Shown: piece by piece, positions 1 to 64,000 of the stretch
How positions within the stretch are numbered: the stretch's first letter is position 1
Layout: each line of letters opens with the position of its first letter
Origin: Nitrosopumilus sp.
GTDB taxonomy: Archaea; Thermoproteota; Nitrososphaeria; Nitrososphaerales; Nitrosopumilaceae
NCBI GenBank assembly: GCA_965218785.1
Contig: OZ244650.1
Span: 1,216,001 to 1,280,000, forward strand
Direction of reading: 5' to 3'
Length of the DNA: 64,000 nucleotides
Made by a program: the position numbers and the translations under genes
Notes under the pieces: model-generated
What the model was told of the DNA's origin: nothing
Seen by the model: the letters and a program-made list of their open reading frames with translations, nothing else
Databases searched by the model: none

Positions 1-958
1 CATCAATCCCGATATAATCTCTTTTGAGTTTTTTGGCCACAACACCTGTCGTTCCACTACCCATATAGGGATCCAATACTATCGCCTTATCTGGAGTGAG
101 GAGACTCACGATATTATGTAGTATTCGCTCAGGATATATTGCAGGATGATCATTCCATTTTATACTTTCCACATTACTGATTATTACATCTCGTTTTATT
201 GATTTACCAGTCAACCGAATTATCGTGAATCCATTATTTTTTATCTGCGTGTTTCGTCCACCGTCCTGACCGCCAAATGCTGGAGCATGTATTCCACGTA
301 TTTTCATTCTAAACCCAGAAATTTTACTACATTTTACATCTTTTATCGTTTTATTTAATTCCTGCAACGCATGTTTTTTTTCAGATTTGGATAGCTTAGA
401 ATGGCGTATAAGTTCTTTATACTGGGTTCCGATCGTGGTATTTTTTATTGGTTTTGTAATCTTGATCTCTGTTTTTTGATCAAAGGCATCAATATTATAA
501 AAATAATCATCAGATTTCACAAAATGAAAGAATGGTTCAGTACTACTTACAAGACGTCTCCGGAATTGTCTGGGGGTAGGATTAGTCTTAACCCATGTAA
601 TATTATTCACTAGTTTTACTTTACCTGTACTAGTAGCTTGAATTGCAAAACGATATGGCACAAGCATCAAATTTCCTTTCAAATATTTATCACCCATATT
701 AAATACAATACTACCAGTATTCTTCGTAATTCTCACACATTCATCAAATACATCCATAACTGCATCTATGTAATTTTTAATTGAATTTTCTTGCCCCGTC
801 TCCCCCCAACCATATGTTCTTTGTTTAAAATATGGAGGAGATGTAACTGTAAGATCAACGGTGTTGTCTGGAATCTTTTTTAATATACGTACACTATCTC
901 CACATTGTATTGAATTTAAAAATCGAATTTGATTTTTCTTTTTAGTTATGAGGGATAT
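1..958 (-). CDS. DNA methyltransferase, N4-cytosine/N6-adenine beta-class; runs off the left edge; not in the ORF track
   Basis: Manual translation gives IQCGDSVRILKKIPDNTVDLTVTSPPYF (motif IV, SPPY), then HPAIYP and IVLDPYMGSGTTGVVAKKLKRDYIGID (motif I), all in one open frame. There is no ATG/GTG/TTG before motif IV; an in-frame ATA lies at 956-958. Confidence 0.9.
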   Translation of the reverse strand, partial: MSLITKKKNQIRFLNSIQCGDSVRILKKIPDNTVDLTVTSPPYFKQRTYGWGETGQENSIKNYIDAVMDVFDECVRITKNTGSIVFNMGDKYLKGNLMLVPYRFAIQATSTGKVKLVNNITWVKTNPTPRQFRRRLVSSTEPFFHFVKSDDYFYNIDAFDQKTEIKITKPIKNTTIGTQYKELIRHSKLSKSEKKHALQELNKTIKDVKCSKISGFRMKIRGIHAPAFGGQDGGRNTQIKNNGFTIIRLTGKSIKRDVIISNVESIKWNDHPAIYPERILHNIVSLLTPDKAIVLDPYMGSGTTGVVAKKLKRDYIGID

Positions 959-960
959 GT

Positions 961-1104
961 TTATCGCTTCCTCTCTTTATTCCAATACGGAGATTTACAC
1001 GAACGCCCGGCACAGCATTTTGGACTAGGCGTTGTCGAATACCAAATATGATCACATCTGTTGCATTCATGTCGAAAATAATCCCCATCAACTTTCTGAC
1101 TCAT
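961..1104 (-). CDS. 47-aa Zn-ribbon/Zn-finger microprotein
   Basis: MSQKVDGDYFRHECNRCDHIWYSTTPSPKCCAGRSCKSPYWNKERKR*: CxxC-x3-W ... C-x4-C-x-SPYWN pattern typical of small archaeal Zn-finger proteins. It ends 2 nt before the methylase ATA. Confidence 0.75.
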   Translation of the reverse strand: MSQKVDGDYFRHECNRCDHIWYSTTPSPKCCAGRSCKSPYWNKERKR

Positions 1105-1126
1105 ACAAATCTAAAACTCAAATCAC

Positions 1127-1182
1127 ATATATGGCTTTCTGTGATATATGGCACTAAGTATATATGGTATAGAGCCATATAT
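1127..1182. promoter_or_regulatory. Array of ATATATGG(C) boxes between the divergent Zn-finger and transposase genes
   Basis: Direct copies at 1127, 1144 and 1160 (16-17 bp spacing) and an inverted copy GCCATATAT at 1174-1182. Confidence 0.55.
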
Positions 1183-1303
1183 ACAACATGCAGAGATATG
1201 ATGATGAAGAACAAAAAATGAGGGATGGGGAAATCCTCATGAGTGATTTAATAGGCTCTGAATATCTTTGCATTTCCCACTTTATAATTTTTGAGGTGTT
1301 TTC

Positions 1304-2698
1304 ATGAATCGAAGAGTAAAAAAAGCAAAACAGATCATGCTGATAGATGGTTATTGCTCCCAGATCAACAGGGATAATTTCTTAGTCAAATCCCAGGCTG
1401 TACCACAGAAGGAATATCTGATTTCTAATATAGGGGAAAGATTTGTCTGTGAATGTGCAGACTTTATCACTACTGAAAAAGACTGCAAGCACATCAAGGT
1501 GGTACTAGAGGTAACAACAGAACCCAAACCAACACCCATGATGGCAAACAGACCAAGGCCGGTTCATACAACAAACGCAAGACAACAGAGAGCAAGGCAG
1601 ATTATGACAAAGAAAGGTCATGCCTCCCAAATTACACTAGATCAATTCAAAGTCAGGTCCCAGACTGATCCTTCAAAATTTTATATCATTAAAAGAACTG
1701 ATAACGGTCTTGTCTGTGAGTGTCCCGACCACCAGGAAAGAAAGGCGGACTGCAAGCATATCAAGGTAATATTGGAACATATCCAAAAGAATGTCTTTAG
1801 TCATGACGGATTTAGAATCATTGAAAGATCAATAATCAAGGTATGCAAATTCTGCGATTCTGGAAATATTGTAAAGGCAGGATTGAAGAAAAACAAGACT
1901 GGTAATTTGCAGAGGTTCAAATGTCAGGACTGCAAGAAGCGTTTTACTACGAACTTTGGATTTGAGAATATGCGACATGACAAGAGAACCATAACCCAAG
2001 CTATTCAGATGTATTATCAGGGAATGAGTGTAAGATCCATTTCAAACAACTTTGCGATGATGGGTACTGACATATCATTCAAGGCAATCTATAACTGGAT
2101 AACAAAGTATTCTGTCATGGTTTCAGAATATCTAAACGAGATTGTCCCCAGAACCAATGCCAGGACCATGGTTAGGGCAGACGAGGTATGGGTAAAAGTT
2201 GCAGGAGATCAAAAATACCTGTTTGCCTCTATGGATGATGATACCAGATATTGGATAGCATCAGACATGGCAGAAACAAAGTTCCAACATGATGCCGATT
2301 CTCTCCTGGAACTGACCAAAGTGCAGATTGGAAAATCACCATCTCATTTTGTCACTGATGGGCTTCCTGCATATATGAAATCCTCAAAGAAAATATTTGG
2401 CAAAAACACCCACCATACAAGACACATTCACATTTCAGGAAAAAGGGACAGAGATAACAATAATAAAATGGAGAGATTGAACGGTGGAATCCGAGACCGG
2501 GAAAAAGTCTTTAGAGGACTCAAGAAATTCGACACACCTCTCATTGACGGCATGAGAGTCTATTACAACTATACAAAAAATCATGGGGCTTTGAAAGGCA
2601 AGACACCTGCAGAACAGGCCATGATAAGCGTGGATGGTAAGAACAAGTGGATCACCTTGATTCAAAACAGCTCCCTTTATCGTGGAAATCTGAAATGA
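1304..2698 (+). mobile_element. IS6/IS240-like DDE transposase with two N-terminal SWIM Zn-fingers and an IS1-InsA-like Zn-ribbon
   Basis: CECAD..CKH and CECPD..CKH (SWIM x2); CKFC..QRFKCQDC (Zn ribbon); HTH GMSVRSIS..IYNWI; DDE motifs RADEVWV, VTDGLPAY, NNNKMERLN; C-terminal YNY..HGALKGKTPA. Terminal inverted repeats were not located. Confidence 0.85.
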
Positions 2699-2918
2699 GC
2701 ATACGGGACTGATACCTACCGTTCCATCTGTCAAATTCGCATATTTTGAAGATAGATGCATATTTGATCACCTAACACCGTATCTGACATTCTAACATTC
2801 CATACATGATGAAAACAACTGGATGGGATTGTTTATACAAAGTATTTGTTCTCATTTGCGATCAGAAAATGATGAATCTAATTTGTGCCTATATCCCCAC
2901 AACTACACAGAACCCCCG

Positions 2919-4415
2919 TCATAATTTTTCAATTTTAAGATTCTGATCGGATAATATTTTTTCTAGTAGTTTGATCTCCCGCATCTCCTGAGCATAAGGT
3001 GTGATGGATTCAACATGTCTCAGATCGGCATTATCTGGTATCCATTTAATACTCCTCCCATGCTCGTCTTTTCTCCTTAGCATCTTGAATAACTCCATAT
3101 ATTGTCTAGGAGAGACGCCTATGAATGGCTCAAACTGAACCTTGTCCCTCACCATCTCCTCATCCACTGTAATCGAGTCATCATACAATTCCTTTGCCAG
3201 GCTTTTTGGATATGGTTCAATGTAGACCAGTCTTGAAATTCCGCTTGCAATGATGTGCTTGGCACAGATATGGCATGGAAAAGTCGTACAGTACATCGTG
3301 CAACCCGTCACGGAGATCCCCATACGCAATGCACTCATCAGGGCGGACATCTCGGCATGCACCTCCCTGCCATATTCTATAAGATTGAGAAATGCCGATC
3401 TTTTGATTCGCTCTGATTTCAGGGCCTCGACTGCCATGTCTGCTTTTTTAACATCATCGGACAGCCATCCCTCTTTGTTCAGATTAGACAGGAATTCGTC
3501 AAGTGCCTCTGTCTTTTTACGCGTGTTGGAATCATATCCAATCTTCCACTCCCTTGCATCATTTGGATCCCCTGCCAGATAATGGCCGCCATTAGCCTTT
3601 GGAACCTCGTTTATTCCAGTAGATATCAAATCTCCTGATTTGGTAAGGATCGATGCACCTACCTGCCTTGATAACGAGGAAGATGCCATTGAGACAGTAA
3701 GGGCGTGCATCATTCCAGATTCCTCGATGGAGGGCGTATTGTGTGTGTTTTTAAACAAGAGTTCTACAAACTTGTCAACGGACTTGTCAAGATCCTTTCC
3801 CATGTTGAGAAAGACATCAGCCTCTGAGAACGTGTCTCTGACATTTTGTCCCAGTGGATTGTCATCATCATGTTTATCGCGCCTTATCAGATTCTCCACA
3901 TAATCATCAGTATTGTTTTTGCTACTGTCTGAGATCTTTTCTGTCAGATATTGGACCCGATTGTTGTACGTTGAATAGACTGAGACAAGCCAAAAGTTCC
4001 TGCCGTATACACTTCGTAGCTTTTTTACTTCGTCTACATGTTTTAGGGATTTGAATATGTAAGCCTGTCTGTCGTTGGTTTCATGGGATTTTTCTTGTGG
4101 GTTATTCCTGTTTTTGAATATATAGATCATGGCAAGACTGATCAAGGCGCCGCCCATTCCGGTTTTTTCTCGGAATCTGTCCCCTGCATCCATCAGTGCT
4201 TTGATCCTGGCATACTCATCCTGCCCGTCATGCTCATCTACAAGTCCTGTAACCAGTCCCAAAAGATTACTCAGTACGATGGTTTCTGTTTTGTATTTCA
4301 GAGTCTGCAGCTTGGCTTTAAATATTTCAGAGACTGCATCTAAATCAGTACCGACTGCCCCCGTCAATCCAATGAACAGCTCTGGCGGTTTTGTGTTATT
4401 ATGTGTACTAGTCAT
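2919..4415 (-). CDS. Anti-phage-type dCTP/dCMP deaminase (N-terminal P-loop kinase-like domain plus Zn deaminase; AvcD/Dcd-like)
   Basis: N-terminal ELFIGLTGAVGTD, then SLKHVDEV and GQNVRDTFSEADVF; C-terminal SRQVGA, GINEVP, HAEMSAL, TTFPCHICAKHII, YIEPYPKS and FEPFIGVSPR. Confidence 0.9.
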   Translation of the reverse strand: MTSTHNNTKPPELFIGLTGAVGTDLDAVSEIFKAKLQTLKYKTETIVLSNLLGLVTGLVDEHDGQDEYARIKALMDAGDRFREKTGMGGALISLAMIYIFKNRNNPQEKSHETNDRQAYIFKSLKHVDEVKKLRSVYGRNFWLVSVYSTYNNRVQYLTEKISDSSKNNTDDYVENLIRRDKHDDDNPLGQNVRDTFSEADVFLNMGKDLDKSVDKFVELLFKNTHNTPSIEESGMMHALTVSMASSSLSRQVGASILTKSGDLISTGINEVPKANGGHYLAGDPNDAREWKIGYDSNTRKKTEALDEFLSNLNKEGWLSDDVKKADMAVEALKSERIKRSAFLNLIEYGREVHAEMSALMSALRMGISVTGCTMYCTTFPCHICAKHIIASGISRLVYIEPYPKSLAKELYDDSITVDEEMVRDKVQFEPFIGVSPRQYMELFKMLRRKDEHGRSIKWIPDNADLRHVESITPYAQEMREIKLLEKILSDQNLKIEKL

Positions 4416-4605
4416 CTCGCATCATGATTTGTTATGTGGTATATAATATTAAAGATATCTTGATCGATGCATACAACAGACGTCACAGGTTATCATACAA
4501 TAACCAGCTACAACACATATCAAAGCATATCATGTTGGTGAAAGACCCATCTAAATGAAAAGACTTGCATACATACATTTTTTGAGTGGGCTGGGATGTA
4601 AAACA

Positions 4606-4956
4606 TCAGATAAAGAGCAAATTCACACCGCGGGAAAGACAAAAAGTCCGGGAATCAATAAACGCCAGAATCAGCAACGGGATTCCAACACGCAACATAT
4701 TGTAGATAATGCGCTTGCAGACATTTATCCTCTGCAAATCCCTCCAGTCTTGGAGTGTACAGGCAAAACATGAGAACTTTTTCTTGTGATCTTTGCAAAA
4801 AATATCGTATAGGTATTCAATCCGATCCAACGGGGGAATCATAGACTGCCTCGGGTATGCGACCACAAGTCCGTCTATGGCAAAGACAGCACCAGCATAA
4901 TTTTTTTCTTGTACAACCCGCCGCCGGATGTGACTCAGTACCATCATTTTCTTCAT
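4606..4956 (-). CDS. Hypothetical protein, 116 aa (may be a decayed gene or spurious)
   Basis: ORF track only; co-oriented between two defence-type genes; no recognisable motif. Confidence 0.35.
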   Translation of the reverse strand: MKKMMVLSHIRRRVVQEKNYAGAVFAIDGLVVAYPRQSMIPPLDRIEYLYDIFCKDHKKKFSCFACTLQDWRDLQRINVCKRIIYNMLRVGIPLLILAFIDSRTFCLSRGVNLLFI

Positions 4957-5079
4957 TTTAAAGTGCGTCTAAGGTGTATCATAACATATCAACTCGAACG
5001 TAACAACATTTTCGCCATCGAGTCCTTCTTAATCTTGCAAGTAATGTTGTGATATCTGAATGCCACTATTTCTTCTTAC

Positions 5080-7206
5080 TCAGTTTTTCATTGTTTTAAT
5101 CCGATGTGCGGGAATGAACTTGACTTTTGCCATATCATTATATTTTTCAAACTCGCGTACAAAATACCCTGATGGGCGTTTTCCTCCAAGCTCCGGATAA
5201 TGCAGCCCTATACAAAATCTCACAGCGTCCACCACATCAAAATTACGTCCTGAGAACAGTTCATCTTCATACTGCTTTAATATTTCAGTAGAATTTCTGA
5301 TTATCTCATCTATCTCCCCAACTGTCTGAAAACCAAATTCTGTTATTTCCTCCACTAGTTCCAGGATACTTTGATCTGACTGTTTTGCCCTAAGATGGAA
5401 CCGCCAGTCAAGACATGTCTTAAAACGATGCGTGTTTATTTTTGATTCTTTTCTTGGATATTCGTTATTTTTTAACAGTTTGACATCGGTTGTTCTTCCT
5501 TTAGGGTATTTCCCGATTACTTTGGATTTTTCTAGCGAGTCCACTCTATTTCGAATCATGGATTCGGTGACGTCCCCCCCAATCAACAAATTTACCATCT
5601 CTTTTATTGACATACTGCCCCCGCGTAGCAGTTTTTTGATCATCATATCAATGACATGCCTTCTTAATCTATCCAGAAATGGGGCTACAATGCCGGTCTG
5701 TTCTGCAAGATAGGATATCTGATCAAAAATGATTGTTGTGAAATCCTTTGTGCAGTTGATCTGCTCCTGTCTTTGTATCTCACCCCATACTAATCCCCAA
5801 TCAAAGGAACCATGTTGCAGTTCATGGGGCGTGTCAGGACTGCCAGTAACCAGTGCGGCCATGTCCTGTATGTCCCCCTCCCTGTTTGCTACTGCTTTGA
5901 GTAAAAACACATCCTCGTTTCTTAGCAGCCCCATCTTTAGTCGTCCATAATCTCTAATGTCCGCCCTCTCTTTCATGGCAGATGATAACGACAGATCCTG
6001 CATTATCATACATGTGAACAGATCGATTCTGCTCTTCTGATCATGTACAAAAATATCATCGGGTTTCATCCTTTTATCCTCGTCAGAATAATCCGTTTCA
6101 ATTATTCTTTTATATCCCATACCGGCAAGAATCCCGGCCAAATCATCAAAATCACTTTTATTTTCCACCACCACATCACAGTCTTTTGTGCTGTTCTTTA
6201 GTGATTTTATTCTCATATTTTCTCCGCCAAACAGGTATATCGTTTTGGACTCTTGGAGACTGTCACTGATTTCCTGAAATAATAAATTATTGGGTTTTGG
6301 TATTGCATATATTTCAGTTGGTATGTCATATAATTCCGCCTTGGATAGAAACTCGTCCCATGGCAAAAAAAAGTCCGTGTTTTTCAGCGGCATCCTACGC
6401 ATGTAAGCTTCAATATCCAGCCAGGTCTCGGATATTCCCAGTTCTGATGCCTTTTTTCGTAGTTGAAGGATATCCATCCGGTCTTTGTGTTTTGCATAAA
6501 AAATGATTGCCATCAGCAGCTCTATCTTATTTTTTGAATGATTTGCAGAAAAAACCGCATGTAATAACACGTCCTGTATATCCAAACCCTCTTTTTGTTC
6601 ACAAAAATAGTCATGTGTGGTATGATATTCAATGCCGTAATCTGAAAATAATGTAAATCCGGTTGTTGCACCTTTGGCAGCTTTGCCATCGGGTGTTTTC
6701 CGCAGTATTACCGAATTCTCATCATAAATGATTTCAGTATTTCCCTCCTCATATTTTTTCATTCTTTCGGTTTTTAATAATTTTGCAAACAGGATCAGTC
6801 CTTCCTTTGATTCATCCATGTTTATCACGTCCTCTTTTTTTATGATGGCCCCTATTGACTGTAAATCCGATATTGACTTGTAGGTCGTCGCCTTTGATAA
6901 TCCTGATTTTTTTATTAATTCGTCTACGGTGATATCCAAATCCATGCTGGAGAGGATTGTTTCATTTGATTCATAAAGTAATTTTTTGACATCCACACTC
7001 TGTGCAATATCCCGGAACAACACCGCTTTTGGCGTTTCTTTTAATCTGATTACCGCGCCTTTCTTCTCGATGTAATCCTCTTTTGTAAGATTTTTTATTA
7101 TTTTTGCTAGCCATCTGCCCTTTATTTGCAATAGTTTTGATAATTCATCTGGTTTTTTTTCTCCATCAACTAGCGATTCAAGTAGTTTTATTGAAATTAT
7201 ATTCAT
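5080..7206 (-). CDS. Fusion protein: two wHTH domains, AbiEi-like domain, DUF6036/AbiEii-like nucleotidyltransferase, and C-terminal wHTH/helical domain
   Basis: HTHs PDELSKLLQIKGRWLAKIIKNL and TVDELIKKSGLSKATTYKSISDL; middle region TGFTLFSDYGI..LPWDEFLSKAELY; Pol-beta-type NTase motif YLFGGENM..STKDCDVV, plus RIDLF and LLKAVANREGDIQD. Confidence 0.75.
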   Translation of the reverse strand: MNIISIKLLESLVDGEKKPDELSKLLQIKGRWLAKIIKNLTKEDYIEKKGAVIRLKETPKAVLFRDIAQSVDVKKLLYESNETILSSMDLDITVDELIKKSGLSKATTYKSISDLQSIGAIIKKEDVINMDESKEGLILFAKLLKTERMKKYEEGNTEIIYDENSVILRKTPDGKAAKGATTGFTLFSDYGIEYHTTHDYFCEQKEGLDIQDVLLHAVFSANHSKNKIELLMAIIFYAKHKDRMDILQLRKKASELGISETWLDIEAYMRRMPLKNTDFFLPWDEFLSKAELYDIPTEIYAIPKPNNLLFQEISDSLQESKTIYLFGGENMRIKSLKNSTKDCDVVVENKSDFDDLAGILAGMGYKRIIETDYSDEDKRMKPDDIFVHDQKSRIDLFTCMIMQDLSLSSAMKERADIRDYGRLKMGLLRNEDVFLLKAVANREGDIQDMAALVTGSPDTPHELQHGSFDWGLVWGEIQRQEQINCTKDFTTIIFDQISYLAEQTGIVAPFLDRLRRHVIDMMIKKLLRGGSMSIKEMVNLLIGGDVTESMIRNRVDSLEKSKVIGKYPKGRTTDVKLLKNNEYPRKESKINTHRFKTCLDWRFHLRAKQSDQSILELVEEITEFGFQTVGEIDEIIRNSTEILKQYEDELFSGRNFDVVDAVRFCIGLHYPELGGKRPSGYFVREFEKYNDMAKVKFIPAHRIKTMKN

Positions 7207-7207
7207 T

Positions 7208-7261
7208 TAGTATTATCATACTACTTTTATATATATACTTTAGTCTTAATTTAAGACTAAA
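7208..7261 (-). promoter_or_regulatory. TATA-type promoter flanked by palindromic operators, upstream of the 708-aa gene
   Basis: Perfect inverted repeat TTTAGTCTTAA-T-TTAAGACTAAA at 7239-7261; TATATATAAAAG on the minus strand at ~7224-7237; second inverted repeat TAGTAT-N4-ATACTA at 7208-7223. Confidence 0.7.
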
Positions 7262-7692
7262 TTGATTATACAAGAAGTATTAAGAGAAAATTCCACAAGC
7301 TCTTCAAATCAGTAGAGATGACAGAAGAGGATGTCTGTTAGTGGATGGTTTAGAAATCATGGAAGTTGAGGTCTGCAAGTTATAGGTGGCAAGTTAGATT
7401 GAATTCTATTGATGGGTGTTTAAATGAGTATGATATGTTTCCTGCCATCAATTAATCATCTGGTTAAATAGGCGTCTTGCCTCAAGCCCCATTCAAAAAA
7501 AAAGTCTGTAAACTGGATCATTGAAAAACAGATCAGGCGATATTACAATATGCAACAACCAAGCCATAAGAGTTCTCCTGGCAGGACTTTGACCCCCCAG
7601 ACTCTCAAAAACGCCATATATCAGAAAAACCCGCAACGATATCTTGGCGGCATCACAGATAGGGTTTAATTTCACAGGAGGGATTCAAAATC

Positions 7693-8538
7693 ATGGAAGA
7701 AGGTGCAGAGAGGACCAATAATGCAAACAACGGCAAGAGGATGATTATTCTGGGATTTGCAGTGATAATACTGCTGTTTCTGATTTATGACAGGTACCAG
7801 GATCCGGAACTGCTCACTCCCAGCGCGATAGATTCCATCCAAAGAATCGCGTACGGGTTTTACATAACACTGCTTGCGGCATTTGGATCAATTGCCTTTG
7901 GAATGTACAGGTATCACAGGGCAAAGGTACTGGGCAAAGGAACAGATCTATCAACTATAATCGCACTTGCGACGTGGAACCGGAGATCACGGAAGATCTT
8001 TATTGCGACGTTTGCAGGATACGGGATATTTTTTTCACTGATCTCAGGGACGCTGGTGTACCAGCCCGAGGTCAATTTTGCAGTCCATTACGGCGCGGAG
8101 ATTCCGTCTGGTTTTATCGCGCCCTGCTGTGACGAACCGGGATACATGCCGAAGATAATCGTGTATGTGACAGAGCACGTGGGGCTGCAGGTGATTCCAA
8201 TCAACCTGACATTGCAGATAATCGTCTCATACCTGGTCGGATTAAACGCGTCAGTTGCTGCCAGTGCGTATGCGGTCTCAAAGAAGGGCCGCGGATTAAG
8301 CACGGTCGGAGCTGCTGCAGGGCTGTTCATTGCCTGTCCGACCTGTGCGGGGACGTTCCTCTCAGTGTTTATCGGGACTGCAAGCGGGATTGCCCTGTCA
8401 ATTGCGCTCTCACAGATGCAGACGCTCTTCATTGCAGTGTCAATTCCCGTGTTGCTGCTTACGCCGTATCTGATGGCGCGGAGGCTGAGAAACGCAGACG
8501 GCAGCTGCAAGATAGGCCATGCCGCAGGTGTTGACTAG
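7693..8538 (+). CDS. Multi-pass membrane protein of thaumarchaeal type (CC and CPTC motifs)
   Basis: About 6 hydrophobic segments; APCCDEPG and FIACPTCAG motifs. Confidence 0.8.
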   Translation: MEEGAERTNNANNGKRMIILGFAVIILLFLIYDRYQDPELLTPSAIDSIQRIAYGFYITLLAAFGSIAFGMYRYHRAKVLGKGTDLSTIIALATWNRRSRKIFIATFAGYGIFFSLISGTLVYQPEVNFAVHYGAEIPSGFIAPCCDEPGYMPKIIVYVTEHVGLQVIPINLTLQIIVSYLVGLNASVAASAYAVSKKGRGLSTVGAAAGLFIACPTCAGTFLSVFIGTASGIALSIALSQMQTLFIAVSIPVLLLTPYLMARRLRNADGSCKIGHAAGVD

Positions 8539-8729
8539 GTTACACGGTTTGCAACGTAGAGCATTCTGTCTTAACTTCAGATATCTGTAAACTGATTGTG
8601 GGATCTTTATTTCAGATCAATGTGGGTTTCCTCTGGGTGAGAAAAAAGCCAAAAGTCCACTTTGAACCATATTTTGGAACATCCCCAATGACAACATGAT
8701 TTATAATCACATGTTTGGAATACCACATA

Positions 8730-8834
8730 TTGAAAGAATTAAAAAAAGGCTGGTTAAAAATTCAAGTCGAAAAAGCACAAAAATACTATGATGAACTTCC
8801 ACAGTGGAAGAAAGACATGGTTAAAAGAGACTAA
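8730..8834 (+). CDS. Possible 34-aa microprotein
   Basis: TTG-started LKELKKGWLKIQVEKAQKYYDELPQWKKDMVKRD*, followed by a T-rich tract resembling an archaeal terminator. Confidence 0.35.
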   Translation: MKELKKGWLKIQVEKAQKYYDELPQWKKDMVKRD

Positions 8835-9005
8835 TGTCTTTTTTTTATTTTTTGATAAAAATCCAGACATCTCGTGCTAGTAAAATTTGTAGTGATATTG
8901 TAAGCGTCCCGATCGCTTTCTGCCGTCATGTACGACAGGTATTGCCCCACTGCGGGTGCTGACACCCAGAGATTCAAACAAATACAGGACCAGGCAGATA
9001 CAAAC

Positions 9006-9239
9006 ATGGGCATACAGACACCCTCAGAATATATTGATTTTTTCCTGAATCTCAACATGGGTGAGGACGCAAGTCTGCTGAGCTTTCTTAACAATGAGAA
9101 ACTGACATTAAAGCAGAAGCTCAGATATAAAAACCAGGAAAAAGAGCCAATCAAAAAGGGAATTGAGATCCTAGAGGGGCTAGCAGAAGAGGTCGGCAGG
9201 ATTGGCAGAAAGGCAGTACTGGAAAAATACCGGAGATAA
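9006..9239 (+). CDS. Small hypothetical protein (the track start at 8928 is probably too early)
   Basis: MGIQTPSEYIDFFLNLNMG... is protein-like from ATG 9006; operon-like spacing to the next gene. Confidence 0.7.
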   Translation: MGIQTPSEYIDFFLNLNMGEDASLLSFLNNEKLTLKQKLRYKNQEKEPIKKGIEILEGLAEEVGRIGRKAVLEKYRR

Positions 9240-9251
9240 ACAGGAGAAAAG

Positions 9252-9824
9252 ATGGAGAAAGATACGGATATCATCAGGACTGAGATCCTCAGGGTTCTCA
9301 ACGAGAGTGGGAGGATTCGCGGAACCGAACTAGCCAAGAGGGTGATAAAAAAGATGGGCAGTGAAAAGATCGTATACAGGGAGATCAGCACGCTAGTCCA
9401 GGCAGGGGAGATAGAGAAGATGGTCCGTGACAGAACCCACATAGAATACGAGCTAGTCGACCTCTCAGAATCGGCAAGCATCCAGCTCAAAAACATCCAC
9501 GTGGAGATCAGCCGGGTTTTCGGGGAGATCAACGATTTTGGCGATGCATGCACAAAAGAGGAGGAAAAACTCTCATTTCATGAGAGGCAAAGGATTGTCA
9601 TCTGCCTCATTCACGCCGTACAGTCAACTAACGGGGTGATGAAGTTGTTATCATACTATCCGACATTCAAAAAAGACAGAATGTTCCCGCAGATCAACAG
9701 GATGACAGATGACTGCTGGCAGAATATCATCAGTATTATCATGCACCAGCAGGAGACGGAATTTCTAAACGAGGTTCTTGCAAACCTGTTAATGGTGCAG
9801 TCTGACTCTAAGAATGTAAACTAG
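9252..9824 (+). CDS. Hypothetical protein with N-terminal winged HTH
   Basis: EILRVLNESGRIRGTELAKRV..SEKIVYREISTLVQAGEIEK..HIEYEL. Confidence 0.75.
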   Translation: MEKDTDIIRTEILRVLNESGRIRGTELAKRVIKKMGSEKIVYREISTLVQAGEIEKMVRDRTHIEYELVDLSESASIQLKNIHVEISRVFGEINDFGDACTKEEEKLSFHERQRIVICLIHAVQSTNGVMKLLSYYPTFKKDRMFPQINRMTDDCWQNIISIIMHQQETEFLNEVLANLLMVQSDSKNVN

Positions 9825-10146
9825 ATCTTTTCCTGGCTCTCTTTTGTATTGCGATTACCGTTTTCCCATCATTGCCGGTTTATCAAAGTTGGTTTTTCTG
9901 TCGGATTTAATCCCGGATTTGACGTGTCTTTTTTTTTGTGTCTCCATGAGGGCGTGCCGCATTAATCTATTTTCCCTTTTTTTGTCTTCCAAGATGACAG
10001 TTGTATAGTCAGACCGCAGTCAGTATACACCACCTACACGTTCTTCTTGATTGTCTGGCCGCATCTGAAAATGATTAAAGCCAGGATGCGCAAACGTGCG
10101 TGCAGGGTAAATACATCTGAAATATTTGCTCCTTGGAAAAGATCCA

Positions 10147-10449
10147 TCACCTTGAGAATAACCGCACAAAAAATGATTTTTTTCTCGGGGATGCGTTTTT
10201 TGCACCCTTTCTGGAAATCATCCCATCGATGAACTCGTCTGTCACAAGGCTCTTGGGCTTTGCCTTCTCCCCCTGCAGCATCCTTATCTTCTGATCGAGC
10301 TTCTCGGTCATGGATTCCAGGAATTTCATGTCTGTTCTGTATAGCGGCTTTTCTTTTTTGATGCATTCCAGAATAAATTTCAGCCTGCCCTCATCTCCCA
10401 TTCCGGAGTTTAGCAGGTCAGTTGCCATGGTGTGATAGTCAGGTGCCAC
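10147..10449 (-). CDS. Small hypothetical protein
   Basis: ORF track; GMGDEGRLKFILECIKKEKPLYRTDMKFLE is protein-like; alternative ATG start at 10428. Confidence 0.65.
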   Translation of the reverse strand: MAPDYHTMATDLLNSGMGDEGRLKFILECIKKEKPLYRTDMKFLESMTEKLDQKIRMLQGEKAKPKSLVTDEFIDGMISRKGAKNASPRKKSFFVRLFSR

Positions 10450-10769
10450 TTTATTATGGTGGTAAAATCTGCTAATAATTCTTTGTGGATCTGCTGTTTT
10501 TAGGCAGAATTGTGTGATGAGCCGGCAGTCAGGATGATATCACCATAAACAGGCATGTGATGGGCCAGACGATGATGATGATACAAGCAGATCAGGTCAT
10601 CTACGGATGATTTACGGTGGTGGCATATGCTCTTTTACCTCCTATCTTTTTGCCGCCGCAGCTCTACTCGTAACAGTTAAACCAGTCCGGAATTTTCCTG
10701 GTTCTAGCTATTTTACTGATACGAATCCCGATGATCAGGTACTTATTTTCAATGAACCAAGTGTTTTTA

Positions 10770-11003
10770 ATGGATATCAAAGAGGAGGACCGTTCTGAGG
10801 AATCGCAGAGAAACCACGTCACATACTACAAGTCGCTGGCCAGGACGATCTCAGATGTCGAGGAGGAGAAAAAGCGGGAGGGGGATCAGGTGGTAAGGGA
10901 TCATCTTGATAAAAGAATAGAGGCCATGCAAAGGGACAAAAAAAGGATAAGGGGGATGTTTCCAGATGTCTCAGAAGAGCAGTGGGATGCCGATCCTGTC
11001 TGA
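10770..11003 (+). CDS. Small coiled-coil hypothetical protein (the track starts at 10731)
   Basis: MDIKEEDRSEESQRNHVTYYKSL..RIRGMFP; charged helical composition. Confidence 0.7.
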   Translation: MDIKEEDRSEESQRNHVTYYKSLARTISDVEEEKKREGDQVVRDHLDKRIEAMQRDKKRIRGMFPDVSEEQWDADPV

Positions 11004-11301
11004 AGAAGAAGGAAAAAAACATGCCAGGATCAAATAATTTGTGCCTTGTAGTTTCATCATATTTTGAAATATCATTTTAAATGGCCTCAAGCATTGGAGG
11101 GAGTTGATCTAATAATCCGGGTTTAGCTAACAGTGCCAGATCAGAAACAATCAATGTTTTTTGTTGAGATTATAAAAAATTAAAACTAAAGATACGGTAA
11201 TCTTTGGGATCCAACTCTAATTTAGCCGGGTCAAATCAAGGTATGACTAGGAAGGTTCAGGAACAGTTCTCAGGGATTTGAATGCTGCAAGAATAGTAAG
11301 A

Positions 11302-11532
11302 TTACTTTGAATTCTCGTCCTGATTGTGTTGAAAAGGATCGACGCCCATTTTCAGTTGAATCTTGGAAATCTCTCTTCCAAAAGACCTATAGAAATTATT
11401 TATTTGATTTTCCACATTATCAAGCTTTGTACAATTTTTACCAACTTGATTTTTTAACTCTGCTGTTTGATTTTTTAACTCTTTTACTTGATTTATTAAT
11501 TCATCAACCCACTCTGGTTTATCTTCATTCAT
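11302..11532 (-). CDS. Small coiled-coil protein
   Basis: Heptad repeats INQVKELKNQTAELKNQV; AT-rich; upstream TATA-like tract. Confidence 0.55.
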   Translation of the reverse strand: MNEDKPEWVDELINQVKELKNQTAELKNQVGKNCTKLDNVENQINNFYRSFGREISKIQLKMGVDPFQHNQDENSK

Positions 11533-11600
11533 ATCAGGTTTTCTCGCCTTATTCTTTAATATATGTTATTTAATGTATCTCAAGATTTCTGAATGGAAGT

Positions 11601-11642
11601 GCCCGGATCCGCATCAATGGCATTTAGATCGGATTGAACATA
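11601..11642. repeat. Imperfect ~42-bp repeat; inverted partner at 52889-52929
   Basis: Reverse complement TATGTTCAATCCGATCTAAATGCCATTGATGCGGATCCGGGC aligns with 52889 TATGATCAGTCCGATCTAAACG-ATCTGGTGTGGATTCAGGG. Confidence 0.55.
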
Positions 11643-11889
11643 AAAAATTCTCCTTGTGCCAAACATAACCATTACTATCTCAATTGGTGTTTATTCAGAT
11701 CCCTATAACTTTAGTACCTTACAAGTATAGTAATCACGATATAATCAGATCCCAAAGATACAGTACCGAAATATCACATCAGGTAAAACGGATCCGGGAG
11801 CAAACTAATAGAAAACCATCCATACACCACATGGCATATTTGCCATCAGATTAAACAAGTCATGGATTATCCAATCAAAGCCCATGTGT

Positions 11890-14800
11890 TTAGCCAAATA
11901 GTGATTGGAACCATCTGATGATCTGCTCAAATATGTTATAACTGCGTTTGGGTTCTGGTGTATCAGGTCCTGGGTAAGGATCCACTGGCAATGGTACTGG
12001 TATTTCTGGTACTGGTATTTCTGGTACTGGTATTTCTGGTACTGGTATTTCTGGTACTGGTATTTCTGGTACTGGTATTTCTGGTACTGGTATTTCTGGC
12101 GTTGGTTCTGTCCTGTCTGTAGACTGTGATTCACCATCTTCAGATGTTACAGCAATGTTGTACGCCGTATTACTGTGTGCAGAGAGGGTTATTCCACGGT
12201 TGTCCTGCAAGAACATGCTGAGACGGCCTGAGAACTCGTCATCAAATGGTATCATGATACTGTTAAAACGCTTTCCAGTTGAAAGAAGGGATTCAAGGTA
12301 TGATACCTGTGTCTCAGATATGATCGAGGCGTTATCACAGACATAAAGATTATCTGTTGCGTATTCCTTGCCGGTACATTCCTCATGTGCAAGAACATTT
12401 GCAATCAACATGTACTGTATCAGGGCAGCAGGTAATTGCGGTACTGCAGGATCCGAGAGGATGATCTCCATCTTTAGGATGTTCTGGCGTGCGTCAATGG
12501 GCAGTATACGTGGTGTTATTGTAAGTGATGCGTCAGGTTCAAGCGTTATCTGGGATGGGACTGTCAATACGTTTTCTCCGTTGGATGTAAAGATGAAGGA
12601 CAGGTCATAGGGCGAACCTCTGCCGTCGCCGCCACCGCTGCCTCCGCCGCCGCCGCCGCCGCCGCCTCCGCCGCCTCCGCCTCCGCTACCTCCGCCGCCT
12701 CTTCTAGGAGTGGGGTCTGGTTCTACTGGGTCTGTTCCCTCATCAACAGGTGTTGTTGTTGGTGGTGTTGGTGGTGTTACCAGGTTTGAGCCAAATACTG
12801 TAAAGTGTGCAGTCCAGATTATCAGGTCACTGCCAGTGTTTATGAAGCACTCTCCTGCGCTGTTAAGCTGCTCTGATACAGGGGTAAGATCATCGCCATC
12901 ACACGCTGCAGTTATCTGGGTAGCTGCTGCGCCGCCCTCAGAGTACCATGGAACGTTGCCTGCCTGTCCTCCAAGCTGTATCCGTATCGGTTTATCCGTA
13001 TTTATCACAGAGCCTGCCTGTCCTATCTCGATGCAGGATGCCTGTGCACCAGAAGTTATTGCAGTGGAATCACAGCCGGATCCAGAGTCAGTTGGCAGAA
13101 TCAGTATTCCATCAAAGGTAGAAGAGCTAAAGCTGGTGAAGGCAGGGATTGTCACCCGGATGTCCCCTCCACGTATACCTGTCGCAGTTACTACAATCTC
13201 GTTGTTTGTCGTAGCAGTTGGAGTCACTGATTCGCCGTCTATCAGTGATGAATAATCCAGCGTGGCATCTACTGTACTTGGATATTTGACTGTGGCAAGG
13301 GTGGAATCAAAATCAGTGACTGCGATGCGGTTATCAGTAGCGTCAAGTACGACGTTGACTTCTGCTGTTACCGGATAGTCTTCTAGTGGTGAGAGCGCCG
13401 ATGTAGAGTCTGATGTCTTTGTTGGACCAGATACGTCGATTGTGGCAGTGGTTCCGGCTGGGGTAGTTGAGAGGGTGAGTGATATGACAGTGTAATTGGC
13501 ATCATCGGGAGTGGCATCAATAAACGAATCTATTGTATGGGGCGTGCCAGCAGGTGACATTACGTCATCATAATGGGTGGCATCCGTAGTTACTAGTTTG
13601 CTGTAGATTATGGTGATTATATTATTGGAGAGCCTTGCAGATACTATCTCAGGTACTTCCGCATCAACTGTGATGGTATATGTGTTAGATGCCGTGTTTT
13701 GGTTACCTGCAGGATCTGCTGCCACATTTTCAGGTACGGATACTATTACCGTACCATCAGATGTAGTCACCACATCAAAGGTGTATGAGATGTCTGCCGT
13801 AGCAGTTTCAAAGTTTGATGGTACCGGTGCACCACCTGATGCCGTTCCGGATATTATGATATCTGCCACATCAAAGCCTGGCACAGGCTCGTTGAAGGTG
13901 ACAGTGTAGGATGCGGTGGTGTCAGTAAGTGTGGTGTCGCCATCAGCGATATCAGCGTTAGTTATGGTTACAGTTGGGCGGGTGGCATCATCTACGTTGT
14001 TTGTCACAGGCAGGGCAGCAAATGCCGCAAGTGCGTTTCCTGCAGCATCAGTTATGGCATCACCAACTGCGTAATTTATCGTGGGTGTGTCCCCGAGCGA
14101 TATCTGGGTATCCACAGTTATGGTTACGGTAGTTCCAAGTATTACAGTACCAGTAACTGTATTGCCAGGTACGGTAAAGACCGGGGTAGCCGCAGTTCTT
14201 GCAAGGAATTCGGATGCAGTAAGTACGATCGTATTCGCATCACTAGTTACAGCAGCTACGATGGTTGGTACAGTCGTATCAGGACCTAAAACCGCAAGTG
14301 TCTTGATGGTGTTTGGAGTGTCAGTGTTTGCTATTACAGATGGAAGATCTCCTCCGTATACGAGTGCCAGCGTATCATCATCATCATCATTTACACTGAC
14401 AAGCGAGTTGAATGCGCCATTTGCCGTGTCATGCTCGAATGGGTCACCACGGGCAGTCAGACCGGTGGATGATATGTCATATAATCGGATAAAGCCGTCT
14501 GCATCATCTCCCCTGTACGCAAGTGCCAGCGTATCAGAATCCAGCAGTGCCAGCGAGTTGATATGTACCTGCTCTTCAAATTCGGCAGCTGCAGATGTGG
14601 TCTGATATGTAGCAGCGTTAGTTCTTCCGGTAAAGCCACCAGATGAGGTAACATCAAATACCTTGATGGTACCATGCCCGTCATCTGCTAATGCGGCATC
14701 ACCAATCGCAGAGTATGCGACTGCCACAGTGTCACTATCCACCCGGACAAGGGAGTGGTATGCCGTCCTTCTGGAATCATGTTCAACGGCATCTATGACA

Positions 14801-17800
14801 GTAATGGTATCGTCTGCTAAAATATCAACTGCCTGCAGGTATGCCTTTTGAGTATCACCCCTGTATGCAACTATCACCGTGTCATCATCGAGTTTTACAA
14901 GAGATGAGTACTGTCCATTATTATTTGCGCCAAGTGCCGTAACAGTTCCAAAAGACAAAGCACCGTTGTCAGGATCAATACTTATAATCTGGATATAGTT
15001 GTCGGGGGAGGCATCAGGATACGAATATGCAACTACCAGCCTGGTTGCATCAAGTGTTACCAGGGAGTGGTTGTGCGTCTGCTGGCCATCAAGGACAATT
15101 CCTATGGAGGTAAGCACGGAAACACCAAACGGTGCAGTAGTAGATGCGGTATCAACATCATATGTTCTGAGACGACTGGTACTGCCGGCCACATATGTAA
15201 CTGCGATGGTATCATCATCCACAGCTGTAACAGCGGTGGATCTTGGGTGGGTTGTAAATTCGTTAATCGTCGTGGTTTTATCCTGAGTTCGGGTTTCAAC
15301 CGTCCGACTGCCAATCAACGTAATGTCCCCGCCAATGATACTGTACAGGTTAAGAACAGTGTCAAAATTCCAGAGAGCCGCATCATCGCTATTGGCTCTA
15401 GTTACAGTGTGGGATGAGACATAGTAATCACCGGTGAAATGTACCAGGTTGTGCCTGTAGCCGCCTGGTGTAAGGTCAAGTGAGTTTATTTGGGATATGG
15501 GATTTACTGTAACGGTGTATGTGGCAGATGCCGTGTTGCCGTTGCCTACCTCACCTACTGCCGCATCTGTTGCCACATCTGCAGGAATCAACACTGTGAT
15601 TATTCCACCATTGAGGGTAGTTGCAGCAAAGGTGTACGTGCTACCAGAACCGGTTGGTGTAGTGAGGGTTGCAGCTGCAGTACCAGATACTGTAATATCA
15701 TCTACGGCATCAAAGCCGGTTACATCCTCGCTGAAGGTGGCAGTATAAAATACAGAGCCGTCGTTTGTGCTGGCGCCATCAGCGACATTGGCAGTTATGG
15801 TTACAGTTGGTACAGCAGTATTGACTGTGACTGTGTAATCCCCAGATGCCGTGTTGCCGTTGCCTACCTCACCTACTGCCGCATCTTCTGCCGCATCTGT
15901 TGCCGCATCTGCCGGGATGGATACGGTGACCGTGCCATCAGTGGTGGTAGTCACAGTAAAGGTGTATGTGTCACCGGATCCGGCTGGCGCGGCAACAGTT
16001 GGACCGGCAGTACCAGATACGGTGATATCAGATACGGCATCAAAGCCTGTCACGTCCTCGCTGAAGGTGGCAGTGTAGGTTATGGTGTTGGCGTTGTGTA
16101 TACTACCATCAGGGGTGGTACTAGATAGGATTACGGTGGGTGCAATAGTATCAACTGTAACGATGTATACACGAGATGCATCATTGCCGTTGCCTGCCGG
16201 ATCAGTTGCCACGTTTGCGGGAATCGTTACTATGACCGTACCATCACCGGTAGTCACCACGTCAAACGTATACGCAGTTGGGCTGGTTGCCACAAAGTTT
16301 GATGCTGTAGGCGAGCCACCAGATGCCGTTCCAGTTACGACAATATCCTCCAGAACAAAGTTTGTAGTAGGATCGTTGAAGACGGCAATGTAGGATATTG
16401 TGTTGGTGTTTTGTTTGCCGTCATCAGAAGTAGCGGTGGATAGGAGCACGCTGGATCCACCGGTATCAACTGTGACGGTGTACATACCAGATGCCGTGTT
16501 GGCGTTGCCTGCAGTATCAGTTGCCGCACCAGTAGGAATTGATACAACGACTGTGCCATCGGTGGTGGCAGTCACAGTAAAGGTGTACGTGTCACCGGAT
16601 CCGGCTGGTGCAGCGGCAGTTGCAGTTGCAGTACCACCCAGTGTAATATCAGATGCGGCAAAGCCTGTCACGGTCTCGCTGAAGGTTGCAGTATATGTTA
16701 TGGCACCGGCGTTTGTAATGGCACCATCAGCGGTATCAGCGTTAGTTATGGTTACAGTTGGTGCAACAGTATCCACAATTACTGCAGAGGTGCCGCCAAG
16801 TGAATCAGCAGAAGTGGTCGAAGGAAGCACCAGGTTTGCAAGAGCGGTGCCACCAGTGGCAGTTATGCTTCCGCCGCTTGGTGTAAGGGAGCCGGTACCG
16901 ACATAGTTGAGATCACCTGTATTGTGTCCTGAAATAACGGTATACTGGAATATTATCGCGGCTGTACCTGTGCCTGAGAAATAGCCAGCTGATGCATCGG
17001 CAGTACCAGTCTCCAGTAACAGTTGCGGGGTTTCATTTACGTCTACTGGCGCGTCAAATGTTACGGTGATATCAACTGTGTCACCTGCGTTGTATGGACC
17101 GCCTGTCGCAGATACGGAATCCACATTTGGTGCATCAGGGTTTGGCACGTTGTTTGTCACGGTTTGGGCGGTAAATGTGGCAAGTGTGTTTCCTGCGATA
17201 TCAGTTATGCCAGAACCCATGTATGCTACTGTGGGTGCATCTACAAACACTATTGACGTATCTACTGTTATGGTTATGGTACTGCCAGATACTACAACAT
17301 TACCAGATACGGTGTTACTTGGGAGGACTGTAAAGTCTGTTGCAATCGCAGATCCCATAATGGGTTCTGATGCGGTAACTTCAATCGTTCTCGCAGTAAG
17401 GGTGGTGGCAGAAGAGAAGACAGGTGCGGTGATATCAACTGTAACTGTGTGTGTGGCAGATGCCGTGTTGCCGTTGCCTGCCTCATCTGCTGCCGCATCT
17501 ACGGGAATTGATACAACGACTGTACCATCATTGCTGGCAGTCACAGTAAAGGTGAACTCGGAGCCAGATACAATGGGTGCAGATGCCGTTCCAGCAGCAG
17601 TACCAGATACCATAATATCAGATGCGGTATTAAAGCCTGTCACAACCTCATCAAAGGCGACAGTGTAGGATATGATGCCAGTGTTTATGGTGGTACCATC
17701 AGGGGTAGCAGAAGTCAGCGTTGCAGTCGGACTTGTAGTATCAGACACGTTGTTTGTTACGGATGGTGTGGTAAATTGCGTCAGTGCATTTCCTGCAACA

Positions 17801-20800
17801 TCAGTTATGCCGCTGCTCACATACGATACGGTGAATGTGGCTCCGGGTATTATTTCAGTATCTACAGTTATGATTATGGTACTGCCAGACAGTACGGCAT
17901 TGTCAGATACGTTGCCATCTGAGAATGTAAAGTCTGTCGCAGTTGTGGTTCCGTCAAGGGTTTCAGACGCGGTAATTACAACCGTGGTCGCATCACGGGT
18001 TGCAACAGAGACAAATTCAGGTGCCTCGGTATCCACAATTACTGCAGAACGGCCAGCAAGTGAATCAGCAGAAGTGAGTACAGGTAGTGTCAGATCAGCA
18101 GGAATGTCGTTATCGAAGGCAAGTATGGTTCCGCCGTTTAGGTCAAGTGAGCCAGTACCGACATAGTTGAGATCATCAGAAGTGTGTGTTGCCGCAACGG
18201 TATATCTGAATGTCAAGGCAGTTCCACCCGTGCCTGTGGTATAGTCTACTACAGCGTCATTAGTACCAGTCTCCAGTGTGAGTTGTGGGACACCAGATAC
18301 GATTACTTTCTCGTTAAATGTTACGATAATGTCAACTGTTTCACCCGTACTGTATGAATCGTTTGTTGTCGCAGATACGCCAGTTATGCTTGGTCCGGTG
18401 GTATCGACTGTAACGGTATACACGCTAGATGCCGTGTTGCTGTTGCCTGCCACATCCGTTACCCTATTTGGGTGGATGGCTATTTGGACGGTGCCATCAC
18501 CGGTGGTTGCCACATCAAACGTATACACAGATGTGCTGGTTGGCAGCAAGCCTGATGCTGCAGGCGAGTTGTCAGACGCCGTTCCAGTTACGCCAATATC
18601 GCCTATAACAAAGCCCATAACAGGCTCGCTGAAGGTGGCAGTGTAGGATACTGTGGCAGTGTTTTGCGTGCCGCCACTAGAGGTGTCAGAAGATAGGATT
18701 ACAGTTGGTCCAGTCGTATCAACTGTGACGGTGTATGTAGCAGATACCGTGTTGTCGTTGCCTGCCGCATCTGTTGCCACATTTGCGGGAATCGTCACTA
18801 TGACCGTACCATCATCGGTAGTCACCACGTCAAACGTATACACAGTTGGGCTGGTTGCCACAAAGTTTGATGCTGTAGGCGAGCCACCGGATGCCGTTCC
18901 AGTTACCGTAATATCAGATACTGCAAATTCAGTTACTGCCATGTCAAAGGTGGCAGTGTAGGATACTGTGGCAGTGTTTTGCGTGCCGCCATTAGTTATA
19001 GTGGTAGTGCTAGACAGGGTTACGCCAGGTGCGGTTGTATCGACTGTGACTGTGTAATCCTCAGATACCGTGTTGCCATTTTCTGCCGGATCAGTTGCCG
19101 CACCAGTAGGAATTGATACAACGACTGTGCCATCGGTGGTGGCAGTCACAGTAAAGGTGTACGTGTCACCGGATCCGGTTGGTGCAGCGGCAGTTGGACC
19201 GGCATCACCAGATACGGTAATATCAGATGCGTCATCAAAGCCTGTCACGTCCTCGCTGAAGGTGGCAGTGTATGTGATGGTGTTGGAGGCTGTGGTGCCG
19301 TTATCATCGGTATCAGCGTTAGTTATGGTTACAGTTGGTACGACAGTATCCACAATTACCGCAGAGCCGCCTCCAAGTGAATCAGAAGAAGTGATCGGAG
19401 GAAGCACCAGGTTTGCAATAGCGCCGTCATCCACGGCTACAATGGTTCCGCTGTTTAGTGTAAGAGAGATGGTACCGACATAGCTGAGATCATCTGTATT
19501 GTGTCCTGAAATAACGTCATACTGGAATATTATTGCAGCTGTACCCGTGCCTGATGAATAGCCAGCTGTTGTACCAGTATTCAGTGATAGTTGCGGGGTT
19601 CCAGTTACGTTTACTGTCTCGTCAAATGTTACGGTGATGTCAACTGTGTCGCCTGCGTTGTATGGACCGCCTGTCGCAGATACGGAATTCACATTTGGTG
19701 CAATAGTGCTTGGCACGTTGTTTGTCACGGTTTGGGCGGTAAATCCGGCAAGTTGGTTTCCTACAGCATCAGTTATGCCAGAACCCGTGTATTCTACTGT
19801 GGGTGCATCTCCAAACACTATTGACGTATCTACTGTTATGGTTATGGTACTGCCAGATAATACAACATCACCAGATACGTTGTTACCTGGGAGGACTGTA
19901 AATTCTGTTATAGCCGCAGATCCCATAATGGGTTCTGATGCGATAATTTCAATCGTGGTGGCAGTAACGGTGCTAGCAGAAGAGAAGACAGGTGCGGTGA
20001 TATCAACTGTAACTGTGTGTGTGTCTGATGCCGTGTTGCCGTTGTTTGCCGCATCTGCTGCCGCATCTGCAGGAATGGTTACCATGACTGTACCATCAGT
20101 GCTGGCAGTCACATCAAAGATGTAATCGGTGCCAGATACAGTGGGTGCAGATGCCTCTGCAGTAGCAGTGCCAGATACCATAATATCAGATGCAGTATCA
20201 AAGCCTATCACGGTCTCATTAAAGGTGACAGTGTAGGATATGGTGGCAGAGTTTGTGGTGGTACCATCAGTGGTACCAGAAGTCAGCGTTGCAGTCGGGC
20301 CCGTAGTATCAGAGACGTTGTTTGTTACGGATTCTGCGGTAAATTGCGTCAGTGCATTTCCTGCAACATCAGTTATGCCGGTACCACCATACGATACGGT
20401 GAATGTGGCTCCGGGTATTATTTCAGTAACTACAGTTATGATTATGGTACTGCCAGATATTTCCGGAGTACCAGATACGTCGTTACCTGGGACTGTAAGG
20501 CCTGTCACATCTGAGGTTACATCAAGGGATTCAGACGCGGTAATTACAACCGTGGTCGTACTACTAGTTGCAGCAGAACGAAATTCAGGTGCCTCGGTAT
20601 CCACAATTACTGCATAGCTGCCGGCAAGTGAATCATCAGAGTCGAGTGCAGGAAGTGCCAGGCTGGCAGGAACGTCGTTATCAAAGGCAAGTATGGTTCC
20701 GCCGTTTAGGTCAAGTGAGTCAGTACCGACATAGTTGAGATCATCAGAAGTGTGTGTTGCCTCAACGGTATAACTGAATGTCAAGGCAGTTCCACCCGTG

Positions 20801-23800
20801 CCTGTGGTATAGTCTACTACAGCGTCATCAGTGCCAGTCTCCAGTGTGAGTTGTGGGACACCAGATACGATTACTTTCTCGTTAAATGTTACGATAATGT
20901 CAACTGTTTCACCCGTACTGTATGAACCGTTTGTCGCAGATACGCCAGTTATGCTTGGTCCGGTGGTATCGACTGTAACGGTATACACACCGGGTGCCGT
21001 GTTGCCGTTGCCTGCCATATCCATGGCACTATTTGAAGGGATGGTTATTCGGACGGTACCATCACCGGTGGTTGCCACATCAAACGTATACACGGTTGCG
21101 CTGGTTATCGCAAAGTTTGATGCCGAAGGCGAGTTGCCAGATGCCGTTCCAGCCACGCCAACATCAGTCAGCATAAAGCCCATCACATCCTCGCTGAAGG
21201 TGGCAGTGTAGGATATCGTGTCGGTGTTTTGTGTGCCGCCATTAGAGGTGGCAGTACTCAGGGTTACAGTTGGTGCGATCGTATCAACTGTGACGGTGTA
21301 TGGGGCAGAGGCCATATTGCCGTTGGTGGTAGTATCTGCTGCCACATCATCAGGAATCGTTACTGTGACCGTACCATCACCGGTAGTCACCACGTCAAAC
21401 GTATACACGGTTGTGCTGGTTTTCACAAAGGCTGATGCTACAGGTGCACCGTTGGATGCCGATCCAATTACCATGATATCACCTATGGCAAAGCCGCTGA
21501 CTGTCTCGTTGAAGGTGGCAGTGTAGGATATCGTGTCGGTGTTTTGTGTACCGCCATTAGAGGTGGCAGTACTCAGGGTTACAGTTGGGCGGGTAAGATC
21601 TTGCAGGATGACGGGTACATTCTGGTTTGTAAATGATACAAGTCGGTTTCCAGCAGCATCAGTTAGGGCATCACCACCGTAGGATACTGTGAGTCTATCT
21701 GAAGGTGTTAATGGTGTGACGACAGTTATGGTTATGGTGCTGCCATCGACTACAGGATCAGCATTAATCATATTGCCATCAAGGGTAAAGTCACCGGTAT
21801 CCACGCTTCCCACAAGTGGTTCTGACACAGTAATTACAATCGTGTTTACATCAGGGGTTGCAACAGAAATGAATCTAGGCGCATCAGCATCAACTGTGAC
21901 GGTGTATGTGTCAGATGCCAGGTTTGCGTTGCCTGCAGTATCTGTTGCCACGGATTCTGGGATGGACACTGTAACTGTACCAGCATTGGTAGTCACCACG
22001 TCAAAGGTGTAGGTGTCCCTGATTCCTGCAAGGTTTGATGCTGTAGGCGCGCCGTCAGATGCGGTTCCAGATACTGTAATGTCTCCCACAACAAAGCCAG
22101 TCACTGCATCGCTAAAGACAACATCATATGATACGGTGGCAGTGTTTTGCGTGCCGCCGTTTGCAGTATCAGCAGTTATGGTTACAGTTGGCGCAAGATC
22201 AAATAACTGCACCCTGTTGTTACTACTGTCTGCAACCAGCAGGTGCGTGGAGGTTGCAGTGATTCCTCGGGGACGGTCAAACTGGTTATCACCCGTACCA
22301 GGACTGGCGTCAGAACGGCCAATCGTGTCGAGATAGTTGCCATCCAAATCAAATACCTGTATCCTGTTATTTTCAGTGTCTGCAACCAGTATGTTCGTGG
22401 GGGTTATGGCAAGTCCTTCTGGGAAGTTAAACTGGCCGTTGCCTGCGCCGAAATTGCCAAACTGGCGGAGATAGTTGCCATCTAGATCAAATACCTGTAT
22501 CCTGTGGTTGCCGGTGTCTGCAACCAGGATGTGCGTGGAGTTTGCTGTGATTTCTCTTGGTGCGTTAAACTGGCCGCCGGGTGGGTCCTCAAGTGGACCG
22601 TAAGCTAGGCATGTGACAATCGTGCAATCAGAGCCATCCCTGGAGTCAGGACCCACCTGACGTGTGTGCTCAGGCGTGCCCGTAAATGTGTTCTCAGGTA
22701 TGACCTCAGTTGTGTGCTCAGGTGGGCCGTAAGTTATGCCGTAAGTTGCGCTGTAACTGCCAAACTGGTCGACATAGCTGCCGTCTAGATCAAACATCTG
22801 TATCCTGTGGTTGAGGCTGTCTGCAACCAGGATGTTCTCGGAGGTTGTTGCGACTCCTCTTGGTGTGTTAAACTGGCCGTCACCCGTACCTAGGCTGCCA
22901 AACTGGTCTTGATAGGCGCCGTCCAGATCAAATACCTGTATCCTGTTGTTGTTGCTGTCTGCAACCAGGATGTGCGTGGAGTTTGTTGTGATTCCTCTTG
23001 GTGTGTTAAGCACACCATCAGTTGGGTTGGGGGTACCAAACTGGCTGAGATAGGTGCCATCCAGATCAAATACCTGTATCCTGTTGTTGTTGCTGTCTGC
23101 GACCAGTATGCTCGTGGAGGTTGTTGTGATGTCTCGCGGTGTGTTAAACTGGTTGTTGCCCGTACCAGGACTGCCAAACTTGTCTTGATAGACGCCGTCC
23201 AAATCAAATACCTGCATCCTGTTGTTGCCGGTGTCTGCAACAATTATGCTCGTGGAGTTTACTGTGATTCCTCTGGGACGGTCAAACTCGCCGTCACCCG
23301 TACCATGACTGCCAATTGTGCGGACATGTGTGCCACCTAAATCAAATACCTGTATCCTGTGGTTGTTGGTGTCTGAAACCAGTATGTGCGTGGAGTTTGT
23401 GGTGATTCCTTGTGGATGACTAAACTGGCCGTTGCCCGTACCAGAACTACCAATTGTGCTGACATGTGTGCCACTTAAATCAAATACCTGTATCCTGTGG
23501 TTGCCGGTGTCTGCAACCAGTATGTTCGTGGAGGTTGTGGTGATTCCTTGTGGAAGGGAAAGCATACCTCGATCAAAATCCGCCATGACCCCATCACGAT
23601 TTTGTCGTTGGATGACATCCACGCCGGAATTGTCAAACGAGCTGCGATGGTTGCCAACTAAATCAAATATCTGTATCCTGTCGTTGCCGGTGTCTGCAAC
23701 CAGTATGTGCGTGGAGTTTGTTGTGATTCCATAGGGTGCGCTAAACTTGCCGTTTTCTGCGCGGATAATGCTGTCGTCAGGTTGGATGACATCTACGCCG

Positions 23801-26800
23801 AAGCTGCCAAACTGGCTGATATAGTTGTACTCCAAATCAAATACCTGTATCCTGTGGTTGTTGGTGTCTGCAACCAGGATGTGCGTGGAGTTTGTCGCGA
23901 CTCCTCTTGGTGCGTTAAACACGCCGTTAGTTGGGCTGGAAGTGCCAAACTGGCTTTGATAGGTGCCATCTGAATCAAATATCTGTACCCTGTGGTTGAG
24001 GCTGTCTGAAACCAGTATGTTCTCAGAGGTCGTTGTGATTCCTCGGGGACGGTCAAACTGGCCGTCACCTGGGCCGGGATTGAGACTGCGATAGCCAATC
24101 GTGTGATCATAGGTGGCAATAAATGAACCTTCAGGGGCAGCAGTCACGGTGTTTGTCACGGACTGGGAGGTAAATGTCTCAAGTGCGTTGTTAGAGCCGT
24201 CAGTTATGGTATCACCGGTATATCCGACTGTAACCGTACTGCCGCTGAGAATTGTCCCATTCACGGTTATGGTAATGGTGCGGCCGGCCACTATAGGATC
24301 AGCGGGAATGCCATTATTTGAAACGCTAAAGACTTCCGCAGATGCGGTTCCCACCAAGCGTTCTGATGCGACAAGTACGATTGTAACATCATCAGTGGTG
24401 ATACCGGATTCTATGGTTGGCACCTTTATATCAGTGCCCGGAACTATGGCGGCAATTGTCTTGATCGTGTTGGTAGATGCAACATTACTTGGCAGGGTTT
24501 CTGGAAGATCCCCTCCGTATACGAGTGCCAGTATGTCATCATCCACCCTGACAAGCGAGTTGAATGCGCCGTCTTCCGTATCGTGTTCAAACGGTCCGCC
24601 TGCAGTAGCCAGGCCGGTGGTGGTTACATCATATACCCGGATAAAGCCGCCGGCGTCTGCACCCCTGTATGCGACTGCCAGGGTGTCATCATCCAGTTTT
24701 GCCAGCGAGTTGAGGTGTATACGTTCCTCAAATGCCGCGTCTGCCGCATTGTCATAATACGTGACAGTCGCGCCCCTTTGCGTGAATGCGCCGTTTGTCG
24801 CAACATCAAATATCTTGAGACGTCCCACCCCGTCATCAGTAGGAGTACCAAACTGGCTGCGATAGGTGCCATCCAAAGCAAATACCTGTACCCTGTTGTT
24901 GCCGGTGTCTGCAACTAGTATGCTCGTGGGGGTTGTGGTGATTTTAAGCGGCGTGTTAAACTCGCCGTTGCCAGTACCAGAACTGCCAAACTGGCTGCGA
25001 TAGGTGCCATCCAGATTAAGTATCTGTACCCTGTGGTTGCCAGAGTCTGTAACCAGTATGCTCGTGGAGGTTGTGGTGATACCTCTTGGGAAGATAAACG
25101 CGCCGTTGCCCGTACCAGAACCGCCAAACTCGCGGAGATAGGTGCCATCCAGATCAAATACCTGTACCCTGTTGTTGCCGGTGTCTGTAACCAGTATGCT
25201 CGTGGAGGTTGTTATGATTCCACTTGGTCCGTTAAACAGGCCGTTGCCCCTACCAGAACCGTCAAACTGGTTTACATAGGTGCCATCCAGATCAAATACC
25301 TGTACCCTGTGGTTGCCGGTGTCTGCAACCAGTATGTGCGTGGAGTTTGTTGTGATTCCTCTTGGGAAGATAAACTCGCCGTTGCCCGTACCAGAACCGT
25401 CAAACTGGTTTACATAGGTGCCATCCAGATCAAATATCTGTATCCGGTGGTTGCCGGTGTCTGCAACCAGTATGTGCGTGGAGTTTGTTGTGATTCCACG
25501 TGGGGAGTAAAACTGGTTGTTGCCTGTGCCGTTACTGCCAAACTGGCTGACATGGGTGCCGTCCAGATCAAATATCTGTATCCTGCTGTTGCCGGTGTCT
25601 GCAACCAGTATGTTCGTGGAGGTTGTGGTGATTCCTCCTGTTGCGTCAAGCATGCCGTCAGTTGTGCTGGGAGTACCAATCTCAGAGTATGCAAGTGCGA
25701 CGGTACTATCATCGATTTGGAGAAGAGAGTTGTATGCTGTTCTGCCGGCATCATGTGGAATAGCTGTTCGGGGAGTAAGTACGGATGCACCGCCGGATGA
25801 AACATCAAATGCTTGTATGTGTCCTGCCGCATCAGCGCCACGGTATGCAAGTACCACCGTATCAGCGTCGAGTTTGACTGCGGATTGGTACCGTCCCTGA
25901 TCGGCAGTAATGCTTACTGCTTCACCTGCAGTCAGCATGCCATCAGGAGCAACACGAATAGCCTGGATAAAGCCGTCAGGCGAGGAATTTGAATGTGAAT
26001 ATGTAATTATCAGCGTGTCTGCATCAAATGCAATCAAGGACTGGCTGGAGATCTGCCCGCCGGTGTCACCTGTTCTATAGTCGACGCTGTTGCGGTTTCC
26101 AAACGGCGTCATAGAGGTAGTATCAACATCAAATGTTGTAATGGCCGCTACTTCTGGCATTAATGTGACAGTACTGATGAAGGGGCATCCACGGACAGGG
26201 TGACAAATGGTTGTAACTGTACCTTCCGTACTGTCTGTATCAGTACGCACGTGTGAAATGGCAATGGTATCATCATCGATACGTACGATGGAGGTAGACC
26301 TTGGATCTTCTCTTGCATCATCGGTATTCTCACCTGAATCCTCAGGAGTGATGGCCACAATCTGAGGATCAGTCGGAGGATCAGTCGGAGGATCAACTTC
26401 CTGTGTTGTGAATATGATGGGCCGGTCTGTAACGGTGGCCACAGTCTGGCTGCCAATCAGCGAGATCTGCCCGTCAGTGATGCTGTATAGTCTGATATCG
26501 GTGTTGTGATTCCAGGTGGCAATGCCGGTATATACAGATACGGTGTGTGATGAGACGTAATAATTGCCAGTTAGGTGTATCAGGTCGTGTCGGTATCCGT
26601 TGTCTGGGAGTTCAACAGAGTGTACCGGTGATATGATATGATCAGTCGGGTCAGCGGCACCTGGCACGTTGTTTATCACGGCCTGTGGGGTAAATACCGC
26701 AAGTGGGTTTCCTGCGGCGTCAGTTATGTCACTACTACTGACAGGGTATGATACTGTGATATCGTCTGCAGAGGTTATTTCCGTATCTACGGTTATGGTT

Positions 26801-29800
26801 ATGATGTTACCGAATATTACAGGAACGGCAGTAAAGGCGTTGCCGGTCATGACAAAGTCAGATGCAGTAACGGTTCCCACAAGGGGTTCTGATGTAGTAA
26901 TTGCAATCATGGTTGGAGTGACAGTTGCAGCAGAGACGAATACCGGTGCGGCTGCATCAACTGTGACGGTGTGTGTGCCAGATGCCTCATTGAGGTTGCC
27001 TCCCGCATCTATTGCCACAGCTGCTGGAATCTGTACTGTGACTGTACCATCAGTGCTGGCAACCACGGTAAAGGTGTATGTGATGCCATCCACAGTAGAG
27101 GCGTACGTGACTTTGTCGTCTTCAATAGGAATAGAGACAGTTGCAGTCCTCGCCGTACCAGACAGTGCAATATCAGTTTCCTGATCACCGAAACCGGTTA
27201 CGGGCTCGCTAAATTGTACAGTATATGATAAAGTGCGAGAGTCTGCGGTGCTGCCATTAATCGTATCGTCATTGGTCAGTGTTACAGTTGGCACGTTGTC
27301 GTTTGTCACAGACCGTAGGCTAAATGTGACAAGTGCGTTTCCTGCGAGATCAGTTATGGTAGTACCGTGGTAACTTACCGTGACTGTGCTGTCGATGGGG
27401 ATTGCATTGTCCACGTTTATGGTTATAGTGCTGCCGGATATCTCCAGGTTGCCCACCAGGGTGTTATCAGATATGGTATTAGATATGGTATTAACAGATA
27501 CACCAAAGTGTTCCCTGTTAACAGTTCCCGCAAGGGGCTCTAATGCGGTAATTACGATCGTATACGCATCATGGACCACAGCAGAAGAGAAGACGGGTGC
27601 TATAGTATCAACTGTGACGGTGTACGGGTCAGATGCCGTGAGGGTCTTGCCTGCAGGAACCATTGCCGCATCTGCGGGAATCATTACTGTGACCGTACCA
27701 TCACCGGTGGTCGCCACGTCAAAGGTATATGCGGTTGCGTTGATTGCCACAAAGTTTGATATGGCAGGTGCACCGCCTGATGCCGATCCGGTTACCGTAA
27801 TACCAGTTTCATCAAAGTTTGTCACATCCTCGCTGAATATGGAGGTGTACGATACCGTGTCGCCGGTTTGTAAGTTATCATCAGGGGTAGGACTGTCCAG
27901 GGTTACGGTGACCATGGTAGTATTAACTGTGACGGTGTATGGGTCAGATGCCACGTTGCCGTTGCCTGCAGCATCCGTGGCCACGCCTTCAGGAATCGTT
28001 ACTATGACCGTACCATCACCGGTGGTTGTCACGTCAAACGTATACACGGTTGTGTGGTTTACCACAAAGTTTGATACGACAGGCGAGTTGTCGGATGCCG
28101 TTCCAGTTACCATAATATCAAATATATCAAAGTCCCTCATGCTCTCGCTGAAGGTGGCAGTGTAGGATATGGTCTCAGAACTCTGCGTGCCACCATCAGG
28201 GGTGGCAGTGTAGGATATGGTCTCATGTAGGTACCTGCTGTCCTCAGGGACCACACATACATTCGCCCCCACCGGTGGCACCTCACATATCACTGTCCCA
28301 GGTTGGGACATGCGGTCCTCAGGGACCACACATGCCGTCTCCCCCTCCGGTATCTCCCTACATAGCACTGTCACATGTTGGAACGTGCCATCATCACGGA
28401 TCATACCAGCAATTATGTATTCTTCGCCTAGTTGCACCACAGTCCCAGGTTGGGACGTGCCGTCATCACGGATCACACCAGCAATCATGTATTCGTCGCC
28501 TGATTGCACCACAGTCTCAGGTTGGGACGGGTCGTCAGCAGGGATCACACATACCGTCTCCCCCTCCGGTGGCACACACACCACTGTCACAGGTTGGGCC
28601 GTGCCGCCATCACGGATCACACGGGTGCCAGCAGTCAGGGTTACGGTGGGTGATACGGTATCAACTGTGACGGTGTATGTGTTGGATGCCGCGTTGCCGT
28701 TTGCGGCAATATCTTCTGCCACACCTGCCAGAATCGTTACTTTGACTGTACCGTCACTGGTAGTCACCACGTCAAACGTATACACGGTTCCGCCGCTGAT
28801 TTCCACAAAGTTTGATGCGGCAGGCGTGCCAACTGATGCCGATCCGGTTACCGTAATATCAGATGTACCAAAGCCCGTCACGGGTTTGCTAAATACGGCA
28901 GTATATGATAAAGTGTTAGAGTTTGTGTCGCGGTTATTAATCGTATCGTCGTTGGTCAGGGTTACAGTTGGCCCGGTATCCGTCACAGACCTCGCATCAA
29001 ATCTGGCAAGTGCGTTTCCTGCGAGATCAGTTATGGTATTACTGGTGTAATTTATCGTAACTGTGCCGCCGTCGGGAATTGCCGTTCCCACGGTGATAGT
29101 TACAGTACTGTCAGATATTACAGGAACACCAAAGATCGTATTGTCGGATACCTCAAAGTCGTCTGCAGCAACAGATCCTCCAAGGGGTTCTGATGCAGTA
29201 AATACGATCGTAATGGCATTAGAAATTACAACATGGGAGAAGACAGGTGCAGTTGTGTCGGCAGTAACGGTGTATGTGGCAGATACCACGTTGCCGTTGC
29301 CTGCCGCATCCGTGGCCACGCCTGCGAGAATCGTTACTAATACTGTACCGTCACTGGTAGTTACCACGTCAAAGGTATACACAGTTGCGCTGATTTCCTC
29401 AAAGTTTGATGTGGCAGGTGTGCCGCCTGATGCCGTTCCAGTTACTCTAATATCAGATTCAGCAAAGTCCGTTACATCCTCGCTAAAGGTGGCAGTGTAC
29501 GATACCGTGTCGCCGGTTTGTAAGTTATCATCAGGGGTGGTACTAGATATGGTTACGGTGAGCGTCTCAACATCAACTATGACGGTGTGTGTGTCAGATG
29601 CCGTGTTGCCGTTGCCTGCCGCATCCGTGGTCATACCTGCGGGAATCGTTGCCAGTACGGTGCCATCACCGGTAGTCACCACGTCAAATGTGTATGATGT
29701 GCCGCCGGTTCCTGCAAGGTTTGATGCTTCAAGCGTGCCGCCTGATGCAGCTGCTGCTGCCGTTCCAGATACGACAATGTCTGATTCTATAAAGTCTGCA

Positions 29801-32800
29801 ACGGATGCGCTAAACGTGACAGCATAGGATACGGTATTGGAGGATGTGATGATGCCGGTTCCGCCGGTAACAGTATCAGACAGGGATACTACGGACAACG
29901 GACTAGTCACTATTACATCGGAGCTGCCGGCAAGTGAGTTGAGAGAATCAGTTGCAGGAAGTACCAGGCTGGCAGGAACGGTGGTATCACTGGTGGTAAA
30001 TATGGTTCCGCCGTTTAATCTGAGCGAGCCAGTATCAACATAATTGAGATCATCTGAGAGATGGCCCACGGCAACGGTATATCGGAATATCAGGTCGGTT
30101 CCAGGCGAGCCGGAGAGATAGTCTGCCATTGCATCAGTATCGCCAGTCTCCAGCGTCAGTTGCGGGGTGTCAGTCACATCCACTGACTCGTCAAATGTAA
30201 TGGTGATATCAACTGTCTCACCCGGGACGTGGGTGCCGGGTGCCGCCGCAGATACGCCGGTGACTGTGGGTATGTCCATCACGTTAACGGTATACTGGTT
30301 TGATGCCATGCTGTCCTGTCCACCCCCGGTCCGTGCTGCAAATTTGGGGATAAATACTGTAACCATGCCATCAGAGGCAGTCACAACATCAAAGGTGTAG
30401 GTGTTCCCGGTTCCCGCAAAGTTGGATGGTACAAGCGAGCCGCCGGATGCCGTTCCGGATACTAGGATATCCGTCACATCAAAGTCTATCACGTCCACGT
30501 TGAAGGTGGCAGTATATGATACGGTGTCAAGGTTGTGTATGCCGCCATCAGGCGTATCCGCAGTTATGGTTACGGTTGGTGCAAGACCGAATGTCTGTAC
30601 CCTGTTGTTGCCGGTGTCTGCAACCACCATGTGCGTGGAGGTCAGCGCGATTGCAGTTGGCCCGCTAAACTGGGCACGGCCCGTGCCGGTACCGCCGATT
30701 GTATAGAAATAGTTCCCGTCCAGATCAAAGACCTGGATCCTGTTGTTGCCGGTGTCTGCAACAATTATGTGCGTGGAGGTTGCCGCAACCCCGGTTGGGG
30801 AGCTAAACTGGGTGTCACCAGAGCCTCCACGGCCAAACTTGCTGAGATAGTTGCCGTCCAGATCATAGACTGTTACCCTGTTGTTGCCGGTGTCTGCAAC
30901 AATTATGTTGGTGGGGGTTACTGCAACTCCGCCTGGAAGGTTGAACCGATTGTTGACAGTGCCGATACCGCCGAATTTGCTGACAAACTCGCCGTCCATA
31001 TCAAAGACCTGTATCCTGTGGGTGTGGGTGTCTGCAACGATTATGTGCGTAGAGTTTGCCGTGATTCCCGAGGGGAAGTTAAACCTGCCGTTGGCCTCGC
31101 CAAGACTGCCAAACTGGCTGAGATAGGTGCCCTGTAAGTCAAATATCTGTATCCTGTCGTTGTTGCTGTCTGCAACCAGTATGTTGTCAGGGGTCACCGT
31201 AATTCCACGGAGATTACTAAAAGTACCGCCGGGAGGGGGATTGACAAAGCCGATAGAAGGTACAAACGGATTAGAAGTTCCAAACTGGTCCTCATAACTG
31301 CCTGCAATATTGAATACCTGCACCCTGTCGTTGTTGGTGTCTGCAACCAGTATGTGTGAATCGTTTACCGTGACACCCCGTGGGCTGTCAAACTCACCGT
31401 CAGCGCTGCCAGAACGGCCAATCGAATTAAAGTGGGCTGCAATTGGTATAAAGATATCAAATGTAATGGTGTGCATATTTGATGCGGGGTTTAGGTTATT
31501 GTCTTCATCTGTTGCCACGCCTGCGGGGATTGATACGACAAGTGTTCCATCACTGGTTGCCGTCACATCAAACATGTATACGTTGCCGGATCCTGCAAAG
31601 TTGGTTATGGGGGAGGCGCCACGGGGTGCCGTTCCAGTTAATGATATATCAGATGCGACAAAGTCTGCCACCACCTTGTTGAAGGTAACGGTGTATGATG
31701 CGGTATTGGAGGTGTGGATGCCGCCATCAGGGGTGTCAGTGGCAGTTATACTCACGGTAAGAGGAAGAGTTGAGAGGTCATTAGATACGGTCCGGTCATC
31801 AAATGCGGCAAGTGTGTTTCCAGCAACATCAGTTATCATGGCATTGCCATTATAATCCACCATAATCGTATCAGCGTTGACAATTGCCGTGTTTACAGTT
31901 AGGGTTATGGTACGGCCATCCACTACGGGAACATCAGTAGAGGTATTGGTATCAAGTGTAAAGTCTCCTACAGCGGCAGTTCCCATAATGGGTTCTGATG
32001 CGGTAAGTACGATCGTGGACGCATCAGTGGTTTGAGCAGAAGATATGGTTGGCGCGGTGGCATCAACTGTGACGGTGTATACGTTTGATGCCGTGTTGTC
32101 GTTGCCTGCCGCATCTGTTGTCGCACCTGCGGCAATTGATACATCAAGTGTTCCATCACCGGTGACCATCACATCAAACGTGTATCTGGCTGTGTCCAAA
32201 TTAACAAAGTTTGATACCGGGGACGTGCCCACATCTGCCGTTCCGCCTACGGTAATATCAGATATGACAAAGTCCGGCACTGCCTCTGTAAAGATGACAG
32301 TGTAGGATATGATGGTGGAACGCGTTGTGGTGCCGTCATCAGTAGTAGATGATATGGTCGCATCAGGTCCGAGGTCATCTGATATGATGGGGTCTATCAT
32401 TTCATTGCGGAATGATGCCAACGGATTTCCTACATCATCTGTGATGGTGTTGCCTGTATAGGATACCGTTTGGGAGTCGTCACTGATTGGGGCAAATACT
32501 TCCAGTCTTATGTTTGAGTTTTGCAGGGATGCCGTAAGGACCTGGTTGCCAGGTACGGAGAACTGGTTTATACGGAGGCTGCCAATGAGCGGCTCAGTTG
32601 ATATGATTTCTATGGTTCTAAGACTGGCGGCTTTATCAAGATATGTCATACGTTCCACGGGGGTTGTCTTATGAACTTCGATCGTACCAGCAGAGGTGAA
32701 TGTAGGTGCGGTGGTATCTACGGTAACGGTATGTATGGCAGATGCCACGTTGCCGCGGGCTGCAGTATCTGCTGCCGCACCTGCGGGAATTGATACCTCG

Positions 32801-35800
32801 ATGGTACCCTCATTGGCGGGAGTCACAGTAAAGGTGTATGTGGTGCCGGTTCCATCTGGAGTGGTGACAGTTGTACCAGTTGGTCCAGATACTGTAACAT
32901 CAGTTACAGCATCGCCAAAGTCCGTTACATCCTCGCTGAATGTCGCAGTGTATAATATGGTGTCAGAGTTTGTGGCGCCGCCATCAGGGATGCCAGTTGC
33001 GGTTATGAGCACTGTTGGGGTGAGAACAAATGTCTGTATGCGAGAATCAAAGAGATCTGTAACCAGCATGTGCGTGGAGTTTGTTGTGATTCCCTCCGGA
33101 GTGGTAAACTCACCTTCACCGGTGCCTTGACTGCCAAACGAGCTGACAAAGGTGCCGTCATGGTTAAATGCCTGTACCCTGTCGTTCTCACTATCTACAA
33201 CCAGTATGTGCGCGGGGGTTGTTGTAATTCCTGAGGGATCATCAAACAGGCCGTCGGTGGCGCCGAAACTGCCAAATGTACTGACAGGGGTGCCGTCATG
33301 CTCAAACATCTGTACCCTGTCGTTCCCACTATCTACAACCAGTATGTGCGTGGAGGTTGTTGCAATTCCTTCCGGACTGGTAAACTCACCGATGGTAGTG
33401 GTGCCTTGACTGCCAAACGAGCTGACAAAGGTGCCGTCATGCTCAAATATCTGCACCCTGGGGTTGCCAGAGTCGGTAACCAGTATGTGCGTGGGGGTTG
33501 TTGCGATTCCGTATGGGGTGGTAAACTCACCGTCGCCTGTACCTTCACTGCCAAATCTGCCGGCAGGGGTGCCGTCATGCTCAAATATCTGTATTCGGTG
33601 GTTGCCAGAATCTACAACCAGTATGTGCGTGGAGTTTGTCGTGATTCCTATTGGAGCAGTAACCTGGTCGTTGGCATCGCCGTTACTGCCAAACGTGCCT
33701 GCAAAGATGCCGTCCAGATCAAATATCTGTATCCTGCTGCTGCCAAAGTCTGTAACCAGTATGTGCGTGGAGTTTGTCGTGATTCCATAGGGTGCCATAA
33801 ACTCACCGTCGAGTGTGCCGATACCGCCAAACACATTAGCAAAAGCTGCAATTGCAATCACGTTGTTTGTCACAGTCTCGGGTCCAAACGTTGCAAGTGC
33901 GTTTCCTGCAAGATCAGTTACACCACCGGCAGCAGCATTGTATGATACCATGAGTGTATCTGTAGATACTATTGCCGGATCTACGGTTATGGTTATGGTG
34001 TTATCAGATATTTCAGTGGTTCCAGTAACGGTTTTGGTGGCAACGCTAAAGGTTCCTGCAGTCATAGTTTCATCAAGTGGTTCTGATGCGGTAATTACGA
34101 TCGTGGTCTCATCAGTGGTCATAGCAAAATCAAATGTAGGTTCCGCAGTATCCACAATTACATCAGAGCTGCCGGCAAGTGAATTGGCAGAGGTAACTGC
34201 AGGAAGTCTCAGAATAAGGGTATCATCGTGAGTAGTGGCAGTGATGGTTCCTCCGTTTAGTGCCAGCGAATCAGTACCGACATAGTTGAGATCAGCAGAA
34301 TTCTCTCCTGCGGCAACGGTATATTGGAATAGCAGGTCAGTTTCACCCGTGCCCGAGGTATATTCAACTATAGCACCAGTATCCAGCGTCAGAGTTGGTG
34401 GGGTGCCATCTGCAACTCCTACATCCACAGCCTCGTCAAATCTTACGGTGATGTCAATGATACCACCTTCCTTGTATGCACCGTCATCGGCAGATACGCT
34501 AGTTATGTCAGAATCCAGAAGGAATGTCTGTATCCTGCTGTTGCCATGATCTGCAACCAGGATGTGCGTGGAGTTTGTTGCAAGTCCCGAGGGGCGGTCA
34601 AACCGGCCGTCGCCCGTGCCGAAACTGCCAAACTTGCCGACAAAGTTGGCATCACTATCAAATATTTGGATTCTGTCGTTGTTAAAGTCTGCGATGTATA
34701 TCAGGTTGTTCTCCATGATGATTCCAGTAGGGCTGTCAAACTGGCCGTTGGCTGTGCCATTACTGCCAAACGTGTTGAGATAGTTGCCGGCACTATCAAA
34801 TACATCCACCCAGTCGTTGCTAGTCTCTGTAACCAGGATATGCGTAGAGTTCATTGCAATGCTGTGGTAACGCTCACCAGTCTCAAATGCGTCACGGCCA
34901 AACGCGCTATCAAAGACGCCGTCAGTGTCAAATACCTGCACCCTGTGATGGAAAGAGTCTACAACCAGGATATGCGTGCCGTTTGCTGTGATTCCCACCG
35001 GGCTATCAAAGAGACCAGGACCAATGGTGAAGCTAGTGCGCGGACTGCCAAACTCGTTGGCATAGGTGCCGTTCAGATAAAATACCTGCACCCTGTGGTG
35101 GTTCAAGTCTGTAACCATTATGTGCGTAGAGTTTACTGCGATTCCAGAAGGATTGGAAAACTCGGAGTTACCGGGGTTGCTGGGGACTAAGGCTCTACTG
35201 CCAAACTTGCCGGCAAAGCTGCCATCCAGATCAAATATCTGCACCCTGTTGTTGTTGGTGTCTGCAACCAGTATGTGCGTGGAGTTTGTCGTAAGGGATA
35301 CAGGAATTTGAAACTGGCCGTCGGCTTCGCCGCGACTGCCAAACTTGCCGGCAAACTGTACGGGGCTGTCCACCGTAACGGTGTATGGGTCAGATGCCGC
35401 GTTGCCGTTGTTTGATGCATCTTCTGCCGCATCTACGGGAATCGTTACTATGACTGTACCATCAGTGGTGGCAGTTACAACAAAGTTGTACGTGGTGGTG
35501 TCGTCTGCAGGTGATTCAGCGGGGGTTGGTTCAGAGACTGTTGCAGTTGCCGTACCACCTAGTGTAATATCATCTGCGTCAACAAAGTCTGTCACCGTCT
35601 CGCTGAAGGTGACAGTGTAGAATATAACATCAGAGATTGCAGTACCGCCGTTAACGGCATCATCAGTAGATATGGTTGCAGTTGGCCCGGCAACACCTAC
35701 CAAGTTTGAGCCAAATACTGTAAAGTGTTCAGTCCAGATTATCAGGTCAGTGTCTACGTCTATAAAGCACTCTTGGTCGCCGGTAAGCTGTGTTGATACA

Positions 35801-38800
35801 GAGGTAACATCATCGGCATCACACGCCGTAGTTATCTGGATAGCTGGTGCACCGCCCTGAGAATACCATGGAGTGTTGCCTGCCTGGCCTCCAAGCTGTA
35901 TCCGTATGGGATTATCAGTGTTTACCACAGAGCCTGCTTGTCCTATCTCGATGCAGGATGCCTGCACACCGGAATCTATTGCAGCAGAGTTACAAGCAGT
36001 GTCAGAGTCAGAGTCAGCTGGCAGTACCAGTATTCCATCAAAGGTGGGCGAGCTAAAACTGGTGTCAGCAGGAATGGTCACCTGGATGTTCCCTCCACGC
36101 AGACCTGTCGCAGTTACCATAATCTCGGTGTTTGTCGTGACAGTTGGAATTCCTCCTGGGGATGCTACCAGTGATGAATAATCCAGCGTGGCATCGACTG
36201 TACTTGGATATTTGATTGTGGCAAGGGTGGAATCAGGATCAGTGACTGCGATGCGGTCGTCAGTATCGTCAAGTATGATGGCGTTTTCTGCTGTTACCGG
36301 ATAGTCTTCTAGTGGTGAGAGCGCCGATGTAGAGTCTGATGTCTTTGTTGGACCAGCTATGTCGATTGTGGCAGTGGTTCCGGCTGGGGTAGTTGAGAGG
36401 ATGAGTGATATGACAGTGTAATTGGCATCATCGGGAGTGGCATCAATAAACGAATCTATTGTATGGGGCATGCCAGCAGGTGACATTACGTCATCATAAT
36501 GGGAGGCATCCGTAGTTACTAGTTTGCTGTAGATTATGGTGATTATATTATTGGAGAGCCTTGCAGATACTATCTCAGGTACTGCCGCATCAACTGTGAC
36601 AGTATATGTGTTAGATGCCTCGTTTTGGTTGCCGGCAGGATCTTCTGCCACATTTTCAGGTACGGATACTATTACGGTACCATCAGATGAGGTTGTACCA
36701 TCAGATGAGGTTGCCACAGCAAAGGTGTATGTGGTGTCTGCGGGGTCTGTGATAACTGTTGCAAAGGATGATGCCACAGGTGCGCCACCTGATGCCGTTC
36801 CAGATACTGCGATATTATCCACACCAAAGCCTGGCACAGGCTCGTTGAAGGTGACAGTGTAGGATACGGTGTCAGTAAGTGAGATGCCGTTATCAGCGAT
36901 TCCATCGTCGTTAGTTATGGTTACAGTTGGTGCTGCAGTATCCACAATTACATCAGAGCCGCCAAGTGATGCAGTATCAGTAGTTGCAGGAAGGCTCAGA
37001 ACTGCATCAATGTTGCTATCAGCAGTGGCAGTAATGCTTCCGCCGTTTAATGCAAGCGAGGTTGTAGAGTCATAGTTGAGATTACCAGAATTCTGTCCTG
37101 CGGCAACAGTATATGAGAATTCCTGTGTTGTTCCAGGCGCGCCTGGGACATGTCTGGCTACTCCACCGGTATCCAGTGTCAGCTGCGGGATGCCGCCTAC
37201 CGTTACTGACTCGCTAAATGTTATGGTAATGTTAATTGAGTCGCCTTCGCTGTATGAACCGTCTGATGCAGATACGCTGACTACGGTTGGTGCAACAGTT
37301 GTGACGGCAGTTGTCACTGTAACGGAATATGCAGCGGATGCCAGGTTTGCGTTGCCTGCAGTATCTGTTGCCACGGATTCTGGGATGGATACTGTAACTG
37401 TACCAACAGAGGTGGTCATTACATCAAAGGTGTAGGTGCTCTCGGTTCCCATTAAGTTTGATGCTGTAGGCGAACCACCAGATGCGCTTCCAGATACTGT
37501 AATGTCTGCCACAGCAAAGTCAGTCACATCCTCGCTAAAGACAACATCATATGATACGGTACCAGTGCTGTGCGTGCCGCCGTTTGCAGTATCAGTAGTT
37601 ATGGTTACAGTTGGTGCAAGATCAAATATCTGCACCCTGTTGTTACCGCTGTCTGCAACCAGTAGGTGCGTGGAGTTTATGGTGATTCCCCGGGGACTGT
37701 CAAACTGGTTGTTGCCAGTACCAGAACTGGTGCCAGAACTGCCAATTGTGCTGACAAAGTTGCCGTTAATATCAAATACCTGTATCCTGTGGTTTAAGGT
37801 GTCTGCAACCAGTATGTGCGTGGATGTTGTTGCAATTCCTACGGGATCATCAAACTGACCGTTGGCGGTGCCGCGACTGCCAATTGTGCTGACAAAGTCG
37901 CTGTCCATATTAAATACCTGTATCCTGTCGTTGCGGGTGTCTGCAACCAGTATGTGCGTGGAGTTTGTCGTGATTGCTTCTGGTCGGGAAAACTGGCCGT
38001 CGTTTGCACCGGGACTGCCAATCTTGCTGACAAAACGGCCATCCGAATCAAATACCTGTATCCTGTCGTTGAGGTTGTCTGCAACCAGTATGTTCGTAGA
38101 GGTTGTCGTGATTCCACTAGGACGGATAAACTCGCCGTTGTTAGAACCAAGGATGCCAAACTGGCGTACAAAAGTACCCTGCAAATCAAATATCTGCACC
38201 CTCGCATTACCGGTATCAGCAACTAGTATGTTCGTGGAGGTTGCAGTGATTCCTCGGGGGTTAAAAAAGTGGCCGGCGTCTGAGCCGCTATTACCATACT
38301 GGCGGAGAAGGACGTCATTTTCATCAAATTGCTGTATGATATTGCCAAACTGGTTGGAATAGGTGCCGTCCAGATCAAATACCTGTATCCTGTGGTTTAA
38401 GGTGTCTGCAACCAGTATGTTTGTAGGTGTCGTTGCAACCCCGTACGGGTTGTTAAACTCTCCGTCACCTGGGCCGGAACTGCCAATCGATTGAACAAAA
38501 GTGCCGATTGGTGGGACGGTATTAACTGTGACTGTGTATGTGTCAGATTCAATGTTGCCGTTGCCTGCCGCATCTTCTGTCGCATCTGCGGGAATTGATA
38601 CTGTGACCGTACCATCAGAGGTGGCAGTCACATCAAAGGTGTAGGTGGTGCCGTCTCCAGACGGTGTAGCGGCAGTTGCAGTTGCCGTACCACCTAGTGT
38701 AATATAAGCTGCGGCATCAAAGCCTGATACGGCCTCATTAAAGGTGGCAGTATAGGTAATGGTACGGAAGTTTGTGGAACCTTCATTAGCTGCAGCACCC

Positions 38801-41800
38801 GTGGTTATGGTTACGGCAGGTGCGGCGGTATCCACTGTGATGGAATAGGGGGCAGATGCCACATTGTCGCGGCCTGCGGCATCTGTTGCCACATCTTCAG
38901 AAACAGATACTGTGATCGTACCATCGGAGGTGGCTGCCACCTCAAAGGTGTAGGTGTCCTCGGATCCTGCAAAGTTTGTCGCTGCAGGCGCGCTGCCAGA
39001 TGCGGTTCCAGATACTGTGATGTCTCCCACAACAAAGTCATCCACATCCTCGCTGAATGTGACAGTGTAGGACACAGTGCCGGTGTTGTACGTGCCGCCG
39101 TGTACGGTGCCAGCCGCAGTTATGAGCACAGATAGTGCAAGATCAAATATCTGTATCCTGTCGTTGCCGCTGTCTGCAACCAGCAGGTGCGTGGAGTTTG
39201 TGGCGATTCCTTGTGGACGGTCAAACTGGTTGTTGCCCGTACCGGAACTGGCGTCAGAATTGCCAATTGTGCTGACATGGATGCCGTTAATATCAAATAT
39301 CTGTATCCTGTTGTTGCCGGTGTCTGCAACCAGTATGTGCTCGTGGGTTACGGTGATTCCTTCTGGGAAGTTAAACTGGCCGTTGTCTGTGCCGAAGCTG
39401 CCAAACGAGCTGAGATAGGTGCCGTCCAGATCAAATATCTGTATCCTGTTGTTGTAGGTGTCTGCAACCATGATGTTCGTGGGGGTTGTGCTAATGTCTA
39501 TTGGCGTGTTAAACGCGCCGTCAGTTATGCCGGAATTGTCAAAGTGGCGGAGATAGGTGCCATCCAGATCAAATACCTGTATCCTGTTGTTGCCGGTGTC
39601 TGCAACCAGTATGTGCGTCGAGTTTGCCGTGATTCCTCTTGGTATGTTAAACTGGCCGTTGCCATTACCAATACTGCCAAACTGGTCTTGATAGGTGCCG
39701 TCCAGATCAAAGACCTGTATCCTGTTGTTGTTGCGGTCTGCAACCAGGATGTTCTCAGAGGTCGTTGTGACTGCCCCGGGTGTGTTAAACACGCCGTTAG
39801 TTGTGCTGGAACGGCCAAACTGGTGGAGATATCCGCCGTTCAGATCAAATACCTGTACCCTGTTGTTGAAGGTGTCTGCAACCAGTATGTTCGTGGAGGT
39901 TGCCGTGATTTTTCGCGGTGTGTTAAACTGGTCGTTGCCCGTACCAGAACTGCCAAACGATCTGATATGGGTGCCGTCCAGATCAAATACCTGCATCATG
40001 TGGTTGCCGGTGTCTGCAACCAAGATGTGCGTGGAGTTTGTGGTGACTCCTCCTGGCGCGTTAAACAGGCCGTTGCCCGTACCAGAACTGCCAATCGTGC
40101 TGACATAGGTGCCGTCCAGATCAAATACCTGAATCCTGTTGTTGAAGGTGTCTGCAACCAGTATATGCGTGGAGTTTGTGGTGATTCCCCGCGGCGTGTC
40201 AAACCGGTCGTTGCCCGTACCGGAACTGGCGTCAGAACTGCCAATTATGTTAACACGGGTGCCGGCAGTGTCAAATATCTGTATCCTGTGGTTGCTGGTG
40301 TCTGCAACTAGGATGTGCGTGGAGTTTGCCGTGATGTCATTTGGTCTGACAAGCACGCCTCGATCAAAATCCACCGTGTTCCCTTCACCATCATCTCGTT
40401 GGATGATATCCACGCCGGAATTGTCAAACTGGCTTTGATAATTACCTTCTAGATCAAATACCTGTATCCGGTTGTTAAAGGTGTCTGCAACCAGGATGTG
40501 CGTGGAGTTTGTGGTGATTCCCAAGGGAATGTTAAACTTGCCGTTGCCCGTACCAGAACTGCCAAACGAGCTGCGATAGTCGCCATCCAGATCAAATACC
40601 TGTATCCTGTGGTTAAAAGAGTCTGCAACCAGTATGTTCTCAGAGGTCGTTGTGACTGCCCCGGGTGCGTTAAACACGCCGTTAGTTGTGCTGAAACTGC
40701 CAAACTGGCTGAGATAGTTGCCGCTCAGATCAAATATCTGTACCCTATGGTTGAGGCTGTCTGAAACCAGGATATTCGTGGGAGTCGTTGTGATTCCCCT
40801 TGGTGTGTTAAACACGCCGTCACCTGTGCCTAACCTGCCAATCGTGTGGACGTGGGTTCCAATTGTTGAACCGGTAGTATCCACTACAGTATCCACTATT
40901 ACGGCAGAACCGCCGGCAAGTGATTCACCAGAATCAGTTGCAGGAAGTGCCAGATTTGCAGGGGTAGTAGTGGTACCATCAGATGATGATATGCTTCCCC
41001 CGTTTAGTAACAGCGAGTCCGTATCCACATAGTTGAGATCATCAGAATCATGTCCTGCAAGAACGGTATATCGGAATACAAGGTCGGTTCCAGAATCGCT
41101 GTGGGTGTAATCTGCCAGAGCGTCATCGGTGCCAGTCTCCAGTAATAACTGAGGGGTTCCAATTACGGTTACCGGGCCGCTAAATGTTACGGTGATATCC
41201 AAGGTGTCACCTGCGTTGACGGTGCGGTCTTCCGCAGATACGGCAGTCACGCCATACACGGTGTTTGTCACGGGCTGGGAGTCAAATGTCGCAAGTGCGT
41301 TGGCAGAGCCGTCAAATATGGTATCACCGGTATATCTGACTGTAACCGTACTGCCAACGACAATTGGCATATCCAACGTTATGGTAATGGTGCGGCCAGC
41401 CACCACAGGATCACCAGCCACCACAGGATCATCAGCCACCACAGGATCATCAGAAACTATATTCTCTGAAACCTCAAAGACTTCCGCAGTCGTAGTTCCC
41501 ACCAGGCGTTCTGATGCCGTAAGTAGGATCGTGTTCTCATCAGGGGTCGTAGCAGATGTGATGGTTGGCAGAACGGTATCAGAGCCAGTAAGTATGGCGG
41601 CGATTGTCTTGATCGTGTTGGAAGCTGCAGCATCAAGTGGCAGGGTTTCTGGAAGATCCCCTCCATACACAAGTGCAAGTGTCTCGTCATCGACTTGGGC
41701 AAGCGAGTTGAATGCGCCGTCTGCAGTATCGTGCTCAAAGGGTCCGCCTGCCTCAGTCAGACCGCTGGATAATATGTTATACATCTGAATAAAGCCATAG

Positions 41801-44800
41801 CCGTCTGCACCCCTGTATGCCAGAGCTAGCGTGTCATCATCTAGCAATACCAGCGAGTTGAGGTGTATGCGTTCAAATGCCGCGTCTGCCGCGTCATTAT
41901 AATACGTGACAGTCGCGCCCCTCTGTGTAATTGTACCGTCTGTTGCAACATCAAATATCTTGAGACGTCCCTCCCCGTCACCTGTAATGTTAGTACCAAT
42001 ATCAGAGTATGCAAGTGCGACTGTGGTCGCATCGATTCGGACAAGGGAGGCATACGCCGTTCTGCCGGCATCATGTATAAGTGGAACTACAGTTCCAGCA
42101 TCAAAGACATCCGCGCTGCCAGGTGAAACATCAAATGCCTGTATGGTTCCAGCTGCACCGCCAACACGGTATGCAACTACGACCGTATTGGCATCCAGGG
42201 TCACCACGGATGGGTACCGTCCCTGAGCGGTGGTAACTGTTACTGGTGCACCTGCAGTCAGCGCGCCACCAGAGCCGATGTTGATATCCTGGATAAAGCC
42301 GTCAGGAGAGCCGTTTGGATGAGAATACACAATTACCAGCGTGTTGGCATCAAATAATGTCAAAGACTGGCTGGATATCTGCCCGCCGTTCTCACCTGTT
42401 CTATAGTCGACACTGTTGGGATTTCCAAATGGCGTGGTAGTAGAAGTGGTATCAACATCAAATGTTGTAACCGTGCCTACCTGACTGACAGTAGTAGTAC
42501 CTCCCTGAGTGACAGTATTAGTACGCACGTGTGAAATTGCAACGGTATCATCATCGATACGTACAAGGGAGGTAGACCTTGGATCCTCCCTTACGTCATT
42601 AGTGTTATCGCCTGAATTTTCAGTAACTGTAGCCACAGTCTGGCTGCCAATCAGCGAGATCTGCCCGTCAGTTATACTGTATAGTCTGATATCGGTATTA
42701 TGATTCCAGGTACCGCTGCCGGCAGATACGGATACGGTGTGCGAGGAGACGTAATGATTATCGGTGAGTTGTACCAGATTATGTCGGTATCCGTTGTCTG
42801 GAAGGTCGACTGAGTGTATATTCGATATGGTATGATCAGTCAAGTCAGTGGTGCTTGGCACGTTGTTTGTCACGGGCTCCATGTCAAACGCTGCAAGTGC
42901 GTTTTCTGCAACATCAGTAATGTCAGTACCGGCGTATGATACTGTGAGTACGTCTGAGGATACAATTGGCGTACCTACAGTCAGGGTTATGGTATTACCG
43001 GATATTGTAGTAGTACCGGCAACTGTATTGCTGGTAACAGTATTGCTGGTAACAGTATTACTGCTGGTAACAGTAAAGATTCCGGCAGTCGTAATTTCTG
43101 CAAGGGGTTCTGAGGTATTGATTACAATCGTGATCTCATTGGTGGTTGCAGCAGAAATGACGGCAGGTGCCATGGAATCAAATGTAACGGTGTGTGTGGC
43201 AGATGCCGTATTGAGGTTGCCTGCAGTATCTATTGCCACGTTTGCGGGAATCTGTACTGTGACTGTACCATCAGTGCTGGCAACCACAGTAAAGGTGTAT
43301 GTGATGTCATCCACAGGAGAGGTGTACGTGATGCCGCCGTCTCCAGTAGGAATAGAGACAGTTGCAGTCCTCGCCGAACCAGACAGGGCAATATCAGTTG
43401 AGGCATCACCAAAGCCAAGTATATTCTTGCTGAATACTGCAGTATATGACAGGGTGCCAGAGGTGGTATGCCCGCCGTTAGCCGTATCATCATTGGTCAG
43501 GATTACAGTTGGCACGGTGTTTGTCACAGACTGCGGGCCAAATGGGGCAAGTGCGTGTCCTGCAAGATCAGTTATGGTATTACCGCTGTAACCTATCGTA
43601 ACCGTACCACCTGCAGGAATTACCGGGCCCACAGTCAGGGTTATGGTACTGCCAGATATCACAATATTAGATATGGTACTACTGCCGGTAAGGACAAAGT
43701 CTCTGGCAGTAACAGTATTTCCTGTAAGGGGTTCTGATGCGGTAATTACTATCGTAAAGCCGTCAGGAACTGCAATAGAAGAGAAGACGGGTGCGGTGAT
43801 ATCAACTGTAATACGGTACGTGTTTGATGCCGTGTTGTCGTTGCCTGCCGCATCTGCTGCCGCACCTGCTGGAATTGACACCGTAAGAGCGCCATCACCG
43901 GTGGCAGTCACGACAAAGTCGTACGTGGTGCCAGACCCAGTTATGGAGGTGACAGTTGCCGCCGCCCCACCCAATGTGATATCAGTTGCAGCATCATTAA
44001 AGCCGGTTACTAATTCACTAAAGACTGCGGTGTATGACAGGACAGCAGAGGTTGTATCGCCGCCATTAGCCAGAGCAGTGTTGGTTATGGTTACAGTTGG
44101 AACGGTATTTGTGGCAGACTGTGCGTCAAATGTGGCAAGTGTGTTTCCTGCAGCATCAGTTATTGTATCACCGTCGTAATCCACCGCAACTGTGCCACCT
44201 GGGGGAATTGCCGTGCCCACAGTTATGGTTATGGTATTATCAGATATTACAGGGTTGGTAACGGTGTTGCCATCAATGGTATAGTCATCGACAGCAGTAG
44301 ATCCTTCAAGGGGTTCTGATGCAGTAAATACGATCGTATTGGCATTACTTGCCACAGCAGACACAATGACCGGAGAAGATGTACCGGGGTCTATTGCGAC
44401 AAGTGTCTTGATTATGTTGGGAGTTGCAGTGAAATCAGGTATGGCGGATAAAAGATCCCCGCCGTATGCCAGTGCAAGTGTGTTGTCATTTACTCGAACA
44501 AGCGAGTTGAATGCGCCGTCTGCAGTATCGTGCTCAAATGGCGCATCATTGGTGGAGGTAAGAACGCCTGTGACACGGTCTATCTCGTATGTCTGGATAA
44601 AGCCGTCACCGTCTTCACCCCTATATGCGACTGCCAGCGTGTCAGGATTGAGCATTGCCAGCGAGTTGAGGTGTACGCGTTGCTCTGATGCCGCAGATGC
44701 CGCGGCGTTGTAATACGTCAAACTGTCAAGTTCAGTAATGACGCCATTCTCAGTCATATCAAATATCTTGAGTTTTCCATTTCCGTCAGATCTGTTTCCG

Positions 44801-47800
44801 GCAGTGCCAATCTCAGAGTATGCAAGTGCCAGAGTGTCGTCATTGACTTTAATAAGAGAGTTGTATGCCGTTCTTGCACCATCTGAATAGTCAAGGGCGG
44901 GTCTGGCAGTAAATTTAATCTCGTTAGATACATAATCAAACGCCTGTACGAGTCCCGGGGTATCAGAATCGCCTCGGGATGCAACTACAAACGTATTGGC
45001 ATCCATTCTCACCATAGATGTGTACTGTCCCTGAGTGTCGGCATACGTTGATGTTGTCCCGTTGTCACCGATCAGAGCACCGGTGCGGGGATTAATACTG
45101 ACAGCCTGTATAATTGCGGATGGGTCAGAATCAAGATACGAATATGCAATCATCAGCAGGTTGGGATCTAGTGCTATCAGGGAGTGGTTGTGTGTCTGTG
45201 TACCGTACAAACCAGTTTCAAGGCCGATGCTGCGAGGATTTGTAAATGGGGTAGTATCCGAGCTGGTATCAACATCATACGTGGCAACACGACTTGTCGA
45301 GGCATCCACATATGAGACTGCGATTGTATCAGCATCTATCAGCGTGAGTGCCGTGGATCTCGGGCTGCTGAGTTCGGTAATTGGGGCAGTCTTGCTTTGA
45401 ATGGTGGCAGTACCAATCACCTGGCGGGCAATCTGCGTGATCTGCCCGTCAGTTATGGTGTATAATCCCAAGACTGTCGAGTAGTCCCATAGTGCTGAAT
45501 CGGCATTAGGTCCTGTTACCGTGTGTGAGGAGACGTAATACTCGCCTGTCAGGCGTACCAGGTTGTGCCGGTATCCGTTATCTGGAAGGGCAACAGAGTC
45601 CCTCTCAAATATGCTATGGGATGTTGGGGGAGGAATAGCCACTGTGACGGAGTGTGAGGCAAATGTGCCAAGTGTGTTACCTACGACATCAGTTATGTCA
45701 CCACCAGAGTATTCCACGGTAACAGTATTGCCATCTGTAAGCGGCGTGTCCACAGTTATAATTATTTCAAGACCCGATATCACAGGATCGGCAGATACCA
45801 TATTACCTGAAACGGTAACGTCGTTTGCAATGACAGTTCCGACAAGATATTCATCTGCCACAAGTACGATCGTGGTATCATCAGGGGTTGTAGAGCCCAC
45901 TATGGTTGGTGCGGTGGTGTCATCCTCCGTATCTACAACGGCAAATGTCTTGATACTGTTGGGAGTTGCCGTATTTCCTATCTGGGTTGAAAGATCCCCT
46001 CCGTATGCCAGTGCAAGTGTGTTGTCATCAATTCTGAGAAGCGAGTTGAATGCGCCGTCTGCAGTATCGTGCTCAAACGGTCCGCCTGTTGCCACCGGAC
46101 CGGTGGATCTCACAGCATACGTCTGGATAAAGCCGTCCCCGCCTGCACCCCTGTATGCGAGGGCCAGCGTGTCAGAGTCCAGCATGGCCAGTGAGTTGAG
46201 GTGTACGCGTTCATCGTATGGTGCGGCTGCCGCGTCGTTGTAATATATGACAGTATCGCCCCTTTGTGTAACTGTGCCGTCCGCTGCTGCAACATCAAAT
46301 ATCTTGATGTGTCCCTGCCCGTCATCTTTAATGTTATTAAAACCAATCTCAGAGTATGCAAGGGCGACGGTACTATCATCGATCCTAACAAGAGAGTTGT
46401 ACGCTATTCTGATAATGATCTTCGGATCCATTACATCGCGTTCGGTTACATCGAGTTCGTGTGCAAGGGCGTCGGCTCTTGGGGTAAATACGGGAGTACC
46501 ACTAGATGAAACATCAAATGTCCGGATAAATCCCTCGGCACCTACAAAACGGGATGATGTGAGTTCAATTGGGACCACCTCTTTTGGACCAGTGCTTGTG
46601 TCCTCACCACGGTCTCTGTTGCTATCAGTGTATGCAACTATGACAGTGTCATTATCTAGTTTGACCAGCGATGGGTACCGTCCATCATTGTCGGTAATGC
46701 TTACTGGTACACCTACACTCAGCGCGCCATTAGTGCCTATATTGATATCCTGGATAAAGCCACCAGAGGAGTTGACGGGATGCGAGTATGCAATTATCAA
46801 CCTGCCTGCATCAAATAATATCATAGAGTGATCATCTGTTTGCCCGCCTGTAGCACCGGTCTGAAAGTTGATACTTTGAGAGGGGGTAAAGTGTGTAACA
46901 GAGTAGGCAACATCAAATGTTGTGACAGTGCTTGCAAGGCCATCTCCAAATGTGCGCACGTAGGAGACTGCGATGGTATCATCATCGATACGTACAAGGG
47001 CGGCAGGTCTTGGGGGACCTCCTAGTTCAGTAGTGGGCTGGTTTATATCCTCAGTGACGGTGTTTATTACCTGGCTGCCAATCAGCGAGATCTGCCCGTC
47101 AGTTATGGTGTATAGTCTGAGGGTGGTATGGTAATTCAAGAGGGCTGGATTACTGTTAGGTCCAGTTACAGTGTGCAGTGAGATGTAATAGTTGCCGACA
47201 AGTTGTGTCATACTGTGCCGGTATCCGTTGTCTGGAAGGTCAGCAGAATCTATTTGCGATATGACGTGAATTGTTGGGGGAACCACTATTGGGGTATCCA
47301 CTGTAACGATGAACAAGTTGGATAGCGTGTTTTGGTTGTCAGATACGTCTGCTGCCACGTTTGCAGGAACTGATACCGTGAGGGTGCCATCACCGGTGGT
47401 TACCACGTCAAATGTGTATGTGAGGAGACTGGGTTGCTCAAAGTTTGATGCCGTAGGCAAGTTTTGGGATGCCGTTCCAGATACTATAATATCAGACAGG
47501 ATAAAGTCAGTTACAACCTCGCTGAAGGCTACCTCGTAGGATACGGTGTCAGTGAGTATGGTGTCGCCATTACTGTTGCCAGGTGACGATATGGTTATAG
47601 CTGGGCGTACCATGTCATCCACGGTGTTGGCTACCGATACACCGGTGAATTGGACAAGCCGGTTTCCTGCAGCATCAGTGAGGGTCTCACCGGTGTAGGA
47701 TACCATTTGGGAGTCGCCGGTAACTGCCAAAATCAACACAAGCGTTATGCCTGGATTTGTTGTGTCATGCTGTTGTAGACGAAATCCAAGGACGTCATTA

Positions 47801-50800
47801 TCAGATACGCTAAATTCGGCAGTAGTGGGACTGGTGAAGATGGGCTCAGTTGTCTTGACGTATATGTTGTTATTACTATTCACGGCAGTGGCAGAAACAA
47901 TGGCTGGCGCTACAGTATCAAGTGTGATACTGTGTATGGCAGATGCCGCGTTGTCGACGGTCCCAGCAGCTGCCGCACCTGCAGGAATTGACACATTGAT
48001 GGTGCCATCAGCGGTACCATCAGTGAGGGCAGTTACGGTAAAGGCGTACGTGGTGCCGGATCCAGTTGGGAGGGAGACAGTTGTATCAGCAGTTCCAGTT
48101 ACTGTGACATCAGTTGCGGCATCGCCAAAGCCCGTTACGGGCACATCGAATGTGGCAGTGTATAATATGGTACCAGAGTTTGTAGCACCGCCATCAGAGA
48201 CATCAGTTGCGATTATGTCCACGGTTGGTATAGCAGGGTCTGGCACGTTGTTTGTCACGGACACTGGTGTAAATGATGCAAGTGCGTGTCCAGCAACATC
48301 AGTTACGTCAGTACCAGTGTATGATACTGTGGGCGTGTCTCCAAACTGTATTGGCGTATCTACTGTAAGTGTTATGGTACTGCCAGTTATTGCAACGTTT
48401 GATACGCGGTTACTAGAAACGGCAAAGATTCCCTCAGTATCAGTTTCTGCAAGGGGTTCTGATGCGGTAATTGCAATCGTGGTTGCCGAAGTGGTTGCAG
48501 CAGAGATAAATTCAGGTGCAATCATATCTGTTGTAACGGTGTATGTGTTAGACGCTGCGTTTCTGTTTCCTGCCGTATCTGTTGCCACACCTGCGGGAAT
48601 CGTTACTTTGACTATACCATCAGAGGTGGCAGTTACAACAATGGTGTACGTGGTGCCGGATCCACTAAATGAAGTGATAGATGCGGTGGCCGTATTATCG
48701 AATAGGACATCCTTCACGTCATCAAGAAAGCCAGTTACAGGCTTTGTAAAGGTGGCAGTGTAGGTTATGGTGTAAGAGTCAGTGGTACCGCCATTAGCGG
48801 TTTCAGTGTTAGATATGATTACAGCCGGTGATATAGTATCAATTATTACAGCAGAGCTGCCGGCAAGTGAATCACCAGAACCAGTTGCAGGAAGTGTGAG
48901 TGTTACGGCAGAACCGCCATCACGGGTAGTAATTACTCCGGTGCCCGCAGATAGCGAGTTTATATCGGCATAGTTGAGATCAGCAGAATTGTGTCCTGCG
49001 GCAACGGTATACACGAATATCAGTTGGGTTCCAGTATCCGCAACACGGTCAAAGTCGACTACAGCATCAATCCTGCCAGTCTCCAGTGTCAAAGTGGGGG
49101 GGGTGCCAGATACAGATACAGGCGTGTTAAATGTTACAGTGATGGTGATCTTGTTACCTACAGTGTATGAACCGGATGGTGCCGATACCCCGGTTACAAT
49201 TGGTGATACCGAGTTTGAGCCAAATACTGTAAAGTGTGTAGTCCAGATTATCAGGTCAGGGCTTACGTCTATAAAGCACTCTTCGCCGCTGTCAAGCTGC
49301 GCTGATACAGAGGCAAAATTATCGGCAGCACACGCTGTAGTTATCTGGGTAGCTGCTGCACCGTCCTCAGAATACCATGGAACGTTGCCTGCCTGGTCTC
49401 CAAGCTGTATCCGTATTGGCTTATCAGTGTTTATCACAGAATTAGATTGTCCTATCTCGATGCAGGATGCCCGCGCACCGGAAGTTATTGCAGCAGAGTT
49501 ACAACCAGTGTCAAAGTCAGAGTCAGTTGGCAATACCAGTATTCCATCAAAGGTGGGCGAGCTAAAAACGGTGGCGGCAGGAACAGTCACCTTGACATCC
49601 CCTCCACGCAGACCTTTCGCAGTTACTACGATCTCTTCGTTTGTCGTGACAGTTGAAACTTCTGCTGTGGTTGCTATCCTTGATGAATAATCCAGCGTGG
49701 CATCAACTGTACTTGGATATGTGATTGTGGCAAGGGTGGAATCAGGATCAGTGACTATGACGCGGTTGTCAATACCGGCAAGTTCGACGGTTTCTTCTGC
49801 TGTTACCAGATAGTCAACTAGTGCTTCAAGCACAAGTTCTGAGGCACTTGTCTTTACTGGACCATCTATGTCGATTGTGGCAGTGGTTCCTGCTGGGACT
49901 GCAGATGAGAGGGTGAGTAATATGGTATCAGTGGTGGTACCAGTAACTGACGTTACTGTAGGTGTTGAAGAGTCAGTTGTTATCAGGTCATCATAATCGG
50001 ATAGAATCGTGGTTACTGGTGTGTTGTAGATTATGGTGATTGTATTAGTGGAGAGTCTTGCGGAGATTATCGCAGGTACTGCCGCATCGACTGCGACGGT
50101 ATATGTGTTGGATGCCGCGTTTTGATTGCCTGCGGGATCTGCTGCCACATTTTCAGGTACAGATACAATGACGGTACCATCCGAGAGGGTTACAACATCA
50201 AAGGTGTATGTGGTGCCTGCCATAACTGTTGCAAAGTTTGATGCACCAAGCATGCTAAATGCCGTTCCAGATACTGCGATATCGTCCATATCAAAGCCTG
50301 TTACAGGCTCGTTGAAGGTGACAGTGTAGGATACGGTGTCAGTAGGTGAGGTGCCGTTATCAGCGACAACGTCGTTAGATATGATTACAGTTGGCGCTTC
50401 AGTATCCACAATTACTGCAGATCTGCCGCCAAGTGATGCAGTATCAGTAGCTGCAGGAAGGCTCAGATCTGCTGCAACACCGCCAGTACTGGCAACAATG
50501 GTTCCGCTGCTTAATACAAGCGGGGTTGTATCGACATAGTTAAGATCAGCCGAGTTGTGTCCTGCGGCAACAGTATATTGGAATGCCAGTTCGGTTCCAG
50601 GTGTGTTGGAGGTATAGACAACCACGGCATCATCATCACCAGTCTCCAGTGTCAGATGCAGGACTCCAGATAAGGTTACTGACTGGTCAAACGTTACTGT
50701 GATCTCAATGATATCACCTTCTTTGTATGGACCTCCGGTTGCCAATATGTCAGTTACAGCCGGTGCATTGATGGTCAAAATGTCTGATTCATCAGATATG

Positions 50801-51090
50801 GCAGGTGTGTCAGTGTGGGTAATGAAGATGTTCAGTGATGTGGCATCAGATATGGCAGGTGTGTCAGATTCGGCAAGGGTGTTATCGCCTGGTGCATTGG
50901 TGATCTGTATATCTGATTCATCAGATATGACAGGTGTGTCAGTGTGTGTAATGGAGATGTTCAGTGATGTGGCATCAGATATGGCAGGTGTGTCAGTGTG
51001 TGTAATGGAGATGTTCAGTGATGTGGCATCAGATATCACAGGAGAGTCAGATTCGGTGATGATGCTCGCACCTGGCACGGTGTTTGCCAC
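11890..51090 (-). CDS. Giant multidomain cell-surface protein, 13,066-aa main ORF; its true N-terminus is probably at 52727
   Basis: 39.2-kb uninterrupted ORF. It contains dozens of Ig-like domains (YTxTFSExVxxF..DAAGN), SwmB-like repeats (TIVITASEPL..TDxAGNxLAxF..VTN), ITVTF..LNY..LNGG domains, NHL propellers, a Gly linker, a Pro-rich stalk and the C-terminus KRSYNIFEQIIRWFQSLFG. Confidence 0.95.
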   Translation of the reverse strand: MANTVPGASIITESDSPVISDATSLNISITHTDTPAISDATSLNISITHTDTPVISDESDIQITNAPGDNTLAESDTPAISDATSLNIFITHTDTPAISDESDILTINAPAVTDILATGGPYKEGDIIEITVTFDQSVTLSGVLHLTLETGDDDAVVVYTSNTPGTELAFQYTVAAGHNSADLNYVDTTPLVLSSGTIVASTGGVAADLSLPAATDTASLGGRSAVIVDTEAPTVIISNDVVADNGTSPTDTVSYTVTFNEPVTGFDMDDIAVSGTAFSMLGASNFATVMAGTTYTFDVVTLSDGTVIVSVPENVAADPAGNQNAASNTYTVAVDAAVPAIISARLSTNTITIIYNTPVTTILSDYDDLITTDSSTPTVTSVTGTTTDTILLTLSSAVPAGTTATIDIDGPVKTSASELVLEALVDYLVTAEETVELAGIDNRVIVTDPDSTLATITYPSTVDATLDYSSRIATTAEVSTVTTNEEIVVTAKGLRGGDVKVTVPAATVFSSPTFDGILVLPTDSDFDTGCNSAAITSGARASCIEIGQSNSVINTDKPIRIQLGDQAGNVPWYSEDGAAATQITTACAADNFASVSAQLDSGEECFIDVSPDLIIWTTHFTVFGSNSVSPIVTGVSAPSGSYTVGNKITITVTFNTPVSVSGTPPTLTLETGRIDAVVDFDRVADTGTQLIFVYTVAAGHNSADLNYADINSLSAGTGVITTRDGGSAVTLTLPATGSGDSLAGSSAVIIDTISPAVIISNTETANGGTTDSYTITYTATFTKPVTGFLDDVKDVLFDNTATASITSFSGSGTTYTIVVTATSDGIVKVTIPAGVATDTAGNRNAASNTYTVTTDMIAPEFISAATTSATTIAITASEPLAETDTEGIFAVSSNRVSNVAITGSTITLTVDTPIQFGDTPTVSYTGTDVTDVAGHALASFTPVSVTNNVPDPAIPTVDIIATDVSDGGATNSGTILYTATFDVPVTGFGDAATDVTVTGTADTTVSLPTGSGTTYAFTVTALTDGTADGTINVSIPAGAAAAGTVDNAASAIHSITLDTVAPAIVSATAVNSNNNIYVKTTEPIFTSPTTAEFSVSDNDVLGFRLQQHDTTNPGITLVLILAVTGDSQMVSYTGETLTDAAGNRLVQFTGVSVANTVDDMVRPAITISSPGNSNGDTILTDTVSYEVAFSEVVTDFILSDIIVSGTASQNLPTASNFEQPSLLTYTFDVVTTGDGTLTVSVPANVAADVSDNQNTLSNLFIVTVDTPIVVPPTIHVISQIDSADLPDNGYRHSMTQLVGNYYISLHTVTGPNSNPALLNYHTTLRLYTITDGQISLIGSQVINTVTEDINQPTTELGGPPRPAALVRIDDDTIAVSYVRTFGDGLASTVTTFDVAYSVTHFTPSQSINFQTGATGGQTDDHSMILFDAGRLIIAYSHPVNSSGGFIQDINIGTNGALSVGVPVSITDNDGRYPSLVKLDNDTVIVAYTDSNRDRGEDTSTGPKEVVPIELTSSRFVGAEGFIRTFDVSSSGTPVFTPRADALAHELDVTERDVMDPKIIIRIAYNSLVRIDDSTVALAYSEIGFNNIKDDGQGHIKIFDVAAADGTVTQRGDTVIYYNDAAAAPYDERVHLNSLAMLDSDTLALAYRGAGGDGFIQTYAVRSTGPVATGGPFEHDTADGAFNSLLRIDDNTLALAYGGDLSTQIGNTATPNSIKTFAVVDTEDDTTAPTIVGSTTPDDTTIVLVADEYLVGTVIANDVTVSGNMVSADPVISGLEIIITVDTPLTDGNTVTVEYSGGDITDVVGNTLGTFASHSVTVAIPPPTSHSIFERDSVALPDNGYRHNLVRLTGEYYVSSHTVTGPNADSALWDYSTVLGLYTITDGQITQIARQVIGTATIQSKTAPITELSSPRSTALTLIDADTIAVSYVDASTSRVATYDVDTSSDTTPFTNPRSIGLETGLYGTQTHNHSLIALDPNLLMIAYSYLDSDPSAIIQAVSINPRTGALIGDNGTTSTYADTQGQYTSMVRMDANTFVVASRGDSDTPGLVQAFDYVSNEIKFTARPALDYSDGARTAYNSLIKVNDDTLALAYSEIGTAGNRSDGNGKLKIFDMTENGVITELDSLTYYNAAASAASEQRVHLNSLAMLNPDTLAVAYRGEDGDGFIQTYEIDRVTGVLTSTNDAPFEHDTADGAFNSLVRVNDNTLALAYGGDLLSAIPDFTATPNIIKTLVAIDPGTSSPVIVSAVASNANTIVFTASEPLEGSTAVDDYTIDGNTVTNPVISDNTITITVGTAIPPGGTVAVDYDGDTITDAAGNTLATFDAQSATNTVPTVTITNTALANGGDTTSAVLSYTAVFSELVTGFNDAATDITLGGAAATVTSITGSGTTYDFVVTATGDGALTVSIPAGAAADAAGNDNTASNTYRITVDITAPVFSSIAVPDGFTIVITASEPLTGNTVTARDFVLTGSSTISNIVISGSTITLTVGPVIPAGGTVTIGYSGNTITDLAGHALAPFGPQSVTNTVPTVILTNDDTANGGHTTSGTLSYTAVFSKNILGFGDASTDIALSGSARTATVSIPTGDGGITYTSPVDDITYTFTVVASTDGTVTVQIPANVAIDTAGNLNTASATHTVTFDSMAPAVISAATTNEITIVINTSEPLAEITTAGIFTVTSSNTVTSNTVTSNTVAGTTTISGNTITLTVGTPIVSSDVLTVSYAGTDITDVAENALAAFDMEPVTNNVPSTTDLTDHTISNIHSVDLPDNGYRHNLVQLTDNHYVSSHTVSVSAGSGTWNHNTDIRLYSITDGQISLIGSQTVATVTENSGDNTNDVREDPRSTSLVRIDDDTVAISHVRTNTVTQGGTTTVSQVGTVTTFDVDTTSTTTPFGNPNSVDYRTGENGGQISSQSLTLFDANTLVIVYSHPNGSPDGFIQDINIGSGGALTAGAPVTVTTAQGRYPSVVTLDANTVVVAYRVGGAAGTIQAFDVSPGSADVFDAGTVVPLIHDAGRTAYASLVRIDATTVALAYSDIGTNITGDGEGRLKIFDVATDGTITQRGATVTYYNDAADAAFERIHLNSLVLLDDDTLALAYRGADGYGFIQMYNILSSGLTEAGGPFEHDTADGAFNSLAQVDDETLALVYGGDLPETLPLDAAASNTIKTIAAILTGSDTVLPTITSATTPDENTILLTASERLVGTTTAEVFEVSENIVSDDPVVADDPVVAGDPVVAGRTITITLDMPIVVGSTVTVRYTGDTIFDGSANALATFDSQPVTNTVYGVTAVSAEDRTVNAGDTLDITVTFSGPVTVIGTPQLLLETGTDDALADYTHSDSGTDLVFRYTVLAGHDSDDLNYVDTDSLLLNGGSISSSDGTTTTPANLALPATDSGESLAGGSAVIVDTVVDTTGSTIGTHVHTIGRLGTGDGVFNTPRGITTTPTNILVSDSLNHRVQIFDLSGNYLSQFGSFSTTNGVFNAPGAVTTTSENILVADSFNHRIQVFDLDGDYRSSFGSSGTGNGKFNIPLGITTNSTHILVADTFNNRIQVFDLEGNYQSQFDNSGVDIIQRDDGEGNTVDFDRGVLVRPNDITANSTHILVADTSNHRIQIFDTAGTRVNIIGSSDASSGTGNDRFDTPRGITTNSTHILVADTFNNRIQVFDLDGTYVSTIGSSGTGNGLFNAPGGVTTNSTHILVADTGNHMMQVFDLDGTHIRSFGSSGTGNDQFNTPRKITATSTNILVADTFNNRVQVFDLNGGYLHQFGRSSTTNGVFNTPGAVTTTSENILVADRNNNRIQVFDLDGTYQDQFGSIGNGNGQFNIPRGITANSTHILVADTGNNRIQVFDLDGTYLRHFDNSGITDGAFNTPIDISTTPTNIMVADTYNNRIQIFDLDGTYLSSFGSFGTDNGQFNFPEGITVTHEHILVADTGNNRIQIFDINGIHVSTIGNSDASSGTGNNQFDRPQGIATNSTHLLVADSGNDRIQIFDLALSVLITAAGTVHGGTYNTGTVSYTVTFSEDVDDFVVGDITVSGTASGSAPAATNFAGSEDTYTFEVAATSDGTITVSVSEDVATDAAGRDNVASAPYSITVDTAAPAVTITTGAAANEGSTNFRTITYTATFNEAVSGFDAAAYITLGGTATATAATPSGDGTTYTFDVTATSDGTVTVSIPADATEDAAGNGNIESDTYTVTVNTVPPIGTFVQSIGSSGPGDGEFNNPYGVATTPTNILVADTLNHRIQVFDLDGTYSNQFGNIIQQFDENDVLLRQYGNSGSDAGHFFNPRGITATSTNILVADTGNARVQIFDLQGTFVRQFGILGSNNGEFIRPSGITTTSTNILVADNLNDRIQVFDSDGRFVSKIGSPGANDGQFSRPEAITTNSTHILVADTRNDRIQVFNMDSDFVSTIGSRGTANGQFDDPVGIATTSTHILVADTLNHRIQVFDINGNFVSTIGSSGTSSGTGNNQFDSPRGITINSTHLLVADSGNNRVQIFDLAPTVTITTDTANGGTHSTGTVSYDVVFSEDVTDFAVADITVSGSASGGSPTASNLMGTESTYTFDVMTTSVGTVTVSIPESVATDTAGNANLASAAYSVTVTTAVTTVAPTVVSVSASDGSYSEGDSINITITFSESVTVGGIPQLTLDTGGVARHVPGAPGTTQEFSYTVAAGQNSGNLNYDSTTSLALNGGSITATADSNIDAVLSLPATTDTASLGGSDVIVDTAAPTVTITNDDGIADNGISLTDTVSYTVTFNEPVPGFGVDNIAVSGTASGGAPVASSFATVITDPADTTYTFAVATSSDGTTSSDGTVIVSVPENVAEDPAGNQNEASNTYTVTVDAAVPEIVSARLSNNIITIIYSKLVTTDASHYDDVMSPAGMPHTIDSFIDATPDDANYTVISLILSTTPAGTTATIDIAGPTKTSDSTSALSPLEDYPVTAENAIILDDTDDRIAVTDPDSTLATIKYPSTVDATLDYSSLVASPGGIPTVTTNTEIMVTATGLRGGNIQVTIPADTSFSSPTFDGILVLPADSDSDTACNSAAIDSGVQASCIEIGQAGSVVNTDNPIRIQLGGQAGNTPWYSQGGAPAIQITTACDADDVTSVSTQLTGDQECFIDVDTDLIIWTEHFTVFGSNLVGVAGPTATISTDDAVNGGTAISDVIFYTVTFSETVTDFVDADDITLGGTATATVSEPTPAESPADDTTTYNFVVTATTDGTVIVTIPVDAAEDASNNGNAASDPYTVTVDSPVQFAGKFGSRGEADGQFQIPVSLTTNSTHILVADTNNNRVQIFDLDGSFAGKFGSRALVPSNPGNSEFSNPSGIAVNSTHIMVTDLNHHRVQVFYLNGTYANEFGSPRTSFTIGPGLFDSPVGITANGTHILVVDSFHHRVQVFDTDGVFDSAFGRDAFETGERYHSIAMNSTHILVTETSNDWVDVFDSAGNYLNTFGSNGTANGQFDSPTGIIMENNLIYIADFNNDRIQIFDSDANFVGKFGSFGTGDGRFDRPSGLATNSTHILVADHGNSRIQTFLLDSDITSVSADDGAYKEGGIIDITVRFDEAVDVGVADGTPPTLTLDTGAIVEYTSGTGETDLLFQYTVAAGENSADLNYVGTDSLALNGGTITATTHDDTLILRLPAVTSANSLAGSSDVIVDTAEPTFDFAMTTDETTIVITASEPLDETMTAGTFSVATKTVTGTTEISDNTITITVDPAIVSTDTLMVSYNAAAGGVTDLAGNALATFGPETVTNNVIAIAAFANVFGGIGTLDGEFMAPYGITTNSTHILVTDFGSSRIQIFDLDGIFAGTFGSNGDANDQVTAPIGITTNSTHILVVDSGNHRIQIFEHDGTPAGRFGSEGTGDGEFTTPYGIATTPTHILVTDSGNPRVQIFEHDGTFVSSFGSQGTTTIGEFTSPEGIATTSTHILVVDSGNDRVQMFEHDGTPVSTFGSFGATDGLFDDPSGITTTPAHILVVDSENDRVQAFNHDGTFVSSFGSQGTGEGEFTTPEGITTNSTHMLVTDLFDSRIQTFVLTPTVLITATGIPDGGATNSDTILYTATFSEDVTDFGDAVTDVTVSGPTGTTVTTPDGTGTTYTFTVTPANEGTIEVSIPAGAAADTAARGNVASAIHTVTVDTTAPTFTSAGTIEVHKTTPVERMTYLDKAASLRTIEIISTEPLIGSLRINQFSVPGNQVLTASLQNSNIRLEVFAPISDDSQTVSYTGNTITDDVGNPLASFRNEMIDPIISDDLGPDATISSTTDDGTTTRSTIISYTVIFTEAVPDFVISDITVGGTADVGTSPVSNFVNLDTARYTFDVMVTGDGTLDVSIAAGATTDAAGNDNTASNVYTVTVDATAPTISSAQTTDASTIVLTASEPIMGTAAVGDFTLDTNTSTDVPVVDGRTITLTVNTAIVNADTIMVDYNGNAMITDVAGNTLAAFDDRTVSNDLSTLPLTVSITATDTPDGGIHTSNTASYTVTFNKVVADFVASDISLTGTAPRGASPITNFAGSGNVYMFDVTATSDGTLVVSIPAGVATDEDNNLNPASNMHTITFDIFIPIAAHFNSIGRSGSADGEFDSPRGVTVNDSHILVADTNNDRVQVFNIAGSYEDQFGTSNPFVPSIGFVNPPPGGTFSNLRGITVTPDNILVADSNNDRIQIFDLQGTYLSQFGSLGEANGRFNFPSGITANSTHIIVADTHTHRIQVFDMDGEFVSKFGGIGTVNNRFNLPGGVAVTPTNIIVADTGNNRVTVYDLDGNYLSKFGRGGSGDTQFSSPTGVAATSTHIIVADTGNNRIQVFDLDGNYFYTIGGTGTGRAQFSGPTAIALTSTHMVVADTGNNRVQTFGLAPTVTITADTPDGGIHNLDTVSYTATFNVDVIDFDVTDILVSGTASGGSLVPSNFAGTGNTYTFDVVTASDGMVTVFIPKFAARTGGGQDSMASNQYTVNVMDIPTVTGVSAAAPGTHVPGETVDITITFDESVDVTDTPQLTLETGDTDAMADYLSGSPGTDLIFRYTVAVGHLSDDLNYVDTGSLRLNGGTIFTTSDTTVPASLVLPATDSLNSLAGSSDVIVTSPLSVVSLSDTVTGGTGIITSSNTVSYAVTFSASVADFIESDIVVSGTAAAAASGGTLEASNLAGTGGTSYTFDVVTTGDGTVLATIPAGMTTDAAGNGNTASDTHTVIVDVETLTVTISSTTPDDNLQTGDTVSYTATFSEDVTDFAESDIRVTGTASGGTPATSNFEEISATVYTFDVVTTSDGTVLVTILAGVATDAAGNGNVVSATYTVTADTTAPVFSHVVISNAITIVFTASEPLGGSVAADDFEVSDNTIFGVPVISDSTVTITVGTAIPDGGTVTINYTSNTITDLAGNALARFDARSVTDTGPTVTLTNDDTINNRDTNSNTLSYTAVFSKPVTGFGTSDITVTGSASVGTPAASNFVEISGGTVYTFDVVTTSDGTVKVTILAGVAEDIAANGNAASNTYTVTVDTVSPTVTLTAGTRVIRDGGTAQPVTVVCVPPEGETVCVIPADDPSQPETVVQSGDEYMIAGVIRDDGTSQPGTVVQLGEEYIIAGMIRDDGTFQHVTVLCREIPEGETACVVPEDRMSQPGTVICEVPPVGANVCVVPEDSRYLHETISYTATPDGGTQSSETISYTATFSESMRDFDIFDIMVTGTASDNSPVVSNFVVNHTTVYTFDVTTTGDGTVIVTIPEGVATDAAGNGNVASDPYTVTVNTTMVTVTLDSPTPDDNLQTGDTVSYTSIFSEDVTNFDETGITVTGSASGGAPAISNFVAINATAYTFDVATTGDGTVTVMIPADAAMVPAGKTLTASDPYTVTVDTIAPVFSSAVVHDAYTIVITALEPLAGTVNREHFGVSVNTISNTISDNTLVGNLEISGSTITINVDNAIPIDSTVTVSYHGTTITDLAGNALVTFSLRSVTNDNVPTVTLTNDDTINGSTADSRTLSYTVQFSEPVTGFGDQETDIALSGTARTATVSIPIEDDKVTYASTVDGITYTFTVVASTDGTVTVQIPAAVAIDAGGNLNEASGTHTVTVDAAAPVFVSAATVTPTMIAITTSEPLVGTVTASDFVMTGNAFTAVPVIFGNIITITVDTEITSADDITVSYPVSSSDITDAAGNPLAVFTPQAVINNVPGAADPTDHIISPVHSVELPDNGYRHDLIHLTGNYYVSSHTVSVYTGIATWNHNTDIRLYSITDGQISLIGSQTVATVTDRPIIFTTQEVDPPTDPPTDPQIVAITPEDSGENTDDAREDPRSTSIVRIDDDTIAISHVRTDTDSTEGTVTTICHPVRGCPFISTVTLMPEVAAITTFDVDTTSMTPFGNRNSVDYRTGDTGGQISSQSLIAFDADTLIITYSHSNSSPDGFIQAIRVAPDGMLTAGEAVSITADQGRYQSAVKLDADTVVLAYRGADAAGHIQAFDVSSGGASVLTPRTAIPHDAGRTAYNSLLQIDDSTVALAYSEIGTPSTTDGMLDATGGITTTSTNILVADTGNSRIQIFDLDGTHVSQFGSNGTGNNQFYSPRGITTNSTHILVADTGNHRIQIFDLDGTYVNQFDGSGTGNGEFIFPRGITTNSTHILVADTGNHRVQVFDLDGTYVNQFDGSGRGNGLFNGPSGIITTSTSILVTDTGNNRVQVFDLDGTYLREFGGSGTGNGAFIFPRGITTTSTSILVTDSGNHRVQILNLDGTYRSQFGSSGTGNGEFNTPLKITTTPTSILVADTGNNRVQVFALDGTYRSQFGTPTDDGVGRLKIFDVATNGAFTQRGATVTYYDNAADAAFEERIHLNSLAKLDDDTLAVAYRGADAGGFIRVYDVTTTGLATAGGPFEHDTEDGAFNSLVRVDDDILALVYGGDLPETLPSNVASTNTIKTIAAIVPGTDIKVPTIESGITTDDVTIVLVASERLVGTASAEVFSVSNNGIPADPIVAGRTITITVNGTILSGSTVTVGYTGDTITDGSNNALETFTSQSVTNTVTAAPEGSFIATYDHTIGYRSLNPGPGDGQFDRPRGITTTSENILVSDSLNHRVQIFDSDGTYQSQFGTSSPTNGVFNAPRGVATNSTHILVADTNNHRIQVFDLEYNYISQFGSFGVDVIQPDDSIIRAENGKFSAPYGITTNSTHILVADTGNDRIQIFDLVGNHRSSFDNSGVDVIQRQNRDGVMADFDRGMLSLPQGITTTSTNILVADTGNHRIQVFDLSGTHVSTIGSSGTGNGQFSHPQGITTNSTHILVSDTNNHRIQVFDLGGTHVRTIGSHGTGDGEFDRPRGITVNSTSIIVADTGNNRMQVFDLDGVYQDKFGSPGTGNNQFNTPRDITTTSTSILVADSNNNRIQVFDLDGTYLSQFGTPNPTDGVLNTPRGITTNSTHILVADSNNNRIQVFDLDGAYQDQFGSLGTGDGQFNTPRGVATTSENILVADSLNHRIQMFDLDGSYVDQFGSYSATYGITYGPPEHTTEVIPENTFTGTPEHTRQVGPDSRDGSDCTIVTCLAYGPLEDPPGGQFNAPREITANSTHILVADTGNHRIQVFDLDGNYLRQFGNFGAGNGQFNFPEGLAITPTNILVADTENNRIQVFDLDGNYLDTIGRSDASPGTGDNQFDRPRGITATSTHLLVADSSNNRVQLFDLAPTVTITADTANGGTQNTATVSYDVVFSDAVTGFVVGDITVSGTASDGAPTASNLAGIRDTYTFDVVTTNAGTVTVSIPESVATDTAGNANLASDTYTVTVDADAPRFISVATPDVNTIVITVSEPLVGSVDTGDFTLDGNMINADPVVDGSTITITVVTPLTPSDRLTVSYGGDALTDAAGNRLVSFTNQNVPVILQDLTRPTVTLSTATSNGGTQNTDTISYTATFNETVSGFAIGDIMVIGSASNGAPVASAFVKTSTTVYTFDVVTTGDGTVTVTIPDDVAADTTTNGNMASAPYTVTVDTIAPTVTLSTATSNGGTQNTDTISYTATFSEDVMGFMLTDVGVAGTASGNSPSASNFAITSATVYTFDVATTGDGTVRITIPSNSAMDMAGNGNTAPGVYTVTVDTTGPSITGVSATNGSYSTGETVDIIVTFNEKVIVSGVPQLTLETGTDDAVVDYTTGTGGTALTFSYTVEATHTSDDLNYVGTDSLDLNGGTILAFDNDVPASLALPALDSDDSLAGSYAVIVDTEAPEFRSAATSSTTTVVITASESLDVTSDVTGLTVPGNDVSGTPEISGSTIIITVVTEIIPGATFTVSYGGTGITDVAGNALTQFTAESVTNNVSDTTGPTATLTSGTTDGTTTNSATISYTVTFNETVIGFDTASDIMVSGTATAEASAPTVSGTDYIFDVTASTDGTVMVTIPADAAADAANNGNTASDTHTVTVDITAPVFSSASTVTATTIEIIASEPIMGSAAITEFTVLPGNNVSGDVVLSGSTITITVDTSIVFGDAPTVEYTGSGITDAVGNQLAGFTAQTVTNNVPSTIAPNVNSVSATGGPYNAGDTVDITVTFDETVNVTGTPQLSLNTGTTAGYSSGTGTAAIIFQYDVISGHNTDDLSYVGTISLTLNSGTIVAVDDGAIANLVLPPITSSDSLGGGSAVIVDTVVPTVTITNADTDDNGTTASNTITYTATFSEDVTGFDDASDITVSGDAGPTAAAPTGSGDTYTFTVTATTDGTVVVSIPTGAATDPAENGNTVSEDYTVTVDTTAPGVTLSSTTTITNGGTQNTATVSYTATFDMAVTEFAVSDITVTGTASGGSPTASNFVATSPTVYTFDVVTTDDGTVIVTIPANVATDAAGNDNTVSATYTVTVDTTGPTVILSSDTSSGGTQNTATVSYTATFSEPVMGFVIGDIGVTGTASDNSPAASGLLPTSTSVYTFDVATTGDGTVQIAIHPNRVTDVAGNSNTASSVYTVTVDTTGPSITGVSATTNDSYSTGETVDIIVTFNEKVIVSGVPQLTLETGTNDAVVDYTTGTGGTALTFRYTVAATHTSDDLNYVGTGSLDLNGGTILAFDNDIPADLTLPVLTSADSLAGRSAVIVDTEAPEFVSVATRDATTVVITASETLDGTTTATDFTFSDGNVSDNAVLSGSTIIITVDTEIIPGATFTVSYVSSGITDVAGNALTQFTTPSVTNNVSDTTSPTATLTSATPDGTTINTGIISYTVAFDEVVTGFNTASDIMVSGTAAGTASAPIVSGSEFTFTVTASNDGTVVVSIPVDAAADEAGNGNTASATHTVTVDITAPVFSSATTLTARTIEVTASEPIMGSAIATDFTVLPSNTVSGNVVVSGSTITITVDTSIVFVDAPTVAYMGSGITDIAGNTLATFTAQTVTNNVPNPDAPNVDSVSATGGPYNAGDTVDITVTFDAPVDVNETPQLLLETGTADASAGYFSGTGTAAIIFQYTVISGHNTGDLNYVGTGSLTPSGGSITATGGTALANLVLPSTTSADSLGGTSAVIVDTVAPTVTITNADTADGAITNAGAITYTATFSETVTGFAASDITLGGTATATAAAPAGSGDTYTFTVTATTDGTVVVSIPTGAATDTAGNANTASGMYTVTVDTGGSSVLLSTATSDDGKQNTNTISYIAVFNDPTTNFVLEDIVVTGTASGGSPTASNFVATSPTAYTFDVVTTGDGTVIVTIPANVATDPAGNGNDASRVYIVTVDTIAPTVILSSTTPDGSIHNANTITYTATFSEDVTGFDAVSDITVSGTAGPTVAAPAGSGDTYTFTVTTTTDGTVTVSIPADAATDAAEDAAVGEVGNGNTASGDYTVTVNTAVPTVTITANVADGASTNDGSVFYTATFSEDVTGFDAVDDITVSGTAAATLTTPTGSGSTYTFAATTLNGGIITVLIPADVATDAAVGEVGNGNTASATYTVTVNPISQINSLDLTPGGYRHNLVHFTGDYYVSSHTVTRANSDDAALWNFDTVLNLYSIIGGDITLIGSRTVETRTQDKTTTINEFTTHPRSTAVTAVDDDTIAVTYVAGSTSRLRTYDVDTASTTAPFGVSVLTSIGIVLDGQQTHNHSLVTLDATRLVVAYSYPDASPDNYIQIISIDPDNGALSFGTVTALGANNNGQYSSLVKLDDDTVIVAYRGDTQKAYLQAVDILADDTITVIDAVEHDSRRTAYHSLVRVDSDTVAVAYSAIGDAALADDGHGTIKVFDVTSSGGFTGRTNAATYQTTSAAAEFEEQVHINSLALLDSDTLALAYRGDDADGFIRLYDISSTGLTARGDPFEHDTANGAFNSLVSVNDDDDDTLALVYGGDLPSVIANTDTPNTIKTLAVLGPDTTVPTIVAAVTSDANTIVLTASEFLARTAATPVFTVPGNTVTGTVILGTTVTITVDTQISLGDTPTINYAVGDAITDAAGNALAAFAALPVTNNVDDATRPTVTITNADIADGDTTLTDTTASYTVTFNEPVPGFDVADIIISGTASGGAPVPSNFETATADISYTFDVVTTSDGTVIVSVPENVAADPAGNQNTASNTYTITVDAEVPEIVSARLSNNIITIIYSKLVTTDATHYDDVMSPAGTPHTIDSFIDATPDDANYTVISLTLSTTPAGTTATIDVSGPTKTSDSTSALSPLEDYPVTAEVNVVLDATDNRIAVTDFDSTLATVKYPSTVDATLDYSSLIDGESVTPTATTNNEIVVTATGIRGGDIRVTIPAFTSFSSSTFDGILILPTDSGSGCDSTAITSGAQASCIEIGQAGSVINTDKPIRIQLGGQAGNVPWYSEGGAAATQITAACDGDDLTPVSEQLNSAGECFINTGSDLIIWTAHFTVFGSNLVTPPTPPTTTPVDEGTDPVEPDPTPRRGGGGSGGGGGGGGGGGGGGGSGGGDGRGSPYDLSFIFTSNGENVLTVPSQITLEPDASLTITPRILPIDARQNILKMEIILSDPAVPQLPAALIQYMLIANVLAHEECTGKEYATDNLYVCDNASIISETQVSYLESLLSTGKRFNSIMIPFDDEFSGRLSMFLQDNRGITLSAHSNTAYNIAVTSEDGESQSTDRTEPTPEIPVPEIPVPEIPVPEIPVPEIPVPEIPVPEIPVPLPVDPYPGPDTPEPKRSYNIFEQIIRWFQSLFG
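11993..12097. repeat. Perfect 15-bp tandem repeat x7, encoding (EIPVP)7
   Basis: (GGTACTGGTATTTCT)7, read directly. Confidence 0.95.
12620..12700. repeat. Poly-Gly linker (GCC/TCC trinucleotide tract on the + strand)
   Basis: Encodes RRGGGGSGGGGGGGGGGGGGGGSGGGDGRG. Confidence 0.9.
12780..13365 (-). other. HFT domain copy 3 (4 Cys, ends IIWTAHFTVFGSN)
   Basis: HFT codons at 12799-12807; homologous to copies 1 and 2. Domain boundaries approximate. Confidence 0.8.
16500..21100. repeat. Internal tandem duplication of a multi-domain Ig/SwmB block, period ~2.57 kb
   Basis: GATCCCATAATGGGTTCTGATGCG occurs at ~17351 and ~19919; AAGGCAAGTATGGTTCCGCCGTTTAGGTCAAGTGAG at ~18116 and ~20684. Confidence 0.75.
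22195..40850 (-). repeat. Seven NHL-repeat beta-propeller clusters inside the giant gene (approx. 22195-24110, 24840-25670, 30585-31440, 33030-33850, 34520-35365, 37620-38510, 39140-40850)
   Basis: ~46-aa blade consensus GxGxGQFNxPxGITTNSTHILVADTGNHRIQVFDLDG. The first and last clusters have roughly twice the blade number. Confidence 0.9.
35700..36285 (-). other. HFT domain copy 2 (ends IIWTEHFTVFGSN)
   Basis: HFT codons at 35719-35727. Domain boundaries approximate. Confidence 0.8.
49210..49790 (-). other. HFT domain copy 1 (ends IIWTTHFTVFGSN)
   Basis: HFT codons at 49228-49236. Domain boundaries approximate. Confidence 0.8.
50780..51060. repeat. 54-bp/18-aa imperfect tandem repeats (HTDTPAISDATSLNISIT)
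   Basis: Repeated TCAGATATGGCAGGTGTGTCAG at the start of the main ORF. Confidence 0.85.
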
Positions 51091-51323
51091 GATATCTGGT
51101 CGGTGTCTGCAAGTTGGTTTCCGGCAAGATCAGTGATGGTACCACCAGAGTATGATACACGTGATATCGGGTCCAGACATTATTGCGTGTGCCCACAGTC
51201 AGGGTTATGGTACGGCCACTGTATCGTACAGTACCGATTGGTCACCGTTATGGTTATGGTACGGCCAGCCACAAGGGTAAAGTTACTTCCTGAAACAGTA
51301 AAGACTCCTGCAGTAGCAGTTCC
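51091..51323 (-). pseudogene. Corrupted SwmB-like domain joining the two parts of the giant gene
   Basis: An in-frame TGA follows ASETL. GTATAGVFTVSG..AGRTITITVT then continues in frame, while SGRTITLTVG, VSYSGGTITDLAGNQLA and VANTVPG require successive frameshifts. Confidence 0.8.
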
Positions 51324-52727
51324 TCACAAGGTTTCTGATGCAGTAAATACGATCGTGGTATCATCAGTGGTGGTAGCAGATCGATGGTTGGCGGCTTCTG
51401 TATCAGAGCCTGCAGCTATAACGGCAAGTGTCTTGATTGTGTTGGGAGTATTAGCAGTATTACGTGGTATAACCAGTGGAAGATCCCCTCCATACACTAG
51501 TGCCAGTGTGGTATCATCTACCTTAACAAGCGCGTTGAATGCACCGTTTGCCATATCATGCTCAAATGGTCCGCCTGTCTCAGTCAGACCGGTGTCGGTT
51601 ATATCATATATCCGAATAAAGCCGTCGCCGTCTTCACCCCTGTATGCGACTGCCAGCGTGTTAGAGTCCAGCAGGGCCAGTGAGTTGAGGTGTACACGTT
51701 CCTCAGATGTCGCGTCTGCCGCGCCATTATAATACGTTACAGTCTCACCCCTTTGTTCAACTATGCCATTTGCATCAACATCAAATACCTTGATGCGTCC
51801 AGACCCGTCATCTGTAACTTTATTGTTGCCAATCTCAGAGTATGCAAGTGCGACAGTGGTACCATCTACTCGGACAAGGGATGCATACGCCGTTCTGTCA
51901 TCATCGTGTTCAAGGTCTTCGACGGAATTGGCAGTCAGCACGGGCGTGCCAGTAGATGAGACATCGTATGTCCGTATGTGTCCATCGGCACCGCCATCAC
52001 GGTATGCGACTACAACCGTGTTATCATCCAGGGTTACCACGGATGGGTACCGTCCCTGGTTCGAGGCAAGTGATACAGGAGTACTGGCACTCAGCGCGCC
52101 ACCATCGGCAATGCTGATAGTCCGGATAAAGCCATTAGCAGGGATTCCTTGCGAGTATGCAAGTATCAGCGTGTCTGCATCAAGTGTTGTCAAGGACTGA
52201 CTAAATATGTCTCCGCCACCGGGATCCTCAGCATATTCTAGAGTCATTTCATTGTCAAATGGCGTCGTCATAGAACTGGGATCAACATCATATGTTGTAA
52301 TATAGCCTGAATGAATAGCGGTAACACCGACCACATATGAAACGGCAATTGTATTATTATCTACGGCTGTAATAGAGGTAGCTCTTGGATTCGAATTTGC
52401 ATCAGTAGTAGGGATATTTTCATTTTCACCAGTAGTACCCACTAGCTGGCTGCCAATCACTGAGATCTGCCCGTCAGTTATGGAGTATAGTCTGATAACG
52501 GTATCATGATTCCGAGTGGTAGTACCCGAAGTTACAGTGTGTGAGGAGACATAGTAGTTCCCATCAAGATGTACCAGGTTGTGTCGGTATCCGTCATTTG
52601 GAAGGGCAAGTGAGTCTATTTTAGACAGGACATTAGTTGTGGTCTGGGCATGCGCATCTGATAGTGCCATTCCGGCAGAGAAGGTAAAAAGTATCGCAAG
52701 CAGGCCAGCAAGAGATAAAAGCATCAT
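51324..52727 (-). CDS. N-terminal part of the giant surface protein: Sec signal peptide plus one propeller-like module
   Basis: MMLLSLAGLLAILFTFSAGMALSDAHA|Q signal; the LPNDGYRHNL..TLAVAYRG..PFEHD..NTIKT module is homologous to five copies in the main ORF. Confidence 0.85.
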   Translation of the reverse strand: MMLLSLAGLLAILFTFSAGMALSDAHAQTTTNVLSKIDSLALPNDGYRHNLVHLDGNYYVSSHTVTSGTTTRNHDTVIRLYSITDGQISVIGSQLVGTTGENENIPTTDANSNPRATSITAVDNNTIAVSYVVGVTAIHSGYITTYDVDPSSMTTPFDNEMTLEYAEDPGGGDIFSQSLTTLDADTLILAYSQGIPANGFIRTISIADGGALSASTPVSLASNQGRYPSVVTLDDNTVVVAYRDGGADGHIRTYDVSSTGTPVLTANSVEDLEHDDDRTAYASLVRVDGTTVALAYSEIGNNKVTDDGSGRIKVFDVDANGIVEQRGETVTYYNGAADATSEERVHLNSLALLDSNTLAVAYRGEDGDGFIRIYDITDTGLTETGGPFEHDMANGAFNALVKVDDTTLALVYGGDLPLVIPRNTANTPNTIKTLAVIAAGSDTEAANHRSATTTDDTTIVFTASETL

Positions 52728-52888
52728 GGGACATCAAAAGGGTCGTTGCCACGGTACGGCAATATGTAAGATAACCCTCTCCCATAATCACTACAATTTA
52801 AAACCAAACTGTATTTTTGAGGTAAATACCGCTTAAAAAGATATTCTTAGATCAGGCGTAAATGTTAGGTTCAGATAAATGTAATTGC

Positions 52889-52929
52889 TATGATCAGTCC
52901 GATCTAAACGATCTGGTGTGGATTCAGGG
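52889..52929. repeat. Imperfect ~41-bp repeat; inverted partner of 11601-11642
   Basis: Shared core TATGwTCArTCCGATCTAAA. Confidence 0.55.
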
Positions 52930-53195
52930 TCACACTCAAATCAAGAGTTTATGAGATGAGACTGACAGAGAAAAGATAGCAGATTGGCAGACATGTTGCA
53001 GATAATAGAGGAGTGAAAACTTGTAATCATAAAACTAGTTTGTACCCAAGATGATGTGATGGTCTTGCAAAGCTCAAAAACACGGATGAAGAAGGAGGGC
53101 GTGGTAGGGGGAGGCAGTAACATTTTCTTGAGAATTTTTTTGATACCGAATCCAATTCCATCTTATAACTAAATTCGTAATAATTATATTCTATT

Positions 53196-53263
53196 ATGTA
53201 ATTTATTACATGATATTAGGGAACTATATAAATAATAAATATATGGTATGTTACCAATAACAT
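53196..53263 (+). promoter_or_regulatory. Two ATGTWA-N4-TWACAT palindromes bracketing a TATA box; probable autoregulatory operator
   Basis: ATGTAATTTATTACAT at 53196-53211; TATATAAAT at ~53225-53233; ATGTTACCAATAACAT at 53248-53263, overlapping the ATG. Confidence 0.65.
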
Positions 53264-53615
53264 GATGTCTGAAACAGTATCCAAAACAATTCCCGAGTCT
53301 GATCGAAAAGTTCTGGAACTGGGACCATTAGAAGATACGTTTCCATGTTACAGATCAAAGATTCTGGATTTTCTAATTGTATTTGATGATTATGACTATT
53401 CAGTTTCAGATATTGCAAGATATTCTGGAATATCATTCAAAACTGCTCTAAATGAAATAAGAACTCTTGAATCAGAATCCCTCATAACGGGAGCCAGACG
53501 ATCAGGCAGGGCAATAATGTATAGGCTTAATCTGGATTCAAAACAGGTTCAACTAATCGGTCAGCTCGCAAAAGAGATTGCAGTTAGACGAATAAAAGAA
53601 TCTCAGAAAAAATAA
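53262..53615 (+). CDS. Winged-helix (ArsR-like) transcriptional regulator
   Basis: SKILDFLIVFDDYDYSVSDIARYSGISFKTALNEIRTLESESLI..GRAIMYRLN. Confidence 0.85.
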   Translation: MMSETVSKTIPESDRKVLELGPLEDTFPCYRSKILDFLIVFDDYDYSVSDIARYSGISFKTALNEIRTLESESLITGARRSGRAIMYRLNLDSKQVQLIGQLAKEIAVRRIKESQKK

Positions 53616-53698
53616 TCTGTGATTTTTTTTGATCAATGTCTTGATTTGAAAAGACGGGAATTGACAGGTTATCTAGTATTTTTTCTTCTTTCTTTTTC

Positions 53699-53758
53699 CT
53701 AAAAAACATCGGCCAAAGATTCACCGTATGCGTCTTCAACAAGGCAAGAAAATGTCAT
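53699..53758 (-). pseudogene. Truncated partner gene of the ABC ATPase (TOPRIM/DUF4276-like N-terminus)
   Basis: ATGA overlap with the ATPase stop codon; MTFSCLVEDAYGESLADVF*. Confidence 0.5.
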
Positions 53759-55047
53759 AAATTCCCATCAAAATAAGTATCACTAAACGTCATTTCAGTA
53801 TCAAGTAGCTGCTTTGTTAATTCCTCGATATTGTTGATATGACTAAAACTGCTAGATGAACTAACACGTTCAGTTAGTATGATGTCATTTAGATCACAAA
53901 GATCCATTATATGTGGAGAATGCGTAGTCATAAAAACAATTGTATCCTCACAACGACTACATTCTTGTAAAATATATCGAATTATACCTGAATGCAGTGA
54001 ATTCTCAATCTCATCAATTAATAGTATTGTGAGTTTCAAATGTAATGCCGTTAAAATAAATAACGTTCTCAACAGACCGTCAGGAAGACTTTTTGAGGTG
54101 TATGTTATAGTATCATATGTTGCATTTAATGTGATCGTACCTTCTTGATTTAGATTAAAACCTAGCTCCCACCCCGGAAATAATGTTTGCATTGCATTTT
54201 CTATAATGCCTGGAAATCGTTTATTGTTTTGTAAAAACCGATTGTATAACAAAATAATTAAACCATTACCATGTTCATCTAACTGATATTGTTGGTCATA
54301 ATTTTCAGAAATGCGCACATTACAAATTGATTTTACAGATAATACGCTGTAAAAATTTAAAGAATGCATAACACTAGTGAATAATGGCTCTCCGTTTCCA
54401 TCGGGATGGACAAAAACATTAGAAATACATGCCATATTACCATTTAATGAACCATATGCAAAATCTTTGTTGTAACTAAATCGTGAACGATGTATGAAAT
54501 CCATTATTGATCTTGAATCCTCAATCATTGTTTTTTGGGTTCCTGTATCTAGCAAAAATTGAAATAATTGATTTTCATGTTTATCTGACGCTGTTCTAAT
54601 TTGTTCTAATTTATCTAGTAATTTTCGAGGGTATGATACAACAAATTCCTTATATTGTCTTTTAATAGTGCATACATCTGTTACCTGTAAAAATTCATAA
54701 AGAAAGGTTACAGATTCATTCATTCCATTTATTTTTGCCTGATAATGAAATGCATGTTCATTCACCTTGCCTTTAATTTCAAATTCTATAATTTGATCAG
54801 TGTTGAGTTTATGACAGACATTTTGATATCCGCCCCATCTGCTAAATGGGTATGATGGTGACTTGGTCGGTCTGATAATTTTTTGTAATAATAGAAAAAA
54901 TTCCAGAAAATTTGTTTTACCTGAACCATTGGGACCAATTAGTACATTTAATTTGTTTATTGATACATCTATATCCGCTAGACTCTTAAATCCGTTAACT
55001 TTAATTTCTTCTATTTTTAGCATGTTGGAATTAGAAAAATTTATCAT
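53755..55047 (-). CDS. AAA_21/OLD-like ABC ATPase (defence-associated type)
   Basis: IKVNGFKSL; Walker A GPNGSGKTN; degenerate signature LPDGLLR; Walker B ILLIDEIENSLH; H-loop MTTHSP. Confidence 0.88.
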   Translation of the reverse strand: MINFSNSNMLKIEEIKVNGFKSLADIDVSINKLNVLIGPNGSGKTNFLEFFLLLQKIIRPTKSPSYPFSRWGGYQNVCHKLNTDQIIEFEIKGKVNEHAFHYQAKINGMNESVTFLYEFLQVTDVCTIKRQYKEFVVSYPRKLLDKLEQIRTASDKHENQLFQFLLDTGTQKTMIEDSRSIMDFIHRSRFSYNKDFAYGSLNGNMACISNVFVHPDGNGEPLFTSVMHSLNFYSVLSVKSICNVRISENYDQQYQLDEHGNGLIILLYNRFLQNNKRFPGIIENAMQTLFPGWELGFNLNQEGTITLNATYDTITYTSKSLPDGLLRTLFILTALHLKLTILLIDEIENSLHSGIIRYILQECSRCEDTIVFMTTHSPHIMDLCDLNDIILTERVSSSSSFSHINNIEELTKQLLDTEMTFSDTYFDGNL

Positions 55048-55192
55048 CTATTTATCTGTAAAACAGAAAGGGTCTGTAATCTGCAAGACCCAGAATAGAA
55101 CCCCTAGGTGCAGGATGTACTGATGGCAGAATCGGTTTCTAGTTGTGGTAAATCTTTTTTATCACACATTACCAACAAACATCTGATGTAAT

Positions 55193-55885
55193 TTGGCAAA
55201 GGGCAAGACGTTGATCATACCTGACATTCATATGAACTATCTGGATGCAGAGCTGATAATATCCTCAGAGCATCCTGACAAAGTGGTGTTTCTCGGCGAT
55301 TACTTTGACTCTTTTGGGGATACCCTGGAACTAGCAGAGCAGACTGCACACTGGCTGTCGCACTCTATCCGTGATAAAAACAGGGTTCACCTTGTTGGAA
55401 ACCACGATCTTGGGTACATGACTGATCTATTACATCTGAAATCCGCGGGTTTTACTGAATACAAAAAACATGCAATAGACATGCATCAAATCGCCTGGGA
55501 CAAGATGCGGTTGTACTACTTTCTTGATGACTGGCTTTGCACACATGCTGGAGTAAGCAGACAGTTCTTTGAGAAATACGGCAAAAAGAATCTAGTTGAG
55601 TTTATGAGGCAATCCGGCGAGGACATCAAACATATCAACAGTGCAGGATACCAGCACAGATTCCTGCAGTGCGGCAGGTCTAGAGGCGGGCAACATGAAC
55701 ACGGTGGAATTCTTTGGTGCGACTATGACGAGTTTGAGGATATTGCAGGACAAAAACAGATATTCGGTCACACCCGTGATGCAAATGTAAGGCAGGCATC
55801 AAACCACATCTGCATTGATACCGGACTGTCCCATTATGCAGTGTACCAGGATAGCAAGATGAACATCAAAAAATTCACAAAATAG
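55193..55885 (+). CDS. Calcineurin-like metallophosphoesterase
   Basis: Motifs DIH, GDYFD, GNHD, THAG, FGHT and IDTG. Confidence 0.9.
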   Translation: MAKGKTLIIPDIHMNYLDAELIISSEHPDKVVFLGDYFDSFGDTLELAEQTAHWLSHSIRDKNRVHLVGNHDLGYMTDLLHLKSAGFTEYKKHAIDMHQIAWDKMRLYYFLDDWLCTHAGVSRQFFEKYGKKNLVEFMRQSGEDIKHINSAGYQHRFLQCGRSRGGQHEHGGILWCDYDEFEDIAGQKQIFGHTRDANVRQASNHICIDTGLSHYAVYQDSKMNIKKFTK

Positions 55886-56069
55886 GGACATGCTAATTTA
55901 CCACTTTATAACGACCAGACAGAGCATCTTGAATAAATGGATTGCAGAAGAAATACAAAGTTTCAATCAGGGGAAGATGTGTTCGAGTCTTGATTATTGG
56001 GCAGGCCCATCATCCATCTTTACTGTCAATCCAGTCTTTGTGTGTGACTTGTGGAATCCTACGCAGTGA

Positions 56070-56567
56070 TTAGCTTCTTTCTGCAATGTGGAAGACTGTT
56101 TTTTGATTAACCACGACGGCATCATCTACAGGAGTCGTTGCAATAACCTGAAAAGCCAGGCGTCCGCCATAGTATGGAATCATTATGCAGTCACTCTTTA
56201 TCAAAGGAATACTATCCAAGGTATCTGCAAGATATTTCTCGTCAACTAGAGGAATTGTCTCCAATGGCGCCACCGTTATCTTTTCTGCGGCTACTGCATC
56301 TATTTTTCTGGGTGAAACTGTATCTTTGAGTTCAATTCCCGAATTATGTCTGGTCAACCCGTCAATTCTGATAATTTTCCTTCCTTCATCAGATGGGTAC
56401 AACGGAAGGCATTTTGTCACCGTTCTTCTTTTACCATTTATCTCTAGTACGTCGCCAGTTGAGACATCAAGCGCAGTCATGGAATCATGATCAATTCTTG
56501 CCACCGTCCTGCCAACGTCCCTTGTATATGCATCAAGAACCTCAAGTGACAGGGGATTTTGACTCAT
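56070..56567 (-). CDS. Stand-alone CDC48/VAT N-terminal domain (no ATPase domains)
   Basis: LEVLDAYTRDVGRTVARID..LYPSDEGRKIIRIDGLTRHNSG..IPYYGGRLAFQV; clean stop after the N-domain. Confidence 0.85.
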   Translation of the reverse strand: MSQNPLSLEVLDAYTRDVGRTVARIDHDSMTALDVSTGDVLEINGKRRTVTKCLPLYPSDEGRKIIRIDGLTRHNSGIELKDTVSPRKIDAVAAEKITVAPLETIPLVDEKYLADTLDSIPLIKSDCIMIPYYGGRLAFQVIATTPVDDAVVVNQKTVFHIAERS

Positions 56568-56610
56568 ACAGCAAATACTCTACATGATTTTTATATCTTT
56601 GTGGTGGTGG

Positions 56611-56740
56611 GGACCTCTCTAGAATGAGAACACTCAGATACATACACTTTTTGAGCAAGTTGGGAGGTAAAACACCGTGGTAAAGAGCAAATTCACCCCA
56701 CAGGAAAAGGCAAGAATAGTCCTGGAATCCATAAACACCT
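56611..56740 (+). mobile_element. IS3-family left-end remnant (IRL-like sequence plus start of OrfA)
   Basis: GACCTCTCTAGAATGAGAACACT, then a GGAGGT RBS and GTG-started VKSKFTPQEKARIVLESINT, after which the similarity breaks off. Confidence 0.6.
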
Positions 56741-57459
56741 GGCTATTCTATTTTATCATACATGACAAATATTTTTGCGTGACATACCGAGCTGTTTCAG
56801 AAAAACTGATCAGCAAGGGCTACAAATAATATCAGATGCAGTGATGCGCCAGATAACAAAAGCTCAAAAAAATGCTGATCACGGAAATCACATGCCGGTT
56901 TTTATGCCGGCATTTCCAACACCGCAACGGCAGTTGCAGCAGGCTCCACATACTCCAGATAGTCCCGATAAATGCCTCTGTACGTTAATCTGATTCAGGT
57001 AAAACAAGTCAGCGGTATTTACCAGAACCAAGCCAACTGTTCATGTTTACCGCATCAGGTAAACCTGCCGATAATTGGCAGGACACATGCTAAACCGCGG
57101 CAACAGCAATAAGGGTGTGCGACACTCATGACTGCCAACAAATGAGAGTTTGGATCTGATGACATTCATTTGGGATGACACAAAAAAAGAAAACAAATAC
57201 GACACACTGCTTGAGGCACAGATCAGTTGCAGTTTACAGATTTCCATGCCGGATCTTCAGACACCGCATTTGCACGTTACAACCCACGAGATGTGACAGA
57301 GATAACATGACCCGGTTTATTTTTAAAAAATATTTTTGAGGGTCATTCATTATTATCCATTATTGCATCCGTTGATCTGCAGATGACAATGTTCAAACAT
57401 TACAGATACATACTCTGAAATACATACATCTAAAACAGTAGACGGGAATCAGATATCAT

Positions 57460-57837
57460 CTAAATCTCGACTGTGATTTTCTTGATTTTGGTAATTAGGC
57501 GGATTTTTGTGTCGATTGGCATCTCAGGCTCCATTGCAAAATAAACAATGTTTCTTTTGGTGTAAATTACCATTTGAGAGACCTTTTCCCTTTCAACATG
57601 CACGTATCGTACCTTTCCAAGGGTCTTGTCAAACTCTTTTCTCATCGCCCTTCTTTGTGCGACCTGTTTGCAAAAGTGCTCCTCCTCTTTTTGCGACTCG
57701 AGACTGGTTTTGCCCGTCTTCATGATCGCCTCACGGATCTTTCCCTTTGAATCAATTATCGCCGCAAATCTCATTTGTGGATCCAGATTGAGGATTTTTT
57801 GAACAATGCGTAGCAGGTCGGTTTTTTTCTCAGCCAT
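57460..57837 (-). CDS. Thaumarchaeal roadblock/PAS-like small protein (DUF6659-like)
   Basis: DPQMRFAAIIDSKG..RKEFDKTLGKVRYVHVEREKV. Confidence 0.75.
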   Translation of the reverse strand: MAEKKTDLLRIVQKILNLDPQMRFAAIIDSKGKIREAIMKTGKTSLESQKEEEHFCKQVAQRRAMRKEFDKTLGKVRYVHVEREKVSQMVIYTKRNIVYFAMEPEMPIDTKIRLITKIKKITVEI

Positions 57838-57920
57838 CTAATTGAAAAATTTCCTTACTAAATATAATCTAATGAATGTTTTTCGGGAACGATTAAATCA
57901 TTTTAAAAATATGCCAGTAT

Positions 57921-58538
57921 ATGACGAGATCAATTTTCAGGATCCTGGAGGAACTAGACATACAGTCAAATCTGGAAAAAACACGAAAAGTCAAGACCGC
58001 ACCGGAGGATAGAATGCTGGCAATAACAAGGGATACAGGAAAGTTGCTAAACGTGATTTTACACATGAAAAACGCAAAAAATATGCTCGAGATAGGAACA
58101 TCAACCGGGTATTCCACGATATGGTGTGCAGAAGCCATTTCCAAGCAATCAGGGATGATCATCACAATCGAGCAGAATCCAAACAAGATTAAAAGGGCAA
58201 AAGAGAATTTTCAAAAGGCGGGGGTCTCAGATACGATCACGGTAAGGGAGGGGCAGGCAGCGGGGATACTTGCCGAGTTAAATTCGGGACTGGGATACAG
58301 GGAGTTTTTCGACCTTGTTTTAATTGACGCAGACAAGGAGAACGTCATAAGATATTTTGATCTGGTTCTGCCAATGGTAAAAACGCGTGGAATAATAGTA
58401 ACAGACAACATGCTGTATCCTGAAAAATACAGGGAGCACATGAAAAAATTTTCAAATCATCTCAAAAAAAATCCAAATCTTCGTACAGAGACGCTGGAGA
58501 TTGGCAACGGGGAGGAAATTACGATAAAGTTATCCTAG
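57921..58538 (+). CDS. Class I SAM-dependent O-methyltransferase (COMT/Methyltransf_3 type)
   Basis: MLEIGTSTGYSTIW, FDLVLIDADK and GIIVTDN. Confidence 0.9.
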   Translation: MTRSIFRILEELDIQSNLEKTRKVKTAPEDRMLAITRDTGKLLNVILHMKNAKNMLEIGTSTGYSTIWCAEAISKQSGMIITIEQNPNKIKRAKENFQKAGVSDTITVREGQAAGILAELNSGLGYREFFDLVLIDADKENVIRYFDLVLPMVKTRGIIVTDNMLYPEKYREHMKKFSNHLKKNPNLRTETLEIGNGEEITIKLS

Positions 58539-58611
58539 CAGTATGGCCTGAGCATGCATCGTATGGCATGTTGTTCTTGCCGTTTATTAATCAGAAAAAA
58601 CGAGCCCACGT

Positions 58612-58818
58612 ATGAGGACAGGAATACCGCTAATCATTATAGGGACAGTCATGTTTGGAGTAGGACTGGTCTTATTTTACTCAATTGAGCTGGGACAGAC
58701 AGACGCCACGTTGAGGTTTATTAAAAACGGCGGCACCTTTATCGGCATCAGCGGGATGGGGGTGGGTTTGGCAGGCATCCTGCTATATCTCATCAGTAAA
58801 AACGAACCTCGCCGATGA
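58612..58818 (+). CDS. Small membrane protein with two TM helices
   Basis: Two hydrophobic helices. Confidence 0.7.
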   Translation: MRTGIPLIIIGTVMFGVGLVLFYSIELGQTDATLRFIKNGGTFIGISGMGVGLAGILLYLISKNEPRR

Positions 58819-59046
58819 TGATTGGGGATTCAAAAGAGTCATGTTTCTGCGTTTGTTTGTAGATGCAAATCAGTTACAGAAAGACGGCTGCTGGCGGAGT
58901 TCTTCGATGACATGATGTCGAGTATAAATGCCAAAGTGGCTTTGCCGGAATGATTTTCAGGATATGTTAATTGGCTTTTAGAGGCAGCAGATAGGGCATC
59001 GGCTGGCATGACTAAATTATTATAATAAAATAAACCAGCATCAGAT

Positions 59047-59472
59047 ATGCCTGAAAAGATCTGGATTGGGGCGATATATCTTAAGGAGGAGGGAGGATAC
59101 GAGATAGTTCTAAAATCACTAAAACATTACAAAAACAGATTAATGAGCATGGGTAACAGCCCGGAATTAAAAGATGCGGCTGCAATGTTTGCATCTGTTT
59201 TAAACCAGCAGGCAAGAAAAACAATTCCAAAAATTGACGAGGTGACTCGAAGGATTCATGACTGTCTGGTGGACAGTCAGTCAATTGGCAGGCTCTGTGA
59301 GGATGTTCCGTTTTTGGTGAAGGCGTTATCGTGTTATGAGGCAGACATTCACAAGGCATGGGATACGGGGCACGAGTACTTTGTGGGGATTGTGGGGGAC
59401 ATGGCAGAATCAAAAAACGATCTTAAAGCCATCAAGACGGCACTAGACAGGATAAAACAGTATTCAGGCTGA
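59047..59472 (+). CDS. Hypothetical helical protein
   Basis: 141-aa ORF with an upstream TATA-like tract; protein-like composition. Confidence 0.75.
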   Translation: MPEKIWIGAIYLKEEGGYEIVLKSLKHYKNRLMSMGNSPELKDAAAMFASVLNQQARKTIPKIDEVTRRIHDCLVDSQSIGRLCEDVPFLVKALSCYEADIHKAWDTGHEYFVGIVGDMAESKNDLKAIKTALDRIKQYSG

Positions 59473-59718
59473 TTTTGGTCCTTGCAGATACCAGTCAAGA
59501 TACGGCATCAGTGCAGCGCACATTTTCTTTTTTTCAGGTTCGCTTTTGGTGTTTTGAATCTTTTGAATTTTTCCTTGGAGGTATTTGGAGACATGCGGAC
59601 TGGTGAAAAAAGGCGTTATCTGATTCAGGGTATCGAGGATTCTTTCTGAAGAAATGTTTTCAAAATTGATCAGGATTTGGTTAATTTGATCCTCCAGTGA
59701 CATGTGATTTCTCGTCAT
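59464..59718 (-). CDS. Small hypothetical protein (start may be MSLEDQ at 59703)
   Basis: ORF track; ends LMPYLDWYLQG; convergent overlap with the previous gene. Confidence 0.65.
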   Translation of the reverse strand: MTRNHMSLEDQINQILINFENISSERILDTLNQITPFFTSPHVSKYLQGKIQKIQNTKSEPEKKKMCAALMPYLDWYLQGPKSA

Positions 59719-59762
59719 GGAATCCCGTTATTATCGTTGTTGTTGTTGTTATTGTTTGGGGG

Positions 59763-60008
59763 TCAGGTGAGATCATCGTCATCCCAAGTAAGCCGGAACT
59801 TTCCAGAAACCCTAAACATCTTAAATTTTCCACCCTTCTTGAAATTGAGCTTGTAGGATTTATGAGAGGTATCCTCAATCTCCAAAGTGACGCCATCTTT
59901 AATGGTTTGAAAGACCAGCGGGTCATTTGAAATTTGCTTCCATTCATCTTCTGCAAAATCCATATAGAATTTGGTGTACAGCAGCCCCATGAATTTCTTA
60001 GAAATCAC
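59763..60008 (-). CDS. Small beta-rich hypothetical protein
   Basis: MGLLYTKFYMDFAEDEWKQIS..GKFRLTWDDDDL. Confidence 0.7.
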   Translation of the reverse strand: MISKKFMGLLYTKFYMDFAEDEWKQISNDPLVFQTIKDGVTLEIEDTSHKSYKLNFKKGGKFKMFRVSGKFRLTWDDDDLT

Positions 60009-60062
60009 ACATGAATAAATGATTAGATGTGGCCTTGATCTTTTGAGATATGGTCATTCTCT

Positions 60063-60107
60063 GATTCTGGTGCAAATAGGGCTCTGATCACCAAATACGG
60101 CAGAACC
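60063..60107 (+). mobile_element. Palindromic mini-element, copy A (degenerate, 45 bp)
   Basis: GATTCTGGTGCAAATAGGGCTCTGATCACCAAATACGGCAGAACC aligns with copies B and C. Confidence 0.65.
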
Positions 60108-60120
60108 AACCAGGTTAAAG

Positions 60121-60331
60121 GAGGATTTTGATCGACTTGTTGCAGACATGAGATTTGGTCTGGCATAAAATCAAACATTTGGATATTCTTTTGGAATCTG
60201 GAGGAGGTGATATTGATGCAGCATATAAAATTCTTAACTTATTCAAAAGTTATGCAAATAAAATATCTGTAATAGTTCCTTTTTATGCTAAAAGTGCTGT
60301 AACGTTAATTGCCCAAGACGATAGAAGATGA
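60121..60331 (+). pseudogene. Fragment of an SDH_sah/Clp-fold serine protease
   Basis: HLDILLESGGGDIDAAYKILNLFKSYANKISVIVPFYAKSAVTLIA, with a stop a few codons later; the upstream portion is out of frame. Confidence 0.75.
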
Positions 60332-60351
60332 GATATTCCACTATTGTACTC

Positions 60352-60531
60352 AGGGAATATGCGGACTATTACAACGAGTCAAGACTGCACTTTTCACGTG
60401 ACATTGACAACTATGAGACCCCGCTTATGGCTTTTAGAAACAAAAAGACCACAGATGCGATCAGAAAAAACAACTAGGAATGGATGGAGAATGATGCAGA
60501 TGATTAGCGGACGTACTTTTCATATAATGCA
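60352..60531 (+). mobile_element. IS481-like transposase 3' remnant with right end
   Basis: EYADYYNESRLHFSRDIDNYETPLMAFRNKK..NN*EWMENDADD*, followed by GTACTTTTCATATAATGCA. Confidence 0.65.
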
Positions 60532-60834
60532 GAAATTAGTCCAGTCAAATAAACTTAAAAATAAGTCTCTTGTACATAACGTAATCTCTCATTAGGGGAT
60601 GGAACCCTAGCAGATGTAACTTGTAAGGGAAGATCTGGGCACCGCCTGAGAGTGCTATTCTATTTTTAAATCACAATATAACTATTCAAATAATCTTACG
60701 ATCCCTTACAATTTTTACACAGTAATTTATCCCATGACTCTTGTTTGCAAATCTATCAGATTTTATTTCAGATTCAATCCATCTTAACGATTGTTTTTCT
60801 GTATCAACATAAACGATTGTGATTTTTCTCAATT

Positions 60835-61059
60835 TCACTTTGAAATTACTTTGAGGGAAATTATTTCAGGATATTGTTTCAAAATTAATTCGGATTCGGT
60901 AATTGCAGCATCCCAGCTTTCAAATTTTTTAATCGCAGTGTGATCATAATCAGTATTTTTGTTCCTCGCATCCTTATTTTGATAATCTGACATTTGATTT
61001 TGAAGATATTTACAAAAATCTTCATTCGGACATGTTATATGAAATTCGTATTTCTTCAA
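60835..61059 (-). CDS. Small hypothetical protein, 74 aa
   Basis: ORF track; AT-rich; no recognisable motif. Confidence 0.5.
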   Translation of the reverse strand: MKKYEFHITCPNEDFCKYLQNQMSDYQNKDARNKNTDYDHTAIKKFESWDAAITESELILKQYPEIISLKVISK

Positions 61060-61303
61060 TATTCTACAACTCCAAATATTTTATATTTATTTGTTAAGGG
61101 GTTGATTTTTAGCTTGTTTGTGGGATTGTTATTTTTATGACTAGTCATGATTTGTCTGGTTTAATAGATATTTTAAAAATAGCGATCAGAAAAAAATAGA
61201 TTTATGAGTAAAACTAGTATAAAAAAAAGGAAACAGTTCACTACTATTCTAGACAGAAAAGACGATTTTATTTCCGGGCTCATGTAACGTACACTTTGCT
61301 CTC

Positions 61304-61481
61304 ATGAACATTACGATCAAGAAAAGACACGGAATCAGTGGTCTGATTCAGGTCGCAGCGATTGTAGGAACTGATCATCTTTACGGGTGTTTTATTCACC
61401 TTTGCAGCCGACATATTTGACATGCAGACAGTTGCGGGATCCGTATACCTCCAAAAATCCTCTGGTTCAGGTGGATTCTAG
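61304..61481 (+). pseudogene. Type IV pilin/archaellin-like gene remnant (class III signal peptide), frameshifted and interrupted
   Basis: MNITIKKRHG|ISGLIQVAAIVG, then after a +1 shift LIIFTGVLFTFAADIFDMQTVAGSVYLQK, which runs into mini-element copy B. Confidence 0.65.
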
Positions 61482-61510
61482 TGATCTGATCATCAAAATG
61501 CACCAGAACC
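61464..61510 (+). mobile_element. 47-bp palindromic mini-element, copy B
   Basis: GGTTCAGGTGGATTCTAGTGATCTGATCATCAAAATGCACCAGAACC; its ends are inverted repeats. Confidence 0.7.
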
Positions 61511-61655
61511 TAAGATTTTAGTTCCACCTACCTCGTAAAACCTGCCTTTTTTTGAGATTGTTATATGTGAGGCATAAGGACATTCAAAAATTTCATAAAA
61601 TTCAAAACAACTCTTTTTGCATCTTTATAAATAATCAATATGTCATTAGTATGAA

Positions 61656-62513
61656 ATGAGAGAAAGTTTGATTCCTAGAAAAAAAGGAATTCGTATTGAT
61701 ACCAAGAAAGATTATTCCATTCCTACTGATAGTGAGAAAGGATTTCCGTTATTAGATTTAACAGAAGAATATTTTGGATTTAATGATCTAATTATTGATG
61801 ATGAAACAAAAGAGAGATTGGAGTACATTATTGCAGAAAATCAAAATTTGAAGAAATTGCGTTCTTTTGGACTAAAACCCAAACAGAAGGTTTTATTTTG
61901 TGGACCGCCTGGGACTGGAAAAACTTTGAGTGCTAAAATTATGAGCAGTGTAGTTGGATATCCTTTTGTCTATGTACTATTTGATTCCATTCTGTCTTCA
62001 TTCTTGGGACAAACCGCTACGAATCTTAGAAAAATTTTTGATTTTATTGAACAAGACAAATTTGTTGTACTTTTTGATGAATTTGATATTGTTGGTAAGA
62101 AACGAGATGATCCTCAAGAACATGGCGAAGTAAAACGCGTTGTTAACAATTTTATGCAAATGATTGACAATTATGATGGCAACAGTATTCTGATTGCTGC
62201 TACTAATCATCCTCAATTGCTTGATACCGCAGTATGGAGAAGATTTGATGAAGTAATAGAATTCAAAAATCCCACAAAACAACAACGAAAGGAATTATTT
62301 AAAAAATATCTTGGCGTGTTAAAGAAAAATGAAGAACTGGACATTGAAAAGCTTTCATCATTGACTGCAAAATACTCCTCATCAGATATCTCTACTATTT
62401 GTGAAGATGCTTTAAGAAGAAATGTCATTCATGACAGATCTACAATAAAAAATGAGGATGTTCTTTGGGCTATTAAAGAACAGAAACGTAGAAAAAGCAT
62501 TATGTTACTATAG
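61656..62513 (+). CDS. Single-domain AAA+ ATPase, IetA-like
   Basis: GPPGTGKT, SSFLGQTATNLRKIFDF, FDEFDIVGKKRDDPQEHGEVKRVVN and AATNHPQLLDTAVWRRFD. Confidence 0.85.
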   Translation: MRESLIPRKKGIRIDTKKDYSIPTDSEKGFPLLDLTEEYFGFNDLIIDDETKERLEYIIAENQNLKKLRSFGLKPKQKVLFCGPPGTGKTLSAKIMSSVVGYPFVYVLFDSILSSFLGQTATNLRKIFDFIEQDKFVVLFDEFDIVGKKRDDPQEHGEVKRVVNNFMQMIDNYDGNSILIAATNHPQLLDTAVWRRFDEVIEFKNPTKQQRKELFKKYLGVLKKNEELDIEKLSSLTAKYSSSDISTICEDALRRNVIHDRSTIKNEDVLWAIKEQKRRKSIMLL

Positions 62514-62527
62514 TATCATATTCCTGA

Positions 62528-62574
62528 TGATCTGGTGTATTTTGGTGATCAGATCACTATTTTGCATCAGAACC
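62528..62574 (-). mobile_element. 47-bp palindromic mini-element, copy C (inverted relative to A and B)
   Basis: Reverse complement is GGTTCTGATGCAAAATAGTGATCTGATCACCAAAATACACCAGATCA. Confidence 0.7.
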
Positions 62575-62648
62575 TAGCGAGTCCAATCTGGAGAAGAACA
62601 TATTTCACGTTTCATTCCTAGCATCCGATAATTTTAGAGCCCTTTGAT

Positions 62649-62867
62649 GTAAAGCGGCATATAGTAAAACCCACTTTACAAAGACTTTGTAAAGCAAAAA
62701 GCACTTTACAAAGTTTGTAAAGCGGCATATAGTAAAACCCACTTTACAAAGACTTTGTAAAGCAAAAAGCACTTTACAAAGTTTGTAAAGCGGCATATAG
62801 TAAAACCCACTTTACAAAGACTTTGTAAAGCAAAAAGCACTTTACAAAGTTTGTAAGGCAAAAAGCA
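62649..62867. repeat. Perfect 68-bp tandem repeat x3 plus a partial copy; each unit holds two CTTTACAAA/TTTGTAAAG palindromes
   Basis: Units start at 62649, 62717 and 62785: GTAAAGCGGCATATAGTAAAACCCACTTTACAAAGACTTTGTAAAGCAAAAAGCACTTTACAAAGTTT. Confidence 0.95.
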
Positions 62868-62896
62868 TTTTTTAATCACCACAGTCATAATACATC

Positions 62897-64000
62897 ATGA
62901 GCACATTCTGGGAGGATTTTGAGCTGATGGCAAATCCATACGATTCTAAACCATTGTTATCTGACAAGAAAAGCAGAGAATTATTCATAGGTAGAGAAAA
63001 AGAACTGGAAAAATTAGGCATAATGTTCCGCGGTGGTAAAGAAGGGATAATTTTGATTGAAGGGGAAGTCGGGATAGGCAAAACCAGCTTTGTGAATATT
63101 TTTCAATATGACATGTATAAAAAATTGAAAATATTGCCATCATTTGAAAAAATTGAATTGACAAAAAACGTTGATCCTGTAAATTTCATGCTATCTGTTT
63201 TTTCCAACATGATTTTTAATCTTGAAAAATCTGTCGGAAGTTCATCATTAAACAAATATCCAACACATAGAGAGGCAAAGGCATTGATAGTACAATCCAT
63301 TGATAGGGGATGGGGAGGTAGTGTTACAATTGCAGGATTTGGAGGTGGACTGTCTTCACAACAATCCAAATCCACACCACCAACCATGTTGCTGCCTACA
63401 ATCCTTAATTTGATGGATAAATGGATAGAATTGGTAATAGAAAAAACGAAATTTACTTCCATAATAATGGCAATTGATAATCTGGATATTATTTCTGATC
63501 AAGATGTGATGGATTTTCTTAACTCCATGAGAGATAATTTAATTGGACGAAGACATGTCTGGTGGATGATAATAGGTGAAAAGGGTCTCTTGTCAATAAT
63601 ACAAAAGAGAGCTCACAGAGTAAGTGAAGTTATTACCGGACGCCCGATAGTTATAGAGCCACTAACTGAAAGTGAGATTAACAATATGATACAAATTCGT
63701 TACCGGAATTTATCAAAGAAAAACAACACCCCATTGATAGTTCCAAAGGAAATAATCAAAATGCTTTATGAAGTATCAAATGGGGAAACGAGGTATATTT
63801 TAAAACAGTCAACAGATTTGATTTATGCGTTTATCACGGATTTTCCAACGATACGGAAAATTCCCTTGCAAGTCGCACGAAAAATGTTGTTTGTAGACGC
63901 TCAAAAGCATGTTTTGGGAGCAAATATGACAAGGCGACAGTATGATCTGCTGGCACTTGCCGCAGAAATCTGCGTGTTTAGACTCAAAGATTTTAAAAAA
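62897..64000 (+). CDS. P-loop ATPase (Cdc6/KAP/STAND-like); runs off the right edge; not in the ORF track
   Basis: MSTFWEDFELMANPY..LFIGREKELEKL..LIEGEVGIGKTS (Walker A)..IMAIDNLD (Walker B)..EVSNGETRYIL; frame open to 64000. Confidence 0.88.
   Translation, partial: MSTFWEDFELMANPYDSKPLLSDKKSRELFIGREKELEKLGIMFRGGKEGIILIEGEVGIGKTSFVNIFQYDMYKKLKILPSFEKIELTKNVDPVNFMLSVFSNMIFNLEKSVGSSSLNKYPTHREAKALIVQSIDRGWGGSVTIAGFGGGLSSQQSKSTPPTMLLPTILNLMDKWIELVIEKTKFTSIIMAIDNLDIISDQDVMDFLNSMRDNLIGRRHVWWMIIGEKGLLSIIQKRAHRVSEVITGRPIVIEPLTESEINNMIQIRYRNLSKKNNTPLIVPKEIIKMLYEVSNGETRYILKQSTDLIYAFITDFPTIRKIPLQVARKMLFVDAQKHVLGANMTRRQYDLLALAAEICVFRLKDFKK

What the first reader, a model, noticed from the sequence alone, without database searches (positions are those of the whole stretch)
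11890..52727. A single ~41-kb gene (~13,600 aa if joined) for an archaeal surface mega-protein
Seen: a signal peptide at 52727, an acidic, Thr-rich, Lys-poor body, and an alternation of rod-like Ig/SwmB-like spacers with globular propellers. The gene looks more GC-rich than the AT-rich defence genes around it (by eye, not computed). Known: SwmB-type giant proteins occur on cyanobacterial surfaces, and NHL repeats are among the eukaryote-like repeats enriched in sponge symbionts. Inference: a very long fibrillar adhesin or shield displaying more than a dozen binding heads, possibly for host interaction or predator avoidance.
Basis: partly seen in the sequence, partly recalled or inferred. Interest (0 to 1): 0.75.

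Follow-up and report, generated by a model that had tools for sequence, protein, structure and literature searches.

The report
Giant modular surface-protein gene, Nitrosopumilus archaeon
An ammonia-oxidising archaeon carries an uninterrupted 13,066-codon gene for a rod-and-knob surface protein, one of a fast-evolving family that fills about 7% of its small genome, although in this assembly its export-signal end is cut off by a short cluster of mutations.

Summary
The giant ORF is real. Window 11890..51090 (minus strand) is an open frame of 13,066 aa from GTG, or 13,079 aa stop to stop. It is not one gene as assembled. The 467-aa ORF that carries the signal peptide (51324..52727) is separated from it by 233 nt holding an in-frame TGA and at least three frame changes. 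Five paralogues in this genome, and an 18,683-aa colinear ORF in a second Nitrosopumilus genome, run through the equivalent point in one frame. The two ORFs were therefore once one gene. Whether the break is real or an assembly fault was not resolved.

The giant ORF contains:
- about 64 Ig-like modules (Big_12, SWM_repeat and unnamed types);
- 9 six-bladed NHL propellers;
- 5 copies (a sixth in the upstream ORF) of an unnamed 440-aa, seven-repeat module;
- 3 copies of an unnamed 300-aa module;
- a conserved C-terminal domain, a proline-rich stalk and an amphipathic tail.

Internal DNA repeats are at most 90% identical, and the module order matches the second genome, so a repeat-driven misassembly is unlikely. 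Against that genome dN/dS is 0.6-1.35. Synonymous divergence is far below that of housekeeping genes in most of the gene, and there are no stop codons. This points to a translated, fast-diversifying, recently exchanged surface protein. The adhesin or shield function is inferred, not shown.

The parts
11890..51090 (-). Giant ORF: 13,066 aa from GTG 51090 (13,079 aa stop to stop from 51129), no internal stop
51324..52727 (-). Upstream ORF, 467 aa: signal-peptide-like N-terminus plus one U module, ending at TGA 51326-51324
52647..52727 (-). Signal-peptide-like segment MMLLSLAGLLAILFTFSAGMALSDAHA. It is conserved at the start of five paralogous giant ORFs and of the G041 18,683-aa ORF
   Evidence: read from the sequence; no predictor was run
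51091..51323 (-). Junction: remnant of an Ig-like module, broken by the preceding TGA, a stretch of about 40 extra nt with a duplicated 15-mer, and +1, +1 and +2 insertions relative to the intact G041 homologue
50762..51050 (-). Short tandem peptide repeats (SDATSLNISITHTDTPAISD type), DNA periods 54 and 129
49201..50094 (-). X module copy 1 (aa 346-643), no Pfam match
45844..47277 (-). U module (aa 1285-1762)
44308..45627 (-). U module (aa 1835-2274)
41503..42843 (-). U module (aa 2763-3209)
39127..40812 (-). Two six-bladed NHL propellers (aa 3440-4001)
37603..38457 (-). NHL propeller (aa 4225-4509)
35692..36597 (-). X module copy 2 (aa 4845-5146)
34498..35313 (-). NHL propeller (aa 5273-5544)
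33007..33801 (-). NHL propeller (aa 5777-6041)
30568..31392 (-). NHL propeller (aa 6580-6854)
28225..28668 (-). Unique 148-aa segment (aa 7488-7635) with no internal relative and no Pfam match above cut-off
24355..26649 (-). U module (aa 8161-8925) split by an inserted NHL propeller (aa 8496-8762, window 24844-25644). The insertion is absent from the G041 counterpart
22180..24057 (-). Two NHL propellers (aa 9025-9650), the second with a 62-aa insert
15514..22179 (-). Long rod made only of Ig-like modules (aa 9651-11872; types I, J and K)
14203..15513 (-). U module (aa 11873-12309)
12772..13671 (-). X module copy 3 (aa 12487-12786)
11935..12771 (-). C-terminal region: Pro/Thr linker, Gly run, conserved C-terminal domain of about 170 aa, and PEIPV x7 stalk (DNA tandem 11992-12099)
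11893..11934 (-). C-terminal 14-aa amphipathic tail IFEQIIRWFQSLFG. The motif lies at or near the end of 9 ORFs of this genome and of the G041 giant ORF

Best explanation
This is a real, very long protein-coding gene of an ammonia-oxidising archaeon of the genus whose one named relative here is Nitrosopumilus.

Its product is a fibrous, modular cell-surface protein. About 64 Ig-like beta-sandwich modules form rod segments. These carry 17 globular modules: 9 six-bladed NHL propellers, 5 copies of an unnamed seven-repeat 'U' module, and 3 copies of an unnamed 'X' module.

In the family, the protein starts with a Sec-type signal peptide followed by a U module. It ends with a conserved C-terminal domain, a Pro/Glu-rich stalk and a 14-residue amphipathic tail.

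Most likely mechanism (inferred):
1. The protein is exported through Sec.
2. It is held at the cell envelope by the C-terminal domain and tail.
3. The stalk and Ig rods project the propeller heads a few hundred nanometres outward.
4. The heads bind ligands on other cells, host material or particles, or the protein acts as a variable outer coat.

The gene belongs to a lineage-restricted paralogue family that diversifies quickly and has recently exchanged segments with a second species.

In this assembly the first 467 codons (signal peptide plus U module) are cut off from the 13,066-codon frame by a 233-nt cluster of lesions. The locus is therefore either a very recently broken gene or locally misassembled. 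The ancestral state was one gene of about 13,600 codons.
For: SHOWN - the ORF and its modules:
- The frame is 13,079 codons with no stop.
- Pfam hits on 13 tiles of about 1,000 aa: NHL in 6 of 13 (100-262 bits against a cut-off of 20), Big_12 above its cut-off in 7 of 13, SWM_repeat above its cut-off in 2 of 13.
- My own HMMs, built from the protein itself, find 54 NHL blades (9 x 6), 34 + 20 + 10 Ig-like modules of three types, 5 U modules and 3 X modules.
- In each of 11 U copies, 6 blade-like repeats are detected, plus one divergent N-terminal repeat.

SHOWN - not a misassembly:
- Internal DNA repeats are at most 90% identical over at most 300 nt.
- Module order is colinear with an independent genome's 18,683-aa ORF over most of the length. 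For example, ours 1026-4400 at mean 88% identity, 5002-5900 at 88%, and 6002-8500 at 79%.

SHOWN - the two ORFs were once one gene:
- Five paralogous ORFs of 4,301-6,504 aa in this genome begin with the same signal peptide and U module and continue without a break.
- All 49 U matches in G041 lie in frames of at least 3,236 aa. In G000, 19 of 20 lie in frames of at least 4,301 aa; the exception is this 469-aa frame.
- The upstream ORF, the junction and giant aa 1-200 are colinear with one continuous frame in G041, aa 8906-9671.

SHOWN - selection keeps the frame open:
- There are 2,217 nt differences over 7,802 aligned codons. That predicts about 22 new stops per branch if the sequence were unconstrained; none is seen.

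SHOWN - fast protein evolution and recent exchange:
- dN/dS is 0.60-1.35 in 11 blocks. dS is 0.013-0.22 in 10 of them and 0.48 in the C-terminal block.
- In 4 of 5 control ORFs dN/dS is 0.014-0.21 and dS 0.39-1.78. In the fifth, dS was saturated and no ratio was obtained.
- Tracts of the giant gene are 98-99% identical at the nucleotide level, against 81.5% for rpoA'.

SHOWN - the C-terminal end is a family feature:
- The tail motif lies 0-35 residues from the stop in 9 ORFs of G000.
- The C-terminal domain gives 10 matches in G000 and 9 in G152, which is the same genome as G041.
- The tail's hydrophobic moment is 1.99 at 100 degrees, against 0.2 at 160-180 degrees.

INFERRED: extracellular location, anchoring by the tail, and ligand binding by the heads.
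Against: - No expression evidence could be obtained.
- As assembled, the 13,066-aa frame has no signal peptide and no hydrophobic run of 17 or more residues. If the break is real, the protein could not be exported by the route proposed.
- dN/dS near 0.7, equal in heads and spacers (Ig 0.73, U 0.66, NHL 0.65, X 0.77), fits relaxed constraint as well as it fits diversifying selection. It gives no sign that the heads are special binding surfaces.
- N-X-S/T sequons number 65 against 175 expected from composition. That is not what a heavily N-glycosylated archaeal surface protein would suggest.
- No structure could be predicted, so 'propeller' for U and any fold for X and the C-terminal domain remain unverified.
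- The tail matches no known sorting signal.
Confidence: 0.72

Rival explanations
1. The break is real. The gene is a very recently inactivated pseudogene, or a stranded remnant that is no longer exported, in this population.
For: - The break consists of an in-frame TGA, a stretch of about 40 extra nt with a duplicated 15-mer, and +1, +1 and +2 insertions relative to the intact G041 sequence.
- The indels are not at homopolymers (read).
- The rest of the assembly looks base-accurate: 39 kb here and the paralogues have no frame errors, and rpoA' aligns over 1,263 codons.
- No variant that removes the lesions between 51090 and 51330 was among the rows shown for three runs.
Against: - Five or six lesions lie within 300 nt and none in the other 39 kb. 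Ordinary decay would scatter them.
- One search showed only the best-supported rows (22 indel rows and 422 substitution rows were hidden) and used fragmented contigs, so it cannot confirm the lesions.
- In the same 300 nt, a compensated indel pair at 51392/51380 is replaced by the G041-like reading in one contig of run X1 (depth 151.5 of 248), so this stretch varies in the sample.
Confidence: 0.4
2. The break is a local assembly or consensus fault, for example a mixture of strains or near-identical paralogues. In the cells the gene is one intact frame of about 13,600 codons.
For: - The lesions are tightly clustered.
- The runs that hold the region show many strain-level variants. In run X1, of 811 laid contigs, 207 were at least 99% alike, 217 were 95-99% alike and 387 were 90-95% alike.
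- One indel pair inside the same stretch differs between the assembly and a contig.
- The frame downstream is perfectly kept, although about 22 stops would be expected without constraint.
- All family members elsewhere are uninterrupted.
Against: - No read evidence for an intact version was seen.
- The junction has no close donor elsewhere in G000; the next best match is 71% identical. A simple paralogue mix-up within this genome is therefore unlikely.
Confidence: 0.35
3. These are two working genes: a secreted 467-aa propeller protein and a separate 13,066-aa protein that starts at GTG 51090. The spacer between them is decaying freely.
For: Both frames are intact, and all the lesions lie in the 233 nt between them. 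That is what selection on two separate genes would produce.
Against: - The large frame starts without any export signal.
- No other stand-alone form occurs in the two genomes. 0 of 49 U matches in G041 lie in a frame shorter than 3,236 aa, and only this 1 of 20 in G000 does.
- No promoter or start-site evidence was obtained for 51090.
Confidence: 0.1
4. The great length is a repeat-driven misassembly.
For: The gene is highly repetitive at the module level.
Against: - The best DNA repeat pairs are at most 90% identical over 182-300 nt, and most are 60-85% identical.
- The order of diverged modules matches an independently assembled genome of another species over thousands of residues.
- There is no stop codon in 39 kb.
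Confidence: 0.03
5. The function is a hydrated protective coat or a decoy against viruses and grazers, not adhesion (halomucin-like or constant-diversity reading).
For: - The composition is acidic, Thr/Ser-rich and Lys-poor.
- dN/dS is uniformly high.
- Segments have been exchanged recently between species.
- The gene sits in a rearranged island with defence-type genes.
- The family occupies about 7% of G000 and about 10.8% of G041, computed from the frame lengths.
Against: NHL and other propeller heads are typical binding modules. No mucin-like low-complexity bulk is present: 84% of the length is assigned to folded-type modules.
Confidence: 0.25

Closest known systems
SwmB of marine Synechococcus (giant cell-surface protein; size and role recalled from memory, not from a call; named as a giant repeat protein in bioRxiv 10.1101/2023.11.21.568195, passages read)
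   Same: Protein of more than 10,000 aa in a small marine microbe. It shares the Pfam SWM_repeat type: my J-type module has 20 copies, and PF13753 is above its cut-off in 2 of 13 tiles.
   Different: According to the passage read, SwmB has a single repeating domain along its length. Here at least six module types alternate, including three kinds of globular head. The organism is an archaeon. No SwmB sequence was compared.
[quoted passage not shown]
   Same: Giant archaeal protein with an N-terminal Sec-type signal, thought to surround the cell.
   Different: This ORF is longer (13,066 aa), and its G041 relative is 18,683 aa. It is built of NHL, Ig-like, U and X modules. No sequence comparison with halomucin was made.
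Giant repeats-in-toxin adhesins of Gram-negative bacteria (long Ig-like 'extender' with ligand-binding modules; recalled, not from a call)
   Same: The same design logic: tens of Ig-like spacers that project binding modules away from the cell.
   Different: No RTX repeats appear among the Pfam hits in any of 13 tiles. The heads are spread along the whole length and not grouped at one end. The family has a Sec-type N-terminal signal and a C-terminal anchor-like end. An archaeon has no outer membrane.
Huge proteins (5,000 aa or more) of Thaumarchaeota with SGL/Lactonase propeller domains in UniProt (PMC11573180, passages read)
   Same: Same phylum, with propeller-bearing huge proteins.
   Different: That survey gives no lengths or architectures for them in the passages I read. 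A word-indexed search of 5.8 billion proteins of 5,494-17,483 aa found only one relative (5,656 aa, 30% identity, 19% of the query covered).
Animal TRIM-NHL propellers (Drosophila Thin 6d69, TRIM71, TRIM2/3, Brat), the closest solved structures for one head
   Same: Six NHL blades. The match to 6d69 gives two overlapping alignments of 167 and 155 bits.
   Different: The similarity is in the repeat consensus only. There are no TRIM parts (RING, B-box, coiled coil). I draw no transfer claim from it, because solved structures are mostly eukaryotic.

Membership tests
NHL repeat (PF01436), six-bladed propeller | Repeated 28-residue NHL motif above Pfam's cut-off, in groups of six | tested here: met
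   Found in 6 of 13 tiles at 100-262 bits (cut-off 20). 54 blades fall into 9 groups of 6. Solved NHL propellers match.
Bacterial Ig-like domain Big_12 (PF19078) | Domain of about 100 aa above the 27-bit cut-off | tested here: met
   Found in 7 of 13 tiles at 37.5-87.1 bits. My own HMM finds 34 copies.
SWM_repeat (PF13753), the SwmB-type repeat | Repeat of about 86 aa above the 27-bit cut-off | tested here: met
   Above the cut-off in 2 of 13 tiles (33.2 and 30.5 bits) and below it in 2 (20.5 and 18.5). All four hits fall on J-type modules.
SwmB protein family (orthology) | Full-length similarity to SwmB and a single repeat type throughout | not tested
   No SwmB sequence was fetched. The mixed architecture differs from the single-domain description read.
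Archaeosortase/exosortase substrates (PGF-CTERM, PEFG-CTERM and the like) | C-terminal motif plus a transmembrane helix plus a basic cluster, and a sortase gene in the genome | tested here: not met
   The last 586 aa have no NCBIfam match at E <= 0.001. The tail is 14 residues long with no transmembrane stretch. PF09721 is not found in G000, which is 97% complete.
RTX adhesins secreted by type I systems | RTX nonapeptide repeats near the C-terminus | tested here: not met
   No such family appears among the Pfam hits at E <= 0.01 in any of 13 tiles.
Sec-exported protein | N-terminal signal peptide on the same polypeptide | tested here: inconclusive
   A signal-like N-terminus is present on the 467-aa ORF and on five paralogues, but it is not joined to the 13,066-aa frame in this assembly. 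No predictor was available.
Beta-propeller fold for the U module | Seven four-stranded blades closing a ring | tested here: inconclusive
   Six blade-like repeats are detected in each of 11 copies, plus a divergent first one. A profile search finds 1,502 representative proteins at E <= 0.001, 110 of them at E <= 1e-30. In 10 of these no Pfam family covers the repeat, with only weak Lactonase and LVIVD hints.
Halomucin | Sequence similarity to Hqr. walsbyi halomucin | not tested
   No halomucin sequence was compared.

The most novel reading that the evidence does not exclude
These genes form a lineage-restricted, laterally exchanged 'surface mega-protein' system of two Nitrosopumilus species:
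- It has its own new building blocks: a seven-repeat U head, an X head, and a C-terminal domain with an amphipathic tail that would be a new archaeal envelope-anchoring signal.
- It includes what may be the longest open reading frames yet seen in Archaea (13,066 aa here; an 18,683-aa frame, stop to stop, in the relative).
- It takes up 7-11% of a 2-Mb chemolithoautotroph genome.
- Under diversifying selection, it would set which partner, host surface or virus the cell meets.
Probability: 0.3. Interest if true: 0.8.

Novelty: new variant of a known kind. Interest (0 to 1): 0.62.

Why it matters
Ammonia-oxidising archaea of this genus have small, streamlined genomes. Spending 7-11% of one on a handful of giant surface proteins implies a strong ecological pay-off that is so far undescribed.

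The family offers three things:
1. New extracellular modules and a candidate new anchoring signal for archaeal envelopes.
2. A clear case of recent exchange between species of a 40-50-kb gene. In most of the gene its synonymous divergence is roughly 2 to 100 times below that of housekeeping genes.
3. A test bed for how very long repetitive genes are kept open while their residues change almost freely.

It is also a practical warning. Such genes are absent from the large protein collections searched here, probably because fragmented assemblies cannot hold them.

Tried and rejected
No fold could be obtained for U, X or the C-terminal domain, and no fold search was run.
- Solved structures by sequence: nothing meaningful for X (best E 0.096) or for the U profile (best E 0.021). 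The C-terminal region matched only through its Gly run, to linkers of engineered proteins.
- Pfam at E <= 1: X and the C-terminal region had no hit. The unique 148-aa segment, one 122-aa module and the N-terminal repeat region had only hits below the cut-offs.
- The search for homologous proteins with the C-terminal 294 aa, 'longer' (516-2,000 aa): none of 4,045 candidates scored. The tool itself calls this weak evidence.
- Cluster look-up of 8 relatives: all come from unnamed ENA or Logan assemblies, with no names.
- Expression: no RNA holder was listed. This is not evidence either way.
- Reads: three runs from two studies hold the stretch only as short, strain-mixed contigs. The junction was neither confirmed nor corrected. 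Hidden rows (22 indel rows, 422 substitution rows) may bear on it. A joint 44163->51195 seen in one contig of each run has only 24 letters on its shorter side, so I did not use it.
- Donor for the junction inside G000: none above 71% identity.
- Foreign origin from GC content: rejected.
- Head-specific selection: rejected, because dN/dS is alike in all module classes.
- Transfer from animals, on the strength of the TRIM-NHL match: rejected as a repeat-consensus effect in a library biased towards eukaryotes.
- tRNA and Rfam scans of the window: nothing found.
- Literature: 'giant proteins' + archaea + Nitrosopumilus gave 0 papers. Nitrosopumilus + 'giant protein' gave 0 papers. A five-term search on sponge Thaumarchaeota, long reads and adhesins listed nothing on such genes, and PMC11525543 had no relevant passage. 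I therefore found no printed description of this family in the library searched. Supplements were closed; Supplementary Table S11 of PMC7848895 may bear on the domain counts.

Full report
WHAT IS IN THE SEQUENCE

On the minus strand an open frame runs from 51129 to the stop codon at 11890-11892. It is 13,079 codons stop to stop, and 13,066 from its first start codon, GTG at 51090. Upstream lies a separate 467-codon ORF, from ATG 52727 to TGA 51326-51324. Its N-terminus, MMLLSLAGLLAILFTFSAGMALSDAHA/QT, has a 20-residue hydrophobic core followed by A-x-A. By the usual -3/-1 rule that reads as a Sec signal peptide. This is my reading of the sequence; no predictor was available.

The large frame is 15.9% Thr, 8.8% Asp, 0.55% Lys and 0.2% Cys. 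D+E total 1,490 against K+R 380.

GC is 0.48-0.52 inside the gene, 0.34-0.46 in the flanks and 0.406 genome-wide. The excess lies at codon position 2: 0.50 against 0.36 +/- 0.05 in 584 ordinary ORFs. GC3 is 0.46 against 0.39 +/- 0.10. The excess therefore reflects the Thr/Ala/Gly-rich composition and not a foreign origin.

THE ORGANISM

The window lies in a 1.99-Mb genome of two contigs, 97% complete, that carries archaeal amoA at 392 bits. The only other species genome in which the full modules were found is titled 'MAG: Nitrosopumilus sp.' (OZ244579.1). It is G041, the same genome as G152, and is listed as the same genus. Habitat and host could not be tested.

ARCHITECTURE

I cut the protein into 13 tiles of about 1,000 aa and scanned them against Pfam:
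- NHL repeats in 6 of 13 tiles (100-262 bits; cut-off 20);
- Big_12 above its cut-off in 7 of 13;
- SWM_repeat above its cut-off in 2 of 13.

Large stretches had no family. HMMs built from the protein itself assign 84% of the length as follows:
- 54 NHL blades in nine groups of six.
- 34 Big_12-like modules (type I).
- 20 SWM_repeat-like modules (type J). One follows each U module.
- 10 unnamed modules of about 120 aa (type K).
- Five 'U' modules of about 440 aa, with a sixth in the upstream ORF.
- Three 'X' modules of about 300 aa.

One U module (aa 8161-8925) is split by a whole NHL propeller. The G041 counterpart lacks this insertion.

Each of 11 aligned U copies shows six blade-like repeats plus a divergent first one. 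This fits a seven-bladed propeller, but no structure could be predicted. The U profile finds 1,502 representative proteins at E <= 0.001 among 1.84 billion, 110 of them at E <= 1e-30. Full-length matches are limited to roughly the ten best hits. Ten distant hits carry no Pfam family for the repeat.

The best solved relatives of one NHL head are animal TRIM-NHL propellers. I take this as similarity to the repeat consensus only.

THE C-TERMINAL END

After the last X module come, in order:
1. a Pro/Thr linker;
2. a Gly run;
3. a domain of about 170 aa;
4. seven PEIPV repeats;
5. the final 14 residues, IFEQIIRWFQSLFG.

The tail motif lies 0-35 residues from the stop in 9 ORFs of this genome and at the end of the G041 giant. 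The C-terminal domain gives 10 matches in G000 and 9 in G152. One further genome, G012, has only a weak match. In all, 3 of the 151 genomes of the genus searched have a match.

The tail is strongly amphipathic as a helix: moment 1.99 at 100 degrees against 0.2 at 160-180 degrees. It matches no NCBIfam sorting signal, and no exosortase-family gene was found in the genome.

IS IT ONE GENE?

Not as assembled. Between the two ORFs lie 233 nt. In three shifting frames they still spell an Ig-like module.

A paralogue (aa 4489-4609 of the 6,504-aa ORF) and G041 (aa 8906-9500 of its giant) run through the same point in one frame. Against the G041 DNA, which is 83% identical overall and more than 90% identical on both sides of the break, this genome has:
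- TGA where G041 has GTA;
- about 40 extra nucleotides with a duplicated 15-mer;
- +1, +1 and +2 insertions.

The evidence that the ancestral state was one gene of about 13,600 codons:
- Five paralogues here (4,301-6,504 aa) begin with the same signal peptide and U module and continue unbroken.
- All 49 U matches in G041, and 19 of 20 in G000, lie in frames of at least 3,236 aa. The one exception is this 469-aa frame.
- The upstream ORF, the junction and giant residues 1-200 are colinear with G041 residues 8906-9671.

Whether the break is real is open. Five or six lesions in 300 nt and none in 39 kb is not the pattern of ordinary decay. It fits a single complex event, free decay of a spacer between two selected frames, or a local consensus fault.

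Three runs from two studies hold the region, but only as short, strain-mixed contigs. One compensated indel pair at 51392/51380 is replaced by the G041-like reading in one X1 contig. No listed row touches 51090-51330, and many rows were hidden. No donor for the odd stretch exists elsewhere in G000.

IS THE LENGTH AN ARTEFACT?

No.
- The best internal DNA repeats are at most 90% identical over 182-300 nt, and most are 60-85% identical.
- The order of the diverged modules matches the independently assembled G041 frame of 18,683 aa. That frame starts MMMLRLCLLVLLFAFSAGLVLSDAHAQT and ends ...IFEQIFRWLQSLFGFFSS. The match runs over long stretches, for example ours 1026-4400 at mean 88% identity, 5002-5900 at 88% and 6002-8500 at 79%.
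- Relative to G041, this gene lacks roughly G041 residues 450-3250 and 8508-9780 and has gained the NHL insertion. Whole modules come and go.

EVOLUTIONARY BEHAVIOUR

In 11 colinear blocks (7,802 codons, 2,217 nucleotide differences, 90.5% identity, with tracts of 98-99%), dN/dS is 0.60-1.35 and dS 0.013-0.48.

I used five ordinary ORFs of the same genome pair as controls. Four give dS of 0.39, 0.44, 1.48 and 1.78 and dN/dS of 0.014-0.21. In the fifth, dS was saturated and no ratio was obtained. rpoA' is 81.5% identical at the nucleotide level.

Two conclusions follow:
1. Most of the gene has been exchanged between the two species much more recently than their genomes diverged. The C-terminal part (dS 0.48) is less recent.
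2. Amino-acid change is almost unconstrained, yet the frame is kept open. With 2% of single-base changes creating a stop, about 22 new stops per branch would be expected without constraint, and none is seen.

dN/dS is alike in the Ig, U, NHL and X parts (0.65-0.77), so relaxed constraint and diversifying selection cannot be told apart here.

FAMILY AND CONTEXT

Frames that carry U or the C-terminal domain add up as follows (frame lengths):
- about 46,850 codons, or 7.0%, of G000;
- about 84,700 codons, or 10.8%, of G041, counting only frames with U modules. These include frames of 18,683, 15,627 and 12,110 aa.

Full U modules were found in 2 of 151 genomes of the genus. Four others have only partial blade matches. 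An earlier draw of 40 relatives had none.

A search of 5.8 billion proteins of 5,494-17,483 aa returned one distant relative.

The flanks hold an anti-phage dCTP deaminase, MADS3-like and IteA-like ATPase matches and a transposase. One flanking gene recurs next to the G041 giant but on the other side, and the rest is not syntenic. The gene therefore sits in a rearranging island.

HOW IT MOST LIKELY WORKS (inferred)

The proposed mechanism has four steps:
1. The protein is exported through Sec.
2. It is retained at the envelope through the C-terminal domain and the amphipathic tail.
3. The Pro-rich stalk crosses the surface layer.
4. The Ig-like rods display the propeller heads.

About 64 modules at roughly 4 nm each (a textbook figure, not computed here) would give a few hundred nanometres, comparable to the cell itself.

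The heads would bind surfaces, host material or other cells. Alternatively, the whole molecule serves as a variable coat against viruses and grazers.

Three observations count against an easy reading:
- the missing signal peptide in this assembly;
- the uniform dN/dS;
- a 2.7-fold shortage of N-glycosylation sequons (65 against 175 expected).

COMPARISON WITH WHAT IS KNOWN

The design resembles other giant surface proteins: SwmB, halomucin and the bacterial Ig-extender adhesins. It is a member of none of these that I could test.
- It shares one repeat type with SwmB.
- It lacks RTX repeats and known archaeal sorting signals.
- It has three unnamed module types.

Halomucin (9,159 aa) was called the largest archaeal protein at its publication (PMC4378361, passages read). 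A 2023 preprint reports that archaeal proteins above 10,000 aa are few and mostly in Asgard archaea (10.1101/2023.11.21.568195, passages read). A survey of UniProt notes propeller-bearing huge proteins in Thaumarchaeota (PMC11573180, passages read).

I found no printed description of this family in the searches named under Tried and rejected.

VERDICT

This is a real and unusual gene and a new variant of a known kind. The 'single gene' claim holds for the ancestor but not for the assembly, and the proposed function remains an inference.

Noticed in passing
window 24355-26649 (aa 8161-8925): One six-bladed NHL propeller (aa 8496-8762) sits inside a U module. The G041 counterpart has the U module uninterrupted (ours 8100-8491 and 8762-8992 align to G041 13207-13592 and 13589-13817). 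This is a domain-in-domain insertion.
   Followed up: yes
window 56605-56742: An interspersed element of about 140 nt has 23 hits in G000 (84-91% identical) and many in G041. It encodes a short transposase-like N-terminal peptide, so it may be an insertion-sequence remnant or a miniature element.
   Followed up: partly
window 2919-4415, 53755-55047, 61656-62513, 1304-2698: Defence-island content around the gene: an anti-phage dCTP deaminase (451 bits, above its cut-off), a MADS3-like AAA ATPase and an IteA-like ATPase (both below their cut-offs), and a transposase-like ORF.
   Followed up: partly
window 53114-53668 and 52645-53107: The 5' flank is a mosaic. 53114-53668 is 96% identical to G041:1620672-1621228. 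The promoter and signal-peptide stretch is 86-89% identical to the 5' end region of the G041 12,110-aa gene, not to the colinear 18,683-aa gene.
   Followed up: partly
G000:C1:707909-708295 and G000:C1:947865-948107: Short frames (129 and 135 aa) carry pieces of the family's C-terminal domain. The first ends with a tail identical to that of the giant ORF. They are probably gene fragments.
   Followed up: no
giant ORF, whole length: There are 65 N-X-S/T sequons where composition predicts about 175. This 2.7-fold shortage in a presumed surface protein is unexplained.
   Followed up: no
window 51380-51392: A compensated pair of single-base indels changes seven residues relative to G041 (EAANHRS against EAPTIDS). 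One contig of run X1 carries the G041-like version, at depth 151.5 of 248.
   Followed up: partly
G041:C1 (OZ244579.1) 1066664-1122712, 229-275 kb and 910-946 kb: The related genome holds open frames of 18,683, 15,627 and 12,110 aa of the same family. Only the first was fetched and read.
   Followed up: partly
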